Shown here: positions 1 through 64,000 of the stretch, one piece after another
Position numbering within the stretch: the first letter of the stretch is position 1
Layout of the letters: each line of letters begins with the position of its first letter
Assembly: GCA_050250435.1 (NCBI GenBank)
Contig: JBFWOR010000011.1
Span: 41,561-105,560 of the forward strand
DNA length: 64,000 nt
Source of the DNA: Pirellulales bacterium
GTDB taxonomy: Bacteria > Planctomycetota > Planctomycetia > Pirellulales > PALSA-1355
Reading direction: 5' to 3'
The notes under the pieces: generated by a model
Told to the model about the DNA's origin: nothing
Databases searched by the model: none
The model's input: only the letters and a program-made list of their open reading frames with translations
Made by a program: the position numbers and the translations under genes

Positions 1-190
1 TGGAAATGTTCTTGGCCAGAATCGTAATGCCGCGCTCGCGCTCCAGCTCGTTGGAGTCGAGAATGCAGTCGCCCTGCAACTGGCTGTCGCGAAATTCGCC
101 GCTTTGGCGCAGCAGGCTGTCGACCAGCGTCGTTTTGCCGTGGTCGACGTGGGCGATGATAGCAATATTGCGAATGTCGTTGCGACGCAT
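1..190 (-). CDS. typA: Translational GTPase TypA/BipA, N-terminal fragment (gene runs off the window start)
   Basis: Reverse-strand ATG at 190-188. Translation is [33 protein letters not shown]...[15 protein letters not shown], with G1 P-loop AHVDHGKTT and G2 RGITI. Absent from the ORF track because it is truncated. Confidence 0.85.
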
Positions 191-526
191 GGGGTTTCGG
201 CGCGGAGGGCACGGTCAAAAGGAGGGCGGCCAGAGAGACTCGGCGGCCGGCAGCAGCCCTATTGTAGTCGCCGGGGGCCGTTTGGAGTAGGCCACGCAGG
301 CGGCTCACGCCGCCAACCCCCGCCGCGGATCCGCGCGATTTGCCAGCAGCGTGCCAAAGCAGCTGCAATCATTCGCCCAAATCCTCCAGTTAACGCCGTC
401 ATCAGGACAAATCGAAACTTTGCCAACAAATCCGCACGTAGTGCAGGGTCGGCTCAATCCTCACAGTTTGCCTGCCGATAAAGGTGACCGAAGTCCCTAC
501 AGATCTCGTTTTGTCAGGACGACGCT

Positions 527-2773
527 ATGGTCAGCCGAACGCTTGCACTGACGCTGGTGGCACTTTGTAGCCTCCTTTCGATTTCGCCGCGCGCCAGCGC
601 GCAGGACGAAGCCGCGGAGAAACCCGCCGCGGCGCCTTCGCTCAGCGATCGATTGGAGCAATTTCGCCAGGACCTGCTGGGCCAGCCGGGGCAAGCAGAA
701 CGCCGCGCTGCCGCGGACCGCAAAGACCTTGCGAAAGAAATTACTACAGAGCGCGCACGTCGTCCGGCACGGACCGGAGGATCGCCGACGGCGAACCGCA
801 CGGCTCCGCAGCAACCGCGTGCCATGGCGCCGGCTGCCCGCGCCGCAGCGACGCCGCAACCGCCCACGCCGAATGCCGGCCCGAATCCGGCCATGCAGGC
901 GCCCACTGCCGTGCGCACTCCGGCGCGAATGGAAGTGCAGTCGGCGCGCCGAGCGCAACCGTCCAAGGGCCTGATCCCCGCGCACACGCCACCGGAGCGC
1001 GACGTGGCGCCGCAAACTTCGCCGGAACCGGCCGTGGAGCAGATTGCCGAAACGCCCGAGACGCCGACCGAAGCTCAACCCCAGCCGACGGAAGCCGCCG
1101 ACGAGCCTGCGCCGTCGCGGGTCGATATCGAAGAGATGGCCGACGCTACGCGTGCGCCACGGGTGGCCCGCGCACCCCGGGGGGCCGTTGCACCGAAGGA
1201 ACAGGAACCGACGTTGGCCGCCGAGCCGGAAGCGGAAACACAAGGGGTGCGCGAAGATGCGACATTCACGAGCCAGGCGCCGGTGCTGTCGGTGGAAGCC
1301 GTTGGCCCGCGTCGCGTACGCGTGGGTGAGCAAGCACAATTCGTCGTGCGGATTCGCAACTCCGGGGCCGCGGCGAGCAACGTGGTCGTAAGCATGAACG
1401 TGCCCGAGCACGCCGAGCTCGCCTCGTCACACGCCACGAGCGGCACGGTGCCGGCCCCGGCAGCCGACAAGCCGCATGGCCCGTTGGAATGGAAGATCAC
1501 GCGATTGGAAGGCCGTAGCGTCGAAACACTGAACCTGACATTGGTGCCGCGCAAGAGCGAGCCGCTGGATTTGGCCGTGCGGTTCACCTATGCGCCCGAA
1601 GCGTCGCAATTGCTGGTGGAAGTGCAAGAGCCCAAGCTGGAGATGAACGTCTCGGGAGCGACCGACGTGATGTTCGGCGAGACCAAGATTTACAAGCTCA
1701 TCCTGTCCAATCCTGGCAACGGTGACGCGGAGAACGTGGTCATCGGTTTGTTGCCCGTGGGCCGCGGAGCCGAGGGCATTGCCAGCCACAAGCTCGGTAC
1801 CCTGCACGCCGGCGAAACCAAAACCATCGACGTTGAGCTGACTGCGCGCCAGGCCGGCAGCATCGCCATTAAGGCACAGGCCTATGCCGATGGCGGGCTG
1901 CGCGTCGAGGCCGTGGCCCAGGTCACTGTGCGACGCGCCAATCTGCAAGTCGAAGTGCAGTCGCCGCGCGTGACGTTTGCCGGCACCGTGGGCACCTATC
2001 GGATCAAAGTGGTGAACTCGGGCGACGCGCCGGCCGAGGCCGTGGAAGTGGCCGCCATGCTGCCGCCGGACGCCAAATTCATCGCCAGCACAGGCGGCGG
2101 ACGGTTCGACGCTCAGCAGGGCAAAGTGAACTGGTCGGCCGGCAGCGTGCCGCCGAACTCCGAGCGCGAGCTGGAAATGCAGTGCACCCTGGCTACGCCC
2201 GGCGACAATCGCATGCAGTTCGTGGCCACTGCCGCCGATGAGCTCAGTGCTTCGGCCACTTCGGAAACGAAGGTACAGGCGCTGGCCGATCTGAAGATTG
2301 AAGTGCGCGATCCGCAGGGCCCGATCGCCGTTGGCGGCGACGCCGTGTATGAAGTCGTGCTCCGCAATCGAGGCAGCGCTCCGGCCGAAAACGTGGAAGT
2401 TGTTGTCTTCTTCTCGGAAGGCCTGGAAGCCATGAGCGTCGAAGGCGGCGCGCACGAAATCACTACCGGCCAGGTCGCCTTCAAGCCGATCGCCACGGTG
2501 GGCGCCGGCGAGTCAGTTGTCTTCCGCGTTCACGCCAAGGCCGACCGCAGCGGTCACCACGTCTTCCGTACGGAGCTGGTCTGCCAATCGCTGGGCACCA
2601 AGCTGGCCGCCGAAGAAGCAACCTTCTTCTACGGCGACGGCGACACAGCAGCCGCCCCTGCGGACGCTGCCGCTGACCAGCAGAATGCCGCCGGCAGCGT
2701 CGAACCGCAGCCGCACGTTGCCGAAGGTGGCGAGGCCGCTGCGGCGGACAGCGCGCCGCCGGTGCCGGAGTAG
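527..2773 (+). CDS. Secreted cell-surface protein with DUF11/CARDB-type repeats
   Basis: 748 aa. Signal peptide MVSRTLALTLVALCSLLSISPRASAQD, then a Pro/Ala/Glu-rich linker of roughly 230 aa. At least 4 repeats follow, carrying the x-V-x-N-x-G-x-x-x-A-x-N-V motif (FVVRIRNSGAAASNVVV, YKLILSNPGNGDAENVVI, YRIKVVNSGDAPAEAVEV, YEVVLRNRGSAPAENVEV). Confidence 0.8.
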   Translation: MVSRTLALTLVALCSLLSISPRASAQDEAAEKPAAAPSLSDRLEQFRQDLLGQPGQAERRAAADRKDLAKEITTERARRPARTGGSPTANRTAPQQPRAMAPAARAAATPQPPTPNAGPNPAMQAPTAVRTPARMEVQSARRAQPSKGLIPAHTPPERDVAPQTSPEPAVEQIAETPETPTEAQPQPTEAADEPAPSRVDIEEMADATRAPRVARAPRGAVAPKEQEPTLAAEPEAETQGVREDATFTSQAPVLSVEAVGPRRVRVGEQAQFVVRIRNSGAAASNVVVSMNVPEHAELASSHATSGTVPAPAADKPHGPLEWKITRLEGRSVETLNLTLVPRKSEPLDLAVRFTYAPEASQLLVEVQEPKLEMNVSGATDVMFGETKIYKLILSNPGNGDAENVVIGLLPVGRGAEGIASHKLGTLHAGETKTIDVELTARQAGSIAIKAQAYADGGLRVEAVAQVTVRRANLQVEVQSPRVTFAGTVGTYRIKVVNSGDAPAEAVEVAAMLPPDAKFIASTGGGRFDAQQGKVNWSAGSVPPNSERELEMQCTLATPGDNRMQFVATAADELSASATSETKVQALADLKIEVRDPQGPIAVGGDAVYEVVLRNRGSAPAENVEVVVFFSEGLEAMSVEGGAHEITTGQVAFKPIATVGAGESVVFRVHAKADRSGHHVFRTELVCQSLGTKLAAEEATFFYGDGDTAAAPADAAADQQNAAGSVEPQPHVAEGGEAAAADSAPPVPE

Positions 2774-2848
2774 TTCGGGCCACGGCGACTTCTTCTATCT
2801 CGCCGCAAGCAATTGTCACAGCTCAGGTTGTGGCGCTTTGCCAGCTTG

Positions 2849-2899
2849 CCGACAAACGCATAAATAACTGTTTGTCGGATGGGCCTTGCCGGCTATAAT
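2849..2899 (+). promoter_or_regulatory. Candidate sigma70-type promoter overlapped by a 9-bp inverted repeat
   Basis: TTGTCG (2872-2877), 16 nt spacer, perfect TATAAT (2894-2899), about 60 nt upstream of the ATG at 2962. Inverted repeat CCGACAAAC (2849-2857) / GTTTGTCGG (2870-2878) covers the -35. It could also be the terminator hairpin of the upstream gene. Confidence 0.35.
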
Positions 2900-2961
2900 C
2901 CGCGGCCCCGTTGAGACCATTCCACCCGCTGCAAGGCACGCGACAGCGCCTTGTGTACGGC

Positions 2962-4059
2962 ATGCCACGACTTGCTCACATAGCTCGCTCTACGCTCTGG
3001 CTGGTGCCGTGCTGCGCGCTGTGGACCGGGTGTGGCACGACCAAATGGTCCGACTCGCCGCGCACGGCCACGGAGCAGTTGCTCGTATCTGACGCAGTCG
3101 ACAGGGCCATCAGCCAGATCGACTTCACCGCGCTGGCGAACCAGGATGTCTACGTCGACACGCGGTACATCGTCACGGCGCTCGACCAGAACTACGTGGT
3201 GAGCACGCTCCGCCAGCACATGCTCGCCAGCGGTTGCGTCATCAAAGACAAACCGGAAGAGGCGACCTACATTGTCGAAGTGCGCAGCGGTGGTCTGGGC
3301 ACCAATCGCCAGGATCTGTTGTTTGGCGTGCCGGCCACAAACGTGCCCACGCCGGGGCTGCTGCCTGCGGGCTCGGCCGCCATTCCGGAAATTGCGCTCA
3401 TGAAGCGCACCAATCAGCAAGCCGTCTGCAAGATTGCCGTCTATGCATACGAGCGCGTCAGCGGACGGCCGGTCTGGCAAAGCGGTAATCGCAAAGTGGC
3501 CAGCCGAGCCAAAGACTCCTGGTTCTTGGGCGCCGGACCGTTCCAGAAAGGCAACATCTACGACGGCACGGCGTTCGCCGGCGAGAAGCTGGGCGGCCCC
3601 CTGTTCAAGGGCAAGTCGCAAACGGCCGAGGCCTCGGTGGGTATGGAGCGCACGTTCGATAAGAAGGGCCCCATGTACGCCGGCGGGGAGAATCCGCCCG
3701 CGACCGTAAACCACGCCGGCTATTTGACCGAGTTGCCGAAGACGGACACGGCCACGGCGCAGAAGCCAGCCGCGCCCGCGGCGAGCCCAGCCACAGCGCC
3801 GGCTGCGGCGCCTGCGGAGGCCAAGCCGGCAGAAAAACCGCCCGAGAAGCCCGCGGAGCAAAAGCCGCCGAAGGCAGCCTACACGCCGCCGCCCGCTTCG
3901 ACGTCGCCGCCGCCACCGCAGCCCACTGGGGGACTGCAAGGACCGTTGCCGCCGCAGAACGTGCAATCGCCGGTAAACCCTGCCACGTCCACCGCCGGCG
4001 CGCTCCAGACGCTGAACATCGCCAGGCAACTGATCGACAAGCAGTCGACGACGCCGTAG
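2962..4059 (+). CDS. Hypothetical lipoprotein with Pro/Ala-rich C-terminal tail
   Basis: Same frame as track ORF 2911..4059 (TTG start). First ATG is at 2962, giving MPRLAHIARSTLWLVPCCALWTGC with a lipobox-like LWTGC. The C-terminal 110 aa are Pro/Ala/Lys-rich. No family recognised. Confidence 0.7.
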   Translation: MPRLAHIARSTLWLVPCCALWTGCGTTKWSDSPRTATEQLLVSDAVDRAISQIDFTALANQDVYVDTRYIVTALDQNYVVSTLRQHMLASGCVIKDKPEEATYIVEVRSGGLGTNRQDLLFGVPATNVPTPGLLPAGSAAIPEIALMKRTNQQAVCKIAVYAYERVSGRPVWQSGNRKVASRAKDSWFLGAGPFQKGNIYDGTAFAGEKLGGPLFKGKSQTAEASVGMERTFDKKGPMYAGGENPPATVNHAGYLTELPKTDTATAQKPAAPAASPATAPAAAPAEAKPAEKPPEKPAEQKPPKAAYTPPPASTSPPPPQPTGGLQGPLPPQNVQSPVNPATSTAGALQTLNIARQLIDKQSTTP

Positions 4060-4117
4060 CTACTGCCGTGCCGGGAGGGAGCAACTGTTAGATTGAACAG
4101 GCTAATCAACCCTCGGT

Positions 4118-4191
4118 GCCGCGCGCTTCGGCTTGGTGGCGGCTGAAAGGTAGTGGCAGCCTGGCCGCCGAAGCGCGCGGCCCTGGTTTTT
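4118..4191 (+). terminator. Intrinsic-terminator-like long hairpin
   Basis: Perfect 15-bp stem GCCGCGCGCTTCGGC (4118-4132) / GCCGAAGCGCGCGGC (4167-4181), followed by CCTGGTTTTTGGG (T5 at 4187-4191), 59 nt after the stop at 4059. The 34-nt loop is unusually large for a terminator. Confidence 0.45.
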
Positions 4192-4296
4192 GGGACGTCG
4201 TGTACGGCGGGCTAAAGCCCGCCGCTAGGGACCTAGGCCGCTCACGCGGCCGCTCTCGCGAAACGCCTCCGCGCACGATGACGAGTGGACACTTCT

Positions 4297-5529
4297 CTAC
4301 GCTACCGGCTCGAACGACAACGGGTCGTCTGATCGCGGGTCGCTCACTCGCACGGCGACGTTGCCGCTGAGCAGATCGTCGATCAGCCGGCCCACGACTT
4401 CGGCCCGCCAGCCGCGTCCCAAGAGCGGCGGTTCGCCGCTGCCATTGCTCTCGTGGAAGCCCAGGCGATAGGCCACCAGGTCGCGAACGTCATTGGCTGT
4501 GCCCACGATGCTGGGCGCGAGATTGGCCGACCGGCAGATGCTGCCCAATGCCGATGCAAGAAACTGCCCCAAGACGCTCAACTGCGGGCCTGTGTCCCGG
4601 GGAGCGGCGCTGGGGCACTCGTCGTCCGGCAAGTCGAGGGCCCGTTTCACGGCCGCGGCCAGCTGTGGCACGCAGCGCTGCAGGTCGCCCCGTTCCATGC
4701 CGCGCAACGAGCGGATGTGCGCTGGGTCGCTACTGCGGCGCTTGGCCAGCTCGACAATCAAGTCATCACGCAAGACGCGCCTCGTAGGGCAATCGCGTCG
4801 CTCGGCCTCGGCTTCGCGCCAGCGCCAGATTTCACGGACGATGGCCATGCTGCGTCGCGACAAGCTGGAGGCGCCCGACACGCGCCACCAGCGCTCTTCG
4901 GTGCGCGTGGCAGCGACACTGCTCATCCAGGAGGCCATCTCCGAGTCCATCCACGTCGAGCGGCCGAGCTCACTCAATCGCTTTTCGAGCTTGCCGGCCA
5001 TTTCCGCCAAATAACGGACGTCGTCGAGCGCGTACTCAATCTGGCTTTCGGAAAGGGGCCTGCGCCGCCAGTCAGTGCGCGTCTCGCCCTTTTGCAACCG
5101 CTTGCCGACGAGCTTGGAAAGCAACGAGCCGTAACCGGCCGGATACTCAAAGCCCACCAGTCCGGCGGCAATCTGCACGTCGAACAGTCGCTCCGGCGGC
5201 CGGCTTGTGGCCGCGGCGCAAAACAACAGCTCTTCGCGACCCGCGTGCACCAAGGTCTGATGGCCAGGCGCAGCCACCAGCTCCCAGAATGGCCGCACGT
5301 CGCGTAGCGCCAACGGATCGATCACCGCCAACCGGTCGGCTGCCGCCACCTGAATCAAGCACAGATGCGGCCGGTAGCTGTGCTCCGAAACGAACTCCGT
5401 GTCGAAGGCAATCCAGGGGGCCGTCGAGAGGTCACGGCAAAGCGCCGCCAGGTCTCGGTCGGTGGTGATGTGGTCGTGCTGCACGCGGATCCTGAAACGT
5501 GGAAGAAGGTCGACCCCGTCCGCGTCCAA
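4297..5529 (-). CDS. rnd: Ribonuclease D (DEDD 3'-5' exonuclease plus HRDC)
   Basis: 410 aa. ExoI motif WIAFDTEF, then LCLIQVAA, ExoII HAGREEL, ExoIII YALDDVRYL. The downstream helical HRDC-like region is typical of RNase D. Confidence 0.85.
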   Translation of the reverse strand: MDADGVDLLPRFRIRVQHDHITTDRDLAALCRDLSTAPWIAFDTEFVSEHSYRPHLCLIQVAAADRLAVIDPLALRDVRPFWELVAAPGHQTLVHAGREELLFCAAATSRPPERLFDVQIAAGLVGFEYPAGYGSLLSKLVGKRLQKGETRTDWRRRPLSESQIEYALDDVRYLAEMAGKLEKRLSELGRSTWMDSEMASWMSSVAATRTEERWWRVSGASSLSRRSMAIVREIWRWREAEAERRDCPTRRVLRDDLIVELAKRRSSDPAHIRSLRGMERGDLQRCVPQLAAAVKRALDLPDDECPSAAPRDTGPQLSVLGQFLASALGSICRSANLAPSIVGTANDVRDLVAYRLGFHESNGSGEPPLLGRGWRAEVVGRLIDDLLSGNVAVRVSDPRSDDPLSFEPVA

Positions 5530-5659
5530 GCGCGCAGAACCGGGGTCGACGCTAGTGCATTCTAACCGGCGCGGGCCTCAGGGTCACGGCCGGAATGGCC
5601 ACCGCACGCGTTGTCCGTGCACAGCCCGGCTCGCTGGTTTTCGCCCGCGCCATGCTCAT

Positions 5660-7129
5660 TCAGCGGAGGAAGAGCCACACGTTGACCGCCAGGATCGGCA
5701 GCAAGAAGGCGACGCTGTAAACCACATATCCGAAAAAACTCGGCATCCGCACGCCGGAGTTTTCTGCAATCGTCTTGACCATGAAGTTCGGGCCGTTGCC
5801 GATATAGGTCATCGCCCCCATCAAGACCGAGCCGAGGCTGATGCCGCGCAACAGCGGCTCGGCCACCCCGGCCACCAGGTTTGCGTCGCCGGCCGGCAGC
5901 GTCTGGGCCGTTTTGAAAAAGACGAGGTACGTCGGCGCGTTGTCGAGCACGGACGACAGGATGCCCGAGGCCCAGAAGAACTTCATCGGCGTATCGATTC
6001 CCAGCGAACCGCCGCGGGCGTTGAGGATCTCCAACGCCGGCTGCATGGCGATGAAAATGCCAATGAACAAGGCCGCCACTTCCACGATGGCCAGATAGTC
6101 GAAGTTGTTATCGTCGCGCACCGATTGCGGGCCCAGGCCCAACGACAATGCCACCAGCACCAACTGCACCATCTCTCGCAGGTAAATCCACGGGTACCAC
6201 GACGTTCCCAAAAACGGCTTGCTCGGATCCAGCAGGGCGACAGAAATGATGATGCCCACGAGCAACAGGGCATTGGGCCACAGCCCCGACACGGTCAAGG
6301 GGCGCACGGTCGTCTCGTCGCGCACCATGTCAGACTTTGTTTCACGGCGACGATAGTAGAAGTGGTCGAGCAGTAGATACAGCACCACCAGCGCGCCGTT
6401 GACGAACAGCCAACTGCGCCACAGCGAAAAGGTCCACAGGAAATCCACGCCGTTCAAGTAGCCCAAGAACAAAGGCGGGTCACCGAGCGGCAACAGCAGA
6501 CCGCCGCAATTGCACACCACGAAGATGAAAAACACCACCGTATGAGCGACATGCTTGCGTTCGGCATTGGTTTCCAGCAACGGGCGGATCAAGAGCATCG
6601 CGGCGCCGGTCGTGCCGACAAAGCTGGCTAACAGGCCGCCACCGGTGATGAAGGCCGCATTCGTAAGCGAATGGGCCGGCAAATCGCCCGTTAGCCGAAT
6701 GCCGCCGCTGATCGTATACAAACAAAACAAGAGCGTGATGAACGGGATGTAGTCCTTGATGATCGCGTGCTCGAGCGTTTCCAGCGCGCGGCCGAGACTG
6801 CCTTCCGGATGCAACATGGCCACGTACATCAGCGTGATCAACGCCAGCGTGAAGGCCACGTAGAACTTGTGCAGATTGTGTTCCCACCAATGCGCCGAAT
6901 GCTCCACGAGCGGCAGCACGGCAATGGCGCCCAATAGCAGCGTAAAGGGAATGACGGCCCAAAAATGGGCCACACGCGACATCTGGGGCGCATGCTCGGC
7001 ATGGGCTGCGCCGGGAGCTGCCGGAGTCGTCCAGCCGGCCAGCGTGGCCAGCACATAGCACACCAAAATGGCCCCGATCACGATGAGCAAGGGCCGGTGG
7101 ACACTGGCGGTGCGGGCGGGTTGCTGCAT
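5660..7129 (-). CDS. Ion transporter-superfamily permease (NhaD/ArsB/citrate-transporter-like Na+/H+ antiporter family)
   Basis: Track ORF 5660..7546 trimmed to the internal ATG at 7129-7127 (MQQPARTASVHRPLLIVIGAILVCY...). The rest is at least 10 hydrophobic helices. The 139 upstream codons cover repeat hairpins and look non-coding. Confidence 0.8.
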   Translation of the reverse strand: MQQPARTASVHRPLLIVIGAILVCYVLATLAGWTTPAAPGAAHAEHAPQMSRVAHFWAVIPFTLLLGAIAVLPLVEHSAHWWEHNLHKFYVAFTLALITLMYVAMLHPEGSLGRALETLEHAIIKDYIPFITLLFCLYTISGGIRLTGDLPAHSLTNAAFITGGGLLASFVGTTGAAMLLIRPLLETNAERKHVAHTVVFFIFVVCNCGGLLLPLGDPPLFLGYLNGVDFLWTFSLWRSWLFVNGALVVLYLLLDHFYYRRRETKSDMVRDETTVRPLTVSGLWPNALLLVGIIISVALLDPSKPFLGTSWYPWIYLREMVQLVLVALSLGLGPQSVRDDNNFDYLAIVEVAALFIGIFIAMQPALEILNARGGSLGIDTPMKFFWASGILSSVLDNAPTYLVFFKTAQTLPAGDANLVAGVAEPLLRGISLGSVLMGAMTYIGNGPNFMVKTIAENSGVRMPSFFGYVVYSVAFLLPILAVNVWLFLR

Positions 7130-7456
7130 GCGAGACAATCGGGGTTGAGGAAACCGGATCACAAATTCGCGCTGCGATGCCCCGCCGAGATGCATCGCGC
7201 GTCCGCTCGAATTCACCAGCCTACGACTCGGCGCGGCAAAATCAAGGCTCACGCGAGGCGCAGCCGCGGCCCTCGGCGGCCAGCCGAACAGTGCCCCCGC
7301 GCCGAGCCATTGGCGGCCGGGCGTTTTCGTTTTACGATCCAGCGAAAGGCGAAACGGATTGCTTGCCCGGTTTACTTGCCTCAAGTGCGCACTCATGGCC
7401 CAGGGGGGCCCCAAATCTGCGCACTTCGCGCGTGTAACAAAATGGCCTTTGGAGAG

Positions 7457-7525
7457 GGGGACCGTCCCATTTTGCTCCCCGACCAATCTACGGACGGTGC
7501 CCGCCGCAAAATCGGGACAGTCCCC
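7457..7525. repeat. GGGGAC..GTCCCC-type palindromic repeat element (long hairpin)
   Basis: Arm GGGGACCGTCCCATTTTGC (7457-7475) and arm GCAAAATCGGGACAGTCCCC (7506-7525) are reverse complements with one mismatch and one indel. Each arm holds its own GGGAC-N-GTCCC mini-palindrome. Confidence 0.6.
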
Positions 7526-7890
7526 GGCCATTTTTGTTAAACGCACTTAATGAGTCGTAGCTAGCCAATGAGCGCGGGGCGACCAACGGAAGCCCCGGAA
7601 ACGCGGACGTTCCGGGGTTGCGTCACAGCCCCTTGTCTGTCTCGGTATCCGTAAGTGCCGATTCGGAGCTGCGATCTGCGGCGCCCAAACTGACCGACTA
7701 AAGACGCAGGTGTCCCTGCCGGCGTCAATGATCGCATGGACAGCAAAAGCGGCAAGCCACGTTTTCGGCCGGCGCGCATTGCGACCGTTCTTCTCGTCAG
7801 CGAAGATTGGCGAAGATTAGAGTTCCCGCGACTCTGACCCTTTGGAGATACGGCGATGCTAGAAGAGGAAGGGCACCGGTTCATGGGGAA

Positions 7891-7988
7891 GGTCAAACAA
7901 TGACTCCCGTCCCCTTTAATTACTCCTTTAATTACTCCGGGTCAAACAATGACTCCCGTCCCCTTTAATTACTCCCCTTTAATTACTC
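7891..7988. repeat. Tandem duplication of a 49-nt unit (24-nt core plus two 12-nt subrepeats)
   Basis: Core GGTCAAACAATGACTCCCGTCCCC at 7891-7914 and 7940-7963. Subrepeat TTTAATTACTCC at 7915, 7927, 7964 and, 11 of 12 nt, at 7978. Confidence 0.8.
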
Positions 7989-7992
7989 TAGA

Positions 7993-8336
7993 AGTTGACA
8001 AGATAAGTTTCGCCCCTGTTGGCAATCCACTGTGACGCAAGTGTTCCGTCCTGTACAAAAAGAATGCCACAGGCTGTTCCGCGCTTCGCGAGCGCAGTTG
8101 TGCCGTGATTCCTGAGGCCTTTGCGTTGGCAGTACGGTTGCCAGCGGTCAAGATTCTCGCGTCCGAATTGCCAATTCGAGGACCCGGCGCGCATCGCCGA
8201 TGTGCGACAGAATCGTATTGACCGAAACTGGACTGACGTCACGCGGCGCGGCGATAGACCTTGAGCAGTCCGCCGAGACGGCATCGCCGACGTGTTTATG
8301 CTGCTTAAGGTGTTCCACTCGGGAATTCGGATACGA
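7993..8336 (-). pseudogene. Remnant A of an rve (DDE integrase)-type transposase gene plus its conserved 3' flank
   Basis: Reverse strand ends ...CRLGGLLKVYRRAA-stop (stop at 8239-8241), the characteristic C-terminus of integrase-core transposases. In-frame stops lie just upstream. About 250 nt downstream of the stop aligns with the copy at 10060-10290. Confidence 0.5.
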
Positions 8337-8337
8337 G

Positions 8338-8375
8338 GGTCAAACAATGACTCCCGTCCCCTTTAGTTAGTTAAG
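8338..8375. repeat. Third copy of the 24-nt core repeat
   Basis: GGTCAAACAATGACTCCCGTCCCC at 8338-8361, identical to the cores at 7891 and 7940. It is followed by the diverged tail TTTAGTTAGTTAAG and abuts the truncated 5' edge of remnant A. Confidence 0.75.
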
Positions 8376-8530
8376 TGGCTGCAATGCCAGCCTTCGCTTG
8401 GCTTGAGCGAAACTTCGCCGCCGGATGCGTGAGCCATGCCAATCGCCTGAGAACGACGGGAGCGCGCCGCCGCGACGCGCGGGAGCGGACGCTCCAATAG
8501 ACTAGCCGGGCATGGGGCGAGTGCGACAGG

Positions 8531-9211
8531 TCAGCGGCGCCGAACTCGCGCCACGAGCAGGCTCAGGCCGGCGACGACAAGCAGAATCCAAGTGGCGGGC
8601 TCGGGCACATTGACCGCCACGGCGTCGATGATAATGCCGCCGCTGGCTGTGGTGCTGGCGCTGGTCGAAGTGAATGTGAGCCGCGTCGAGGCGCCGGTGG
8701 CGACGAAGATCTGCGAGTACAACGTCCAGTCGGCGCTGGCCGGCGGCCCGTTGGTCGACGTGGAGTGCGAAATGCTGTCGGACAAGAGCGAAGCCAGAGA
8801 CACCGCGTCCACGACGTCAATGTCGGCCGTGCTGATGCCGCCTTCGTTGGAGTTGTCGGCGTAGGCGAAGCTGAGGATGTAGGCTTGATTTGGCGTCGTG
8901 GCGAACACCTGATAGACGGTCCCGTTCGTCAGGCCGTTGAGGTCCAGCACCTGGTTGCCCTCATACGCCGAGTAGTCGATGAATGGAGAGATGGGCAAAT
9001 GGCCGATGTCAACGCTGCCACTCGCAACCAGCCAAGCAAAGCCGACCGGTTCAGTTCCGGGCGTGATGGTCTGGAAGTTGTTGGGGGCGAGCGCCGGCGA
9101 CTCGAAGCCGCCGTTGACGAGTGCGGCCGGGGCGGCACGGGCTGCCAGGAAAACCAGACCGAATGTCATTGTGCAAACCGCCGTTCGACAGGCGATGCTT
9201 TGAGTCTTCAC
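8531..9211 (-). CDS. PEP-CTERM sorting-domain protein with DUF642-like N-terminal domain
   Basis: 226 aa. Signal peptide, then ALVNGGFESPALAPNNF (DUF642-like start). C-terminus is VPEPATWILLVVAGLSLLVARVRRR: PEP motif, TM helix and Arg cluster. Confidence 0.85.
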   Translation of the reverse strand: MKTQSIACRTAVCTMTFGLVFLAARAAPAALVNGGFESPALAPNNFQTITPGTEPVGFAWLVASGSVDIGHLPISPFIDYSAYEGNQVLDLNGLTNGTVYQVFATTPNQAYILSFAYADNSNEGGISTADIDVVDAVSLASLLSDSISHSTSTNGPPASADWTLYSQIFVATGASTRLTFTSTSASTTASGGIIIDAVAVNVPEPATWILLVVAGLSLLVARVRRR

Positions 9212-9278
9212 GTCAATTCTCCAGTTGCTGTTGAACTTGGTCCGAGAGTCTGCGACAGATTTACTCGTCTTCGCGCCT

Positions 9279-9764
9279 TCACTCGTCGTCGCGCCGGAAA
9301 CGGCCGGCTGAGAAGAGAGCCATCACCGCGCTGCCGATGGCGATCGAGAGGAAGCCGCCGGGCGCGGGCGCTAACGATGCGGATTGAATGCTCGTGCCGG
9401 ATGAAATGGCCGAGCTGGCTTCGGCCGGAGCGACCGCAGGCGGCCTTGCGGCCGAGGAGGCTTCGGGGAACGGCGTCAGCGTGACGCGGTACTTGCTGGA
9501 AATGTGGTTGTTGATCGACTCCTTGAGCGCGTCGCGGTCCGACGTGAACGACAGACCCTGGAAGTCCAGGCCGGCGTCCGACGTCAGCGACGAGTTCCCC
9601 AGCCCCTGAATGCAGAAATCGAAGCCGTGGATCATGAGTCCGCCGCGCGCGGCCAGCTCGGCGCCCAAGGCAGGCGCCTCGTCGACCATCACGGTGCCGG
9701 CCTGTGCTACGGCGGCGAAACCGCCGACACAAACGACCGCGACTGCCGCGAAAAATCGTCTCAT
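9279..9764 (-). CDS. Secreted protein with PEP-CTERM-like anchor lacking the PEP motif
   Basis: Track ORF trimmed to the ATG at 9764-9762, preceded by GGAGGTAAGCTC (strong RBS). MRRFFAAVAVVCVGGFAAVAQAG is a signal peptide. C-terminus APAPGGFLSIAIGSAVMALFSAGRFRRDDE is a TM helix plus basic tail. Confidence 0.65.
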   Translation of the reverse strand: MRRFFAAVAVVCVGGFAAVAQAGTVMVDEAPALGAELAARGGLMIHGFDFCIQGLGNSSLTSDAGLDFQGLSFTSDRDALKESINNHISSKYRVTLTPFPEASSAARPPAVAPAEASSAISSGTSIQSASLAPAPGGFLSIAIGSAVMALFSAGRFRRDDE

Positions 9765-10059
9765 GAGCTTACCTCCACAGATGCCGATTACTTGTTGCGT
9801 GTCAGGAAGCGGGATATTCGAAATTCCGCGCGCAACGGGAGTGGTCAAGGCGGAAGCAAGCACAGAACAGCCCAGACCGGGAGACTCGCGTCGCGCGTCA
9901 GAGGACGTACGAGATTGTGTTCAGCTTGAGCGGCGTGGTGAATTAACCAGGCGCGCTTATGCCGTCACTAGCGTTCCCTTTCACGGAAACGAAGACGCGA
10001 GTAAGTAAATTCAAGAACTCGTTAGCTACTCCAAAGACTCGCCGTAGCTTAACTACCGT

Positions 10060-10475
10060 TGGCCGCTTGTCAAGCAAGAAAAAATCCGAAATGCGCGTCC
10101 TGTACAAGAAGAGTGCCACAGCGTGTTCGGCTGATATTGAGCGTAGTTGTGCCTCGATTCTCGGGCAATCGGCACCAGCAGAGTGGAAGCCAGCGGCTGA
10201 AAATCGGCTTTGGAATTGCCAAGTCCAAGGACGGGCGCGCACGGGCGGCGTGCCCCGTTGAATGGTACCGACAGAAGACCGGCTGATTTCAGGCGGCGCG
10301 ACGATAGGTTTTGAGCAGTCCGCCGAGCCGGCAATCGCATTCGAGCTGATCCACGCTCTCAATCAAAGGCGGCCCGTCGGCATGTTCCGCGCCGAATAAG
10401 CCGGTTGCCAATTCCTTGATGGGGGCGGCAGTCGTGGTAGTAGTCGACGAACTCGCGCACGATGGTGTCAAAGTG
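10060..10475 (-). pseudogene. Remnant B of the same rve-type transposase family (frameshifted, 5'-truncated) plus conserved 3' flank
   Basis: Reverse strand reads SLTHFDTIVREFVDYYHDCRPHQGIGN, then a frameshift, then LFGAEHADGPPLIESVDQLECDCRLGGLLKTYRRAA-stop (stop near 10289). This is the YYxxxRPHQG(I/L) integrase-core signature. An in-frame stop sits upstream at about 10478. The 3' flank is homologous to 7993-8240. Confidence 0.6.
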
Positions 10476-10656
10476 TGTCAGGCTTCACTTCGCTGTTAAC
10501 CCGAGACTGCGGAGTTCGTAGTTGGTTCCTTCCGGTTTTGGTCCAGGCCGAAAGAGACGCGAACTCGGCAAGTGCCGGCGATATAATCGGTTGCGTGCTT
10601 CTCGAAAGCGCGTATAGTTTCGAAGAGGGTTCTTTCCGGGGAGCATTGGTCGGGCA

Positions 10657-11196
10657 ATGAGTGGCGAAGTCTGGTTGCGCACCAACAAGCGCGCGTTGTG
10701 GCTGGGCGTCGTGCCGCTGGTTGCGGTCGCGTTGGCAGGCGCCGCGCTGGCCATGTTTGCGCCCGCCGGCCCTCCCTGGGGCTGGCTGCGCGGAGCCGGC
10801 ATCGCGGTCGCGTTGTTTTTTGCGCTCTTGGCAGCCGCCTACTTCGCAGGGTTCCGGCGGCCAAGGCTGGCGTACGATAGCGGCCGACTGCTGGTCGGCA
10901 TGCGTCTGGGATCGGCCGTGGCGGTGCCGATTGAAGTCGTCGAGTGTTTCTTCCTGGGGCAGGCCCCCAGTTTGTTGCCCGGCTCGCGCTATCGGGACTC
11001 CAAGACCAAGACGATCATCGTGCGCCTGGCTGAAGCGGCCACCGATTGGCACCGCCGGCCTGTGGAACCCCGTTTGGGAAGCTGGTGCGACGGTTATATT
11101 ACCATCCGCGGCACCGCTTGCGAGCCGTTGAGCCTCGAGCTGGTGAACCGGCTCAATTCTCGGCTGGCCGAATTGTCGCGCGCCGGCACCCAATAG
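10657..11196 (+). CDS. Hypothetical two-TM membrane protein
   Basis: 179 aa. Two clear hydrophobic helices (LWLGVVPLVAVALAGAALAMFA, GIAVALFFALLAAAYFAGF) then a soluble beta-rich domain. The opposite-strand ORF is Arg/Gly-rich junk. Confidence 0.6.
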   Translation: MSGEVWLRTNKRALWLGVVPLVAVALAGAALAMFAPAGPPWGWLRGAGIAVALFFALLAAAYFAGFRRPRLAYDSGRLLVGMRLGSAVAVPIEVVECFFLGQAPSLLPGSRYRDSKTKTIIVRLAEAATDWHRRPVEPRLGSWCDGYITIRGTACEPLSLELVNRLNSRLAELSRAGTQ

Positions 11197-11226
11197 CTTT
11201 CCATCGGCCACGACCTTTGCCCTCGC

Positions 11227-11952
11227 ATGCAACCGGCCATGACTCGACTCCTCGTCAGCGTGCGTGATGCGGCGGAAGCAGAAATCGCTTGTCGCGCCGG
11301 TGTCGACCTGGTCGACGTGAAAGAGCCCACGCGTGGCTCGCTAGGCGCCGCGGATATTGCCACGATCGAAGCGATCGTGCGCGTGGTTGCCGGCCGCCGG
11401 CCAATCAGCGTTGCCCTGGGCGACGTGCCGACCGCTTTGGCGCTGCCGCCGTCGCTGGCCGCCGGCGTGCGCTATGGGAAGACGGGGCTGGCCGGCTGTC
11501 GCGATTTGCCCCCTTGGCGCGAATATTGGCACGCAGCGATCGAACGCTTGCCCAAGGGTGTCGCGCCCGTGGCAGTGATCTACGCCGATGCCGAGTCGGC
11601 TGCCGCGCCCCCGGCCGAGGCCATCATCGACCTGGCAATCCGCCGCGCGTGTCGGGCCGTCCTCATCGACACGTTCGACAAGTCGCGCGGCTCGCTGTTT
11701 GCCCATCTTGACCAGGAGCAAATTGCAGCGCTGGTGGACACCGTGCGGGGTGCCGGACTGCAAATCGTGCTGGCCGGCAGCCTGGGGCTCAAGGAACTCG
11801 AGCGGGTGCTGCCACTGGCGCCTGATTTCGTCGGCGTGCGGGGCGCAGCCTGTGCCGGCGATCGTGCCGGCACCATCGATGAAGCACGCGTGCGTGGCCT
11901 GGTGCATTTCGTTCACAAAGCATCCCGCCGCAGCGTGGCCAGCACTCGGTAG
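11227..11952 (+). CDS. mfnB: (5-formylfuran-3-yl)methyl phosphate synthase family protein (MfnB/DUF556)
   Basis: RLLVSVRDAAEA...GVDLVDVKEPTRGSLGA...ALGD...YGKTGL...LIDTFDKSRGSLFAHL...VLAGSL...FVGVRGAACAGDRAGTID aligns block-for-block from memory with archaeal MfnB, including the DVK(N/E)P lysine. Confidence 0.8.
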   Translation: MQPAMTRLLVSVRDAAEAEIACRAGVDLVDVKEPTRGSLGAADIATIEAIVRVVAGRRPISVALGDVPTALALPPSLAAGVRYGKTGLAGCRDLPPWREYWHAAIERLPKGVAPVAVIYADAESAAAPPAEAIIDLAIRRACRAVLIDTFDKSRGSLFAHLDQEQIAALVDTVRGAGLQIVLAGSLGLKELERVLPLAPDFVGVRGAACAGDRAGTIDEARVRGLVHFVHKASRRSVASTR

Positions 11953-12170
11953 AAGTTCGGGCTTCCCCGCCGTTTGCGCGGTTTCCCTCAGGAGCCTGCA
12001 ATTAATTACTTGACAAATGAAACGCTAACGGAATACTCAAGACTTTCAAGCAAGACCTCGCCCCTGGGAGAGCTCGCACTGACGCGAGACGGGGCGTGGT
12101 CATTGATCTGGACGAGCGACGGCCGCCGAACCGACGCCAACGGTCGCCGCGCTGTGCAAGGAGCTGCACC

Positions 12171-12383
12171 GTGCCAAGTACAGTGATTGAAGCCATCCGC
12201 ATGGGGCTCTGGGACTTCGAACCCAAGGACCTCGAATCGGAAGAGTTCGAGGCGTGCAGTGCCATGCCGGGGACGCCGGACAAGCTGCGAATCCTGGCAG
12301 AGCGGGTTCGCCAGGGGCTGCCGCTGTGGCACCCGGCGGATCGGTCGGATTGCGATGAGGAAGCGGAATTGGCCGAGCGGTAG
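12171..12383 (+). CDS. Small acidic hypothetical protein (70 aa)
   Basis: GTG at 12171, preceded by AAGGAG 7 nt upstream. VPSTVIEAIRMGLWDFEPKDLESEEFEACSAMPGTPDKLRILAERVRQGLPLWHPADRSDCDEEAELAER. The longer track ORF from 12096 has an Arg/Pro-rich, non-protein-like N-terminus. Confidence 0.45.
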   Translation: MPSTVIEAIRMGLWDFEPKDLESEEFEACSAMPGTPDKLRILAERVRQGLPLWHPADRSDCDEEAELAER

Positions 12384-12584
12384 CCCGCCGCGCGGGGGCC
12401 AGTTCGTGACGAATGCTTGCGGCCGGATGGAGATGGCTTGCGGCGGAACCGGCCGCTGCGCGATCGGTTTCCATCAGCGCCATTTCAGGCTACGATGGTG
12501 GTGTTCCACCGCGGCGGCTCGTGCCCCCAAACGCGCCGCGTTGCTCGGGCCATGGCCCGGTGCGGTTTGGATCCGTAGCCGCAA

Positions 12585-12616
12585 ACTTCCTTTCTCGACA
12601 ACTTCCTTTCTCGACA
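12585..12616 (+). promoter_or_regulatory. Perfect tandem 16-mer (ACTTCCTTTCTCGACA x2) just upstream of the PHA-system gene
   Basis: Units at 12585-12600 and 12601-12616 are identical. They end 13 nt before the ATG at 12630 (AAGGGG RBS in between). Confidence 0.5.
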
Positions 12617-12629
12617 AGGGGCCGCATTC

Positions 12630-12932
12630 ATGCCCACGGTGACCATTAACACGCCGCATGCGCTCGGTGCTGAGGAAGCTACCAACCGCCTGAAGACCTT
12701 CTTTGCCAAGCTCAAGGAACGTCACCAGGACAAGGTCAGCAACCTGGAGGAGCAGTGGAACGACAACCGCCTGGACTACAGCTTCTCGACGTTCGGCTTC
12801 AACATCAAAGGCGACCTGACGGTTGAGCCTGGCGAAGTGAAAGTCAGCAGCAACCTGCCGTTTGCCGCCATGATGTTCAAGGGCAAGATCGAGCAGACGG
12901 TGCGCGAAGAGCTGGAAAAGCTGCTGGCTTAG
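12630..12932 (+). CDS. Putative polyhydroxyalkanoic acid system protein (PHA_gran_rgn-type)
   Basis: 100 aa. MPTVTINTPHALGAEEATNRLKTFF...LDYSFSTFGFNIKGDLTVEPGEVKVSSNLPFAAMMFKGKIEQTVREELEKLL matches my recollection of this small family (H-x-L-G, F-x-G-x-x-V, L-P-x-x-x-x-x-F-K-G-K-I-E). Confidence 0.7.
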   Translation: MPTVTINTPHALGAEEATNRLKTFFAKLKERHQDKVSNLEEQWNDNRLDYSFSTFGFNIKGDLTVEPGEVKVSSNLPFAAMMFKGKIEQTVREELEKLLA

Positions 12933-12992
12933 CGCGGGCCCCGCGCGGGTTGCGATTGCGCTGCGATTGCGCCGTGAGCGCTTGCGCGGCCG

Positions 12993-14159
12993 TCAGGGCG
13001 CCGGCCGGACCTGCACCGCGCGGTCCTGCCGACGATACTCCAAGCGCGTGCCGGCGAACACGGCATCGAGCAGCGCGTCGAGCGTGGCGTCCTTGACGCT
13101 GACCGAAATCAACTGGTCCTGGGCGACCCCTGCGGCCTCGATGGCCGCCTGGTCCCACTGCACGTCCAGCTTCAAGCGTTCGGCCAGCTGGTCCATCACC
13201 TGTCGCAGTGCCGCATTTTCCACCGAGAGCTGGTACAGCTCTTTGCCGGGCGTGGTCACCGTGCGTTTCGTGGGCGAACCGCGCAACTTGTGCTCCACGA
13301 ACTCGTGGTCCTCGAGCGAGCCGTCGACGCGCAGCTCGCCGCCAGCAACCGTGAGGCGCGCCTGCGGTACGGCCTGGGCCCATTGGCGCACGCTGGTCGC
13401 AGCTTGTTTCGGCAGGCGATAATTCCGAGCGATGGAGACGCGTTTGGGAATGGGCACAAGCTGCACTTGCGCGCCCGCCGGGTCCACGCGAAACGCCAGA
13501 TCAAACTGCGCAGCCAAAAGCGTCAGCCGATCGATCCAGGACAGCTGCGGCAAGTCAGCGGCGCGCCACAGATCGTGTGGAATCTGCTCGAGCCCCTCGA
13601 TCTTTACACCGGCCTCCTGGCCGAGCGCCTCGGCCAGCTGTTTCGGCTCGGCCAGCTCATCCCAGCGCGAAGTCCGCAGCCGCAGCAGTTCGCGCTTGCG
13701 GTCCGCCGGCAGCGACTTTGCCTCTTCCAATCGCAGTGCGGCCAGCGTGCGCAGCCGAGCCGCAGACTCCACCGGGCCGAGGTACGCCACGGCGCCAAAC
13801 TGGCAGTAGCCGGCGTGTGTCTGCTCAGCAATCTTGGCCAGGCCCTCGGCCAACGATGTGCCGCTCAATTCCAGCGTCAACGGTTGCTCCGGATCGAGGC
13901 GCCGGTCGAGCACGATCGCCAGATGCTGCGACGAGCTGAGATTTTCGAGCGCGCGAATGAGCGGTGCATTCGTCCAGGCCACATCCAGCGGCGCTGCCAG
14001 TCGCTGCTGCAGTTCCGCACCCGTTGCGAAATCAGGTGTCGCCGCCGCGGCCGGGTGCCACTGGCAGCTCGCGGCCAGCGCCCATGCGAGCAGGCCCGCG
14101 CAAACGGCTCGTGGCGCCCGCAGCGGTTTTGAAACCAGTTCTGGCAGTTTCAACTGCAT
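12993..14159 (-). CDS. Secreted hypothetical protein with STN-like (secretin/TonB N-terminal) modules
   Basis: Track ORF trimmed to the ATG at 14159-14157 (MQLKLPELV...). Signal-like AVCAGLLAWALAASC. C-terminal LISVSVKDATLDALLDAVFAGTRLEYRRQDRAVQVRP resembles an STN short domain. Confidence 0.65.
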   Translation of the reverse strand: MQLKLPELVSKPLRAPRAVCAGLLAWALAASCQWHPAAAATPDFATGAELQQRLAAPLDVAWTNAPLIRALENLSSSQHLAIVLDRRLDPEQPLTLELSGTSLAEGLAKIAEQTHAGYCQFGAVAYLGPVESAARLRTLAALRLEEAKSLPADRKRELLRLRTSRWDELAEPKQLAEALGQEAGVKIEGLEQIPHDLWRAADLPQLSWIDRLTLLAAQFDLAFRVDPAGAQVQLVPIPKRVSIARNYRLPKQAATSVRQWAQAVPQARLTVAGGELRVDGSLEDHEFVEHKLRGSPTKRTVTTPGKELYQLSVENAALRQVMDQLAERLKLDVQWDQAAIEAAGVAQDQLISVSVKDATLDALLDAVFAGTRLEYRRQDRAVQVRPAP

Positions 14160-14381
14160 TTTTGGCAATGCTCTCCCGCGTCCCTGCCGATCGCAGGCAG
14201 CCACTTCATTGTCCGCAAATCTGGGTCGCCGGGAAAGGCGATGTGGCGGGGGTCACCCCGGGTTTGGTAAATCGTCGCGGCCCGATTAGACTGGAAGGAA
14301 CTCGGGGGCGCACCCCGCGAGGAACCACCGTGCGAGAAGAGCAGCGGTTTTGGCGCCGCCGGAGTAGGAGCACAGTTCACG

Positions 14382-15044
14382 ATGAAGAAGGGTCCTCGCA
14401 CGCCCGCGTTGTACGGGTTGTATCACCAATATCTGTTGGACCAGGATACGGCTCGCTTCAGCAGGCGCTTGTCACGGAAATATTCGGTGGGCACGCTGGA
14501 GCGGTTGGCCGCCACCGGCGACCGCATGACGCGGCGGGCCGCGGTGTTGGCCTTGGGCCTGGTGGGCGACTACAACGCCAACGCCACGCTGGGCCGCGCG
14601 CTCCACGACGACGATCGCGGCGTCCGCATGCTGGCCGACAACGGCATCCGCCAACTCTGGCGGCGCATTGGCACCACCCAGCATCGCCGGCACCTCGTTG
14701 AAATTGGCGAGCTCAACAGCGGCGGCCGCTACGACGAAGCCATCGAGCAGGCCACCCGGTTGATCGCGCAGGCGCCGTGGATTGCCGAAGGCTGGAATCA
14801 GCGCGCGGTCGCGTTGTTTGGCGCTCATCGCTATGCCGAGTCGGTGCACGACTGCACGCAGGCGCTGGAGATCAATCCCTATCATTTCGGCGCGGCGACC
14901 GGCATGGGCCAGTGCCAGTTGAAGCTCAACAACCGGCAGCAGGCGCTGGAGTGCTTCCGTCGCGCCCTGCGTCTGAATCCGAACCTGGAAGGAGTCCGGG
15001 CCCACGTGCTCTACTTGCAGCGCACCCTGAAGCGTCAAGACTAG
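14382..15044 (+). CDS. HEAT-like plus TPR repeat protein
   Basis: 220 aa. RRAAVLALGLVGDYNANATLGRALHDDDRGVRMLADNGI is a HEAT/PBS-lyase-like repeat. The C-terminal half has TPR signatures (WNQRAVALFGAHRYAESVHDCTQALEINPYHFGA..., ALECFRRALRLNPN). Confidence 0.75.
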   Translation: MKKGPRTPALYGLYHQYLLDQDTARFSRRLSRKYSVGTLERLAATGDRMTRRAAVLALGLVGDYNANATLGRALHDDDRGVRMLADNGIRQLWRRIGTTQHRRHLVEIGELNSGGRYDEAIEQATRLIAQAPWIAEGWNQRAVALFGAHRYAESVHDCTQALEINPYHFGAATGMGQCQLKLNNRQQALECFRRALRLNPNLEGVRAHVLYLQRTLKRQD

Positions 15045-15110
15045 GCGTGCCGGCGCGTGTCCCGGCGCCGAGCGGGTTTGATGGATGATCGCGCTTCCCG
15101 CGGACGTTAG

Positions 15111-16790
15111 ATGACCAACGGTTCTCCAGTAGTGCTCGTGCTCGGCGCCGGCATCAATGGCTGCGCGCTGGCGCGCGAGCTGGTGCTGGCCGGCGTGCCG
15201 GTGTGGCTGGTCGATCGGGCAGACATTGCATCGGGTGCGAGCGCCGGCAGCTCGCACCTGATCCACGGCGGACTGCGCTATCTCGAGTATGGCGAGTTCG
15301 ACCTGGTCAAGGAATCGTTGGCCGAGCGTGGCCGCCTGCTGCGACTGGCACCCCAGTTCGTGCGGCCTTTGAAGCTGTGGATCCCCGCAAGCAGCCGCTT
15401 GGGCGGCGCCGTCGGCGCCCCGGGACGGTTTTTCGGCTGGAAGTGGTGGCCCACGCCGGTCCCTAAGCGCGGCCGTGGCGTGACGCTGATTCGCACGGGC
15501 CTGGCGCTGTACGACGCTTATGCCCGCGATCCGTCCGTGCCGCGGCACCAGTCGTACCGCGTCCCGGCAGCCGGCGCGCCGGCCGTGAATCGCGACAAGT
15601 ACGGCTGGCTGTGCTCGTACTATGACGCGCAGGTGGCGTTTCCCGAGCGGCTGCTGATGTCGATGCTGTCGGACGCTCGGTTGGCCGCGCAGCAAGCAGG
15701 CCTCGACTTTCGTGTCTTCACGTACCACGAAGCCAAGCTCATGGGCAAGATGGTCGAGCTTTCGCCCGTGCTCGGCAGTGGTCGCGAGGAAATCGAGCAC
15801 ACCTGCGAGCCGGCGATGATCGTGAACGCGACCGGCGCTTGGGTGGACGAAACGCTCCAGCGGCTGTGCGTGCCGGAGCGGCGCTTGATGGGCGGCACCA
15901 AGGGCTCGCACTTGTTCACGTTCAATGCGCGGCTGCGAGAGATGCTGGGCGCAGACGGCATCTACGCCGAGGCCAGCGACGGTCGGCCCATCTTCATCAC
16001 GCCGCTGGCCGGCACGGTGCTCATCGGCACGACCGACGAGCGCTTCGAGGGTCCGCCGGAAAACGCTGTGACGACCGAGCGCGAGCGCGACTATTTGCTG
16101 GATTCGGTGAACTCCATTTTGCCCGACGCGAAGCTGACGCCCGACGACGTCAATTTCCACTATAGCGCCGTGCGGCCGCTGCCCTATGCGGATGCCCGTT
16201 CAACTTCAGCCATTACGCGGCGGCACGCGATCGTGCACGACGAAGCCGCGAAAGTGCCGATGATCTCGCTCGTGGGCGGCAAGCTCACCACGATGCGTTC
16301 CCTGGCCGAGCAGGCGGCGGCCGTAGTGTTCAAGACCCTGGGCCGTGAGCCGCGGCAGAACTCCGAGAATCTCGCGTTTACCGGGTTCGACGGATTTCCC
16401 GCGAATCCCGACGACCTGCCACGCGTGTGCAGCGAGATCGCCGCGCGTGTGGGCTATTCGGCCGAAAGCGTGGCTGCCGTGGTGCGGCTGATGGGCATAC
16501 CGCCGGATCGGGTCTGGAGCGATCCGAGTTGGGGCCCCCGGCACGAACGGTCGCTGGTGGATGACACGCCGCTGCCGCGAGTGGTGGCAAACTGGATGAT
16601 CGACATGGAGTCCGTGCAAACGCTGGCCGACTTGGTTGAACGCCGACTGATGCTCCTCTACGATCAACGGATAACGTACGCGACGTTGCACTGTCTGGCA
16701 GATTTGCTGCCTCGTGCGACAGACAGGGATGCAATGGTGAGCGCAGAGGCCGCCCGGCTCAAGTCGCGCTACGGCAAGATCGTCGAATAG
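15111..16790 (+). CDS. glpD: FAD-dependent glycerol-3-phosphate dehydrogenase
   Basis: 559 aa. Dinucleotide fold VLVLGAGINGCALARE, then SSHLIHGGLRYLEYGEF and the C-terminal helical domain typical of GlpD. It is adjacent to glpK. Confidence 0.85.
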   Translation: MTNGSPVVLVLGAGINGCALARELVLAGVPVWLVDRADIASGASAGSSHLIHGGLRYLEYGEFDLVKESLAERGRLLRLAPQFVRPLKLWIPASSRLGGAVGAPGRFFGWKWWPTPVPKRGRGVTLIRTGLALYDAYARDPSVPRHQSYRVPAAGAPAVNRDKYGWLCSYYDAQVAFPERLLMSMLSDARLAAQQAGLDFRVFTYHEAKLMGKMVELSPVLGSGREEIEHTCEPAMIVNATGAWVDETLQRLCVPERRLMGGTKGSHLFTFNARLREMLGADGIYAEASDGRPIFITPLAGTVLIGTTDERFEGPPENAVTTERERDYLLDSVNSILPDAKLTPDDVNFHYSAVRPLPYADARSTSAITRRHAIVHDEAAKVPMISLVGGKLTTMRSLAEQAAAVVFKTLGREPRQNSENLAFTGFDGFPANPDDLPRVCSEIAARVGYSAESVAAVVRLMGIPPDRVWSDPSWGPRHERSLVDDTPLPRVVANWMIDMESVQTLADLVERRLMLLYDQRITYATLHCLADLLPRATDRDAMVSAEAARLKSRYGKIVE

Positions 16791-16847
16791 TCTCGCTCGC
16801 ACGAAGCGTTCCGGCACCCGCCCAGGCATCGCTACAGGCACCTTTCC

Positions 16848-18347
16848 ATGGCATCTAAGAAGTACATTCTGGCCCTGGACCAGGGCACCACGTCCAGCCG
16901 CGCCATCGTGTTCGGCCGCGACGGCCGCTCCGTCGCCGTGGCCCAGCAGGAGTTCGAGCAGATCCTGCCCTCGCCGGGCCACGTGGAGCACGATCCCGAG
17001 GCCATTTGGTCTTCGCAACTGGCCGTGGCGCGGCAGGCGCTGGCCAGCGCCAAGCTCTCAGCATCCGACATCGCCGCCATCGGCGTCACGAACCAGCGCG
17101 AGACAACCATTGTTTGGGACCGCGCCACGGGCCGGCCCGTGAGCAACGCCATCGTCTGGCAAAGCCGCATCACGGCCGGCATCTGCGACCGGCTCAAAGC
17201 CGACGGCCACGATGCCGTCTTCCGCCAGAAGACCGGCCTGGTTGTCGACGCGTATTTTTCGGGCACCAAGATCAAGCACCTGCTCGATACGATTCCGGGA
17301 CTGCGCGAGCGGGCCCGCCGCGGCGAGGTGTTGTTCGGCACCGTCGATAGCTGGCTCATCTGGCGGCTCACCGGCGGCAAACGCCACGTCACCGATCTGA
17401 GCAACGCCAGCCGCACGCTGATCTTCAACATCCACACGCTCGACTGGGATGACGAGCTCTTGAAGATCCTCGATATCCCGCGGGCCATGCTAGGGGAAGT
17501 CTTGCCCTCGAGTGGGCTGCTCGGCGAGTGCGCGGCCGACGTGCTGGGCGCGGCCATCCCCATTGCCGGTTGCGCCGGCGATCAGCAAGCGGCCACTTTC
17601 GGCCAGGCTTGTTTCGAAAAAGGCAGCGCCAAGAACACTTACGGCACCGGCTGTTTCTTGCTGCTCAATACGGGCCACGAGCCGGTCGCTTCCCAGAACC
17701 AACTGCTCACGACGATCGGCTGGGGACTGGACGGCAAGGTCACGTACTGTCTCGAAGGCGCGGTCTTCATCGCCGGCGCCGTCGTGCAGTGGCTGCGCGA
17801 CGGACTGCGCATCATTGACCAGTCGGTCGACGTCGAACGGCTGGCCGGCAGCGTGGCGGATTCGGGCGGCGTGTACTTCGTGCCGGCCTTTGTGGGACTG
17901 GGTGCGCCGTATTGGGATCCCTATGCGCGCGGTGCAATTCTAGGCATCACGCGGGGCACGAGCGCGGCGCATATCGCCCGCGCGGCGGTGGAGTCGATGG
18001 CGTATCAATCGCGCGACTTGCTCGAGGCGATGGAGCGCGACGCGGGCGTGCCGCTGACCGTTCTGAAGGTCGACGGCGGCGCGTCCGTCAATAATGAGCT
18101 GATGCAGTTTCAGTCCGATATCCTGGGCACGACGGTCCGCCGGCCGCAGGTTTCGGAGACGACCGCGCTGGGCGCGGCCTATCTCGCCGGCCTGGCCGTG
18201 GGATACTGGTCGAGCCAGGACGACGTGGCGAGCAATTGGGCGCTCGATCGCGAGTTCCAGCCGACGATGGCCGACGAAGAGCGGAACCGACGTTATGCCC
18301 AGTGGCAAAAGGCGGTCGGGCGATCACGCGATTGGGAAGCGCATTAG
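16848..18347 (+). CDS. glpK: Glycerol kinase
   Basis: 499 aa. [56 protein letters not shown] and [19 protein letters not shown] are canonical FGGY/GlpK blocks. Confidence 0.95.
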
Positions 18348-18387
18348 CGGCGGATGCTCGCGCCGCGCGATGATGCGACGTCGCGTT

Positions 18388-19557
18388 TTACCGTGCCATG
18401 CGTGGCTGGCTGGCCATCTGCAAGGCTTCGGCCGTGTAGCGCCGCGGATTCTGTTCGAAGCGGCGCCGCGAGGCTTCGTCGGCGAACAGGTACACGCGGT
18501 TGTCAGAGTAGACGCCGAACTCGCGCCGGCCCGGCACCATCTGCTGATTGTCCATCGCCAAGACCGGATCGTGCCCGGCGAGCACCGGCGCAAACTTGTC
18601 AGGGTCGGCCAGGAATTTTTTGACTTCGTTGGGGCCGAGGAACAAGTAGGTGCGGCCGCGATGCACGGCGCCAAACCGCGCGTCGCCCAGGGTCCATTGC
18701 TGCCGTTCCACCAGCGTCACCGGGCAATAACCGTCCAAACCCATCGGCGGCGTGCCGGGCGGCTGCGGTGCAGCACCCTGCGGATAGGAAGCTTGCATGG
18801 CGCCCGGTTGCTGTCCGTAAGGGGCTGCCGCGGGCTGCACCTGTCCGTAAGGCGCCGCAGCTGCGGCGGGCACTTGCGGCGCGGCGGCGAATTGCGGCGG
18901 CGTTTGCGCCGGGTAGCTGGGAGGCGCGGCACCCGCGTTTGCCGCGACTGCCTGCTGTTGTTGCTGCGGGAAGTATTCCGCATAGCGATCGTTCGGATGC
19001 AACGGCTGTTGCGCCACATCAGGCGCTGCGCCGGCAACCGGATAGGCCTGCGGCGCCGCAGCATTGGGCGCAGCGGCCGCCACGGCAGCGGCGGGGGCCG
19101 TGGGCCCGGTCGCCTGCGCAATATTGTTTTGCAACAAGGCCCGATGGCCCGCCGCGGCTTGACAGAGCTGCGCCACATATTGCCCGGCGGTTGGCGGACA
19201 GTGCACTTCCGACACCAGTTGCCCATTGGGCAGCGTGATCACGTCGGTGGGAATGCTCGACACGCCATACATCTGCGCCGTGCCGGGGGCCTGGTCCACG
19301 TTCAGCTTGACCATCACAAAGTGCGGATCGAGCGCGCGGCCGACTTCGGGCTTGGAGAACACCTCGTGCTCCAAGCGCAAGCAGGGCTGGCACGACGGGC
19401 CCCAGAAATGCAGCAGCACCAGGCGATTGGTGCGGGCGGCGATTTGCTGCGCGGCCTCGACGGTCGGCTGCCAAGGCATTTGGTCCTCGGCCACTGCCTG
19501 CGCGGTCCAGGAGGCCACGGCCAACGACATTCCGAAAAGCGTGCGAGCGAAACCCAT
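18388..19557 (-). CDS. Secreted thioredoxin-domain protein with Pro/Ala/Gln-rich linker and two C-terminal YHS/TRASH-like repeats
   Basis: Trimmed to the ATG at 19557-19555 (MGFARTLFGMSLAVASWTAQAVA signal). FWGPSCQPC is a CxxC thioredoxin fold. The C-terminus carries GYCPVTLVERQQW...HRGRTYLF and GHDPVLAMDNQQ...DNRVYLFADE. Confidence 0.8.
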   Translation of the reverse strand: MGFARTLFGMSLAVASWTAQAVAEDQMPWQPTVEAAQQIAARTNRLVLLHFWGPSCQPCLRLEHEVFSKPEVGRALDPHFVMVKLNVDQAPGTAQMYGVSSIPTDVITLPNGQLVSEVHCPPTAGQYVAQLCQAAAGHRALLQNNIAQATGPTAPAAAVAAAAPNAAAPQAYPVAGAAPDVAQQPLHPNDRYAEYFPQQQQQAVAANAGAAPPSYPAQTPPQFAAAPQVPAAAAAPYGQVQPAAAPYGQQPGAMQASYPQGAAPQPPGTPPMGLDGYCPVTLVERQQWTLGDARFGAVHRGRTYLFLGPNEVKKFLADPDKFAPVLAGHDPVLAMDNQQMVPGRREFGVYSDNRVYLFADEASRRRFEQNPRRYTAEALQMASQPRMAR

Positions 19558-19895
19558 AGCGACAACTCCCTGCAACGCGCGGACGAACGTACGGCGAGCT
19601 TTGGCAGGTATCGACCGCGGAGTTGCTTCCAGTTGTGCAAAATTTAGCGACTGCACCAACTTTAACGGGCGAGTGATAGCACTGATTGTTTGCCGCTCAG
19701 CACTGGCGAGGGGGCCGTCGCGCGCCGCACGTGCAAAGCATGGCTGTCGGCCTGTTCGCACGGTAGGGCCGATCGGTGCGGTTCGGCGGCGCCCGGGCAC
19801 CAAGGAGATCGCGCAATTCGCGGAGAATGCGCTTTAATCCGACGCAGCAACTGGAAAAAGCTGCCCAGTTTTCCAGGATATTGTTGAGGCGTCGC

Positions 19896-19923
19896 TTGAC
19901 ATTGGCCGACAGATGGTTATGAT
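19896..19923 (+). promoter_or_regulatory. Near-consensus sigma70-type promoter upstream of rho
   Basis: TTGACA (19896-19901), 16 nt spacer, TATGAT (19918-19923). The next plus-strand gene is rho (ATG 20358), implying a leader of about 430 nt. Confidence 0.4.
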
Positions 19924-20357
19924 GGCCGTAGTTTTAAGTTCTGCCAAGCAGGCAGGCGCCATGGCCCTTGACTGACCATCTTTCAGGGCCCCCCCGAGTG
20001 TTAATTCCTTGGGGGAAGTGTAGACGCTTCTAAGAGCAGGCTGTCCCGCTCGTTCTTGCCGGACTGGTTAACCCGCCGACGGGTGACCGCGCTTGAAGTT
20101 TCCGGCAGCTTAGCGAGACGCGCTCCGTTCGTCGCGCCTCATCGAGGCGGTACGAGCCAAGAAGGTGGCTGGCGCACTGTTTGCACGCGATCGGCTATAC
20201 GTTTTTCACGATTCACGCCGGCCACCGGCGGGAATTGACCTCTAGTAAGGGCATTCGGCATCGAAGCTGAACGGCCATTCGATCTTTTCAGATCGCTCCG
20301 CGCGCTGGCACGTGTTGCGCTAGCGCTGGCGGTGCGCCTTGGATGACCAGGTGAAGC

Positions 20358-21662
20358 ATGGGTAAGCGCAAGAAGGGGCGAGCGCGGGGACGCGGCGGCA
20401 TGGGCGGAGGCCATCCCGGGGGACATCCCGGCGGCGGAATCAATGGCAGGCCACGCGGCCGCGGCGATCATCGCCGCTTTCGCGATCCCAACGCCATGCC
20501 CTATCCCGACAACGAACCGGCCGGTGATCCGAACGAGCCGGGCGTGATCGAACCGGGCCAGGGCGTGCTCGAGTTGCACCCCAACGGCTACGGCTTCCTG
20601 CGGAACCCCAAGACCAACCTGCTCCGCGAGCGCAGCGACCCGTTTGTGCCCGGCACGATGATCGAGAAGTTCCGCCTCCGCGAAGGCGTGCTGATCAACG
20701 GACTGGTGCAGCAGGCCCGCAAGCAGCAGGGCCCCCGGCTCAAAGAAATCGTCGACGTCGACGGCCTGAAGCCGGAAGACTACGTCAACGTCAAGAGCTT
20801 TGACGACCTGACGCCGATCAACCCGGAGAGCTGGCTGCGGCTCGAGACCGGTCCCACGCCCTTGAGCATGCGCGTGATGGATCTGCTGACGCCCCTGGGC
20901 AAGGGGCAACGGGCCCTGATCGTGGCCCCGCCGCGCACCGGCAAAACGTTTCTGTTGCAGCACATCAGCAACGCCATTGCCACCAACTATCCGGAGCTCA
21001 CGCTGATCATGCTGCTCATCGACGAGCGGCCTGAGGAAGTGACCGATATGCGGCGCTGCGTGGTGGGCGACGTGATCGCCAGCAGCCTCGATCGTGACGT
21101 GGAAAGTCACGTGCGGCTGTCGCAATTGGTCGTCGAGCGCTGCAAGCGCCTGGCGGAAATGGGCAAAGACGTGTTCTTGCTCATGGACTCGATTACCCGC
21201 ATGGCCCGCGCCTTCAACAAGTGGGTGGGCAACACCGGCCGCACGATGTCGGGCGGCGTGGATATCAAAGCCCTCGACATTCCCAAAAAGCTGTTCGCCA
21301 CGGCCCGCGTGTTCGAAGAGGGCGGCTCGCTGACCATCGTGGCCACGGCCCTGGTCGATACCGGCAGCCGCATGGACGAGCTGATCTTTCAGGAGTTCAA
21401 GGGCACGGGCAACATGGAGCTGGTGCTCGACCGCAAGCTGGCCGACCGGCGCGTGTGGCCGGCCATCGACATCTCGCAGTCCGGCACCCGTCGCGAAGAG
21501 AAGCTGCTCGACCCGGAAACGCTGCACGCCGTGACCATGCTGCGGCGCACGCTGTCGTCGATGCACCACGTCGACGCGATGGAACAACTGACCAAGCAAT
21601 TGGCCAAGTTCAAGTCGAACCGCGAGTTCATCAAGTTGATCAGCGGCGTCCAGGCCGACTGA
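20358..21662 (+). CDS. rho: Transcription termination factor Rho with Arg/Gly-rich N-terminal extension
   Basis: 434 aa. OB-fold primary RNA site GVLELHPNGYGFLR, Walker A APPRTGKTFLL, Walker B MLLIDERPEEV, and DSITRMARAFN. The C-terminus ends ...EFIKLI. The first 65 aa or so are Gly/Arg/Pro-rich. Confidence 0.95.
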   Translation: MGKRKKGRARGRGGMGGGHPGGHPGGGINGRPRGRGDHRRFRDPNAMPYPDNEPAGDPNEPGVIEPGQGVLELHPNGYGFLRNPKTNLLRERSDPFVPGTMIEKFRLREGVLINGLVQQARKQQGPRLKEIVDVDGLKPEDYVNVKSFDDLTPINPESWLRLETGPTPLSMRVMDLLTPLGKGQRALIVAPPRTGKTFLLQHISNAIATNYPELTLIMLLIDERPEEVTDMRRCVVGDVIASSLDRDVESHVRLSQLVVERCKRLAEMGKDVFLLMDSITRMARAFNKWVGNTGRTMSGGVDIKALDIPKKLFATARVFEEGGSLTIVATALVDTGSRMDELIFQEFKGTGNMELVLDRKLADRRVWPAIDISQSGTRREEKLLDPETLHAVTMLRRTLSSMHHVDAMEQLTKQLAKFKSNREFIKLISGVQAD

Positions 21663-23403
21663 CACTCAGACCACCCGCCGCTTCCGCGGGTCGCCGTACG
21701 CGCCCGATGATGACGGAGCGATGCGGCACGCCGCGCTTCACCGGATCGCACGGGATCTCGGCGATCTTTTCCCACGCGAACGGCAGCACCCCGGGCGTGT
21801 GCGCGCCCAGGCGATCGTCGTTGCCGGCCCGATCTTCCGCCGTATCGCCCGGGCGGCGATCGAAGCAGAAGTACTCCACGTCGGCCGGCAATTGCTCAGC
21901 TGTCGTAGGCCAAGAGACCTGGCGGATCGGCGTCTGGTAGCTGTATGCAAAGCGATGATAGACGCGGCCCAGGCTGACGAGGTCGTCGGCGCCGGGAAGC
22001 TGTTCTTTGACGCTGGCGACGGCGGGAGCCAGGTCATTGCCGCCGGCAATGCGTGCATTGACCACGAGGCCGGAGTACGACAGCCCGGCAAACAGCGCAC
22101 CCACGGCGATGGCGACTTGCGGCCGCGGAGCCGACTCGCTGCGCAGGGCCCACAGGGCGACGCCAGCGGTGATGAGTGCCGCAGCGATCCACGCGCAGGC
22201 AAAGGGCAGGGGCTGGCGCGCGGCGGCCCAGGCGTCGGCCGGTACCAAGGTGATCGTCAGCACGCAGGCCGCGCCGATTGCCGTAGCCACGGCCAGGCCG
22301 CGCAAATAGCGCTGCCACATGGCAAAGTCTGGCCGGTACACTCCGGCGACGGTGCAGCGCTCGACGATGAGCCCCATCAACACCGCCAGGCACGGATAGA
22401 GAGGCATGTAATAGCGGCCCCGCGCGCCCGTTACGAGCCACACCGTGGGATACGACACGGCCAGCGCCACGAGCAGAAATTGCACCTGCGGCCGCGCCTG
22501 CCACAGCGAACGGCGAATGCTGGACTTTACCAGTCCGATCAGCAGCGGCGACCAGGGCAGCAGGCACGCGAACGTCTCGAACGGGTAGCTCGCCAGATGG
22601 GCCACGAGGCCGGCCATCGACACACGCTCTTCCAGAAGACCCGTCCAAACGTCAATCAAGGCGTCGGGGCCTTGCGGCAGAAACGGCACGAGCCACGCGC
22701 CGACGATGGCCGCGAACCCGAGCAGCCCGGCGGCATGCGCGCGAGAGAACAGCGTGCGCCACTCGCGTCGCACCGCCAGGAACGTCGCCGTTGCCGCCAT
22801 GAAGTAGACCGGCGCCTGCAAACCCTTGGTGAGCGCGCCCAGCGCGGCCAGCGCATAGCCGGCCGTCCAGACGAGCGCCATCGGTCGACCGCGCAGGTAT
22901 CCGGCATGCCATACCAACAGCGACCCGCCGGCAAAGAGTGTGAACAGCGCTTCGGACTCGCCGAAGCGGCCCAGCATCATCACCTGGCCGAAGGTGGCGA
23001 AGATGGCGGCCGACGCAAACGCCGCCAGCCGCGACGCCCAGCCGCGCACGTAAAGATAGATCCCGCAAGTCAACAACAGCGTGGCCAGCGCGCTAGGCAG
23101 GCGCACGGCAACCAGGTCGATCTGGCCGCGCGTCAGGCCGACCAGCGCCATGGCCCAGCTCGACAGCGGCGGGCGCTCAGCGAAGAGCGTTCCTTGCTGG
23201 CGCGGCACGATCCAATCGCCGCTGGCAATCATTTCGCGCGCGGCGTTGGCCCAGCGCGACTCTTCGCCGCAGATGGGCACGGCGGAGAGGCGCGTGAAGT
23301 AAACGGCCAGCACCAGCAATGCCAGCGCCGCGAGTTCCCACTGGCGCCACGCAGAAACCGGCCGGGGCGCAGCCGGATCGAGTTGCGATACCTGATCGCT
23401 CAT
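21640..23403 (-). CDS. ArnT/PMT-like (GT39/GT83-type) membrane glycosyltransferase
   Basis: Trimmed to the ATG at 23403-23401 (MSDQVSQLD...). At least 11 hydrophobic helices. The first loop, FTRLSAVPICGEESRWANAAREMIASGDWIVPRQQG, resembles the ArnT/PMT_2 family N-terminal loop. Convergent 23-nt overlap with the rho stop. Confidence 0.75.
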   Translation of the reverse strand: MSDQVSQLDPAAPRPVSAWRQWELAALALLVLAVYFTRLSAVPICGEESRWANAAREMIASGDWIVPRQQGTLFAERPPLSSWAMALVGLTRGQIDLVAVRLPSALATLLLTCGIYLYVRGWASRLAAFASAAIFATFGQVMMLGRFGESEALFTLFAGGSLLVWHAGYLRGRPMALVWTAGYALAALGALTKGLQAPVYFMAATATFLAVRREWRTLFSRAHAAGLLGFAAIVGAWLVPFLPQGPDALIDVWTGLLEERVSMAGLVAHLASYPFETFACLLPWSPLLIGLVKSSIRRSLWQARPQVQFLLVALAVSYPTVWLVTGARGRYYMPLYPCLAVLMGLIVERCTVAGVYRPDFAMWQRYLRGLAVATAIGAACVLTITLVPADAWAAARQPLPFACAWIAAALITAGVALWALRSESAPRPQVAIAVGALFAGLSYSGLVVNARIAGGNDLAPAVASVKEQLPGADDLVSLGRVYHRFAYSYQTPIRQVSWPTTAEQLPADVEYFCFDRRPGDTAEDRAGNDDRLGAHTPGVLPFAWEKIAEIPCDPVKRGVPHRSVIIGRVRRPAEAAGGLSVSRPGRR

Positions 23404-23654
23404 GGAATTGTCGTGAATCTGCCAGAACGCAGGACGATGAGAAAACCAAGCACGCCAGACCGGCGAAAAATGGGCCGCTACCGTCGCAAATTTCCCGCGG
23501 CGGTGCAAGAGCGCTTTGCACCGGCGAAATGCCGGATCGCCACGCTCTTTCGCCCTCTCCCTTGGCGCAGGATTATGCAGGTGCTGTCGCGGCGAGGGAA
23601 CGGAGTGCGTTGAATGAGGACTGCAAGCGCGCAGGAGCGCGTTGTGAATCATCT

Positions 23655-23698
23655 GGCTCCCTCCACCTTCGCGGGGAGGGCTGGGGAGGGGGGCGGCG
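23655..23698. repeat. G/C-rich REP-like hairpin element (copy 1)
   Basis: CCCTCC (23659-23664) pairs with GGAGGG (23675-23680), followed by CTGGGGAGGGGGGCGG. Same word family as 23861-23900. Confidence 0.45.
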
Positions 23699-23860
23699 AT
23701 ATTCCATGATCTGGAACAACGCGATCTCGCCCGCCGTTTACATTCGTTTTCGCAACCAGACGTTGGACGAAGATATCAGGCACGTCGTCGAGGAGATTCG
23801 TCCGCCTGCTGAGTGTGTCCCAGGGGTGATCGGCAGGAGAATGTGCAAGCGCGCTTGTCG

Positions 23861-23900
23861 CGCCCCTCACCCCGACCCTCTCCCGCGAGGGGAGAGGGAG
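23861..23900. repeat. G/C-rich REP-like hairpin element (copy 2)
   Basis: CGCCCCTCACCCCGA, then CCCTCTCCC (23876-23884), a 5-nt loop, and GGGAGAGGG (23890-23898): a perfect 9-bp stem. Confidence 0.5.
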
Positions 23901-24041
23901 AAAACGAGATTCGTGTGCGCGACCCGATTCGTGGGCAACGGGTTCTGCCGGCGTTTGGAGCAACTAGGCATTCACCGTAGCGCAAGCTAAAATTCGAGAG
24001 TGCCGCGCGGCCGCGGGAGCGCAGCCGGCGACGCACTTCCT

Positions 24042-24123
24042 GGAGGGTAAGCGAATGGCTAGCGGCGACACTGGAAATGTCGTGCCGGGTAACCGGTTGC
24101 GGGTTCGAGTCCCGTGCCCTCCG
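24042..24123 (+). tRNA. tRNA-Ser(GGA)-like gene (type II, long variable arm) with aberrant D-arm
   Basis: Acceptor GGAGGGT/GCCCTCC (one G-U). Anticodon stem CGACA/TGTCG with loop CTGGAAA, so anticodon GGA. Variable arm GCCGG-GTAA-CCGGT. T-arm GCGGG-TTCGAGT-CCCGT. No encoded CCA. I cannot fold a canonical D-stem from AAGCGAATGGCTAGCGG. Confidence 0.6.
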
Positions 24124-24288
24124 CTCTGACGAAACGAAAGGCCCCCGGTCGGAGACGAACGGGGCGTCATCCCCGAGGTCGGGCCGCCTGCCGCGCCCAT
24201 TCGTAGTCTGGTGGCACAATTGCCGCCGGGCCATCGGTTGCCCTTTCATGTCCTGCCGCGCCGCGAATCGCGCCGGTAGACTGAGAGC

Positions 24289-24531
24289 ATGCGATCCGCG
24301 GACCTCAACGCCCACCAGCTCCAGGCGCTACAGCAAAAGTTGGCGCCGATCGTCGACTATCTGCGTCGGCTGCGCGACCGGGCAACGCGGCAGCAGTTCC
24401 CGCACGATGACCGGCTGTTCCGGCTCATCGACCACGCGGACGACGCGGTGCAGAAGTTGGGCCTGGAGATTGCCGCGCAGATCATCGAGCGCGAAGTGGG
24501 GCAGAATCTGCCGCGGCGCCCCGGCGCTTGA
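24289..24531 (+). CDS. Small helical hypothetical protein (80 aa)
   Basis: MRSADLNAHQLQALQQKLAPIVDYLRRL...AVQKLGLEIAAQIIEREVGQNLPRRPGA. The 3' 58 nt have a diverged copy at 26314-26371, and 5 of the 10 differences are synonymous third-position changes in this frame. That supports this being a real coding frame. Confidence 0.55.
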   Translation: MRSADLNAHQLQALQQKLAPIVDYLRRLRDRATRQQFPHDDRLFRLIDHADDAVQKLGLEIAAQIIEREVGQNLPRRPGA

Positions 24532-24570
24532 CAGGCAACGACACGATAGTTAGCTTCGACGCTACTTCCG

Positions 24571-24602
24571 TTGGGCTGCCTCCATTGGGCTGCCTCCATT
24601 GG
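24571..24602. repeat. 14-nt tandem duplication
   Basis: TTGGGCTGCCTCCA at 24571-24584 and 24585-24598, then partial TTGG. Intergenic. Confidence 0.7.
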
Positions 24603-24812
24603 CCAAACTTCTGTGGCATTGCTAATGACACTCTTCTAAGTGGCCTTTTCGCGCTCTTGCATCGCAAGGGCGCCCTTCTTGTTCTGGCTACTGGTTCCGG
24701 CGTGCGACGCTTGCCACCAGCACGCGCCCTTCGTCGACCGCCCCGCGAAATGTGCGAGACTCGCTGGTCTGCAGGCGCGACATCACGCGTCTGCCGACAG
24801 CAGGAAATAAGG

Positions 24813-26357
24813 ATGAAGATGAAAACGATTGCTGCGCTCCGTTTCGAGTTGGCCGTTATGGCCTTGGGGTTAATCGCATCGCCCGCGCTTGCGGCACTGC
24901 CGATGACGGGTGCCTACGTTCCGCAATTGCAGGCCGTCGACACGCTGTTGCAGAATTTCATGATCAGCAGGCCGATTCCCGGCGGGACCGTCGCGATCAC
25001 ACACCATGACCAGGTGATCTACGAGCGCGGAATTGGATACAGCGATCTGGCGCGCACCAGCCCCATGCAGGAGACCGCGCTCATGCGGCTGGCCAGCGTG
25101 ACCAAGCCGGTCACCGCGTCAGCCATTCATCAGCTGGCCAAAGACGGCGCGCTCGACCTGAACGCCAAGGTATTCAACATCGGCGGCAACGGCGGCATCT
25201 TGAACATCACGCCGTACAACGGCGTCCTCGGCGACAGCCGATTGGCGGACATCACCGTGCGGCAACTCCTGGAGCACAGGGGCGGGTGGAACAGGGACAC
25301 GGCCGGGGATCTGGCCTTCCGCGACGTGCAAATCGCCGACGCCATGGGACTTGCAAGTCCACCGGGGATCGACAACTCGGCACGGTACATCTTGAGCCGA
25401 CCGCTGCAGTTCACTCCCGGCACATCGTCAAACTACTCCAACATTGGCTACATGTTTTTGGGCATGGTGGTGGAGGCGAAGTCGGGACTAGCCTATGAAA
25501 GTTATGTCGACAGCCACGTGCTAGCGCCAGCCGGCATCCCTGCGTGGGAGATCAACGCCGGCCGCACCTTTGCGGCGGACCAGAACCCGCGCGAGCCCGA
25601 GTATTCCAGCCCGTACCAGGTCCAAAACGTCTACGACCCGTACGCGCCGATACCGATGTTGGTGTCCTCGCCCTACGGCGGTTGGGACCACGAAAAGGCG
25701 CTGGCCTATGGCGGGCTGATCGGGTCGGCCAAAGCCATGGCCACTCTGGCGGAGGCCCGAATTGCCGCCGGGCCCGAGATCGGCACCCTGCGCTCGGATT
25801 ACACCACGTACACGAATTACTGGTGGTATCACACAGGGTCGCTCGACGGCACCGACACGCTCATGCTCCAAGCAAGCTGGAAGGATTGGACGTACTCGAT
25901 CTTGTTCGACCAGCGGCCCACGAGCGGGCCGTCGTACACCGATTCGCTGGTCACGTCGATGCAAAGCATCTTGGAGGGGCTGGCGACGTGGCCGGAGCCG
26001 CTGGTCTACAGCGGTGATTTCACCAATGATCAGTGGCTGACACTGGATGACATCATGCTGTTCAATCAGGCATTCGCGCTGGGCAGCAATGCAGCGTTTT
26101 ACGAACACTTCCCGACCGCCCGGTATCTCGCGGGGGACTTTGACGGCGACGGGCGCGTCGACGCGGCGGACGTGGCAGGGCTCATCGGGGCGCTCGAGCA
26201 CGCCGGGGTGCCGGACGACCTGATTGCGTTGGTCGTGCCCGAGCCGCCCGCTCTCGTGCTGGCGTTGATCGGCGTCACGGCTTTTGGCGTCGTGTATCGG
26301 TCGCGGCGCCGCCGCGGTGCAGACGCTGGGCCTGGAAATCGCCGCGCAAACCATTGA
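24813..26357 (+). CDS. Secreted serine hydrolase (beta-lactamase/PBP fold) with dockerin-like Ca-binding segment and PEP-CTERM anchor
   Basis: Trimmed to the ATG at 24813 (AGGAAATAAGG RBS; MKMKTIAALRFELAVMALGLIASPALA). SxxK nucleophile motif ASVTKPVTA and YSNIGY (YxN). DFDGDGRVDAADVAGLIGAL is dockerin/EF-hand-like. VVPEPPALVLALIGVTAFGVVYRSRRRR is PEP-CTERM. Confidence 0.85.
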   Translation: MKMKTIAALRFELAVMALGLIASPALAALPMTGAYVPQLQAVDTLLQNFMISRPIPGGTVAITHHDQVIYERGIGYSDLARTSPMQETALMRLASVTKPVTASAIHQLAKDGALDLNAKVFNIGGNGGILNITPYNGVLGDSRLADITVRQLLEHRGGWNRDTAGDLAFRDVQIADAMGLASPPGIDNSARYILSRPLQFTPGTSSNYSNIGYMFLGMVVEAKSGLAYESYVDSHVLAPAGIPAWEINAGRTFAADQNPREPEYSSPYQVQNVYDPYAPIPMLVSSPYGGWDHEKALAYGGLIGSAKAMATLAEARIAAGPEIGTLRSDYTTYTNYWWYHTGSLDGTDTLMLQASWKDWTYSILFDQRPTSGPSYTDSLVTSMQSILEGLATWPEPLVYSGDFTNDQWLTLDDIMLFNQAFALGSNAAFYEHFPTARYLAGDFDGDGRVDAADVAGLIGALEHAGVPDDLIALVVPEPPALVLALIGVTAFGVVYRSRRRRGADAGPGNRRANH

Positions 26358-26371
26358 GCGCGAAGTCGGGC
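26314..26371 (+). pseudogene. 3' remnant of a paralog of the 24289-24531 small gene
   Basis: In a frame different from the hydrolase it reads AVQTLGLEIAAQTIEREVG, against AVQKLGLEIAAQIIEREVG at 24445-24502. No matching 5' part is present. Confidence 0.55.
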
Positions 26372-26480
26372 CGGCGGACCAGCGCGGCGAGCAGCACTGA
26401 GCCCCTTAGTCTACCGATCAATTCCTGCTGCGTCCCAATCACCAGGAAATCGGGTAGTGGGCCAGTTTGAATTTTGCGGA

Positions 26481-26732
26481 TTATTCGGCCACGGTCGGCG
26501 CAGGATAAACCTTTCCCGTCAGCCAATCCGCTCCAAAGAACAGGGCGAGTCCCACAATGATCCGGCTGCCTGAATAGGAAAACGCGGTAGCCAATACTAT
26601 CAGGAAGAACTGCTTGTCGTCGTGGTATTCGCCAACAGTGGCAAGTTGGCTTGGCAACATCTCTAGGCCGACCACTGCCTCCCAGAGGCCCATTGCCTTT
26701 ACCAAGACTGAAAACAGGTCGCGGCGTTGCAC
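26481..26732 (-). CDS. Small membrane protein (83 aa), low-GC islet
   Basis: Hydrophobic helices (VLVKAMGLWEAVVGL, FFLIVLATAFSYSG, IIVGLALFFGADWL). Local G+C is visibly lower (50% and 58% in two hand-counted 60-nt lines). No family recognised. Confidence 0.5.
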   Translation of the reverse strand: MQRRDLFSVLVKAMGLWEAVVGLEMLPSQLATVGEYHDDKQFFLIVLATAFSYSGSRIIVGLALFFGADWLTGKVYPAPTVAE

Positions 26733-26761
26733 AGTCGGTCCTCCTGAGAGAGGGTAGTGGG

Positions 26762-27166
26762 TCAGTCTGAAATTGGATTTGATTCGGCCGCCAACTGGAA
26801 CGCGGCGACAAAGATGGCAATGTGCTCCCGGAGGATCGCGTCTTCATCCATCCCCTTGGCGCGCATTTGCGGTTCCATGCCAAAGAGATCACTGGCCTGG
26901 CGGCGGCGATCTACGCCCCCTCCGGTCGGTTCCCATCCACGAGCAAACTGGGCCTGATAAATGAAACGGATCAACTCGGGCCAGCTGCAGGGCACGCCAC
27001 ACGCGGTGCAACCAAAGCACAATCCAAATAGAAAGCTGAACACACTTTCCGAGTTGACCGTACGCACATACCGCGTGGGGCGTTCTGCAAAGAGTTGCAG
27101 CACTTCAAGAACTCTGTCTATCGCGCGTTGGCCTTCGCTCATAGGCCCATTGTAGCCGAGCGGCAA
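26762..27166 (-). CDS. Hypothetical protein (134 aa), low-GC islet
   Basis: MPLGYNGPMSEGQRAIDRVLEVLQLFAERPTRYV... An alternative start at M9 (27142) is possible. Four Cys clustered in GLCFGCTACGVPC. The layout vaguely resembles small immunity-type proteins, but no family is recognised. Confidence 0.45.
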   Translation of the reverse strand: MPLGYNGPMSEGQRAIDRVLEVLQLFAERPTRYVRTVNSESVFSFLFGLCFGCTACGVPCSWPELIRFIYQAQFARGWEPTGGGVDRRRQASDLFGMEPQMRAKGMDEDAILREHIAIFVAAFQLAAESNPISD

Positions 27167-27187
27167 GCGGCCCTGACGGCTGCTACA

Positions 27188-27436
27188 ATGGCGGGCATGG
27201 CACTGACCACTTGCCCTGAATGCCAGCAGCAGATTTCCACTCGGGCCGTGTTATGCCCGCATTGCGGTTGTCGTCCAATCCGATTCCAGTTTTCGCTCCG
27301 TTTGTTTTTCTTGATCGTGCTATTTGCTGCAATCGCAGTGGCTCTGACCGTGGCGAGCCGGAAAAAAGCACCCACCACGAACCAAACACCAAAGGCCCCT
27401 GCCGCTGCTCCAGCGGTTCCGCCCGCGCGGCCCTGA
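27188..27436 (+). CDS. Zinc-ribbon membrane protein (82 aa)
   Basis: MAGMALTTCPECQQQISTRAVLCPHCGC (CxxC-x12-CxxC), then TM helix LRLFFLIVLFAAIAVALTVA and a Pro/Ala tail. Confidence 0.55.
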   Translation: MAGMALTTCPECQQQISTRAVLCPHCGCRPIRFQFSLRLFFLIVLFAAIAVALTVASRKKAPTTNQTPKAPAAAPAVPPARP

Positions 27437-27652
27437 CGGCTTGCTACCATGGCGGCATGAGCGACGACAGCGACCAGCCCGAAGGCGCCGAGCAATTGAT
27501 CCGCGCAAAAAACAGGGCCGGCGCGTTGCACGGCGTCGGCCCGTCATGCCCGCGGTTGTGGTCCGACTGGCGCGCGATGCCAATCTGCGCCAGCCGCAGC
27601 GCACGGTCACGCCGTCACGATAGCAGCGCGGCCCTATGGTGGCAAAGCAATT

Positions 27653-28528
27653 TCAGCGTCGCCGCACTTGCCAGGCCAGCACGCCCAGCATTCCGACGGC
27701 TGCCAGCGCAAGCGTCGCAGGTTCCGGCACCGGCACCGGCGTCAGGTTCACCGACAAATGCAAACTAGTCGGCAAGTGCAGCGACGCTCCGCCGACGCCC
27801 AGCGGATCCTGCATGATCAGGATCGCTTGCATGCCAACCGTCACCTGGCCGGCGGCAACGTAGGGCGTGAGCGAATTGACGGCCTGCGATCCGACCAGGG
27901 GTCCACCGCCGGGCCCGGTGCCGTTGGCGCCGAAAAAGGGCGAGGCCTGACCCCAAGTCGCAAAGCCCGGGTCAAACACAATGGCAGTCGGCTCGATCGC
28001 CACAAAACTGGCCGGCCCGGCGCTCCAGATTCCCGACACCGAAATGGTGCCGCTGGTGGCCCACATCAAGCTGGTCGGCACGCCCAGTCCGGTGAACGTT
28101 TCCCAGACGTTGAGGTACACGTACTCATCGGTCGGCACCGGCGTGCCTTGATCCATGAAAAAATTCGTCAGCGTGACTTCGACCTGAAACGCTCCCGCTC
28201 CCAGGTTGGTGACCGTCGACACGGCGTCGCCGTACATTTGCACCGCGTTGCCCGCGTTCGGGGCATTGGCCGGATAGGCCAGCGGCACGGTCACGGAATT
28301 CGAGCCGGCGCCCGGCGCTACCAGTCCCAGCGAACCAAAGTCGGGCGTGCCGGGATCGAAGATCGTCCCCACCGGCGGCAGCGCCATGTGATTGGTGCCT
28401 GCTTGCGATGGATTGTACGAAGCGCTGATCGCCACCGCCTTGACGGTTGGGGTGCTCACCAGCAGCACTGCCCCCGCCAACGCAACGTGCAGTGCCAGCC
28501 CCACGCCAGACGCGAAAGTCGTCTTCAT
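27653..28528 (-). CDS. PEP-CTERM sorting-domain protein
   Basis: 291 aa. Signal peptide MKTTFASGVGLALHVALAGAVLLVS. C-terminus VPVPEPATLALAAVGMLGVLAWQVRRR. Confidence 0.85.
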   Translation of the reverse strand: MKTTFASGVGLALHVALAGAVLLVSTPTVKAVAISASYNPSQAGTNHMALPPVGTIFDPGTPDFGSLGLVAPGAGSNSVTVPLAYPANAPNAGNAVQMYGDAVSTVTNLGAGAFQVEVTLTNFFMDQGTPVPTDEYVYLNVWETFTGLGVPTSLMWATSGTISVSGIWSAGPASFVAIEPTAIVFDPGFATWGQASPFFGANGTGPGGGPLVGSQAVNSLTPYVAAGQVTVGMQAILIMQDPLGVGGASLHLPTSLHLSVNLTPVPVPEPATLALAAVGMLGVLAWQVRRR

Positions 28529-28828
28529 TAGCCCGCCCCCTTGTGACCCATCTTGCCGCTTGCCAACGCGCCTGGAAACGATCCAGGTGCGCCACGGCCG
28601 CGATCAATGTGTCCGCCATTCTAAGGCCGGCCGCAGGTCATACCAGTAGCGCACCAAGGCCGATTTCGGATTCCGCGTCGCCGCTGCCGAGCGATTGCCG
28701 TTTGTTCTGGCGGTCGCGGCACCGGCCGGCGGGGTAGGTTTGGCGCGTACGGCGCCGAAATGGAGCACGGCTGTGACGGTAGCGGAACGCTTGGAAACGA
28801 CGCTCCACAACAAGGCGGCGCAGCGGAA

Positions 28829-29341
28829 CTATCTCGGATCTGCGCTGCCCGTGCGGCGCCGGCGATCGGCACGCTGGGTGGCCAGTTCATCCAGCAGCGG
28901 ATCGCGCGGGCGGTCAACGGGCGGCGCCAAGCGCGCCAGCTTGAGCGACTGCCGCTGCAGGTGCTTCTGGTAGTTTGCTTCGAGCAACCGCATTTTGACC
29001 GATTCGCGCCGCTCGGCTCGCGACAGCGTTTTGCGCAGCATCGTCAACTGGGCGCGGACTTCCGGCCGCTGGAAGCCGTCGGGGCCGGCCTCGGTCACGG
29101 CCCGCGCCAACAACGACGCCCGGCTCGGGTGGCAGTTCGATTCGTCATAGCCGCCCGCTTGTTCGTAGCGACGGCGGAATTGTGCGGCAGCCGAGCTCTC
29201 CAGCGAGCGATGGATCGACGGCGCCCGTTGGGACGACCGCAGAGCGTCATCCGGCGCGCGATCCTCGCCGGCGGCCCGGGCGGCAGCAGCGCTCGATAGC
29301 AGATAGAACAGGGCCAACGCGACACTCGCTTGCCGTTTCAT
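28829..29341 (-). CDS. Secreted helical hypothetical protein (170 aa)
   Basis: Trimmed to the ATG at 29341-29339, preceded by GGGGAGGG. MKRQASVALALFYLLSSAAAARAAGE is a signal peptide. The remainder is charged and helical. Confidence 0.6.
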   Translation of the reverse strand: MKRQASVALALFYLLSSAAAARAAGEDRAPDDALRSSQRAPSIHRSLESSAAAQFRRRYEQAGGYDESNCHPSRASLLARAVTEAGPDGFQRPEVRAQLTMLRKTLSRAERRESVKMRLLEANYQKHLQRQSLKLARLAPPVDRPRDPLLDELATQRADRRRRTGSADPR

Positions 29342-29465
29342 CGCCGAACCCTCCCCGAGCATGTTGGTTCGCCGCCCGTCACACCCTGCCGGTGATTGTA
29401 CCCGATTCGGTGCGAAATGGGGCGCGCCCCGCAGGCCGCCTGCGGACAACGGGCTGACAAGCGTG

Positions 29466-30827
29466 CTACCCAACCAGCTGGGGAATGGGCGCGCCCTCGG
29501 GCAGGATGCGGACGGGCCGGCCGCTGCGATCGTAGAACTCGCGCGTGGTGTCGATGCCCAGGAATCCATAGACCGTGGCCAGCACGTCGCCCGGCGAGTA
29601 AGGATGCGTCACCGGGTGCGCGGCCTTGGCATCGGTCGCGCCCACGACTTGTCCCACCCGCAGCCCGCCGCCGGAGAACAGCACCGAAAAGGCGCCGGGC
29701 CAATGGTCGCGACCGGCATCTTTGTTGATGGCCGGCGTACGGCCGAACTCGCCGGTCACCAGCACCAGCACGCGGCGGTCCAGCCCGCGCTCGTACAGAT
29801 CGGTAACGAGCGCCGCCAGCGCCCGATCGACCGGCGGCAGCGACTTGTTCTTGAGGATGGCGAAATTGTCGCGATGCGTGTCCCACTCGCCGCCGGAGAG
29901 CACGGTGACAAACGTCGCGCCCGCCTCGACCAGCCGCCGGGCCAAGAGGCAGCTCTGGCCCACCGGCGTGCGACCGTAGCGCTCGCGCGTGACCGCCGGC
30001 TCGCGTCGCAGATCGAAGGCCTGCTGCGCGCGGCTGCCGGTGACAATCTCCAGGGCCTCGCGAGCAAAGCGGTCGACGCCGGCGGCGTCGCTCAACGCGT
30101 CGGCTTGGGCCTGCCAGCGATCGAGCTGCTGCAACAGGCCGCGGCGATCGTCGAGCCGGGCGGCATCGATGCCGGCCGGAAAGCCCAGGTTCCGCACGGC
30201 AAACGTTTCTGAGTTGGGATCGCTCTCGGGCGTGAACGGATTGCAGGTCGGGCCGAGATAGGCCGAAGCGCCCAGCAGTTGCCGGCGCGGAATGCTGACG
30301 TAAGGCGGCATGCCGGCAACGTTCGGCCCACGCTCGCGCGCCACGACCGCGCCCAGCGAGGGATTGTAGTTCATGGCCGCCGATTGCGGCGGTTGGTAGC
30401 CGGTCATCATCCAGTGCGACGCCGGCAAGTGGCTGGCGTTCGCATGGGTGACCGAGCGCACCAGCGCCACGTGATGCATGGCGCGGGCCAGGTGCGGCAG
30501 ATGCTCGCCAATGTGCACGCCGGGCAGGCTGGTGGCAATGGGCCGGAACTCGCCGCGGATTTCCGCGGGCGCTTGCGGCTTCAAGTCGTACAGATCGATG
30601 TGGCTGGGACCGCCCCCCATGAAAACCTGGATGACGGCCGTGTCGCGGCGAGCGACGTCGCCCGAGGCCGAATTTTCGGCGGCCCCGTTGTCAGCGCCTT
30701 GGGCCCGCAGGCACAGCAGATCGGCCAACGACAGACCGCCGGCGGCCAGCGCGCCAACACGTAACGCGGTGCGCCGCGTCGTCCGCGCCGGGGCGATCTC
30801 GAAGGTCCCGCGAATCTGCCTGGGCAT
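29466..30827 (-). CDS. DUF1501 domain protein (sulfatase-fold, Tat-type signal)
   Basis: 453 aa. RRTALRVGALAAGGLSLADL is Tat-like. FMGGGPSHIDLYDLKP, TGEFGRTP and GRDHWP are the blocks I associate with planctomycete DUF1501. Confidence 0.9.
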   Translation of the reverse strand: MPRQIRGTFEIAPARTTRRTALRVGALAAGGLSLADLLCLRAQGADNGAAENSASGDVARRDTAVIQVFMGGGPSHIDLYDLKPQAPAEIRGEFRPIATSLPGVHIGEHLPHLARAMHHVALVRSVTHANASHLPASHWMMTGYQPPQSAAMNYNPSLGAVVARERGPNVAGMPPYVSIPRRQLLGASAYLGPTCNPFTPESDPNSETFAVRNLGFPAGIDAARLDDRRGLLQQLDRWQAQADALSDAAGVDRFAREALEIVTGSRAQQAFDLRREPAVTRERYGRTPVGQSCLLARRLVEAGATFVTVLSGGEWDTHRDNFAILKNKSLPPVDRALAALVTDLYERGLDRRVLVLVTGEFGRTPAINKDAGRDHWPGAFSVLFSGGGLRVGQVVGATDAKAAHPVTHPYSPGDVLATVYGFLGIDTTREFYDRSGRPVRILPEGAPIPQLVG

Positions 30828-31114
30828 GGCCGCATTTTAGCCGCCTGCGACAGCCGAGCAAGACGAGCGGGGCCCTGGTGCGGCACGCGGCATTGCCGCG
30901 AAATCTGCTCGGCGCAGGGCCGATTATTGCGCTTATGCCGCACAACCGGTCCCCTGCCCACGCGCGAGCCGATTGGCAAGCTACGCTTGAGTCGGCCGCT
31001 AAGCGGGCTGCGCGCGGCTGAGTAGGTCGCGCGCTGCCATCGCCGCCGCAACCAACCGAATACCCTTGCCTGCCGCCGCCAGGTGGCTCATCTCGAGCGT
31101 GGAGGACTCTGGTC

Positions 31115-31621
31115 GTGAATCAGCAAATCAAACGCCGCAAGAAGTTCATCGATTTTGACGTGCAGGGCACCTTGCTCGTGCGCGTCGTGTTTTACTGGGC
31201 ACTGTGTATCCTGGTGACCGGACTGGTGCTGGTCGCCTGGCAGGTGCTGGTCAGCGAGAATGGCCCGTTCCTGAGCCACTTCCGCCTGGATCTGTTGTGG
31301 ATCGACTATCGCGCCGCCTTGATCGCCTCGTTGTTCACGCTGCCGTTGATCCTGTTCGACACGCTGCACATCAGCCATCGATTCGCCGGCCCGAATTCGC
31401 GCCTGCGCCGTTCGATGCGCGAGTTGGCCGCCGGTCAAAAGGTCGAGCCGGTGCGGCTGCGGCCCAATGACTTCTGGCAGGGCATGGCCGCCGAATTCAA
31501 CGACCTGATCGTGTACGTCGAACGGCTGAAGCGGCAGGCTGCCAACAACGGCAGCAAGTCGGCCAGCGATACCCACGACGAAAAAGAACACGAACTGGAA
31601 CACACCGGCGCGGGCTACTAA
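31115..31621 (+). CDS. Two-TM membrane protein with HAMP-like juxtamembrane helix
   Basis: GTG start at 31115, preceded by GGAGGACTCTGGTC. Helices VVFYWALCILVTGLVLVAWQVL and ALIASLFTLPLILFDTL, then HRFAGPNSRLRRSMRELAAGQKVEPVRLRPNDFWQGMAAEFNDLIVYV. Confidence 0.6.
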   Translation: MNQQIKRRKKFIDFDVQGTLLVRVVFYWALCILVTGLVLVAWQVLVSENGPFLSHFRLDLLWIDYRAALIASLFTLPLILFDTLHISHRFAGPNSRLRRSMRELAAGQKVEPVRLRPNDFWQGMAAEFNDLIVYVERLKRQAANNGSKSASDTHDEKEHELEHTGAGY

Positions 31622-31924
31622 GCCCCTCCGCACTGCGGGTAGCTGTGCCCGCGGACTCAACAGCCTGGCGAGACGAATGCGGGGCGTGTCCGACGGTTGC
31701 CTGCACGCGTGTGGCGTGCAACACGGCACCGTCGGTCCGCTCCGCGCTTTTTTGCTGGCGGCGGCCGGTGCGATCCGAATCCGTTCAGAGTTGATTTCGG
31801 GTGCCACTGCTGGCTCGCCAGGCAGTGCTGAGTTACTGCAAACACTGGCGGACAAGCCGCCAGTGCCACCCAGAAATTTGCCGGCACCAGGTTTTGAAAC
31901 GATTTTCTGTTTCTATGAAGCCGG

Positions 31925-33058
31925 CTATTTCACCGGCTGCGCGTGGGCCAGTGCCAGCAGGGCGAACGCGGTGGAAAGATTCGGGTCGCCTTCCATCCAG
32001 CGGCGATCGTCATTGACCCACGAGCCGTTGGGCCGTTGCCGCGCGAGCAGTGCGGCGGTCATTTCCTGACGCCAATCGTGCATTGCGCCGCTGGCGTCCT
32101 TGAACGTCGGCTGATCCACCGCCTGCAAGGCGTTGGCCATGAGGTTGTAGTAGTAATACAACCCCGCCTGGCCCAGCCCGGGATTCTCATCCAGGGTGTA
32201 ATGCTTCGCCAGCCAATCGAGGGCCGCTTTGACGCGTGGATCGTCCGGTTTGAGCCCGGCATAGACCATGCTTTTCAGTCCGGCGTAGGTCATGGAGCCG
32301 TAGCTGCGCAGCCCACCGTTGTCGCTCTTGCCCGCGGGGCTCGCGCCCTCACCGGCCGGCGAGTAAAAGAATCCGCCGTCGTTGATCTGGGCGGCAAAGG
32401 GCGTGGTGTTGTGCTCCGTTTCTAGATTCTGGCAGCGCGACACGAACACCAGTGCCCGTTGCACCGCCTCGTCGTCGCTCTTGGCGCCGGCCGACTGCAG
32501 GGCGTCGAGCAGGAAGGCGGTGTTCGACAGGTCGGGCCGCGTGTTGCCGCCGTAGCCTGCGCCGCCATAGTTGACGTTCGACTCGCTGGTGTCGTCGGTT
32601 GCGCCGTACTGCCCGCCTTTGAGAAACTGCTGGGCTCCGGCGATGATCTTGTCGTACTTGCCGTCGCGATTGGCGGCCGCAAAACACATCAGCCCCAGGC
32701 TTGTCTCATAGGTCTTGATGCGCGAGTCGGGCGCGTAGATACCGCCGTCCGCCTGCACAAAGCCTGCCAGGTTCTGCAAGCTCTTGGCGAGCAGCGGATC
32801 GTCCCCTCCGCGTCCGTGCCGCAAAATAGAAGTGGCCACGACGGCCGTGAATCCCGGCCCTGCTTTGCCGCTGAACGAGCCATCAGCGCCTTGGCTGGCG
32901 CGCAAAAACTCGATGGCCTTGCTGACCGCCGCTTCGTAGGTCGCCGGATCGATGGTCGACTTGGCCGCGGCGCTGTCCTGCGCGCACAGCGCGCTGCCGC
33001 CGGCAAGCGCAACGACAAGTGCGCTAGTCAGTGCAAAATGAACGCACACACGACGCAT
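31925..33058 (-). CDS. Secreted prenyltransferase/squalene-oxidase-repeat (terpenoid cyclase-like alpha/alpha toroid) protein
   Basis: Trimmed to the ATG at 33058-33056 (MRRVCVHFALTSALVVALAGGSALCAQD). Repeated Q-x-x-DG(G/S)(F/W/I) motifs: QGADGSF, QADGGIY, INDGGFFY, QRPNGSW. Confidence 0.8.
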   Translation of the reverse strand: MRRVCVHFALTSALVVALAGGSALCAQDSAAAKSTIDPATYEAAVSKAIEFLRASQGADGSFSGKAGPGFTAVVATSILRHGRGGDDPLLAKSLQNLAGFVQADGGIYAPDSRIKTYETSLGLMCFAAANRDGKYDKIIAGAQQFLKGGQYGATDDTSESNVNYGGAGYGGNTRPDLSNTAFLLDALQSAGAKSDDEAVQRALVFVSRCQNLETEHNTTPFAAQINDGGFFYSPAGEGASPAGKSDNGGLRSYGSMTYAGLKSMVYAGLKPDDPRVKAALDWLAKHYTLDENPGLGQAGLYYYYNLMANALQAVDQPTFKDASGAMHDWRQEMTAALLARQRPNGSWVNDDRRWMEGDPNLSTAFALLALAHAQPVK

Positions 33059-33357
33059 GGTAGTGGTCTCCGCTAGACGTGCATCGATCCCTGGGGCGCC
33101 AGCCAGTCGCGGCACGAGCGCGCCGACGGCTCAGCGATCATTATAGGACGGATGCCCAGTTCAACTAGCACGCTGCGTTAACGCGCAGAGCGTGCGGCGG
33201 ACAAAGAGCGCCGCGGAACGCAGGCCGGCTCAGCATCTGGATAGAATTTCGCCAAACCTGGCGAAAAATGCACCGCTGCGAGAATCCTCGAGAAGCCGCC
33301 GCGCGACAGTCCTGCGCGACAGTGCCGCCGCGACAGTGCCGCGCGGGCCGCAGAGCG

Positions 33358-33729
33358 TCAATCGCTGCGGCGCTGGCGCACGGCCTCAATCTGCTCAGGC
33401 GTGGGCCGCTGGGCGCGCTGAAATTCGAGACTGGCGCGCTCGGCTGCATCCCAGTCGCCGCCGCGCGCCTGTTCGATAATCTGTCGAAACGCGTCGTACT
33501 CTGCGTCGTTCATCTGGCCTTCCGTGCGACGCTTCTCCACGATGTCGGCGTTCGCTTGCAGCCAATCGGTATTGCGCGCCGAAAGCGCGGTCCGCAGCGT
33601 GGTGATCAATTCCATATTGATGGGTTGCGCCTCGGGATAGCGACAGCCGGCAATGCCCAACACCAGCAACCCGCCCAGCAAGCAGGCAGCGCGCAGCAAC
33701 CTCAGCCAACTCGTACCAAGCCGTCGCAT
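33358..33729 (-). CDS. Small helical lipoprotein, cassette 1 partner
   Basis: ATG at 33729-33727 overlaps the upstream stop (ATGA). [29 protein letters not shown] is a lipobox. Paralog of 34787-35158 (shared pattern ...MxDxxxxAxxxIIxxARxxxWDxAxxxL). Confidence 0.65.
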   Translation of the reverse strand: MRRLGTSWLRLLRAACLLGGLLVLGIAGCRYPEAQPINMELITTLRTALSARNTDWLQANADIVEKRRTEGQMNDAEYDAFRQIIEQARGGDWDAAERASLEFQRAQRPTPEQIEAVRQRRSD

Positions 33730-34769
33730 CAGTAGTCTCCGTCGATCGTCTCGCCCTTGGCGCGGCTGGAAAGAGCCGCCCAGACAAGTTGGTTGATCAT
33801 TTCGTCGATGAACCGCACACTGCCGTCGCCCAGCATCACGTTGCAGCCACCGACGTGCTCGGAATACATCTGGCAGACGTGACACAACGGGCTATTTGGC
33901 GGATGAATTGCCGGCGGCACCTCGCCGCTCGCCGGACCGCTATGCACCTGAACCAACGTGGCCGCCCGGTCGCAGGCCGAGAACGCAAACTGCTCGGTCG
34001 GGCAGACCGACGCCCCGGGCACGACGCCGACCCAGGTTTTCGAACTGAGCACCGGGTGGTGTTCGCCCAGGAATACGGTGTGCGACAAGCCGTCGGTGAC
34101 GTCTTTGGCTCGCGTCCGCGAGTTGCGATACAGCGGACCGTCGACAATCGACTTGAAGTCGTCGAGGGTGAAGCCCCAGGGTTCTTCCTGGCCCACGTTG
34201 GCCACGTAGCACGAGCGGCCAAACTTCGCCAACACCTGATTCGACTCGCCCATCACGTCGAACGGCTGTTCCGAGCCCGTGGCACTGGGGCACAAGAAGA
34301 CCGACAACTGCTGTTTGACGTACTCTGCGTTCCCCGCGTGCCAACAAGGAAGATCGCGCGCCAGCAACCCGGACAACGATTGCTCCTCGAGATACTCCAA
34401 CAGTTGCGCGCCCCAACCCCAGCCAGGACCACGGTCTCTGGTGAGCGGATCGGGAGGATCGAACAGTGGCCCGGGCTTCGATTCGTAGGCCGAAGGGAAG
34501 TAGCCGCGCGCATCGTGAAACAGATGCAGCGCCGTGCCCAGTTGCTTCAGGTTATTGGAGCACTGGCTGCGGCGGGCGGCCTCGCGGGCATTCTGCACGG
34601 CGGGCAGCAAGATCGCCGCCAGCATGCCAATGATGGCGATCACCACCAGCAGCTCAACGAGTGTGAATCCAACGCGGCCCGATGCGGCAGATCCCGACAC
34701 GGCACGGCCCGACACCGGGACATGGCCCATGGACGCGGCCTGACAATGCTTGGTCAAACGTGACGCCAT
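33729..34769 (-). CDS. DUF1559 / H-X9-DG protein with prepilin-type N-terminal cleavage-methylation signal
   Basis: Start at 34769 (GGGAG RBS 9 nt upstream). [45 protein letters not shown] is a GspG-like N-terminus. C-terminal [17 protein letters not shown] is H-X9-DG. Confidence 0.9.
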
Positions 34770-34786
34770 ATCCAATTTCTCCCGTC

Positions 34787-35158
34787 TCAATGGGCCGCGC
34801 GGCGCTGACCTTGCACGAACGACTTGAGCGAGCGGCGGGCATCGTCCCATTCTTCGGACCGCGCAGTCGCCACAATGTCTGTCAGTGCAGTGTGAGCGTC
34901 GTCGGGCATCTTGCCGGCCGTGTGCAGCCGGTCGATCTCTGTAGCGCTTTGATTCACGAGGTCTTGCTGCCGGGCACCAATGGCCGTCCACAGCGCATCG
35001 GCCGCGCCGAGACACTGCTCATCGCCGCCCAATTGCGGCGGTCCACTGCAACCGGCCAGCAGCGTGAGGGCCAGCAGCGCGCCAGCTGCCCTGCACAGTG
35101 TCCCCCGGGCGAAGCGCCGCGCGTGGTCGTCGCTAGTTCGCAGACTATTCGTTCGCAT
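34787..35158 (-). CDS. Small helical lipoprotein, cassette 2 partner
   Basis: ATG at 35158-35156 lies 14 nt inside the upstream gene. [37 protein letters not shown] is a lipobox (LAGC). Same length class as 33358-33729. Confidence 0.65.
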
Positions 35159-36272
35159 GGGAGATGATCTCGCCGACGTTGCGCGTGGACATCGCGACCC
35201 ACACAAACGGATTGATACCCTCTTCGATGAACCGCACGGAGCCGTCGCCGAACAGCGTGTTCGCGCCTTCCACGTGCTCGGCATACATTTCGTCGGTATG
35301 CCCGAAGGGATCGTTGGGAGCATGAATGACCACTTGCGGCCGATCGTGCGTGTCGGGCCCGCTGTGTGCCGCCACGATCGCGCCGCCGCTATTGCAGGCC
35401 GATGGGAACGGCTCCTTCGGGCAGGTCACCACCCACGGCACTACGCCCACCCAGGTCTTGTTGCTGAGCAGCGAGCTGTGCTCGCCGATGAACACCGTGT
35501 TCGTCAGGCCGTCGACGACGTCCTTGGCGCGCAGATGTGCATTGCGATAGAAGGGGCCGTCGATCGCCGCTTGCGACGTAATGTTCCCGGCGGTGACCGG
35601 CTCCAGCTCGCGAAAATCGGTGTACTTTGTTTCGCGGCCCCACGGCTGATGAATGCCGGCGTTGGTCACGTAGTGCGAGTGGGCAAAAAACAACTTCGGA
35701 TCGTAGGGCGTGGCCGAAATGGAAGGATCCCAGGCGTCACCCTCACCCCGATCGAGAAAGAACCCATCGCTGCCACCGGTAGCCGACGGACAGAGGAACA
35801 TGCTCACTTTCGTGGCGGCCCGCTCCAGGTTGCCCGGCGCCCAACAGGCTTGCTTCATGTTGAACAGGCCCTGCAGATTCGCTTCTTCCAGATACGGCAG
35901 AATCAGCGCGCCCCAGGCGAATCCGCTGGGGCCGTTGGCGTTGCCGTCGGGAAAACTGACGCCGTTGATGGTGCCCGTGGCTTTCGGGTCGCCCACGTAG
36001 GCCGGCGGAAAGTACAGCATCGCGTCGTGGAACTCGTGGATCGCCAGGCCCATCTGCTTCAGGTTATTCGTGCATTGGCTGCGGCGTGCCGCCTCACGTG
36101 CACTTTGCACAGCCGGCAATAGAAGCGCCGTGAGCATGCCAATGATGGCGATCACCACCAGCAGTTCCACCAGGGTAAACGCCATGCGCGGCAGAGAGCG
36201 GCAACGGCGGACGGCACGGCATCCGATGAAACGTCGCGCGGCAACGCGATCGCAAACAGTTCGTTCGGTCAT
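35145..36272 (-). CDS. DUF1559 / H-X9-DG protein with prepilin-type N-terminal signal
   Basis: [45 protein letters not shown] and C-terminal [17 protein letters not shown]. Start is uncertain (ATG at 36272, 36311 or 36185). The long basic leader is atypical for a prepilin. Confidence 0.85.
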   Translation of the reverse strand: MTERTVCDRVAARRFIGCRAVRRCRSLPRMAFTLVELLVVIAIIGMLTALLLPAVQSAREAARRSQCTNNLKQMGLAIHEFHDAMLYFPPAYVGDPKATGTINGVSFPDGNANGPSGFAWGALILPYLEEANLQGLFNMKQACWAPGNLERAATKVSMFLCPSATGGSDGFFLDRGEGDAWDPSISATPYDPKLFFAHSHYVTNAGIHQPWGRETKYTDFRELEPVTAGNITSQAAIDGPFYRNAHLRAKDVVDGLTNTVFIGEHSSLLSNKTWVGVVPWVVTCPKEPFPSACNSGGAIVAAHSGPDTHDRPQVVIHAPNDPFGHTDEMYAEHVEGANTLFGDGSVRFIEEGINPFVWVAMSTRNVGEIISHANE

Positions 36273-36328
36273 CGCTCTGATCACCCGAGAAAGGTGGCGC
36301 GAAGGAAGCATTGTCGCGCTATTGCCGC

Positions 36329-36356
36329 AATTTAGCAGGTAATTCGTATAATGCAA
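36329..36356 (-). promoter_or_regulatory. Candidate promoter in a sharply AT-rich block upstream of the DUF1559 cassettes
   Basis: Reverse strand reads TTGCAT, 16 nt spacer, TAAATT, inside an AT-rich island of about 100 nt (36300-36400) in otherwise GC-rich DNA. Confidence 0.3.
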
Positions 36357-36526
36357 CAATATTTTTTGAGAGATAGAAAACTTCTCTAAGGCGGGCCGAG
36401 AAGCAAGGTAAGGAGCCTGAAAAGACGGCCAGGTGGCCGGGGCATCTGGCCCACCGGAGCCCAAAAAGCGAAGCCGCCAAAACGGCGACAGCCGCGGCAG
36501 TGGCCGTTCAACGAGGTCGCCGGGCG

Positions 36527-37696
36527 TCAGGCGGAATACGTCAACTGACCTTGCACCAAGGTGCTGCGCACCGTCAGCTTGCTTGGGGCATCGCCCTGAT
36601 CGAGGTCAAACAGCACCAGATCGGCAGCTGCCCCGCTTTCGATCCGTCGCGCCGGCAAGCCAACAAGCTGCGCCGGCCGAGTGCTGGCCATTTCCACGGC
36701 TGTCGGCAAGTCGACGCTGGCAAACCGCATCACGTTCGCCACGCCATAGCCGATCGGTCGCGACGCGCCGGCCAGCAGCTGTTCCTGGCCCGCGATCACC
36801 AGCCGGCCGTCAGGAAGGATTTCCAGCTCGCAAAGTTCCGTGTCGTATCGGCCGGGCGGCATGCCGGCCAGGCCCGAGAGATCACTGACCAGGATGCAGC
36901 GCGCGGGCGTTTTGGCGCGGACGAACGTTTTGACAACCTCGGGCGGCAAGTGATGACCGTCCACGATGAGACTGGCCAGCAAGCGGTCCTCGGCCAATTG
37001 ATCCCACAAGTAGTTGGGATGCCGGCGCAACGCGCGATGCGCGCCATTGCCCAGGTGCGTGCTCAGGGCAGCGCCGGCGTCAACGGCCGCGCGAATCTGG
37101 CTCGAGTCGGCGCTCGTGTGCCCGATGGCCGCAACGACTCCGGCGGCCTTAGCCTGCGCGATGAATGCGGGCGACTCACGATACTCGACGGCCAGCGTCA
37201 CGATACGGATGCGATTTCCCGCAGCCTCTTGAAAGCTGCAGAACTCGCGCCAGTCGGGCGGGCGACAGTGCTCGAGGGGATGCGCTCCGCGCGGGCCGTC
37301 CTCCGGCGACAGATAAGGGCCCTCGAGATGGATGCCGGCGACCGTGCGATCCACCTCGGGCCAGCGGCGACATGCCTGGGCGATGGCGGCCAGCGCGTGC
37401 AGAATGGTTTCGCGGCTTGCCGTGGTGACCGTGGGGCAGAATTGCGTCACGCCGAAGGAAGCCTGTTTCGCGGCAATTTCCGCGACTTTCTCGGGCGTCA
37501 GATCGAGCGAGCTGAACTCCTGGCCGCCATAGCCGTTGCTCTGCACGTCGACAAATCCCGGCGCCAGCCACGGCAGGGCTGCGGGATCCTTCGCGCCAGG
37601 CGCCAGGTCGCTCACCGATGCGATCCTGCCGCCGGCAACTTCCAGTTGCACTTCTCGGCCGGTGAAAACATTCCGGCCCATTACGTGCATTGTCAT
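36527..37696 (-). CDS. nagA: N-acetylglucosamine-6-phosphate deacetylase family amidohydrolase
   Basis: Trimmed to the ATG at 37696 (MTMHVMGRNVF...). PGFVDVQSNGYGG, IHLEGPYLS, AIGHTSAD and STHLGNG are the NagA-type metal and substrate blocks. Confidence 0.75.
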   Translation of the reverse strand: MTMHVMGRNVFTGREVQLEVAGGRIASVSDLAPGAKDPAALPWLAPGFVDVQSNGYGGQEFSSLDLTPEKVAEIAAKQASFGVTQFCPTVTTASRETILHALAAIAQACRRWPEVDRTVAGIHLEGPYLSPEDGPRGAHPLEHCRPPDWREFCSFQEAAGNRIRIVTLAVEYRESPAFIAQAKAAGVVAAIGHTSADSSQIRAAVDAGAALSTHLGNGAHRALRRHPNYLWDQLAEDRLLASLIVDGHHLPPEVVKTFVRAKTPARCILVSDLSGLAGMPPGRYDTELCELEILPDGRLVIAGQEQLLAGASRPIGYGVANVMRFASVDLPTAVEMASTRPAQLVGLPARRIESGAAADLVLFDLDQGDAPSKLTVRSTLVQGQLTYSA

Positions 37697-37876
37697 TGCA
37701 TCCCCGCAGCTGGCGCCAGGCAGTGCCGATAAACCATGGCGCCGCCGGTCGTCTCCGGACAACTTCGCCGAGACGATCTTCGCGCCTGTGGCCTACGATA
37801 GCTGCGCCCAAGCGCGATCGCTACTGGGCGCGCGTCTGGGAAGTAACGCCACGGCCAGGGATCCAGACCGCTCGCC

Positions 37877-38302
37877 CTATTCCGGGGCGTTCGTGGGGCG
37901 CGCGGTGATCATCACACCGCCACCGCTCGCGCGCCAGCGCAGGGGGTCGAACGTGTTGGAGCCCCACCACGGCGAGTAGCCGGTGTAAATCGGAATGGGC
38001 TGCGCGGTGGGCCGCGAGTTCGACATGCCAAACCAGGCCGCCGCCGCAATGCGATCCTGGCGATGCTGGGCCCGAACTTCTGCCCGGCGGCGAATGGCCA
38101 ACTGCACGTCGTCGCGGCGGCGCGTCTGCTGTTCGTAGAGCCACATTTCCGGCGTGGGGGTGACCACGCCCGAGGCGGCGATTTGACCGCCCTGCGCAAA
38201 CGACTCGTCACGGTGTCGGGCGGCAGCCGGTTCTTGCGCGGTCGCTGCGGCGGCCACAAAAGCCAGTCCCAGCGCGAGCGGGATGCAGGTCGTGCGAAGC
38301 AT
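37877..38302 (-). CDS. Small secreted hypothetical protein (141 aa)
   Basis: Strong RBS AAGGAGGATTTTCG before the ATG. Signal peptide MLRTTCIPLALGLAFVAAAATAQE. Last gene of the ECF sigma/anti-sigma string. Confidence 0.65.
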   Translation of the reverse strand: MLRTTCIPLALGLAFVAAAATAQEPAAARHRDESFAQGGQIAASGVVTPTPEMWLYEQQTRRRDDVQLAIRRRAEVRAQHRQDRIAAAAWFGMSNSRPTAQPIPIYTGYSPWWGSNTFDPLRWRASGGGVMITARPTNAPE

Positions 38303-38528
38303 CGAAAATCCTCCTTGCGGTCCGGCGCGGCCAAGAAAGTCGCGCGACGATGTGAAACGGACGCCGGGCCGTTCACGCGCCGCCAGGGCGGTGGCGCGTG
38401 CGGGGTCGACTCGGGGCCGCTACAGTCGGATTCGGCGCGCCAGAGGCTGCAAGATTAAGCGATTTTGCCAGACATGCCCGACGGCCTGCGGGGGCAAACG
38501 GCGCGGCTCGCGAAGGAGGCGGAGAGTT

Positions 38529-39392
38529 TTAGGCCAGTGGCATGCCGGCCGAGCTCACAAACGCGCGGTAGTTCCGGACGTTGCCGTCGACCACCAGCAC
38601 ATACACCAGGCCGCCCGCTTGCCAGTAGCCAACGGACTTGCCGCCGGTGGTGGACTGCGGTGCCGCGGGAGGAGCCCCCGGAACACCGCCCTTGGAAAGT
38701 CGCACGACAAACAGTCGCGCGGTGCCGGCAGTTGCATGCGCCAGCTTGTAGGCGATGCCGCGCACCTGGCCGATTTGCCCGATCCGCTGCCAGCCGGTCG
38801 CCTCCGCGGTAATGGCGCCGGGCACGGCAAAGCCGCGCGGGGCGGTTTGCATATTCAGCCACTTGGGCTCGAGTTCCGCCAGCCATTCGTCGGCCATGGA
38901 CTCGATCGTGGCTTCCTCACCGAAGGCCACAAACTGCGAGACAAACGTCGCCACCACCACCGTGGCAGCCACGGCCGCGCCGATCGCCAGCCAGTCGCGC
39001 CGCGAAAATCGCGCTTTGCGTGTCGCGGGTTCCGGCTTCGGCTCGGGGGCGACCAGCTGGCTTTCCGACGAGGCGAAGGTGCCTGCAGAAGCGGCCGTGG
39101 CGATGGCCGTCGCCAATCCGCCCGCCGCAGGTTGTCCCGCGCTTGCCGGCAATACGGTCGCGCTGCGCGCCAGCGCTTGTAGAATTCGGTCTGCCAGGCC
39201 ATCCGGCACGGCGACGCGCTGCGTCGCGGCCACGACGGCCGCATCCCACTTTTGTGTGCGCGCGTACACGGACTGCACCTGCGGATCTTCGGCAACCTGG
39301 CGCTGCAGATCGGCCAGCTCGGCAGACTGCAGGTCGACGCTGCCCGGCCGGCAAGCGTCGATTTGCTCGAGGGTATGTCGATCGATGGTCAT
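38529..39392 (-). CDS. Putative anti-sigma factor (single-pass membrane protein)
   Basis: Immediately downstream of the ECF sigma gene. Cytoplasmic N-terminal domain of about 60 aa, TM helix WLAIGAAVAATVVVATFVSQFV, then an extracytoplasmic domain. An alternative start at 39494 would overlap the sigma gene. Confidence 0.6.
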   Translation of the reverse strand: MTIDRHTLEQIDACRPGSVDLQSAELADLQRQVAEDPQVQSVYARTQKWDAAVVAATQRVAVPDGLADRILQALARSATVLPASAGQPAAGGLATAIATAASAGTFASSESQLVAPEPKPEPATRKARFSRRDWLAIGAAVAATVVVATFVSQFVAFGEEATIESMADEWLAELEPKWLNMQTAPRGFAVPGAITAEATGWQRIGQIGQVRGIAYKLAHATAGTARLFVVRLSKGGVPGAPPAAPQSTTGGKSVGYWQAGGLVYVLVVDGNVRNYRAFVSSAGMPLA

Positions 39393-39456
39393 GTGTGCCA
39401 CGTCCGCGCCAGTGTCGTCGGGATCGTTATTGCCGTCGGAATCGCCTGCCAGGCGA

Positions 39457-40056
39457 TTATGTTTTGTTTGTCGTCGATTGCCCCGACGTCGCAAAGGCCG
39501 GACGGCGCACGGGGCCGGTGCTGGGCGGCGTCACTTGCAATTGCTCGGCCTGACACAGGCAGGCTCGCAGTCGCGACTTGGCCCTGGCCAGGCGGCTCAT
39601 GACCGTGCCCAATGGAATCCCCAACGTGTCCGCAATCTCACGATACGATTGTTGCTCGAAGTAGAACAACAGCAAAGTGACCTTAAAATCGTCGTCGAGC
39701 GAATCGATAGCTGCTTGCAACTGCTCGCTGTCGATCTCCGACTCGATCGTCTCGTCCGGCACCCCGTTGATGTCCAATTCGAGGCTGGCGGCCGGCAGCG
39801 GCAAGCGCTGCCTGCGGGCCTTCAAATAGTCGTTGCGCAATACCGTAAACAGCCAACTGCGCGCGCACCGCGCATCGCGCAATTGTTCGAGCTTTTGCTG
39901 GGCAATCAGGAAGACCTGTTGTGTCAGGTCTTCGGCGTCGGCGGCAGAGCCGGTGAGGCGGAACGCGTAGCGATAGAGCGCCTGGTGATGCTCGACCACC
40001 AATGGGCCAATGTCCAACGGCGCACCCTCAGCGGCCATGCTCCGCCCCTTTGCCAT
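39457..40056 (-). CDS. ECF-type RNA polymerase sigma-70 factor
   Basis: Trimmed to the ATG at 40056 (MAKGRSMAAEG...). Region 2 is HHQALYRYAFRLTGSAADAEDLTQQVFL...WLFTVLRND. Region 4 is LLLFYFEQQSYREIADTLGIPLGTVMSRLARAKSRL. Confidence 0.9.
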   Translation of the reverse strand: MAKGRSMAAEGAPLDIGPLVVEHHQALYRYAFRLTGSAADAEDLTQQVFLIAQQKLEQLRDARCARSWLFTVLRNDYLKARRQRLPLPAASLELDINGVPDETIESEIDSEQLQAAIDSLDDDFKVTLLLFYFEQQSYREIADTLGIPLGTVMSRLARAKSRLRACLCQAEQLQVTPPSTGPVRRPAFATSGQSTTNKT

Positions 40057-40655
40057 ATGAAAAGAGACTTTGCACCTGCGGATTATTCCCGCGCGTGCCG
40101 AAATTCCGCACCGGAAATTCGGCTGACGCGTGCGTTCGGCATCTAGCCCGCATTTCTCACCAGCCTCCTGCTGTGCGGAGCCCAAGTCCTTGGCTGGCGT
40201 CGTCGAGGGGCGCGTCTCGACTCTCAGCGTATGTACCAATACGCTTGCGGCCGAGCCGCACCTCTCTCCTCGGCAGTCAAGGACTTAGCTCCGCTCGCTA
40301 CGAAGTTGGTGAGAAATCCGGGCTAGGCGTGCCCCAGATTTCGCGGCGATTCGTCCGCGGCAAGCAGCGTATACGAGTCCTTTGCGGCGGTCAGTATACG
40401 CCTTTTTTCGGCAAAACCCATGGGTGCGCGGGGCCGTGGCAATAGTTTGACCGCGCTGGGCGCAACTGCTTGGTGCGCGGACAGTTCGGTCTGCTATGAG
40501 TGAATTCGCAGCCCGCCTGGAATTCTTGGATGCCCCCACACGAGTCCACGCTGGCGGGAATAAATGCCTCCGCAAGTGGATCGTAGTGGGTTGAGACCAG
40601 GCAGGGTGGTCCTGCAAGGCCCAAAACGCGTTTCCATGAAGGAAGGGTGACCCAG

Positions 40656-40820
40656 ATGAAAAAGTTAGGTGCATTTGCCCTGCTGTTGTGCCTCAGCACG
40701 TTTGTGATTGGCTGCAAGCCGGCCGAGAAGAAGGAAGCCGCCCCGGCCGACGCCGCTGCTCCGGCCGATGCCGCTCCGGCTGACGCGGCCCCCGCCGCCG
40801 AAGCTCCCAAGGCTGAGTAA
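40656..40820 (+). CDS. 54-aa lipoprotein with PADAA repeats (below the ORF-track length cutoff)
   Basis: ATG at 40656 after GAAGGAAGGG. MKKLGAFALLLCLSTFVIGC is a lipobox. Then KPAEKKEAAPADAAAPADAAPADAAPAAEAPKAE-stop, followed by a strong terminator. Confidence 0.6.
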   Translation: MKKLGAFALLLCLSTFVIGCKPAEKKEAAPADAAAPADAAPADAAPAAEAPKAE

Positions 40821-40845
40821 CGCGCCTGGCGTAGCGATACGAAAA

Positions 40846-40879
40846 GGAGAGACGCCCATGGGTGTCTCTCTTTTTTTTT
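40846..40879 (+). terminator. Rho-independent terminator of the small lipoprotein gene
   Basis: GAGAGAC ... GTCTCTC stem followed by T9 (40871-40879). Confidence 0.75.
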
Positions 40880-40889
40880 GCGCGCGGAG

Positions 40890-40921
40890 AAAAAAGGGGA
40901 CATTCTGAATGTCCCCTTTTT
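40890..40921 (-). terminator. Bidirectional rho-independent terminator (uvrB side)
   Basis: A6-GGGGACATT-loop-AATGTCCCC-T5: a 9-bp perfect stem (40896-40904 / 40908-40916) flanked by A and T runs. It abuts the uvrB stop codon. Confidence 0.8.
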
Positions 40922-43017
40922 CACCGTTTCGGTCGGGGCAAACGCCCGCCGCGGCCACGGCGTCGGCCGGTGGACGCGCTGCCGGCGCGGCGCGCATCGA
41001 CTTCCGCCACGGTGCTGCCCATCGAGTTGCGCATGCGCTCGATCCGGTCGCGCAGCGCCGCGGCCCGCTCGAATTCCAGTTCTTCAGCGGCCTTCATCAT
41101 CTCCGCCTCGAGCTCGGCCAGAAATTCCTCGGTGATGTACTGCGCATCGTCGCTTCGTCCCACCGCCGCGTTGGCCTGCGCGTGGGCCGCTGCTTCCGCC
41201 TCGATACCGGCGCGGATGCCTTTGCGAATCGTCTCGGGCGTGATGCCGTGTTCGCGGTTGTAGGCTTCCTGCAGGGCGCGGCGGCGCTCGGTCTCTTCGA
41301 TGGCCCGCTGCATCGATTCGGTCACCGAGTCGGCATACAACAGCACTTTGGCGTTTACATTTCGGGCCGCCCGGCCGATGGTCTGCATCAGCGACGTCTC
41401 GCTGCGCAAGAAGCCTTCTTTGTCCGCGTCGAGGATGGCGACCAGTGAGACTTCCGGCAGGTCGAGCCCTTCGCGCAGCAGGTTTACCCCCACCAGCGCC
41501 TCGAATCGTCCTTGGCGCAGCTCGCGCAACAGCTCCACGCGCTCGAAGGCGTCCAACTCGCTGTGCAGCCATTTGCAGCGCACCCCTTTGTCCACCAGGT
41601 AGGCCGAGAGATCCTCGGCCAGCCGCTTGGTGAGCGTGGTCACCAGCACGCGTTCACTCACGGCCGCCCGGGCCCGAATCTGCTCGAGCAAATGCGGCAC
41701 CTGCGTGCGCGCCGGACTCACTTCGATCACCGGATCCAAGAGCCCCGTGGGCCGAATCACCTGCTCGACGAACTCGCCGCCGGTGCGGTCCAGCTCATAG
41801 GGCCCCGGCGTGGCCGACACGTAAACCACTTGATTGATCTTCTGCTCCCACTCTTCGAATCTGAGTGGCCGGTTGTCCAACGCGCTGGGCAACCGGAAGC
41901 CGTGCTCCACCAGCGTGCTCTTGCGGCTGTAGTCGCCGGCAAACATGCCGCGCACCTGCGGCACCGTGGCGTGCGACTCGTCGACAAACAGCAAGTAATC
42001 ATCCGGAAAGAAATTGAACAGCGTCTGCGGCACCGCCCCGGGCGGCCGGCCCGACAACGGCCGGCTGTAGTTCTCGATGCCCGGGCAGAAACCAACCTCC
42101 ATCATCATCTCGATGTCGAAACGTGTGCGCGCGTTGAGCCGCTGGGCTTCGAGCAGCTTGCCGTGGTTTTTCAGTTCCTCGAGCCGTTCCTCCAGCTCCT
42201 GCTTGATCGAGTCGATGGCGGCGGCAATCCGCTCTTCGGGCATCACGAAGTGCTTGGCCGGGTAAATGAACATCTCCTCTTCGTGCCGCACCACCTCGCC
42301 GCTCGTGGGATTGATGATCGAAAGCTGCTCGATGTCGTCGCCCCAAAACTCGATTCGCAAGCCAAACTCTTCGTAGCTCGGCCACAATTCCACGCAGTCA
42401 CCGCGCACGCGAAACTTGCCCCGCGAGAATTCCACGTCGTTGCGCTCGTATTGCACGTCGACGAGCTTGACCAGCACGTGGTCGCGGTCCACCGTCATGC
42501 CGCGACGCAAGTTGATCATCATGGCCTTGTAATCATCCGGCGAGCCCAAACCGTAGATCGACGATACGCTGGCCACGATCACCACGTCGCGCCGGCTGAC
42601 CAGGGCGCTGGTCGTGGCCAGCCGCAGCCGGTCGATCTCCTGGTTGATCGAGGCATCCTTCTCGATGTAAATATCGCGCTGCGGAATGTACGCCTCGGGC
42701 TGGTAGTAATCGTAGTAACTGACGAAATAATGCACGGCGTTGTGCGGGAAGAACTCCTTGAACTCGGCGTACAACTGCGCGGCCAGCGTCTTGTTGTGCG
42801 AGAGCACGAGCGTGGGCCGCTGCATGGCCTGAATCACGTTGGCCATCGTGAACGTCTTGCCCGAGCCGGTGACGCCCATCAGCACCTGGTCGCGACGGCC
42901 GGCGCGCAGTCCCTCGATCAGCGTGGCAATGGCCTGCGGCTGATCGCCGGCGGGCTGAAAGGGACTGACGAGATCGAAAGGCACGTGAGCGAATACCTGT
43001 GGGCGGGAGAGGGACAC
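40921..43017 (-). CDS. uvrB: Excinuclease ABC subunit B
   Basis: 698 aa. PAGDQPQAI, Walker [11 protein letters not shown], helicase motifs (DESH, GRAARN) and the C-terminal UVR domain [15 protein letters not shown]. Confidence 0.97.
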
Positions 43018-43075
43018 GCGCGGATAGCGGAGGGGCGCGCTCAGTTAGAAGGATACGCAAACGCCGCCCGCATGA

Positions 43076-43432
43076 CTACCGCCCGCCGCCGGCCACATTG
43101 CCGGTCGCCGGAATCGGCCGCAAATACGGACGGATCTCGTCCAGTGTCTTGGGGCCGATGCCGCGCACGCGTCGCAACTCTTCGAGATCGGCATAGGGGC
43201 CGTCCGCCGCACGCGACTCGACAATCCGCCGCGCCAGCGCTTCGCCCACGCCGGGCAGGGTCGTCAGCTCCGGCCACTCGGCCCGGTTGACGTCCACCTG
43301 AAACTGCGCCGGCTGCCGCGGCGCGCGGTCGATCTCGATCAGCCGTCCGGTCGCGCCGCCCCGGGCCAGCCACCACCATCCGGTGCTGCCGAGCGCTACC
43401 AGCACCAGCGCGGCGATGGTGGCTTGTTCCAT
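43076..43432 (-). CDS. ComEA-family helix-hairpin-helix DNA-binding protein
   Basis: Trimmed to the ATG at 43432 (MEQATIAALVLVALGSTGWWWL TM anchor). VDVNRAEWPELTTLPGVGEALARRIVESR...LEELRRVRGIGPKTLDEIRPYL is a tandem HhH. Confidence 0.8.
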   Translation of the reverse strand: MEQATIAALVLVALGSTGWWWLARGGATGRLIEIDRAPRQPAQFQVDVNRAEWPELTTLPGVGEALARRIVESRAADGPYADLEELRRVRGIGPKTLDEIRPYLRPIPATGNVAGGGR

Positions 43433-43581
43433 ACGCCGCAAAAGGAGCGGGCGGGCCGGGCGATCTGGTCGTGAGTCTTCGAGTGCCACGCAATTGCTGC
43501 TCAAGAGTGCACGGAATCGTCCGCGCGGCGCCAGGTCTGGTGGCCCGTCGCCCGCAGTTGCTATTATGGATCATCGCCCGC

Positions 43582-44532
43582 ATGTCGCACACACCTTGCG
43601 CGCCGCCAGTGGCCAAAGATTTCAAACAGCTTGAGTGGGACGCAGCGCTCGTCGACGATTGCCGCCAGATCGTGCGGTTGGCAGTTCGCGAGGATTTGGA
43701 CCGCAAATTCGATTGGACGACGATTGCGCTGGTACCCAGCGGCACTGCGGGCGAAGCCGCGATTGTGGCCCGCGGTGAGGGCGTCGTCGCGGGACTAAAG
43801 GCGGTGGAAGTTGCCCTAGCAGAAATGGACGTCACGCTGCACCTGACCGGAGCCGTGGCCGACGGCGCGTCCGTCTCGCCCGGCCAGACTCTGGCGACGT
43901 TGACGGGTCCGGCGCGCAGCCTGCTGACCGCAGAGCGGATTCTGCTCAATCTGCTGGGCCATCTCTCGGGCATCGCCACGCTGACGCGGCGGTATGTGGA
44001 CGCGGTAGCCGGCACACAGGCCCGCATCTACGACACGCGCAAAACTACGCCCGGTTGGCGCCGCCTGGAAAAGTACGCCGTGCGCTGCGGCGGCGGCCAC
44101 AATCATCGCACCGGGCTATTCGACGCCATCTTGATCAAGGACAACCACCTGGCAGTCGCTGCGCAGGCGCTGGGCGAAGTGACCACGCCGGCGCAGGCCG
44201 TCGAGCGCGCCCGTCGCCTGGCGCGCGCGATTGCGGCGGCGCCGGCCGGCCAGGAACTAATCGTCGAGGTGGAGGTCGATACGCTCTATCAGCTGGAGCA
44301 GGTCTTGCCCATGCTGCCGGACATTGTATTGCTCGACAACATGGCTCCGGCCGAGTTGCGCCGCGCCGTGGAATTGCGCAATCGCATGGCGGCCAACGTC
44401 GAGCTCGAAGCCTCCGGCGGCGTGCGGCTTGATACCGTGGCCGAGATCGCCGCCACCGGCGTGGAACGCATTAGCGTGGGCGCGCTCACCCACGCTGCGC
44501 CGGCGCTCGACATCGGGCTCGATTGGCGGTAG
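43582..44532 (+). CDS. nadC: Nicotinate-nucleotide pyrophosphorylase (carboxylating)
   Basis: Trimmed to the ATG at 43582. LTAERILLNLLGHLSGIAT, IYDTRKTTPGWRRLEKYAV, GGGHNHR, ILIKDNH, LLDNM and EASGG are QPRTase blocks. Confidence 0.9.
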   Translation: MSHTPCAPPVAKDFKQLEWDAALVDDCRQIVRLAVREDLDRKFDWTTIALVPSGTAGEAAIVARGEGVVAGLKAVEVALAEMDVTLHLTGAVADGASVSPGQTLATLTGPARSLLTAERILLNLLGHLSGIATLTRRYVDAVAGTQARIYDTRKTTPGWRRLEKYAVRCGGGHNHRTGLFDAILIKDNHLAVAAQALGEVTTPAQAVERARRLARAIAAAPAGQELIVEVEVDTLYQLEQVLPMLPDIVLLDNMAPAELRRAVELRNRMAANVELEASGGVRLDTVAEIAATGVERISVGALTHAAPALDIGLDWR

Positions 44533-44575
44533 CTCCGCCACGATCGACACAACCGCTGGGACCGCTGGTTCCGGT

Positions 44576-44603
44576 TTGACAGGGCCGCGCCACGTCGTAT
44601 GGT
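44576..44603 (+). promoter_or_regulatory. Candidate sigma70-type promoter ahead of the type IV filament cluster
   Basis: TTGACA (44576-44581), 16 nt spacer, TATGGT (44598-44603), 44 nt after the nadC stop. Confidence 0.35.
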
Positions 44604-44645
44604 TTCGATGCACTTGCGCCTTTTGGGGAGGGGCGCAGGGCACGG

Positions 44646-44695
44646 TACGGCAGGGGTAGCTAGGAGCTTGAGGGGACCCTGCCGTATCTTTTTTT
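44646..44695 (+). terminator. Strong intrinsic terminator / possible leader attenuator
   Basis: Perfect 10-bp stem TACGGCAGGG (44646-44655) / CCCTGCCGTA (44677-44686), 21-nt loop, then TCTTTTTTT (to 44695). Confidence 0.7.
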
Positions 44696-44776
44696 GGTCC
44701 GGCCTTGCTTCCGCCGGCGCGCTGCGTTCCCCGCCTGCCGTGCCCGATTCCTGCCCTGACTGACGTCGTTGCCACC

Positions 44777-45358
44777 ATGTTATCTGCCCACCGCGCGTCG
44801 CGCTGCGCATTTACGCTCGTGGAGGCGATGGTCTCGACCGCGATCACCGTGATCGCCGGCAGCGCCGTGCTGTTGGGCATTGCCAGCGCAATTTCCACGG
44901 CGGACGACGTGCTGGCGCGCACGCAGGCGGCCGGCATGGCGGAGCAGCTCATGGACGAGATCGCTGCGCAGCGCTATTGCGAAAACGAGTCCGCCCCCTA
45001 CGAGTATCCGCTCGGGCCGCAAGGCGCCGCGCGCCCGCAGTTCAACGATCTCGATGACTACGCAGGTCTCGTGTCGCAGCCGCCTCTAGATCGCTTCGGC
45101 GTCGCCCTGGGAACCGGCAACGAAGAGGGAGGCCAGCGAGATCCCCATTTTTGCGCGGGCGCGAACGACTTTGCACAGTGGCAACAGAACGTTTCGGTCT
45201 ATTACGTCGACGCGGCGAATCCTGCGCAAGCCTTGCCGGCCGGACAGACCAGCGACATGCGCGCGGTCGAGGTGACGATCAGTCGCGTGGAAAGCAGCGG
45301 GGCGGCGCGACCCTTGGCGAAACTGCGACGGGTGTTCAGCTATGTGCCCATTCAATAG
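44777..45358 (+). CDS. Minor pilin/pseudopilin-like protein (prepilin-type N-terminus)
   Basis: ATG at 44777. MLSAHRASRCAFTLVEAMVSTAITVIAGSAVLLGI has the (A/G)FTLxE methylation motif plus a hydrophobic helix. 193 aa. Confidence 0.75.
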   Translation: MLSAHRASRCAFTLVEAMVSTAITVIAGSAVLLGIASAISTADDVLARTQAAGMAEQLMDEIAAQRYCENESAPYEYPLGPQGAARPQFNDLDDYAGLVSQPPLDRFGVALGTGNEEGGQRDPHFCAGANDFAQWQQNVSVYYVDAANPAQALPAGQTSDMRAVEVTISRVESSGAARPLAKLRRVFSYVPIQ

Positions 45359-46178
45359 TGCCAGCCGCGACCATCTCCGCCGCCGCGTGCGCGCTGGGCG
45401 GCGCGCGGTGAGCCTGATCGAAATGATGCTGGCCGTGGCCGTGCTGGCGCTGATGGCCGGCGCGCTCGGCATGCTTACGCAAGCGGTGCGTGTCAGCACG
45501 GCCTATGCCGACGGCACCACCGCCGCCACGCAGCACGCGCGCGTGGCGCTGTACCGCATCGACACGGCGGTGTCGCTGAGTTTTGCGAACGAGACATTCC
45601 CCGGCGCCATGGTCTTCGCGGCGACCGTCGGCGGCTACACCTATCCCGACACCCTGGTGGTCTGGCGGCCTGCGGCGGAACCGGCCGCTCCCGGCGGGCT
45701 GCCCCGGTTCGACGAGATTGTGGTGTTCTGCCCCAATCCGAACGCGCCGCACGAGCTGCTGGAAATCACCGCCCCTAACGATACGCGAACCGTGCCGGAT
45801 ACCGGCGATCTGGCGACGTGGAACACGGAACTTGCGGCACTCAAGACCGGCGCCAACAGCAGCCGCGTGGTGCTGAGCGATCTGCTGCGGAGCGCCGCAC
45901 CCACCGGCGACCCGGCCGCGGCCCGCGGCGCCGTGCGCTTTGCCGTCGACTTGCGACCCACCGCCGCGGACTGGAACAGCTTTCGCGCGGCGACGCTGGC
46001 CTTCGCCAGCCTGTCCTGGCCGCAATCGGTATACGGCGCGAAAGCCGGGCTGCGACAAACGCGCGTGAGCTGCGAATTGCAGCTGGTCTGCGCGCGCAGC
46101 GGCGCGGCCGATCGCGCCACACTGCCTCCGCTGACGTTCTTTGGCTCGGCGACCGGCTACGGAGAGCTGCGACAATGA
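45342..46178 (+). CDS. Minor pilin/pseudopilin-like protein
   Basis: 278 aa. 17-nt overlap with the upstream gene. RRAVSLIEMMLAVAVLALMAGALGML is a pilin-like N-terminal helix with E at +5. Confidence 0.7.
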   Translation: MCPFNSASRDHLRRRVRAGRRAVSLIEMMLAVAVLALMAGALGMLTQAVRVSTAYADGTTAATQHARVALYRIDTAVSLSFANETFPGAMVFAATVGGYTYPDTLVVWRPAAEPAAPGGLPRFDEIVVFCPNPNAPHELLEITAPNDTRTVPDTGDLATWNTELAALKTGANSSRVVLSDLLRSAAPTGDPAAARGAVRFAVDLRPTAADWNSFRAATLAFASLSWPQSVYGAKAGLRQTRVSCELQLVCARSGAADRATLPPLTFFGSATGYGELRQ

Positions 46179-47998
46179 GCCATAGCGCCCATCATCGTCG
46201 TCGCTGCAGCGCGTCCGGCCGGCGCGCGGGCATCACCGTGCTGGTCGTGCTGGCCTTGGTCTCGGTCGCGCTGGCCATGTCGTACGCCATACTGTGCTCG
46301 CAAATGAGCGCCATTCATTTGCAGAGCAATAGCGATCGTGGTCATCAGGCCGAACAAGCCGCACTGGCCGGGATGAGCGCCGCGCTGCGCGCCGTGCGGT
46401 TGTCGAACTGGTCGGGCGTGGCTGCGCCCTTGAACGCGTCGATCAGCGCCACGGATGCCTACAGCGTGACGTACACGGCAGGCGACGCGTCGCTCACGCC
46501 CAGCGACCCCGACTATGCGAAGTATCCCTACCGTCTCACAGTGACTTCGACGGGCACTTCGGTCGATCCGGCGCAACCTACCGTCGTGGCCACGCATCGG
46601 GTGCAAGCCGTGCTAGAGCTGGTTCCGCGCAAGCTCGATCCAGGGCCGGCGAACTGGTCGACGATGGCGGCGTATACGATCTACCAGATGACCAACACCG
46701 ACGTTTTCCTGGCGCTGCCGTGTCACATCGAGGGACCGGCGCGGTTGGCGAGCCCGTTGCGAATGGCCGACGCGTATTCCTGGCATGCCGGCTCGCGCTC
46801 TCGGTATTTCAGCGATCTGAATCTCATGCGCTCGGGCGCCAACGAAGTACAAACGGTCACGCGCTCGGGCACCAGCGGCGGCACCTTCACACTCTCATTC
46901 AACGGCGCAACCACCGCTCCCATCGTGTGGAGCTCATCGACGTCGACCGTGCAAACGCGGCTGCAGAGCCTGGCTACGATTGGCAGCGGCAACGCCACCG
47001 TTGGCGGCAGTCCGGGCAGTTGGACGGTCACCTTCGGCGGCACGCTGGCCGCGACCGACGTGGCGACGCTCAGCGCGAACATTGCCGGCTTGAGCGGTCC
47101 GGCGCCGGCCATCAATGTGGCCACGACCATCCCAGGCGGACCCGGCACGGCCGACTACCGGCCCTTCAGCGGCCCCGTTTCGATGCCCACGTCGCTTACC
47201 GATTCCACGAACCTGGGACTGTTGACCAATGAACTGGGGCTCAGCGTCAACGACATCGTGACGAACGCGGAAGCGTTTCCTAGCCTCGGCAGCGTGGCCA
47301 CCTACCGCCTGTATCCGGGCGGGCCGCAGTACAACCTGGCACAACTGCCGGCAAGCGTTTCGAACACCACGTTGACGCCGGACCCCGTGACGAATCCCTT
47401 GGGCCTGTATTACGCCAGCTCGAGCTCCTCGCTGGGCAACAACGTCACCATTCGCGGCACAGTGATCACCGGCGTGGACCTGAACATCACGGGCACCAAC
47501 GTGCTCATCGATCCGCACGACTTGCAGCCGCTCGACGGCACCACCAGCGCCGTGCGGCTGCCCAGCGTGATCGCTTTGGACGACCTGACGGTCGCCGGCG
47601 GCGCGCAAGCCACTATCAACGGCGTGGTCTGCGTGGGCGACGATTTTGTGGTCGACGAGGGAACCGAGGGCACGTCGCTCAGCGTGCAGGGCCGCGTCAT
47701 CGCCTCAGGCGATATCACCATCGGTTGTCGCAGCGAGTGGAAGAACTACGCTAGCGGCCAATGGGACACGTTCTACGCCGATTTTCAAGCGCAATTGAGC
47801 CTGCCCGGGGCGGTCTCCTTTTTTCCCATGTGGATGTCGGCCGCGCAAGGCCGAAACTATGTTCCGAATATCACCCTCCGCCCGGCCAGCGACAGCAGCG
47901 TGTCGCAATGGCAGAACCTGTCGCAGCCCGTCTATGCCGTGCTGGAGGGAGACAGCGGTTTGCACTGGGACCTGGTGAGTTGGACCGACAGACTGTAA
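46175..47998 (+). CDS. Large (607 aa) pilin-like / GspK-position protein
   Basis: ATG at 46175 overlaps the upstream stop (ATGA). RRAGITVLVVLALVSVALAMSYAIL is an N-terminal helix without the conserved Glu, as in GspK/PilX-type tip subunits. A long beta-rich body follows. Confidence 0.7.
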   Translation: MSHSAHHRRRCSASGRRAGITVLVVLALVSVALAMSYAILCSQMSAIHLQSNSDRGHQAEQAALAGMSAALRAVRLSNWSGVAAPLNASISATDAYSVTYTAGDASLTPSDPDYAKYPYRLTVTSTGTSVDPAQPTVVATHRVQAVLELVPRKLDPGPANWSTMAAYTIYQMTNTDVFLALPCHIEGPARLASPLRMADAYSWHAGSRSRYFSDLNLMRSGANEVQTVTRSGTSGGTFTLSFNGATTAPIVWSSSTSTVQTRLQSLATIGSGNATVGGSPGSWTVTFGGTLAATDVATLSANIAGLSGPAPAINVATTIPGGPGTADYRPFSGPVSMPTSLTDSTNLGLLTNELGLSVNDIVTNAEAFPSLGSVATYRLYPGGPQYNLAQLPASVSNTTLTPDPVTNPLGLYYASSSSSLGNNVTIRGTVITGVDLNITGTNVLIDPHDLQPLDGTTSAVRLPSVIALDDLTVAGGAQATINGVVCVGDDFVVDEGTEGTSLSVQGRVIASGDITIGCRSEWKNYASGQWDTFYADFQAQLSLPGAVSFFPMWMSAAQGRNYVPNITLRPASDSSVSQWQNLSQPVYAVLEGDSGLHWDLVSWTDRL

Positions 47999-48019
47999 CC
48001 CATTTGTGGAGTACTAGAT

Positions 48020-48265
48020 ATGAAACGCGATACCGGCTTGCGGTGGGCCCTGCTCATCGCCGCCAATGTGGCCGTGTGGTGCGTGCTAAGCTTGCAACAG
48101 AGCCTGGGCGCCAATAACCAAACAACCGTTGCAGGCACTTCGATCGCCACGCAACAACGCGCGGAAATGATCAGCCAGCTCAAAGAAATCAAAACGTCCA
48201 TTAACATCCTCGTGCAATACCGGCGCAACCAGTCGCTGCCGGAGCCGGATCCGATTCAGCCCTAA
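48020..48265 (+). CDS. Small single-pass membrane protein (81 aa)
   Basis: MKRDTGLRWALLIAANVAVWCVLSL, then a coiled segment. It sits inside the pilin gene string and no family is recognised. Confidence 0.5.
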   Translation: MKRDTGLRWALLIAANVAVWCVLSLQQSLGANNQTTVAGTSIATQQRAEMISQLKEIKTSINILVQYRRNQSLPEPDPIQP

Positions 48266-48269
48266 ATCC

Positions 48270-48866
48270 ATGTTCGTCACCAGCCACTCATCGCGCAGGG
48301 CGTTCACGCTTTTGGAAGTGTTGATCGTGCTGGCTGTGCTGGGGGTGCTGGCGGCGCTGTTGATTCCGAGTACGAATCCCGACGCGTACGCCCGGCTCGA
48401 GATGGCGGCGGCCGCGGTGGGTCGCGATATCGAGTACGCGCGCAGCCTGGCCATCACCCACGACGACAACTACCGAATCGACTTCGACCTGGCGAACAAC
48501 CGTTGGACGCTGGTGCACAGCGGCTCGAACTCGGCACTCAACACCCTGCCGATCACGCCGCTGCATCCGGCCACCGATTCGCCCGATCAACAGACGACGA
48601 CGCTCGGGGAGTTGCCCGGGGTAGGCGGCACCACGCGGTTGCACGCCGTGTGGGCGCTGGCCGTGCCGCCGCAAACGATCACCGACATCGAGTTCGAGCC
48701 GTTGGGTGAAACAACGCGCAGCGAGCCGACCCTGGTCTGGCTGGCAACCGGCACGGGCGACAGCACACGTTACCTTTCGGTCCGAATCAACCCGGTAACT
48801 GGACTCTATTGGATCGAAGGTTTTCGCGCCACGGAACCCAGCCCGGCCACGTACACGATTCCTTGA
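48270..48866 (+). CDS. GspH/FimT-like pseudopilin
   Basis: MFVTSHSSRRAFTLLEVLIVLAVLGVLAALLIPS is a prepilin motif. ARLEMAAAAVGRDIEYARSLAI resembles the GspH helix-then-beta layout. 198 aa. Confidence 0.75.
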   Translation: MFVTSHSSRRAFTLLEVLIVLAVLGVLAALLIPSTNPDAYARLEMAAAAVGRDIEYARSLAITHDDNYRIDFDLANNRWTLVHSGSNSALNTLPITPLHPATDSPDQQTTTLGELPGVGGTTRLHAVWALAVPPQTITDIEFEPLGETTRSEPTLVWLATGTGDSTRYLSVRINPVTGLYWIEGFRATEPSPATYTIP

Positions 48867-48892
48867 CGAACGGAACCCCCAGCGGGCACGCC

Positions 48893-49951
48893 ATGGTCAC
48901 TTTCCTAGGTCAGAAGCGTCACGGGCCGATCGGCCTCGAGCTTGGCGGCCGCGCCGTGCAGATGATGCAATTCTCGGCCGACCACGACCGCTTGCTGGAG
49001 AGCGTGCGCTGGGAGCTGCCGTTGGCGAGAGCGGAGGAAACGCCGGCGGCGCGCCGGGAGCGCCAGGTCGAGGCCCTCGAACAGGCCCAGCAGGGGCGCA
49101 AATTCCGCGGCCGCGACGTCGTCGCCTGCCTGAGCGCCAGCGACCTGTTCGTGCAGAACATCCGCGTCCCCAAAGGACCGCTGGCAGAGCTGGCCAACCT
49201 GGTGCAGCAGGAAGCCGCCTCACGCTTGCCGTTCCCCGCGGCCGAAGCCGATGTCCGTTTTGTCTGCGCCGGCGAAGTTCGGCAAGGCGATCAGATCCGT
49301 CGCGAGATCATTCTGCTGGCGTGTCACCGGCCGGTGATCGACGAAATGCTGGCCACGATCGACGCCGCCGACTTGCGCGCCGTGGCCATCGACGTCGAGC
49401 CGGCGGCGCTACTGCGCGCCTACGTTAAGCAATTCCGCCGCGACGACGACCAGTCGAAACGCGTCATGTTCGTGCGACTCGGGGCCGCCAACACCACGGT
49501 CGTTATTGCCCAAGGCACGGCCGTCTATTTTGTCAAATACATCGACGTGGGCGGCGATCACATGGACCGGGCCGTTGCCGAGCACCTCAAGATCTCGCCC
49601 GAGGAGGCCAGCACGCTACGTGCCAACAATGGCGACCGCCGCGCGGATCAGCAAGACCCGGAAATCGCCGCCAGCGTGGCGGAAGCGACGCGCGGCGTGA
49701 TCGAGCGGTTGCTGACCGAACTGTCGCTCTGTCTGCGGTATCACAGCGTGGCCTTTCGCGGGCAAGCGATCGACCGCGTGGTGCTGGGCGGTGCCGACGC
49801 GACGCAAGCCTTGGCCGAGTCGCTGGGACCGCGCCTGGACTTGAAATGTCACCTGGGCGATCCGCTGCGTAGTTTCGAGGCGCCGCTGCCGGCGCGGCGC
49901 CCGCAATGGGACGTCACGGCCGGGCTGGCGCTGCGCAACTTGACGAACTGA
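48893..49951 (+). CDS. pilM: Type IV pilus assembly protein PilM (actin-like ATPase fold)
   Basis: ATG at 48893. IGLELGGRAVQMMQ, AIDVEPAALLRAY, VRLGAANTTVVI, IDVGGDHMDRAV and VVLGGADA are actin-fold phosphate and adenosine motifs in PilM order. Confidence 0.85.
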   Translation: MVTFLGQKRHGPIGLELGGRAVQMMQFSADHDRLLESVRWELPLARAEETPAARRERQVEALEQAQQGRKFRGRDVVACLSASDLFVQNIRVPKGPLAELANLVQQEAASRLPFPAAEADVRFVCAGEVRQGDQIRREIILLACHRPVIDEMLATIDAADLRAVAIDVEPAALLRAYVKQFRRDDDQSKRVMFVRLGAANTTVVIAQGTAVYFVKYIDVGGDHMDRAVAEHLKISPEEASTLRANNGDRRADQQDPEIAASVAEATRGVIERLLTELSLCLRYHSVAFRGQAIDRVVLGGADATQALAESLGPRLDLKCHLGDPLRSFEAPLPARRPQWDVTAGLALRNLTN

Positions 49952-49962
49952 GGCACGCCAAC

Positions 49963-50739
49963 GTGGCACGCGAGTTGAACTCACTGGTCGAGATCGATTT
50001 CCTGCCCGTCGCGTATCGCGAGCGGGGCATGCAGCGCCGCGCCTACGCGTGGCGCGTGGCGGCAGCGGTGGCGATTGTTGCCTTCCTCGGCGCCACCACG
50101 CTGTGGCAGCGCACGCATCATGCCCATGTGCTCGAGCGGCTTGCGGACATCGAATCCCAATTCGCCGACGCGGCTGCCAAGAACGCGCACCTCAAGGCGG
50201 CCACCATCGGGCTGGAAAGCGAACGCAAAACGGCCGAACTCCTCACGTTCTTGCGCCATCCCTGGCCGCGCACCCGCGTGTTGTCCGGCATCCTGGGGCC
50301 TTTGCCTGCGGATATTGCCTTAAACGAGCTGCACTTGGGTCACGAGACCATTGCGCGAACCGACAAGCCGGCCGTCGCGCTGCCCGAGACCAAGACGGCG
50401 CCGACCGACAAGGCTTCGCAACAGGCTGCCGACCTGGAACGTCTGTTGCGCGAGCACGGCGAACGCGAAGACTACGCTGATCTCCAGGGTGAAGCGGGCG
50501 ACGCGGCCACGCTGCATGAATACCTGGCGCGGCTCGGAACCGATCCGCTGTTCGATCGTGTCGACCTGCGCTCGCTCGAACACGCGCCGCCAAACGCGGC
50601 CGGCGAGCCGGGCCCAGTTCGTTTTTCCGTGCGCATTGTCCTGCGCGCAGCGCACGGCCAGGCCATCGACAGCCCGACCACGCCGCCGGCCGCCACCCAA
50701 TCCGCCGCGCCCTTGGCGCAGCGAGGAGGCACGCCGTGA
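49963..50739 (+). CDS. pilN: PilN-like bitopic inner-membrane protein
   Basis: GTG at 49963, 12 nt after the pilM stop. EIDFLPVAYRER is the conserved PilM-binding N-terminal peptide type. TM helix WRVAAAVAIVAFLGATTLW, then a coiled coil. Confidence 0.65.
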   Translation: MARELNSLVEIDFLPVAYRERGMQRRAYAWRVAAAVAIVAFLGATTLWQRTHHAHVLERLADIESQFADAAAKNAHLKAATIGLESERKTAELLTFLRHPWPRTRVLSGILGPLPADIALNELHLGHETIARTDKPAVALPETKTAPTDKASQQAADLERLLREHGEREDYADLQGEAGDAATLHEYLARLGTDPLFDRVDLRSLEHAPPNAAGEPGPVRFSVRIVLRAAHGQAIDSPTTPPAATQSAAPLAQRGGTP

Positions 50740-51296
50740 GCAGCCTCACCCGAATTCGCATGACGCGGGCCAATTGGTTGGTGATCGGCGTGGTGGCGGT
50801 TGCCGCCGTGGCGTTCATGAGCCTGGTGTTCGTGCCGCAGATGCGCGCCATCTCGCGCTCGATCGACGAGCTCGACAGTAAGCTCGCCTTTGTGCTCGAG
50901 GCGCAGAAGTCGGCGCGGACCACCGAATTGATCGAGCGCCAACGCGCGGAGATGCAAGCCTATATCAACCGCTACGACGACCAACTGCTCGAACAAGACG
51001 ACCTGCCCGACTTGTTCCGGCAGGTGAGCCAGTTCGCCAAGTCGCACGACGCAGTCACCACGCGATTCGAGCCGCATCCGCCCGTGCCATTGCGGAGCAT
51101 GCGGATGACGCCGCTCAGCCTGGGCGTTAGCGGGCCGCTGGCTTCCATCCACGGCTTGCTGCACGAGTTGGAATCGCTGCCGGTGCGGATTTGGGTAGAC
51201 GACATGAAGCTGAAGGCGGCGCGCGAGCCTGGGAAAGCTGCGGAGTGTGACCTCCATTTGGTCGTCTTTATCGATAATCCCGAAAAAACCGATTAG
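50736..51296 (+). CDS. pilO: PilO-like bitopic inner-membrane protein
   Basis: GTG at 50736 overlaps the upstream stop (GTGA). TM helix WLVIGVVAVAAVAFMSLVFV, a coiled coil, then a ferredoxin-like C-terminal domain pattern. Confidence 0.6.
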   Translation: MSSLTRIRMTRANWLVIGVVAVAAVAFMSLVFVPQMRAISRSIDELDSKLAFVLEAQKSARTTELIERQRAEMQAYINRYDDQLLEQDDLPDLFRQVSQFAKSHDAVTTRFEPHPPVPLRSMRMTPLSLGVSGPLASIHGLLHELESLPVRIWVDDMKLKAAREPGKAAECDLHLVVFIDNPEKTD

Positions 51297-51368
51297 TCGA
51301 ACTGTGCCGGCAACCGATAGAAGATGGACTGAACGTTCACAGGTCTTGCATGCGGCGAGGAGCCGTTG

Positions 51369-52139
51369 ATGTCGTTCGTCGCTCGATTGCAACGCGAAAT
51401 CAAGGCCCACCCGGCCAAAGGAGCCGGCCTGGGAGTGCTGTTGATCGTGGCGGCCTATTTCTGGGCGCCGCTCGTGCGTGGACTGATTGCACCCGAGGAC
51501 GCAGCGTCCGAACCGTCGCCGACGCCTGCTAGCACTGCCGCGGCACCGGCCACCACAACCAGCACGCCGAGCGCACCGGCGCCGGCGACCGCCGCCGGAG
51601 CGGCAGCCTACGACTGGCGCAAGCACGCCAGCGCGCTCGACGGCGATCCCAACATGCAATCCACGGACGATCTGCCGCTACCGCGCGATCCCTTCGCCAG
51701 TGAAAAATCGGCCGAACAGAAAACAATCGAGGCCCAGGCGACTCAGCCGGCTGTCGAAGCAAAGCCGCTGACGCCCCAGGAAGCCGGGCTGGTGCTGACA
51801 ACCACCTTCCTGGGAACACGGAAGAAGATTGCCGAAATCGGCGGCGAGACGTACTCGGTGGGCGACCAGATCCACGTGGCAACCGACGAACACAACGAGT
51901 CGTTTCGCGTGCTGGCGATCTATCCGCGGCGCGTGATTTTGGAAGGCCGCGGGCAGCAATTCGAGTTGCGCATTCCGCGGCCGCTAATCGACAGCGTGGA
52001 AGAGACGCGCACGAGTCGTCACGAGTTGCCCCCCGCTGAGGAAGAGGCGACGGGCGAGACGGAAGAAGACTTGTTCGGCGAGCCCCCCGCGGAGCGCCCA
52101 ACGGATTCGCCGCGCACGCCACAGGAGTTGACCGACTAG
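51369..52139 (+). CDS. PilP-position membrane-anchored protein
   Basis: TM helix GAGLGVLLIVAAYFWAPLV, a Pro/Ala/Thr linker, then the beta segment KKIAEIGGETYSVGDQIHVATDEHNESFRVLAIYPRRVILEG, reminiscent of the PilP/GspC HR domain. Confidence 0.5.
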   Translation: MSFVARLQREIKAHPAKGAGLGVLLIVAAYFWAPLVRGLIAPEDAASEPSPTPASTAAAPATTTSTPSAPAPATAAGAAAYDWRKHASALDGDPNMQSTDDLPLPRDPFASEKSAEQKTIEAQATQPAVEAKPLTPQEAGLVLTTTFLGTRKKIAEIGGETYSVGDQIHVATDEHNESFRVLAIYPRRVILEGRGQQFELRIPRPLIDSVEETRTSRHELPPAEEEATGETEEDLFGEPPAERPTDSPRTPQELTD

Positions 52140-52195
52140 CCGCCACGCCAATCCACGCCGCTGGCGGCGAAAGTACGCAACGATCACGGACGATC

Positions 52196-54448
52196 ATGGG
52201 CAGTGTCTTCAAATTCCTGGCGTTGGTCTTGTTTGCCGCCGGCGGCGTCGCCGTCGCTATGGCGCTGGCGACGCTGTTGCCCGAGACCGGATCGGGCAAT
52301 GCGCCGGCGTCGCCCATCGCCGCGGCGGTCGTCCAGCGCGCGGCAACTGCTCCCGAGTCGCCATCGCCTGAGGTAGGGCCGACTACCGCGGCCGCGGAGG
52401 CGACGCTGAATTCACCCGGCATCGAGCCGCCGCACGGCGAGTTTGCGGCGCAAATTTCGCCGCCGCCACAGGCCTCGCCAAACAAGTCCGCCGAAAAGCC
52501 GTTGATCTCACTGGCACAGAACGATCAGACTCCGGAGATTCCCGGACTGGGCGACATCGGCAAAGCCGTGTTGCAGGAAGTTCTGAAACAGCAGGTCCCG
52601 CTCGACAATCTCGAAAAGCAGCGCGAGCAAAATGGCGCCGGCAACCAGTCCGCGCCGCCCATCCCGCATCCGCCCGGCGAGGACGAAGAAGAAGGCGAGA
52701 GCACTGGAGCACCGGGCACGTCGCCCCAGCAGCAGCGAACCGCCGCTCCGTTGCCCTCGGAATTCAAAGTCACCAAAGTGCCCGGCGAGGGAGACGATCG
52801 CCTGAGCGTGCACATTCAGAACAAAGACTTGCGCGAAGTGCTCGATTTCCTCGGCGAGCATGGCGACCTGAGCATCCTGGCCAGTCCCAGCGTGCAAGGA
52901 CTCGTTTCCGTATCGCTCACCGACGTGACGATCGATCAGGCGCTGTCCGCGATTCTGAAATCCACCGGCTACACCTGCCGGCGCGAGGGCAAGTTCGTGT
53001 ACGTGGGCACACCGCAGGACATCCAATCGATGGTGCAGTCGGTCGACCGCATCGAAACGCGCGTCTACCGGCCGAACTACGTGAAGGCGGCCGATCTGCA
53101 ACCCTTGGTCACGCCGCTGCTGTCGCCGGCCGGCAGCGCCACGGCAGGTTCGTCCACCGTGGCCGTTTCGCCGCCTGCGCAGGTCGGCATCACTCCCGAT
53201 GACACTCAGGCCGGCGGCGACTCGTTTGCCGAGGGCGAAGTGCTGGTCGTGCGCGACTACATCGCCGTGCTCGACGAAATCGACCAGGTGGTGGCAGAGA
53301 TCGACAAGCGGCCCATGCAAGTGGCCATCGAGGCCATGCTGCTGAGCGTCGAGCTGAACGATAGCAACACGTTTGGCGTGGATTGGCAATTCCTGCGCGA
53401 TAAAGAGCACATTCGCTTTGCGGCCGGTTCGCCGCCCGCCAGCCTGGGCAACGTCACGTTCACGCAGGGCGGACTGAAGTTCGGCTTTCTCGACAGTTCG
53501 CTGGGCGTGTTCGTCGCGGCTCTGCAGACCATCGGCGATACCAACGTCATCGCCAGTCCGCGATTGATGTGCCTCAACAAGCAAAAGGCGGAAATCCTGA
53601 TCGGTCAGCAGTTGGGCTATGTCACCAAAACGCTCACTCAGACCACCACGGCCCAGACCGTGGAGTTTCTGGAGGTCGGCACGCAGTTGCGGCTGCGGCC
53701 GTTCATTTCCACCGACGGGCTGATCCGCATGGAAGTGCATCCCGAACTTTCCACCGGCAGCGTCGAAGTCAAAGAAGGATTCACGCTGCCCAACAAGCAG
53801 ACCACGCAGGTTACCACCAACATCATGGTTCGCGACGGCTGCACGGTGGTGATTGGCGGCCTGATGCAGGAAACCCTGGGCAACACGGGCAACCAGGTGC
53901 CGCTGATCGGCAGCGCGCCGGGCATCGGCTTCCTGTTTCGCACCCGCACCGGCACGCAAAAGCGTAACGAAATCATCGTGCTCATCACGCCGCACATCGT
54001 CTACGAGCCGGAAGCCTGCATCGAGGGCGACCAGGCCGCCGCCGATTTCCATCGTCAGCATGCCGTGTACAAAGACGAGTTCGTGCCGCTCAACTCGCGC
54101 TACGTGGGCCGCAAATTCTTCCGGCTTGCGCAGCGGGCCTGGGCCAACGGCGAGAAGAAGCCGGCGCTCCGCTTCATCAACATGGCCATCCATTTCGACC
54201 CGCAGAATCGCGCCGCCGTCGACTTGCGGGCCGACATCCTGGCCAACAACCAATGGGGACGGCAGTCGGGAATCACGCCCTTGCCGGTCGGTCCGCCGAC
54301 GCAAGCGCTCGACGGCGAAGCCATCGCCCCGTGGCTGCTGGACGATCTGGAGCAGGGGGCCGTGGGCGGTTACGAAGCACCGCACCCGCGCGATCCCGGC
54401 GCTCCCGAACGCGTCATCCGTGTAGTGCCCGGCTCGGAGTTCCGCTGA
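52196..54448 (+). CDS. Secretin (PilQ/GspD family) with C-terminal extension
   Basis: 750 aa. N-terminal STN/N0-like domain (VHIQNKDLREVLDFL...VSLTDVTIDQALSAILKSTGY), NolW-like repeats, and a secretin core (NVIASPRLMCLNKQKAEILIGQQ...VVIGGLMQE...QVPLIGSAPGIGFLFR...EIIVLITPHIV). About 150 aa follow the core. Confidence 0.9.
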   Translation: MGSVFKFLALVLFAAGGVAVAMALATLLPETGSGNAPASPIAAAVVQRAATAPESPSPEVGPTTAAAEATLNSPGIEPPHGEFAAQISPPPQASPNKSAEKPLISLAQNDQTPEIPGLGDIGKAVLQEVLKQQVPLDNLEKQREQNGAGNQSAPPIPHPPGEDEEEGESTGAPGTSPQQQRTAAPLPSEFKVTKVPGEGDDRLSVHIQNKDLREVLDFLGEHGDLSILASPSVQGLVSVSLTDVTIDQALSAILKSTGYTCRREGKFVYVGTPQDIQSMVQSVDRIETRVYRPNYVKAADLQPLVTPLLSPAGSATAGSSTVAVSPPAQVGITPDDTQAGGDSFAEGEVLVVRDYIAVLDEIDQVVAEIDKRPMQVAIEAMLLSVELNDSNTFGVDWQFLRDKEHIRFAAGSPPASLGNVTFTQGGLKFGFLDSSLGVFVAALQTIGDTNVIASPRLMCLNKQKAEILIGQQLGYVTKTLTQTTTAQTVEFLEVGTQLRLRPFISTDGLIRMEVHPELSTGSVEVKEGFTLPNKQTTQVTTNIMVRDGCTVVIGGLMQETLGNTGNQVPLIGSAPGIGFLFRTRTGTQKRNEIIVLITPHIVYEPEACIEGDQAAADFHRQHAVYKDEFVPLNSRYVGRKFFRLAQRAWANGEKKPALRFINMAIHFDPQNRAAVDLRADILANNQWGRQSGITPLPVGPPTQALDGEAIAPWLLDDLEQGAVGGYEAPHPRDPGAPERVIRVVPGSEFR

Positions 54449-55464
54449 TGGGCCGCATCCTGCCAACGCTGTGTCTGCTGCTGGTGGCGCTGGCCGCCGG
54501 TTCCGGCTGCGCCGCCTTTCATCGCCTCAGCGCGAACCATAAAGACATCGATCCTAAGCAGGCCAAGCGCGAGGACGAGACGCTCGAGTCGTTCGAGTCG
54601 CAGCGCGACCAGGCACAGCTCATGGCCGCGCATGCCCGTTGGCGCGAGGGCAACTTGCGGGCCTGTCGCGAGGCGCTCGAGGGGCTGTTGGCACGCAACG
54701 CGTCGCACGTCGAGGCGCGCTTGCTGCTGGTGCAGGTGCTCTTGTCCGAAGAAAAGTTCGACGTGGCGCGCGGCTACCTGGAGCAATTGCAAACCGAGCG
54801 CCCGGCCGACGCCCGCGTGCAGCACACGCTCGGCCTGGTGTTGGAGTTGTCGGGCGATGAGAGCGGCGCGCAAACCCACTATCGTCGCGCCGCGGAACTC
54901 GAGCCCGAGAACCCTGAGTACTCGTTGAGCGTGCGCAATCTTGACCAGCCGTCGACGGCAGCAGCTCCGACCGACACCGCGGCGGTGCAAGCCTCGGCCA
55001 CTGCCGACGCCACGACTGCGCAACCGCCCGTAGCGGCCGAGGTCGAGCAGGTCTTGGCCGCGGCCGCCGAAGCCCTGCAGGCGGACGACGCGGCCCGGGC
55101 CCGCGATCTGCTGACCAAAGCCGTGGCCTTGGACTCTGAACCGCCGCAGGCAGCGATCCGAGCGGCCGTACTGGCACTACGATACGCACATCCGGAACTG
55201 GCGGTCTTCGTGCTACAACCGTTCGCGCAGGGCTCGAACCATTCAGCCGCCCTGGCGCGGACGCTGGGAGCCGCCTACTACCGACAGGGTGACTACGCCC
55301 GCGCGCAAAGTGCTTTGGAACAAGCCCTTTCCTTGGACAATACCAACGGGCTGTCCTACCTTTTGATGGGATGCACGCTGGAGAAGCTCGGGCAGAGCGA
55401 GGCGGCCAAATCGAACTTGGAACAGGCCGGCCGGCTCGATCCGCGACTTCGCTCGCAGCGATAG
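54448..55464 (+). CDS. TPR-repeat lipoprotein (PilF/PilW-position pilotin candidate)
   Basis: ATG at 54448 overlaps the secretin stop (TGATG). MGRILPTLCLLLVALAAGSGC is a lipobox. There are at least 4 TPR-like units (e.g. AQTHYRRAAELEPENPE, ALEQALSLDNTNGLSY). Confidence 0.75.
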   Translation: MGRILPTLCLLLVALAAGSGCAAFHRLSANHKDIDPKQAKREDETLESFESQRDQAQLMAAHARWREGNLRACREALEGLLARNASHVEARLLLVQVLLSEEKFDVARGYLEQLQTERPADARVQHTLGLVLELSGDESGAQTHYRRAAELEPENPEYSLSVRNLDQPSTAAAPTDTAAVQASATADATTAQPPVAAEVEQVLAAAAEALQADDAARARDLLTKAVALDSEPPQAAIRAAVLALRYAHPELAVFVLQPFAQGSNHSAALARTLGAAYYRQGDYARAQSALEQALSLDNTNGLSYLLMGCTLEKLGQSEAAKSNLEQAGRLDPRLRSQR

Positions 55465-55683
55465 TGCGCATCAGCGCGTCCGCATCGCCGCGCCTGCGTG
55501 CTGGTCTGCCGTGCCAACGGCGTCCGAGCAAGCTCACCATACGGTGAGTCAGGCGGGCAGCCGACGCGGATGGCACGCTCGCACCATCTCCCCGCAATTG
55601 ACTTGCCGCGCCGATGGTCTGCGCCTGTGCGCTCTCCCGGTGCGGCGGCACAACGCACGCCCCAACCTGCCTGATACACAACG

Positions 55684-57162
55684 ATGATTCAATTTCACGT
55701 GCCTCTTGTTTTGTCATGCGTGGCGCTGGCCGCGTCGTTGGCATTGGCCTGCGACCGCATTGTGGGCCCGTCGGCCACCTACCAGTCGGCCCTGATCTCG
55801 TGGGTCTTGCTGACCGTGGGCGCGGGCCTGCCGGTGGCGCTCATGGGCTGGTTTGTGCGCCGCGCGCGCGAAGCCCACGATGCTACGCAGCGCGGGCTCG
55901 AGGTGCTGGTGCGGGGCGATATGCGCAAGCTGGCCGACCCTGCATTCGACGCCACTTTCGCCGCGCCACCGTTGGAACCACAAAGTGCCGAAGCCCTGTT
56001 GCAACTGCGCGAGCGCCTCACGGGCGTGGGCGAGCAAATCCAAGTTCTTGAGCAAGGCCGCGCCGGCGTCGAAAGCCGCGCCCGGCGCCTCGCAGCGCAA
56101 GTGCAACGGATGGAAGCCGTGCTGGGCGGCTTCTCCGAGCCGTTTCTGGCCATCGACAAATTCGACGATCTCATCCTCTCGAACGCCAGCGCGGAGCAGC
56201 TGTTCGACTTCGAGAATGGCAGCACCGAGGACCGGGCACTGGCCCGGCTTGTGCACTGCCAGAAACTTGTCGACCTGTTGACCGATACCCGCAAGCGCAA
56301 CGGCGCCATTCAACGCAGCTGCGAAATCACGGTGGATGACCGCCTGGGCATGTCACATTGCTATCGGGTGACCGCCCGCGGAATTCCCGGCCAGTCGACC
56401 ACCGACGGCGACGGCGGCCAGGGAGCCGTGGCCGTGCTGTACGACATCAGCGCGCACAAGGCCATGCAAAAACGCAACGCCGAGTTCGTCTCGGCGGTGA
56501 GCCACGAAATGAAGACGCCGCTGGCCTGCATCAAGGCCTACGTCGAACTGCTGGTCGACGGCGACGCCGAGGACGAAGCCACGCAGGAACAGTTCTACGA
56601 AATCATCAACAGCCAGACCGATCGCCTGGAGCGACTCGTCGACAACATGCTGAACCTGGCGCGAATCGAGGCCGGGGTGGTATCGGTGCAGAAACAGAGC
56701 CAGTCGCTCAACGCGCTCTTGGAAGAGGCGCGCAGCGTGGTCGGCCCGGCTGCCGAAGCAAAGGGCATTGCGCTGACGAGCGATTTGAGCCCGCTGTACC
56801 TGGGGGTGTACGTCGACCGCGACATGGCGCTGCAAGCGGCGATCAATTTGCTCTCGAACGCCATCAAGTACACGCCCGCCGGCGGACACGTCACGCTGCG
56901 CAGCCGGATGATCGACAACCAGGTGCGATTCGACGTGGAGGATACCGGCGTGGGCCTGTCTCCCGAAGATCGGCACCGCGTGTTCGAAAAGTTCTATCGC
57001 GTGAACAAAGACAAAGGCATGGCCAGCGGCACCGGTCTGGGCCTGCCCTTGGTCAAGCACATTGTCGAAGACGTTCACGGCGGCCGGATCATGGTCGAAA
57101 GCACGCCGGGGCAGGGGAGTGTGTTCAGCGTGTTTCTGCCCACCGCGGCCACCCTCGACTAA
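55684..57162 (+). CDS. Sensor histidine kinase (2 TM, coiled-coil/PAS-like, HisKA, HATPase_c)
   Basis: H-box FVSAVSHEMKTPLACI, N-box LLSNAIKYTP, G1 VEDTGVGL, G2 GTGLGLPLV. Two N-terminal TM helices. Confidence 0.9.
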   Translation: MIQFHVPLVLSCVALAASLALACDRIVGPSATYQSALISWVLLTVGAGLPVALMGWFVRRAREAHDATQRGLEVLVRGDMRKLADPAFDATFAAPPLEPQSAEALLQLRERLTGVGEQIQVLEQGRAGVESRARRLAAQVQRMEAVLGGFSEPFLAIDKFDDLILSNASAEQLFDFENGSTEDRALARLVHCQKLVDLLTDTRKRNGAIQRSCEITVDDRLGMSHCYRVTARGIPGQSTTDGDGGQGAVAVLYDISAHKAMQKRNAEFVSAVSHEMKTPLACIKAYVELLVDGDAEDEATQEQFYEIINSQTDRLERLVDNMLNLARIEAGVVSVQKQSQSLNALLEEARSVVGPAAEAKGIALTSDLSPLYLGVYVDRDMALQAAINLLSNAIKYTPAGGHVTLRSRMIDNQVRFDVEDTGVGLSPEDRHRVFEKFYRVNKDKGMASGTGLGLPLVKHIVEDVHGGRIMVESTPGQGSVFSVFLPTAATLD

Positions 57163-57201
57163 TTCGTTCCACTCCACCCGTCCTTTTGGAGAGCTCGTGC
57201 C

Positions 57202-57591
57202 ATGCCCAAAAAAGTGCTTCTGTGTGACGACGAGATTCATATTCTGCGGGCGGCGGAAATCAAAATCAGCCGCGCCGGCTACGACGTTTCGATTGCCCAC
57301 GACGGCGAAGAGGCCTGGGAACTCATGGCCCAGGAACGCCCGGACGTGTTGGTGACCGACCTGCACATGCCGCGCTGCGACGGGCTGGAACTTACCGCTC
57401 GCATCCGCGGACACGAGACACTCAAAGACGTTCCGATCATCGTGCTCACGGCCAAAGGATTCGAAATGCCGCGGCAAGAGCTGATGGACAAGTGGCACAT
57501 CGTGGCCATCCTGTCCAAGCCGTTCAGCCCGCGCGAACTCGTGGGCCTGATCGACAAGACACTCTCCGGCGCTTGCACAACCACCGTTTAA
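57202..57591 (+). CDS. Single-domain response regulator (CheY-like receiver)
   Basis: 129 aa. LLCDDE acidic pocket, phospho-acceptor in VLVTDLHMP, VLTAKG and LSKPFSP. No output domain. Confidence 0.9.
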   Translation: MPKKVLLCDDEIHILRAAEIKISRAGYDVSIAHDGEEAWELMAQERPDVLVTDLHMPRCDGLELTARIRGHETLKDVPIIVLTAKGFEMPRQELMDKWHIVAILSKPFSPRELVGLIDKTLSGACTTTV

Positions 57592-57608
57592 CAACCGCGA
57601 CCCATGCC

Positions 57609-57935
57609 ATGAACCTGCCCACCGAACTTTTTGGACGCGTTCTGGTCGTGCACACGCCGGAGGAGCTGTGCGTCGACCAGTGCGAACGTTTCACCGCGTT
57701 CCTGTCGGCGCTGCCCGAGCGGCAGTTGGTGCTGGACATGGACCATACCGAAACACTCGACAGCGACAGCCTGACCACGATCCTCGATTGCCAGGAGCGG
57801 CTGCGGCGCGCACAAGGCGACCTGAAGATCGCCACCACCAACGGGATCAACCGCAAGATCTTTGAAATTACCCGGCTCGACCAGCAGCTCGAAGTGTACG
57901 AGAGCGTGGTCGACGCCGTGAACAGTTTTCAGTAG
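57609..57935 (+). CDS. STAS-domain protein (anti-sigma-factor-antagonist fold)
   Basis: ATG at 57609. 108 aa. VLVVHTPEELCVDQCERFTAFL...LVLDMDHTETLDSDSLTTILDCQERLRRAQGDLKIATTNGINRKIFEITRLDQQLEVYESV. The D-S-x-(S/G)-L segment lies at the usual phospho-serine position. Confidence 0.8.
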   Translation: MNLPTELFGRVLVVHTPEELCVDQCERFTAFLSALPERQLVLDMDHTETLDSDSLTTILDCQERLRRAQGDLKIATTNGINRKIFEITRLDQQLEVYESVVDAVNSFQ

Positions 57936-57966
57936 CCCACTTTCACGAGCCACCAGACCCCAGCTC

Positions 57967-59709
57967 ATGAGTTCATCCGTCGCAGTCCGGCAACGTCTGG
58001 GCGATCTGCTGATCGAGCGTGGATATCTCACGCCCGAGAACCTTGCCGCTGCGCTGGAACAGCAGAAGCATCAGCCGGCCGGGTTGAACAAGCTGCTGGG
58101 CGAAATTCTCGTGGAGCTGTCGTATTGCACCGAAGACCAGGTAGTCGAGTGCCTGGCGCTGGAATACGGCGTGCCCTACGCCAAGCTGGAACCGCGCTTG
58201 TCCGACGCGCGCAGCATCGACGTGCTGCCGCGCGAGTACATCGAAGAGAACCTGGTGCTGCCGCTCTTTTTGGTTCGCGGTGTGCTCACGGTGGCCCTGC
58301 CGGAGCCGTCGAACCTGTTTTTGATCGACGAGGTGCGCCAGCTCACGCAGCTGGAAGTGCAGATCGTGGCTGCCACCACGCGCGATATTCGACGCGTGAT
58401 CACCACGTTGCCCAACTCGAAGGTGTTCGTCATCGACGACATCATCGAGGACTCGGAAGTCCACGATGTGACGCTGATCGAAGACGCCATCGAAGACATT
58501 GGCGATATCGAGGAGGTCGCCGGCCAATCGCCCGTCATCCGGCTGGTGAACTACCTGATCTTCACGGCGGTGAAGGAAGGGGCCAGCGATATTCACATTG
58601 AGCCGGCCGAGCATTGCGTGCGCATTCGCTATCGCATTGACGGCCGGTTGTACAAGGCCCTGGAGGTGCCCGGCCACCTGCTGAACGCCGTGACCAGCCG
58701 CATCAAGATCATGGGCGGCATGGATATCAGCGAGCGCCGCTTGCCGCAGGACGGCCGCATTCACGTGATGCTCGAACGTCGCAAGATCGATCTGCGCGTC
58801 AGCACGTTTCCCACGCATCGCGGAGAGAAAACCGTGATCCGCGTGCTCGACACCCACAGCGTCAGCCTGGTGCTGGAAGACCTGGGCTTTGCCGAAGACG
58901 TGCTGCGCGGTTTTCAGCGGCACATTACCGACCCCAACGGCATCATCCTGGTCACCGGCCCCACCGGCAGCGGTAAATCCACAACGCTCTACGCGGCACT
59001 CAACAGCATCAGCTCCATGGAGAACAACGTCTGCACGGTGGAAGACCCTATCGAGTATCACCTGCCGCTGATCAATCAGTTTCAGGTGCAGGAGAAGGTC
59101 GGCCTCACGTTCTCCAAGGCCCTGCGCACCCTGCTGCGGCAAGATCCCGACGTGATCATGGTGGGCGAAGTGCGCGACGAGGAAACGGCCCGCACCGCAA
59201 TTCAGGCCGCGCTGACGGGCCACCTGGTGTTCAGCACGCTGCACACGAACGACGCCTGCTCGGCCATCACGCGGCTGATCAACATGGGCGTCGAGCCGTA
59301 CCTGATCGGCGCGGCCTTGAACATGGTGCTCGCCCAGCGGCTGGTGCGGCGCATCTGCCCCAAGTGCCGGCAAACGTACGAGCCGCCCCGCACCCTCCGC
59401 AAGGCGATCGAACGCATGGGCTACGCGATCGAGACGTTTCAGCGCGGCGTGGGCTGCCGCCGTTGCCGCAATTCGGGCTTCAGCGGCCGCATTGGCGTCC
59501 ATGAGCTGCTGGTCATTTCCGACGAGCTGCGCGACGTGATCGTGAACAACCCCTCGCTGGCCGCCATCCGCCAATCCGCCTTGCGCGGCGGCATGATCAC
59601 ACTGCGCCAGGACGGCTTTCGAAAAGTGCGCGAAGGCGTGACCACCATCGAAGAGATTCTGCACGTGGCCGGCGACTCGGGCGAGGGAGGCGATGGCGGG
59701 GCCCGGTAG
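57967..59709 (+). CDS. GspE/PilB-family type II/IV secretion ATPase with MshEN-type N-terminal domain
   Basis: 580 aa. Walker A GPTGSGKSTT, Asp box, Walker B DPDVIMVGEVRD, His box, and a tetracysteine CPKC...CRRC. N-terminal RLGDLLIERGYLTPENLAAALEQQ. Confidence 0.95.
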   Translation: MSSSVAVRQRLGDLLIERGYLTPENLAAALEQQKHQPAGLNKLLGEILVELSYCTEDQVVECLALEYGVPYAKLEPRLSDARSIDVLPREYIEENLVLPLFLVRGVLTVALPEPSNLFLIDEVRQLTQLEVQIVAATTRDIRRVITTLPNSKVFVIDDIIEDSEVHDVTLIEDAIEDIGDIEEVAGQSPVIRLVNYLIFTAVKEGASDIHIEPAEHCVRIRYRIDGRLYKALEVPGHLLNAVTSRIKIMGGMDISERRLPQDGRIHVMLERRKIDLRVSTFPTHRGEKTVIRVLDTHSVSLVLEDLGFAEDVLRGFQRHITDPNGIILVTGPTGSGKSTTLYAALNSISSMENNVCTVEDPIEYHLPLINQFQVQEKVGLTFSKALRTLLRQDPDVIMVGEVRDEETARTAIQAALTGHLVFSTLHTNDACSAITRLINMGVEPYLIGAALNMVLAQRLVRRICPKCRQTYEPPRTLRKAIERMGYAIETFQRGVGCRRCRNSGFSGRIGVHELLVISDELRDVIVNNPSLAAIRQSALRGGMITLRQDGFRKVREGVTTIEEILHVAGDSGEGGDGGAR

Positions 59710-59740
59710 GAATGCCGCGGCCAGCACTCGCAAATGACGC

Positions 59741-60934
59741 ATGCTCTACCAATACACGGCCAAGGATTCGCGCGGCAGGTCGACCAGGGGCCAGCTGGAC
59801 GCGCATAGCCCCGACGACGCGGTCCAGCGGCTGCGGCAGGAAGGTTTTCAGGCTGTGCAGATTCGCGACGAAGAGGCCTCCGCGCCGCTCTTTGCGCGGC
59901 CGGTGCGTTGCCGCGACATCGTGTATCTCACCAGCCAGTTGGCCATCATGTCGCAAACCGGCATCACGCTCTCCACGGCGCTGGGCGGCATTTTGCAGCA
60001 AGAGGCCAATCCAACTCTCAAGGCCGTGCTGGCGGATCTGAAGTCGTCGGTCGAATCGGGCGACGATTTTTCGACCGCGCTGGCCCGCCACCCCAAGCTG
60101 TTTGACCGTACGTATGTCTCACTCGTCAAGGCGAGCGAAGCCACCGGTCTCTTGGGCGAAATGCTCGAGTCGATCGCCAATTATCTGGCCAAGGAGGCCG
60201 AGTCGCGCAGCAAGGTCCGCGCGGCGCTGGCTTATCCGGCCGTGATGATGCTCGTGGCCGTCGGCGTGACGCTCTTCTTGCTCACCTACGTGCTGCCCAA
60301 GTTCACGCCGCTGTTCAAGAATCGCGGCATGAAACTGCCCAAGCCCACCATCGTGATGATGGCCGTGTCGGACTGCCTGATCAACTACTGGTATTTCTGG
60401 CTGGCCGGGATTGCGCTGGCAGTGATCGGGTTTCTATACGGCCGCCGCACGAAGCCGGGCCGCAAAGTGCTCGACTGGCTCAAAATCAACACGCCGCTCG
60501 TCGGCCCCATGTTCCGCAAAGTGACCATCAGCCGCAGCATTCGCACGCTGGGCACGATGATCTCCTCGGGCGTGCCCATGCTCGAAGCCATCCAGCTTTC
60601 CAGCGACGTGGCCGGCAACGTCTACTACGAAAAGCTGTGGCACAGCGTGCTCGACGACGTGGCGTCGGGCAATCAGATCTGCACCTCCCTGGCCGGCAGC
60701 AACCTGTTTCCCAGCGTGCTGGTGCAGATGATTTCCTCGGGCGAAGAGACCGGCAAGCTCGACGACGTGCTGGCCCGCGTCAGCGGTTTCTATGACCGCG
60801 AGGTGGAAACCTCGCTCAAAACCGTGACCAGCCTGATCGAGCCGGTGATGATCACGGTGATGGGCGTGGTAGTGGGCGGCATCGGCATGGCGCTCATGCT
60901 GCCGATCTTCAGCCTCAGCCGCGCGGCAGGCTAG
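59741..60934 (+). CDS. GspF/PilC-family inner-membrane platform protein
   Basis: 397 aa. MLYQYTAKDSRGRSTRGQLDA is the typical YxYxAxDxxG start. Two T2SSF repeats (SQLAIMSQTGITLSTAL / RTLGTMISSGVPMLEAI) and three TM segments. Confidence 0.95.
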   Translation: MLYQYTAKDSRGRSTRGQLDAHSPDDAVQRLRQEGFQAVQIRDEEASAPLFARPVRCRDIVYLTSQLAIMSQTGITLSTALGGILQQEANPTLKAVLADLKSSVESGDDFSTALARHPKLFDRTYVSLVKASEATGLLGEMLESIANYLAKEAESRSKVRAALAYPAVMMLVAVGVTLFLLTYVLPKFTPLFKNRGMKLPKPTIVMMAVSDCLINYWYFWLAGIALAVIGFLYGRRTKPGRKVLDWLKINTPLVGPMFRKVTISRSIRTLGTMISSGVPMLEAIQLSSDVAGNVYYEKLWHSVLDDVASGNQICTSLAGSNLFPSVLVQMISSGEETGKLDDVLARVSGFYDREVETSLKTVTSLIEPVMITVMGVVVGGIGMALMLPIFSLSRAAG

Positions 60935-61077
60935 TGGTCCCTCGCCAGCATGGCCTCCCAGCGGCGGAATTTCGTGCACGAAGTGGCCGCAACCGCCCAC
61001 CGATACTTGCGGTGCAGGGCAGAACCGAACTAGCATCGAGCCTGGACGATCGTCCGTTTTCCGAATGACTCCCGGCA

Positions 61078-63414
61078 GTGGCGGCTATGTGGAACCGGAT
61101 TTCTCAGCGTTTTGGCAAATCGGCTAAGAGCCGCGACGGCGCGCAGGCCCATATGACGTTTGGCCAGACGTCGATCGGCCGCACCATGTCGCGCACCGGC
61201 CTGCTGCTAAAAAAGCAGCTTTGGATCTGGCCCATCATCGCCTTCGTTTTGTTGGCCACGATTGGCTATCTGCTCAACGCGTCGATCCGCCGGACGATGG
61301 AAAACACGCTGCGCTCGCAGCTGCAAACCTTGCTCTCCGTCGAACGAGCCATGCTGGAAAACTGGCTGCACGAGCAGGAATCGAGCGCCGAATCGATGGC
61401 CAACAACCAATCCATTCGGCAATTAGTCGGCCAGCTATTGGAATCCGGATCGAATGCAACCGCCGTCGACCCGACCGCACCGGCCAACCAGGCGAAAAGC
61501 GTGGCCGAGATATACGCCCGGCTCAACAAGGAACTCGAGCCCGGCATCACGTCGCACGACTTCATGGGCTACATCATCGCCGACAAGCAGCAGCGAATTG
61601 TCGCGGCCACGGCGACCGAGCAGATCGGTCAGGTCGTACCGGAGCACGAATCGTTTCTGACACGGGCGCTCGAAGGAAAGCCCACTGTCTCCGTTCCGTA
61701 TCCGAGTGTGGGCATCGTCAAAGACGCGCAGGGCAAACTGCGAACTGGCGCGCCCACCATGTTCGCATGTGCGCCGGTCCGCGACGAGAACTTGCAGATC
61801 GTTGCGGTGCTCGGGCTGCGCATTCGGCCGGAGAAGGAGTTCACCCGCATTCTGCAACTCGGCCGCATCGGCGAGACCGGCGAAACCTATGCCATCGACA
61901 AGAATGGGCTGATGGTTTCCAACAGCCGCTTCGACGACGCCTTGATTCTCTTGGGCCTGCTGCCCGACGACGACCAGGCGGCATCGATTTTGAAAGTTCT
62001 GGTTCGCAATCCGGGCGGCAATATGGCGGAAGGCTTTCGCCCGGGAGTCCGCCGCCGCGAGTTGCCCTTGACCGATATCGCCGCTGCCGCGGTGACCGGC
62101 AGCACCGGCGTCAAGATCGATGGTTACCGCGATTACCGCGGTTCGCCGTCGGTGGGCGCCTGGACCTGGCTGCCCGAATATCAAATGGGGATCATCACGG
62201 AGATCGACACCGGCGAAGCGTTCCGGCCGCTGACGATTTTGCGCTGGACGTTTTTCTCTTTGTTCGCGCTGCTGGGAATCAGCGCCGTTGCCATCTTTGT
62301 CTTTACGGTGATCGTGGCCCGCTTGCGGCGCGAGGCACAAAAGGCCGAAATTGAAGCCAAGCAGCTCGGCCAGTACCGGCTGCAGGAAAAAATCGGCGCG
62401 GGCGCCATGGGCGTCGTCTACAAGGGCCAGCACGCCATGCTGCGGCGGCCCACGGCGATCAAGATGCTCGACGTCGAGCGCGTCAACGAAGCTTCCATCC
62501 AACGCTTCGAGCGCGAAGTGCAAATCACGTGCAACCTCAACAACCCGCACACCGTTGCCATCTACGACTACGGTCGCACGCCCGAGGGAGTCTTCTATTA
62601 CGCGATGGAGTACCTGGACGGGGTCGACTTGCAAACACTGGTCGACGTCGACGGTCCGCAGCCCGAAGGACGTGTGGTGAACATCCTGCGGCAGGTCTGC
62701 TCTTCGCTGTATGAGGCCCACTCGATGGGCATGGTGCATCGCGACATCAAGCCGGCCAACATCATGCTCAACCGGCGCGGAGCCGAGCCCGACGTGGTCA
62801 AGGTGCTCGATTTCGGCCTGGTCAAAGCGCTCGACGACACCAAGGAAGCCGGCAGCGACATGTCGGGCACGCCCCTGTACATGTCGCCCGAAGCCATTCA
62901 AACGCCCGAGCTCGTCGATCCGCGCAGCGATCTGTATGCGGTCGGGGCCGTGGGCTATTTTCTACTGACCGGCGTCACGGCCTTCAGCGCGCAGACCCTG
63001 GGCGAGTTGTGCCAGCAACACGTCGCCGCCATCCCCGATCCGCCTTCCCAGAAATTGGGCCGCGCCGTCTCGGCAGAGCTGGAGCACGCCATCCTGGCCT
63101 GCCTGGAAAAGAACCGCGCCAAGCGTCCCCAGACCGCGCGCGATCTGGCAGCGATGCTCAGTCGCGTCGCATCCGGCTGGTCGCTCGACGACGCCGAAGC
63201 CTGGTGGAGCCGCCACGAGCGCGGACAGCTGCAGGCCGGAAAATCCATTCGCACTTATGCCGCCGATACGGCCACGGTCGCCGCGCGGCAAAACGCCACG
63301 ATCGACTCCACGTCGAGTCCGACACCCGCCCAGCAGAGCGAAGCCGCCGCGGCCGGCCTGGACAGCACGATGTTGTTCAACCCGGAGGAAAATGGCCCAG
63401 CTTCGAAGAGATGA
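61078..63414 (+). CDS. Membrane Ser/Thr protein kinase with extracytoplasmic Cache-like sensor domain
   Basis: GTG at 61078 (alternative ATG at 61087). TM, a periplasmic domain of about 300 aa with Cache-like segments (YIIADKQQRIVAAT..., GETYAIDKNGLMVSNSRF), a second TM, then kinase motifs GAGAMGVVYKG, TAIKML, HRDIKPANIM, DFGL and GTPLYMSPE. Confidence 0.9.
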   Translation: MAAMWNRISQRFGKSAKSRDGAQAHMTFGQTSIGRTMSRTGLLLKKQLWIWPIIAFVLLATIGYLLNASIRRTMENTLRSQLQTLLSVERAMLENWLHEQESSAESMANNQSIRQLVGQLLESGSNATAVDPTAPANQAKSVAEIYARLNKELEPGITSHDFMGYIIADKQQRIVAATATEQIGQVVPEHESFLTRALEGKPTVSVPYPSVGIVKDAQGKLRTGAPTMFACAPVRDENLQIVAVLGLRIRPEKEFTRILQLGRIGETGETYAIDKNGLMVSNSRFDDALILLGLLPDDDQAASILKVLVRNPGGNMAEGFRPGVRRRELPLTDIAAAAVTGSTGVKIDGYRDYRGSPSVGAWTWLPEYQMGIITEIDTGEAFRPLTILRWTFFSLFALLGISAVAIFVFTVIVARLRREAQKAEIEAKQLGQYRLQEKIGAGAMGVVYKGQHAMLRRPTAIKMLDVERVNEASIQRFEREVQITCNLNNPHTVAIYDYGRTPEGVFYYAMEYLDGVDLQTLVDVDGPQPEGRVVNILRQVCSSLYEAHSMGMVHRDIKPANIMLNRRGAEPDVVKVLDFGLVKALDDTKEAGSDMSGTPLYMSPEAIQTPELVDPRSDLYAVGAVGYFLLTGVTAFSAQTLGELCQQHVAAIPDPPSQKLGRAVSAELEHAILACLEKNRAKRPQTARDLAAMLSRVASGWSLDDAEAWWSRHERGQLQAGKSIRTYAADTATVAARQNATIDSTSSPTPAQQSEAAAAGLDSTMLFNPEENGPASKR

Positions 63415-63758
63415 CGAACCCGCCGCGGCCCCGCTGGCAGCGGCCGCTTGCCAGCAATCGCGTTGCCAGCGTCCCGCCAGCGTGCCAGCACGGCGTCGGA
63501 TGGGCGCGTGCGGCTGCTGAACTCCTTTCCCATCAAGCGCTTTAGCGCCGCGGTGGCGCCCCTCTGGCCGGTGTGAAACTTTGCGGGTTTTTCCGGTTGT
63601 AGCGGAAATTCCCGCAAGGCACGTTGTGCCGGTGCCGATATCTAGGCAAGACCCGGCGGCTTTGCGCTGCCGACGGACCCCTTTTTGCGCGTCGGGCACC
63701 CGCCCGCCCCGGCAATGGGTCCGCCAGAGCGTGCATTCACTGGAGACGAGGGAAGGAC

Positions 63759-64000
63759 ATGAAGATCGTTACTCGCACGAGCATCATGCTGGTTGCCTCA
63801 CTGGCTTGCCTGGTCGTGCCCGCGGCGCAAGCGGCCGGCCAAACGGTCTCGAGAAGTCAACGCGACATGCGGATGGCGGCCCATCCCGACGCGCGCAGTC
63901 GTGTGAGCACCCGGACCGCCGCTCAGGTGCCGCCTCCCGCCGCGCAAGCGGCGCCGCAAACGGCTGGGCCGGAGTCCGTCTCGGCGCCCTCGCCGATGAT
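63759..64000 (+). CDS. Secreted hypothetical protein, N-terminal fragment (runs off window end)
   Basis: ATG at 63759 after GAGGGAAGGAC. MKIVTRTSIMLVASLACLVVPAAQAAGQ is a signal peptide. The frame is still open at 64000. Confidence 0.55.
   Translation, partial: MKIVTRTSIMLVASLACLVVPAAQAAGQTVSRSQRDMRMAAHPDARSRVSTRTAAQVPPPAAQAAPQTAGPESVSAPSPM

What the first reader, a model, noticed from the sequence alone, without database searches (positions are those of the whole stretch)
44576..60934. Compact type IV filament (T2SS/T4P-hybrid) machine with no major pilin, prepilin peptidase or retraction ATPase in cis
Seventeen co-directional genes run from 44777 to 60934.
- Coupling: several junctions overlap (17 nt at 45342, ATGA at 46175, GTGA at 50736, TGATG at 54446-54450), which argues for one co-translated assembly unit.
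- Content: four pilin-like proteins, PilM/N/O, a PilP-position protein, a secretin, a TPR lipoprotein, a GspE/PilB ATPase and a GspF/PilC platform.
- Hybrid character: the pilin set is T2SS-like (GspH-like, a GspK-position giant, two others), while the alignment complex is T4aP-like (PilMNOP-Q).
- Missing in cis: an abundant fibre subunit, a PilD/GspO peptidase and a PilT.
- Possible links: the only GspG-like N-termini in the window are the two DUF1559/H-X9-DG proteins 8-11 kb upstream. A ComEA DNA receptor sits 1.3 kb upstream.
What the machine polymerises or exports is therefore open. Options are a secretion piston for DUF1559-type proteins, a DNA-uptake pilus, or a surface fibre.
Basis: partly seen in the sequence, partly recalled or inferred. 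Interest (0 to 1): 0.72.

Follow-up and report, generated by a model that had tools for sequence, protein, structure and literature searches.

The report
Planctomycete type IV pilus-like assembly cluster
This is a 16-gene cluster, conserved across the planctomycete order Pirellulales, that builds a type IV pilus-like machine with a large, variable tip protein and its own regulators, while its main fibre subunit is encoded elsewhere and unknown; it is an uncharacterised variant of a known machine, not a new kind.

Summary
The cluster is real. Sixteen (not seventeen) co-directional, tightly packed genes run from 44777 to 60934. They encode three canonical pilin-like proteins, a 607-aa pilin-fold giant, an 81-aa membrane protein, PilM, PilN, PilO, a GspC/PilP-like HR-domain protein, a secretin and a TPR lipoprotein.

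The same order recurs in nearly all 80 related genome loci examined (Pirellulales, including Thermoguttaceae). None has a major pilin, prepilin peptidase or second ATPase within 10 kb.

The architecture is type IVa pilus-like: separate PilM and PilN, a PilB with a c-di-GMP-binding N-terminus, and a TPR lipoprotein coupled to the secretin. Sequence scores tie between T2SS and T4aP models, and all fall below curated cut-offs. "Hybrid" is therefore weakly founded, and trans-encoded parts are normal for T4aP.

The giant tip pilin carries lineage-variable modules: none, a phage-decoration-like domain, or LamG. That favours an exposed adhesive or ligand-binding fibre. The fibre subunit remains unidentified. 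Links to DUF1559 proteins and ComEA are not supported by evidence here. This is a new variant of a known kind, of moderate interest.

The parts
44644..44695 (+). Terminator-like hairpin (12-bp stem, -24.8 kcal/mol) followed by T7. It probably ends nadC and marks the upstream boundary of the cluster.
44777..45358 (+). G1: minor pilin-like protein, 193 aa. It has a class III signal motif (A|FTLVE) and a head domain with no known family.
   Evidence: N_methyl 18.3 bits, sub-threshold. The motif is conserved in 41 orthologues, with -1 = G in 31 and A in 10. The profile hits PDB pilins only through the N-terminal helix.
45342..46178 (+). G2: minor pilin-like protein, 278 aa (or 256 aa from 45408). 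It has an A|VSLIE motif and a lineage-specific head domain.
   Evidence: TIGR02532 17.9 > 16.3. Only 304 clusters in 1.84 billion representatives, all about 270 aa. 34/36 members carry N_methyl and no other family. PDB matches involve the helix only.
46175..47998 (+). G3: 607-aa giant pilin-fold protein without Glu5 (GspK/PilX-like position). It has an N-terminal 56-residue helix plus beta-sheet, an inserted ~95-aa domain (about residues 222-320) and a beta-rich C-terminal domain. It is the proposed tip subunit.
   Evidence: AF2 model, pLDDT 90.4. The insertion matches mycobacteriophage Bxb1 capsid/tail-tip decoration domains. Weak global match to the Thermus competence pilin ComZ. In orthologues the insertion is absent or replaced by LamG.
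48020..48265 (+). G4: conserved 81-aa protein with one N-terminal hydrophobic segment and a short helix. Role unknown.
   Evidence: orthologues in 29 loci; no family
48270..48866 (+). G5: GspH/FimU-type minor pilin, 198 aa. Its N-terminal helix is of the major-pilin type (E5, G14, P22).
   Evidence: N_methyl 30.5 bits and GspH 22.0 > 21. ComGD/GspH sub-threshold. The profile matches the N-terminal helices of Geobacter PilA and many major pilins (E 9e-10).
48893..49951 (+). PilM: actin-like cytoplasmic alignment protein. Alternative starts are 48863 and 48809.
   Evidence: PilM_2 77 bits; TIGR01175 116.7 bits, below the 133 cut-off; gene calls
49963..50739 (+). PilN-like bitopic protein. An N-terminal IDFLP motif (the PilM-binding INLLP type) precedes the membrane segment. 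An alternative ATG start is at 49906.
   Evidence: PilN 18 bits, weak; motif present in 65/67 orthologues
50736..51296 (+). PilO/GspM-like protein.
   Evidence: PilO 35.8 bits and T2SSM_b 26.5 bits; GspM_XpsM 27 bits
51366..52139 (+). G9: the protein in the PilP/GspC position. It has an N-terminal membrane anchor (no lipobox), a Pro/Ala-rich linker and a C-terminal HR-like beta domain.
   Evidence: GspC_delta 25 bits. The orthologue profile hits the GspC HR domain 2lnv, E 0.0099. T2SSB C-terminus weak.
52196..54448 (+). Secretin, 750 aa. It has a low-complexity N-terminal region, STN/N0, Secretin_N, the secretin core and a conserved ~145-aa C-terminal extension. No AMIN domain was found.
   Evidence: Secretin 139 bits, STN 37 bits. 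GspD 209.6 vs PilQ 205 bits, both below cut-off. Best PDB match is P. aeruginosa PilQ. Invariant C-terminal columns.
54448..55464 (+). TPR lipoprotein. Its start overlaps the secretin stop (TGATG). It is a candidate pilotin/assembly factor of the PilF/PilW/Tgl type.
   Evidence: TPR families. TIGR02521 PilW 58.9 bits and Tgl 21 bits, both sub-threshold. A lipobox-like xxGC occurs in 46/59 orthologues. Junction shown.
55684..57162 (+). Membrane histidine kinase (HisKA + HATPase_c, PhoR/PnpS-like), preceded by the only long gap (219 nt).
   Evidence: conserved in place in 54 loci
57202..57591 (+). Stand-alone receiver-domain response regulator with no output domain.
   Evidence: Response_reg 86 bits; conserved in place
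57609..57935 (+). STAS-domain protein (anti-sigma-antagonist fold).
   Evidence: STAS 37.5 bits; TIGR00377 35.7 bits, sub-threshold; median 59% identity across 52 loci
57967..59709 (+). PilB-type extension ATPase. It has an N-terminal c-di-GMP-binding MshEN motif, a second MshEN domain, the T2SSE ATPase core and a tetracysteine motif.
   Evidence: T2SSE 453.6 bits, MshEN 59.8 bits. NF053729 c-di-GMP motif 54.3 > 38; GspE 588.9 vs PilB 588.6 bits. Full-length best PDB matches are T4aP PilB of Geobacter and Myxococcus. The motif occurs in 36/41 and the tetraCys in 40/41 orthologues.
59741..60934 (+). PilC/GspF platform protein with two T2SSF domains.
   Evidence: T2SSF 192 bits; GspF 366 vs Myxococcus PilC 342 bits, both sub-cut-off

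Best explanation
The cluster encodes a type IVa-pilus-type, envelope-spanning filament-assembly machine that is conserved across the order Pirellulales.

Shown by domain, motif and synteny evidence:
- PilC platform and PilB extension ATPase in the inner membrane.
- A PilM-PilN-PilO alignment complex.
- A membrane-anchored HR-domain protein (G9) in the position that links this complex to the secretin.
- A secretin, with a TPR lipoprotein whose gene is translationally coupled to it.
- Four pilin-fold proteins (G1, G2, G3, G5) plus a small membrane protein (G4).

Inferred from how homologous systems work:
- The four pilin-like proteins form the priming/tip complex from which a fibre is polymerised. 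G5 (GspH/FimU-like, with a major-pilin-type helix) would be the adaptor to the main subunit. The Glu5-less giant G3 would sit at the very tip.
- The main subunit, the prepilin peptidase and any retraction ATPase are supplied from other loci, as in multi-locus T4aP systems.
- Assembly is gated by c-di-GMP binding to the PilB N-terminus and by the embedded kinase / receiver / STAS module.

G3 carries a module that differs between lineages: none, a phage-decoration-like domain, or a LamG lectin-type domain. I therefore infer that the product is a surface-exposed fibre whose tip binds an external ligand (attachment or polymer capture), rather than a periplasmic secretion piston.
For: - Components and motifs.
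- Tight coupling of the genes.
- The 16-gene order is kept across nearly all 80 loci at 42-74% secretin identity, with every gene under conservation (median 28-77% identity).
- Exactly three canonical class III motifs plus G3 per locus.
- G3 has a pilin fold at pLDDT 90 with a variable inserted module. A LamG-bearing orthologue sits in the same position.
- In some lineages the minor-pilin/PilMNO/G9/secretin half occurs without the ATPase half: L065 and L085. The system is therefore modular and multi-locus, like T4aP.
- T4aP are multi-locus and peptidases can be shared: PMC6668835.
- P. limnophila encodes a stand-alone PilT-like gene, a GspG-like gene and A24 peptidases away from its machine clusters: supplement of PMC10632474.
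- Polar fibres with T4P-like basal structures, and fibres that bind branched carbohydrates, are reported in planctomycetes: PMC8303584.
Against: - No major subunit, peptidase or PilT was identified. The genome outside the window could not be searched.
- ATPase, platform and secretin score no better against T4aP than against T2SS models, and all fall below curated cut-offs.
- G9 is membrane-anchored like GspC, not a PilP-type lipoprotein.
- G1 and G2 have no recognisable head domain, so a 'priming complex' is inferred from position and N-termini only.
- There are no expression data: the source is a landfill metagenome with DNA runs only.
- No experimental phenotype exists for any orthologue. 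P. limnophila pilQ deletions were made but no phenotype was reported (PMC11958385).
Confidence: 0.55

Rival explanations
1. It is a T2SS-like secretion machine. A short periplasmic pseudopilus, primed by G1/G2/G3/G5 and built from a GspG-like subunit encoded elsewhere, pushes folded exoproteins (for example hydrolases) through the secretin. No retraction ATPase is needed.
For: - No PilT in cis in any locus.
- G9 has a GspC-like topology and HR domain.
- G5 passes the Pfam GspH threshold.
- PilO also matches GspM.
- GspE/F/D models score as well as PilB/C/Q models.
- Denise et al. found T2SS-like systems in many non-proteobacterial phyla (PMC6668835).
Against: - PilM and PilN are separate rather than fused as GspL.
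- The ATPase has a PilB/MshE-type extra N-terminal c-di-GMP motif.
- A TPR lipoprotein sits in the pilotin position, not a small GspS-type pilotin.
- There is no gspG in the operon.
- A lineage-variable module (LamG, phage-decoration-like) on the tip pilin is hard to explain for a piston that stays in the periplasm.
Confidence: 0.2
2. The machine polymerises or displays DUF1559 / H-X9-DG proteins, the largest planctomycete paralogue family. They would be either heteropolymeric fibre subunits or pilin-anchored cargo. This would be a bacterial counterpart of the archaeal bindosome assembly system.
For: - Both DUF1559 proteins in the window have class III signal motifs with E5, G14 and P22, and GspG is their best-scoring NCBIfam model (sub-threshold).
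- In the AF2 model a 52-residue N-terminal helix matches the major pilins of Neisseria and Thermus.
- P. limnophila has 68 paralogues, two of them essential, with no known function (PMC10632474).
- There is a precedent: archaeal sugar-binding proteins with class III signal peptides need a Bas ATPase/platform system (PMC3047682).
Against: - No DUF1559 gene lies within 10 kb of the secretin in any related locus.
- Those in the window are on the other strand, separated from the cluster by uvrB, an ECF sigma/anti-sigma pair, an amidohydrolase, comEA and nadC.
- The DUF1559 head has no solute-binding-protein fold match in the PDB.
- Planctomycetes carry other T4F systems that could serve these proteins, including the essential secretin-less E-T-E-F operon Plim_0401-0410.
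Confidence: 0.12
3. It is a DNA-uptake (competence) pilus that works with the nearby ComEA-like DNA receptor.
For: - A ComEA-like HHH_3 protein lies 1.3 kb upstream.
- The ComEA-nadC-cluster arrangement recurs in about a dozen related loci.
- G3 gives a weak structural match to the Thermus competence pilin ComZ (E 9e-3, probability 0.69, TM 0.21).
- T4aP machines drive DNA uptake in diderms (PMC6668835).
Against: - ComEA is on the opposite strand behind nadC and is absent upstream in many loci that keep the cluster, so shared local synteny is enough to explain it.
- The ComZ match is weak.
- No comEC or dprA lies nearby.
- The planctomycete genetic-tools paper I looked at does not use the term 'natural transformation'.
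- To my knowledge planctomycetes are not reported to be naturally transformable.
Confidence: 0.08
4. G5 itself is the fibre subunit, so nothing essential to the fibre is missing in cis.
For: - The G5 N-terminal helix is of the major-pilin type (E5, G14, P22). Its profile matches Geobacter PilA and many major pilins at E down to 9e-10.
- It lies directly upstream of pilM.
Against: - Its head passes the Pfam GspH threshold, and its best NCBIfam hits are the minor pilins ComGD and GspH.
- It sits inside an operon with no promoter of its own, in stoichiometric coupling with low-copy machine parts.
Confidence: 0.05

Closest known systems
Type IVa pilus systems (Myxococcus xanthus, Pseudomonas aeruginosa, Thermus thermophilus)
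   Same: - A PilB ATPase with N-terminal MshEN-type domains; the best full-length PDB matches are Geobacter and Myxococcus PilB.
- A PilC platform, and separate PilM, PilN and PilO.
- An HR-domain protein before a PilQ-like secretin; the best PDB secretin match is P. aeruginosa PilQ.
- A TPR lipoprotein of the PilF/PilW/Tgl kind.
- A minor-pilin set that includes a GspH/FimU-type member and a large tip pilin.
- Parts of the system encoded at other loci.
   Different: - Nearly everything except the major pilin, peptidase and PilT is fused into one operon.
- All equivalog scores are below the NCBIfam cut-offs.
- The HR-domain protein is membrane-anchored, not a lipoprotein.
- The secretin has no AMIN domains and carries a conserved ~145-aa C-terminal extension.
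- The G1 and G2 heads belong to no known family.
- A kinase / receiver / STAS module is embedded between the pilotin-like gene and pilB.
Type II secretion system (Gsp/Eps/Xcp)
   Same: - Homologous ATPase, platform, secretin and GspM/PilO-like protein.
- A GspH-type pseudopilin.
- A bitopic HR-domain protein like GspC.
- No retraction ATPase in the operon.
   Different: - No GspL fusion and no gspG in cis.
- No PDZ or coiled-coil domain on the GspC-like protein.
- A TPR lipoprotein instead of a small pilotin.
- The ATPase has an additional c-di-GMP-binding N-terminal motif.
- The tip pilin carries variable adhesin-like modules.
MSHA pilus of Vibrio (msh secretory operon)
   Same: - As I recall the msh operon (mshI-J-K-L-M-N-E-G), the gene order is similar: alignment genes, secretin, TPR protein, then a c-di-GMP-binding ATPase and the platform. 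This resemblance comes from memory and was not tested.
- PilT is encoded elsewhere in that system too (PMC9815625, listed).
   Different: - The secretin scores lower against MshL (157.5 bits, cut-off 250) than against PilQ or GspD.
- There is no MshM-like ATPase.
- The pilin genes precede rather than follow the machine genes.
- The lineage is unrelated.
Akkermansia muciniphila Amuc_1098-1102 pilus-like cluster (PVC superphylum)
   Same: - PilM and the secretin give distant hits to the Amuc_1101 and Amuc_1098 family models (82 and 66 bits).
- It is another PVC-group type IV pilus-like cluster of unclear function.
   Different: - Scores are far below the cut-offs (650 and 750 bits).
- The gene content differs and there is no Amuc_1100-like protein.
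- This cluster is not a member of those families.
Thermus thermophilus ComZ (large competence-associated tip pilin)
   Same: - G3, like ComZ, is a very large pilin-fold protein with a beta-rich domain added to the pilin scaffold, encoded among the minor pilins.
   Different: - The structural match is only weak (TM 0.21-0.24, E 9e-3).
- There is no sequence similarity.
- No DNA-binding evidence exists for G3.

Membership tests
Type IVa pilus (T4aP) | PilB-type extension ATPase (hexameric T2SSE core, tetracysteine motif, N-terminal MshEN-type domains) | tested here: met
   T2SSE 453.6 bits and MshEN. c-di-GMP motif NF053729 54.3 > 38. Full-length best PDB hits are PilB. Motifs are conserved in orthologues. 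However, the TIGR02538 equivalog score of 588.6 is below its 675.65 cut-off.
Type IVa pilus (T4aP) | Separate PilM, PilN and PilO alignment proteins, with a PilN N-terminal PilM-binding peptide | tested here: met
   PilM_2 77 bits, PilO 35.8 bits, PilN 18 bits (weak). IDFLP motif in 65/67 PilN orthologues.
Type IVa pilus (T4aP) | PilP: an inner-membrane lipoprotein with an HR domain that contacts the secretin N0 domain | tested here: inconclusive
   G9 has an HR-like C-terminal domain (GspC HR domain 2lnv, E 0.0099; GspC_delta 25 bits). It has a membrane anchor and no lipobox, which is the GspC topology.
Type IVa pilus (T4aP) | PilQ secretin with a TPR lipoprotein pilotin (PilF/PilW/Tgl) | tested here: inconclusive
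   The secretin core and STN/N0 are present. PilQ scores 205 bits against a 284 cut-off and ties with GspD at 209.6. The TPR lipoprotein is translationally coupled, but PilW scores 58.9 bits against a 154 cut-off.
Type IVa pilus (T4aP) | A type IVa major pilin | tested here: not met
   None in the window and none within +-10 kb of the secretin in the related loci. The rest of the genome could not be searched.
Type IVa pilus (T4aP) | PilD prepilin peptidase and PilT retraction ATPase present in the genome | not testable with these tools
   Absent in cis. P. limnophila, from another order, has A24 peptidases and PilT-like genes at other loci.
Type IVa pilus (T4aP) | Core minor pilins (FimU/GspH, PilV/GspI, PilW/GspJ, PilX/GspK types) | tested here: inconclusive
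   G5 passes Pfam GspH (22 > 21). G3 has a pilin fold and lacks Glu5, as GspK/PilX do. G1 and G2 have class III motifs, but their heads match no family.
Type II secretion system (T2SS) | GspL (a fused PilM-like cytoplasmic domain and PilN-like membrane/periplasmic part) | tested here: not met
   PilM and PilN are separate genes here and in all related loci.
Type II secretion system (T2SS) | GspG major pseudopilin encoded with the machine | tested here: not met
   No GspG-like gene in the cluster or within 10 kb of the secretin in the related loci.
Type II secretion system (T2SS) | GspD, GspE and GspF equivalogs | tested here: not met
   GspD 209.6 < 351.35, GspE 588.9 < 630.25, GspF 366.2 < 424.
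Type II secretion system (T2SS) | GspC: a bitopic protein with an HR domain plus a PDZ or coiled-coil domain | tested here: inconclusive
   The membrane anchor and HR-like domain are present. No PDZ domain was found.
MSHA-type pilus | MshL secretin equivalog and MshM | tested here: not met
   MshL 157.5 < 250.2. No MshM/ExeA-like gene in the cluster.
Competence (DNA-uptake) T4P | Functional coupling to ComEA, ComEC and DprA, and a DNA-binding pilin | not tested
   Only co-location with a ComEA-like gene on the opposite strand and a weak ComZ-like structural match.

The most novel reading that the evidence does not exclude
This secretin-containing machine is the assembly or display apparatus for the DUF1559 / H-X9-DG proteins. 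These are the largest paralogue family of Planctomycetia: each has a major-pilin-type N-terminal helix and a large head domain that matched no solved structure in the PDB fold search. The cell would then build heteropolymeric or cargo-decorated fibres, a bacterial analogue of the archaeal bindosome. This would explain both why the machine has no dedicated major pilin and what the paralogue family is for.
Probability: 0.1. Interest if true: 0.85.

Novelty: new variant of a known kind. Interest (0 to 1): 0.42.

Why it matters
Planctomycetes make polar fibres and take up whole polysaccharides, but the machines behind this have not been assigned, and no orthologue of this cluster has a reported phenotype.

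This analysis defines an order-wide, 16-gene unit with clear boundaries. It contains a predicted c-di-GMP-gated ATPase, its own kinase / receiver / STAS control module, and a tip pilin that swaps binding modules between lineages. That gives concrete deletion targets: the secretin, PilB and G3.

It also yields a direct experiment: shear the fibres and identify the major subunit. That single experiment could settle whether the fibre is made of a conventional pilin or of DUF1559 proteins, whose function has been open since the first planctomycete genome.

If the answer is a conventional pilin, the cluster is an ordinary, though divergent, T4aP.

Tried and rejected
1. Riboswitch or leader RNA upstream of G1. 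Rfam with an E-value threshold over 43-64 kb gave only a sub-threshold CcsR1 match inside pilN. The leader folds no better than shuffles (z = -0.11).
2. It is a single consensus match, fewer than expected by chance, and it lies upstream of a terminator-like hairpin.
3. Transcript evidence. Only DNA runs from landfill and sludge metagenomes hold the sequence.
4. Assigning G1 and G2 to GspI/J or PilV/W. Orthologue profiles against PDB sequences, a phmmer scan of 1.84 billion representatives, and a Pfam scan of 36 family members gave only N-terminal-helix or N_methyl matches.
5. The idea that DUF1559 (Pfam name SBP_bac_10) has a solute-binding-protein fold. The AF2 model (pLDDT 80.6) matched only pilin helices in the PDB, so the bindosome analogy has no structural support.
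6. G3 identity by sequence. There is no Pfam or NCBIfam hit, and PDB sequence hits cover the inserted domain only.
7. A conserved downstream partner. The Legionella_OMP-like porin and the dCache kinase are kept only in the closest relatives.
8. Whole-genome search for PilD, PilT or a major pilin.
9. Equating this cluster with the essential P. limnophila 'type II secretion' operon Plim_0401-0410. I rejected this. That operon is E-T-E-F plus six hypotheticals, and none of its genes is annotated as a secretin.

Full report
**What is there**

On the + strand, 16 genes run from 44777 to 60934. Domain searches give the following.

| Gene | Coordinates | Call |
|---|---|---|
| G1 | 44777-45358 | Pilin-like, A\|FTLVE motif |
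| G2 | 45342-46178 | Pilin-like, A\|VSLIE motif |
| G3 | 46175-47998 | 607 aa, no family hit |
| G4 | 48020-48265 | 81 aa, one hydrophobic segment |
| G5 | 48270-48866 | N_methyl plus GspH just above threshold |
| PilM | 48893-49951 | PilM |
| PilN-like | 49963-50739 | PilN-like |
| PilO/GspM-like | 50736-51296 | PilO/GspM-like |
| G9 | 51366-52139 | Protein in the PilP/GspC position |
| Secretin | 52196-54448 | STN, Secretin_N, Secretin |
| TPR lipoprotein | 54448-55464 | TPR lipoprotein |
| Histidine kinase | 55684-57162 | HisKA/HATPase kinase |
| Response regulator | 57202-57591 | Receiver domain only |
| STAS protein | 57609-57935 | STAS domain |
| PilB/GspE ATPase | 57967-59709 | T2SSE ATPase with MshEN |
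| PilC/GspF platform | 59741-60934 | Two T2SSF domains |

All other gaps are at most 69 nt, except 219 nt before the kinase gene.
- The rest of the window holds typical planctomycete genes (DUF1501, PEP-CTERM proteins, DUF1559). It holds no prepilin peptidase, PilT or conventional pilin.

**Boundaries**

- nadC ends at 44532.
It is the only one in 20 kb, against 2.1 expected by chance.
- A strong hairpin plus T7 run follows it at 44644-44695. The promoter-like site is therefore most likely chance, the hairpin is probably the nadC terminator, and the real promoter is unidentified.
- No Rfam family or unusually stable fold lies in the leader.
- Downstream, the dCache Ser/Thr kinase (61078-63414) is present only in the window's own genome. 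The porin-like gene after it is kept only in the nearest relatives.

**Conservation**

- The window comes from GCA_050175055.1, a landfill-metagenome genome.
- A profile of the secretin retrieved 271 related stretches from species-representative genomes. The best 80 are Pirellulales, Thermoguttaceae, Pirellulaceae and unclassified planctomycete MAGs.
- In essentially every locus long enough to show it, the 16 genes occur in the same order, including kinase-receiver-STAS between the TPR gene and pilB.
- Median identity to the window ranges from 28% (PilO) to 77% (PilB).
- Each locus has exactly three canonical class III signal motifs (G1, G2, G5). No locus has an additional pilin, peptidase or second ATPase within 10 kb of the secretin.
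- The residue before the cleavage site is Gly in most relatives. It is Ala in all three window proteins.
- Two informative exceptions keep the minor-pilin/PilM-N-O/G9/secretin half but lack the kinase-to-PilC half: a Rhodopirellula MAG (L065) and a Planctomycetaceae MAG (L085). The machine is therefore built from two modules that can sit at different loci.

**T4aP, T2SS or hybrid?**

Sequence scores do not decide. All scores below fall under the curated cut-offs.

| Component | T2SS model (bits) | T4aP model (bits) |
|---|---|---|
| ATPase | GspE 588.9 | PilB 588.6 |
| Platform | GspF 366 | Myxococcus PilC 342 |
| Secretin | GspD 209.6 | PilQ 205 |

Architecture is more telling.

- PilM and PilN are separate genes. 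PilN carries an IDFLP motif of the PilM-binding type in 65 of 67 orthologues. A T2SS would have the GspL fusion instead.
- The ATPase has, ahead of the shared MshEN/N1 domain, an extra N-terminal c-di-GMP-binding motif. NF053729 scores 54.3 bits against a cut-off of 38, and the RLGxxLLxxG...Q motif is present in 36 of 41 orthologues.
- The ATPase aligns end to end with Geobacter and Myxococcus PilB (499 and 488 bits).
- The gene after the secretin is a TPR lipoprotein whose start codon overlaps the secretin stop. This resembles the PilF/PilW/Tgl kind of assembly factor rather than a small T2SS pilotin.
- The one T2SS-leaning trait is G9. It has a membrane anchor without a lipobox, a Pro/Ala-rich linker and a C-terminal domain. 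The profile of that domain hits the HR domain of GspC (2lnv, E 0.0099) and the GspC_delta model.
- A GspH-type pilin is common to both system types (FimU in T4aP; established knowledge), so it is not a T2SS mark.

I conclude that the machine has T4aP-type architecture with undifferentiated sequences. "Hybrid" overstates one GspC-like feature. Denise et al. show that T4aP are paraphyletic, diverse and multi-locus, that T2SS and MSH derive from them, and that peptidases are shared between systems (PMC6668835). Parts missing in cis are therefore unremarkable.

**The pilin-like proteins**

- **G5.** It has a major-pilin-type helix (E5, G14, P22). Its profile matches Geobacter PilA and many major pilins through that helix (E down to 9e-10). 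Its head passes only the GspH model.
- **G1 and G2.** They are pilin-like only through their N-termini. Orthologue profiles, a scan of 1.84 billion cluster representatives (304 hits, all about 270 aa) and Pfam scans of 36 family members found no known head domain.
- **G3.** It was modelled at pLDDT 90.4.
  - A 56-residue N-terminal helix packs on a beta-sheet, which is the pilin fold. There is no Glu5, as in GspK/PilX-type tip subunits.
  - An inserted ~95-residue domain follows, then a beta-rich C-terminal domain.
  - The inserted domain matches decoration domains of the mycobacteriophage Bxb1 capsid and tail tip (32-34% identity, rmsd 3.0-3.8 Å).
  - Across orthologues this insertion is absent (~500 aa forms), present (~600 aa forms), or replaced by a LamG domain (~730 aa forms). 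A LamG form sits at the same position in its cluster.
  - The whole model gives a weak match to the Thermus competence pilin ComZ.
  - A tip subunit that exchanges binding-type modules between lineages argues for a fibre whose end meets the outside world.

**What it polymerises**

This remains open.

- The two DUF1559 proteins (33729-34760 and 35145-36194, minus strand) do have GspG-like N-termini with E5, G14 and P22.
- The AF2 model of one of them shows a 52-residue helix matching Neisseria and Thermus major pilins. Its head matches nothing in the PDB, and in particular no solute-binding fold, despite the Pfam name SBP_bac_10.
- Nothing ties them to this cluster. They are separated from it by unrelated genes, and no DUF1559 gene lies in any related locus.
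- Planctomycetes carry several type IV filament systems. From its annotation tables, P. limnophila has:
  - an essential secretin-less operon of two GspE-like ATPases, a PilT-like ATPase, a GspF-like protein and six planctomycete-specific proteins (Plim_0401-0410);
  - an essential PilM (Plim_0076);
  - two Tad loci with A24 peptidases;
  - a stand-alone PilT-like gene, a GspG-like gene and 68 DUF1559 paralogues (PMC10632474).
- Three P. limnophila pilQ genes are dispensable, and no phenotype was reported (PMC11958385).
- R. baltica has pilT, pilB and pilC at a locus away from pilM (PMC2754498).

Trans-encoded partners are therefore plausible, but which ones serve this machine is unknown.

**ComEA**

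The HHH_3 protein at 43076-43504 is on the minus strand, beyond nadC. The arrangement recurs in about a dozen loci and is absent in many others that keep the cluster. This fits local synteny rather than a functional unit.

**Mechanism proposed**

*Shown:* the parts list, their coupling and their conservation.

*Inferred from homologous systems:*
- PilM-N-O and G9 align the PilC/PilB motor with the secretin. The TPR lipoprotein helps the secretin assemble, probably through the conserved ~145-aa C-terminal extension of the secretin.
- G1, G2, G3 and G5 prime a fibre, with G3 at the tip and G5 as adaptor.
- PilB extends the fibre from a trans-encoded subunit when c-di-GMP is bound.
- The kinase, receiver and STAS proteins modulate this locally.

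I favour an exposed adhesive or ligand-binding fibre (confidence 0.55), which fits reports of polar fibres and carbohydrate-binding appendages in planctomycetes (PMC8303584). The rivals are a T2SS-like piston (0.2), DUF1559 assembly or display (0.12), DNA uptake (0.08) and G5 as the fibre subunit (0.05).

**Verdict**

- The system is a new variant of a known kind: a divergent, uncharacterised, order-wide T4aP-type cluster. Its distinctive features are lineage-specific minor pilins, a modular giant tip pilin, a GspC-like connector and an embedded signalling module.
- Interest is moderate. It would rise sharply if the fibre subunit turned out to be DUF1559 proteins.

Noticed in passing
window 46838-47134 (G3 residues ~222-320): The domain inserted in the giant pilin is homologous (32-34% identity) to decoration domains of the mycobacteriophage Bxb1 major capsid and tail-tip cage proteins. 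It also turns up as the only matching segment in many ~900-aa proteins (the lower hits). It appears to be a widespread, unnamed small module shared by phage and cell-surface proteins.
   Followed up: partly
window 54005-54445 (secretin residues ~603-750): The secretin has a ~145-residue C-terminal extension beyond the secretin core. Many of its columns are invariant across 14 diverse orthologues, and it has no family hit. It may be the docking site for the translationally coupled TPR lipoprotein.
   Followed up: no
window 33729-34760 (-) and 35145-36194 (-): Two DUF1559/H-X9-DG proteins. The AF2 model of one has a 52-residue helix of the major-pilin type, and its head has no PDB fold match. 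It does not match a solute-binding fold, despite the Pfam name SBP_bac_10.
   Followed up: partly
window 12993-14204 (-) and 14382-15044 (+): A 403-aa protein whose only recognisable feature is a C-terminal STN (secretin/TonB N-terminal) domain. It is divergently placed next to a HEAT/TPR protein. STN at the C-terminus without a secretin or TonB-receptor core is unusual.
   Followed up: no
window 8531-9211 (-), 24528-26357 (+), 27653-28528 (-): Three proteins end in PEP-CTERM sorting signals, which implies an exosortase system in this planctomycete. They are a DUF642 protein, a beta-lactamase-family protein and one protein with no other domain.
   Followed up: no
window 50024-50104 (+): A sub-threshold Rfam match to the CcsR1 sRNA (29.7 bits against a gathering score of 65.3, E about 1e-3) lies inside the pilN coding sequence. 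It is most likely chance.
   Followed up: no
L018 (CAVTYH010000006.1), 7400-16000: One Pirellulales MAG carries a decayed copy of the cluster: fragments of G3, G4, G5 and PilO, an intact-looking secretin, and a PilC fragment next to ORFs that look like transposase genes by eye (no family search was run on them).
   Followed up: partly
L068 (JABMRB010001047.1): A contig labelled 'Candidatus Nealsonbacteria' carries the complete planctomycete cluster at 52-75% identity. It is almost certainly a mis-binned planctomycete contig.
   Followed up: no
L001/L006 (CAWDFN010000001.1, 7.8 Mb): In this long-read MAG, nadC, the STAS gene and pilB each appear split into two pieces. This looks like assembly frameshifts rather than real pseudogenes.
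   Followed up: no
window 11227-11952 (+): A gene for 4-HFC-P synthase (methanofuran-biosynthesis type), 202.9 bits. From my own knowledge, this fits the C1-transfer genes known from planctomycetes.
   Followed up: no
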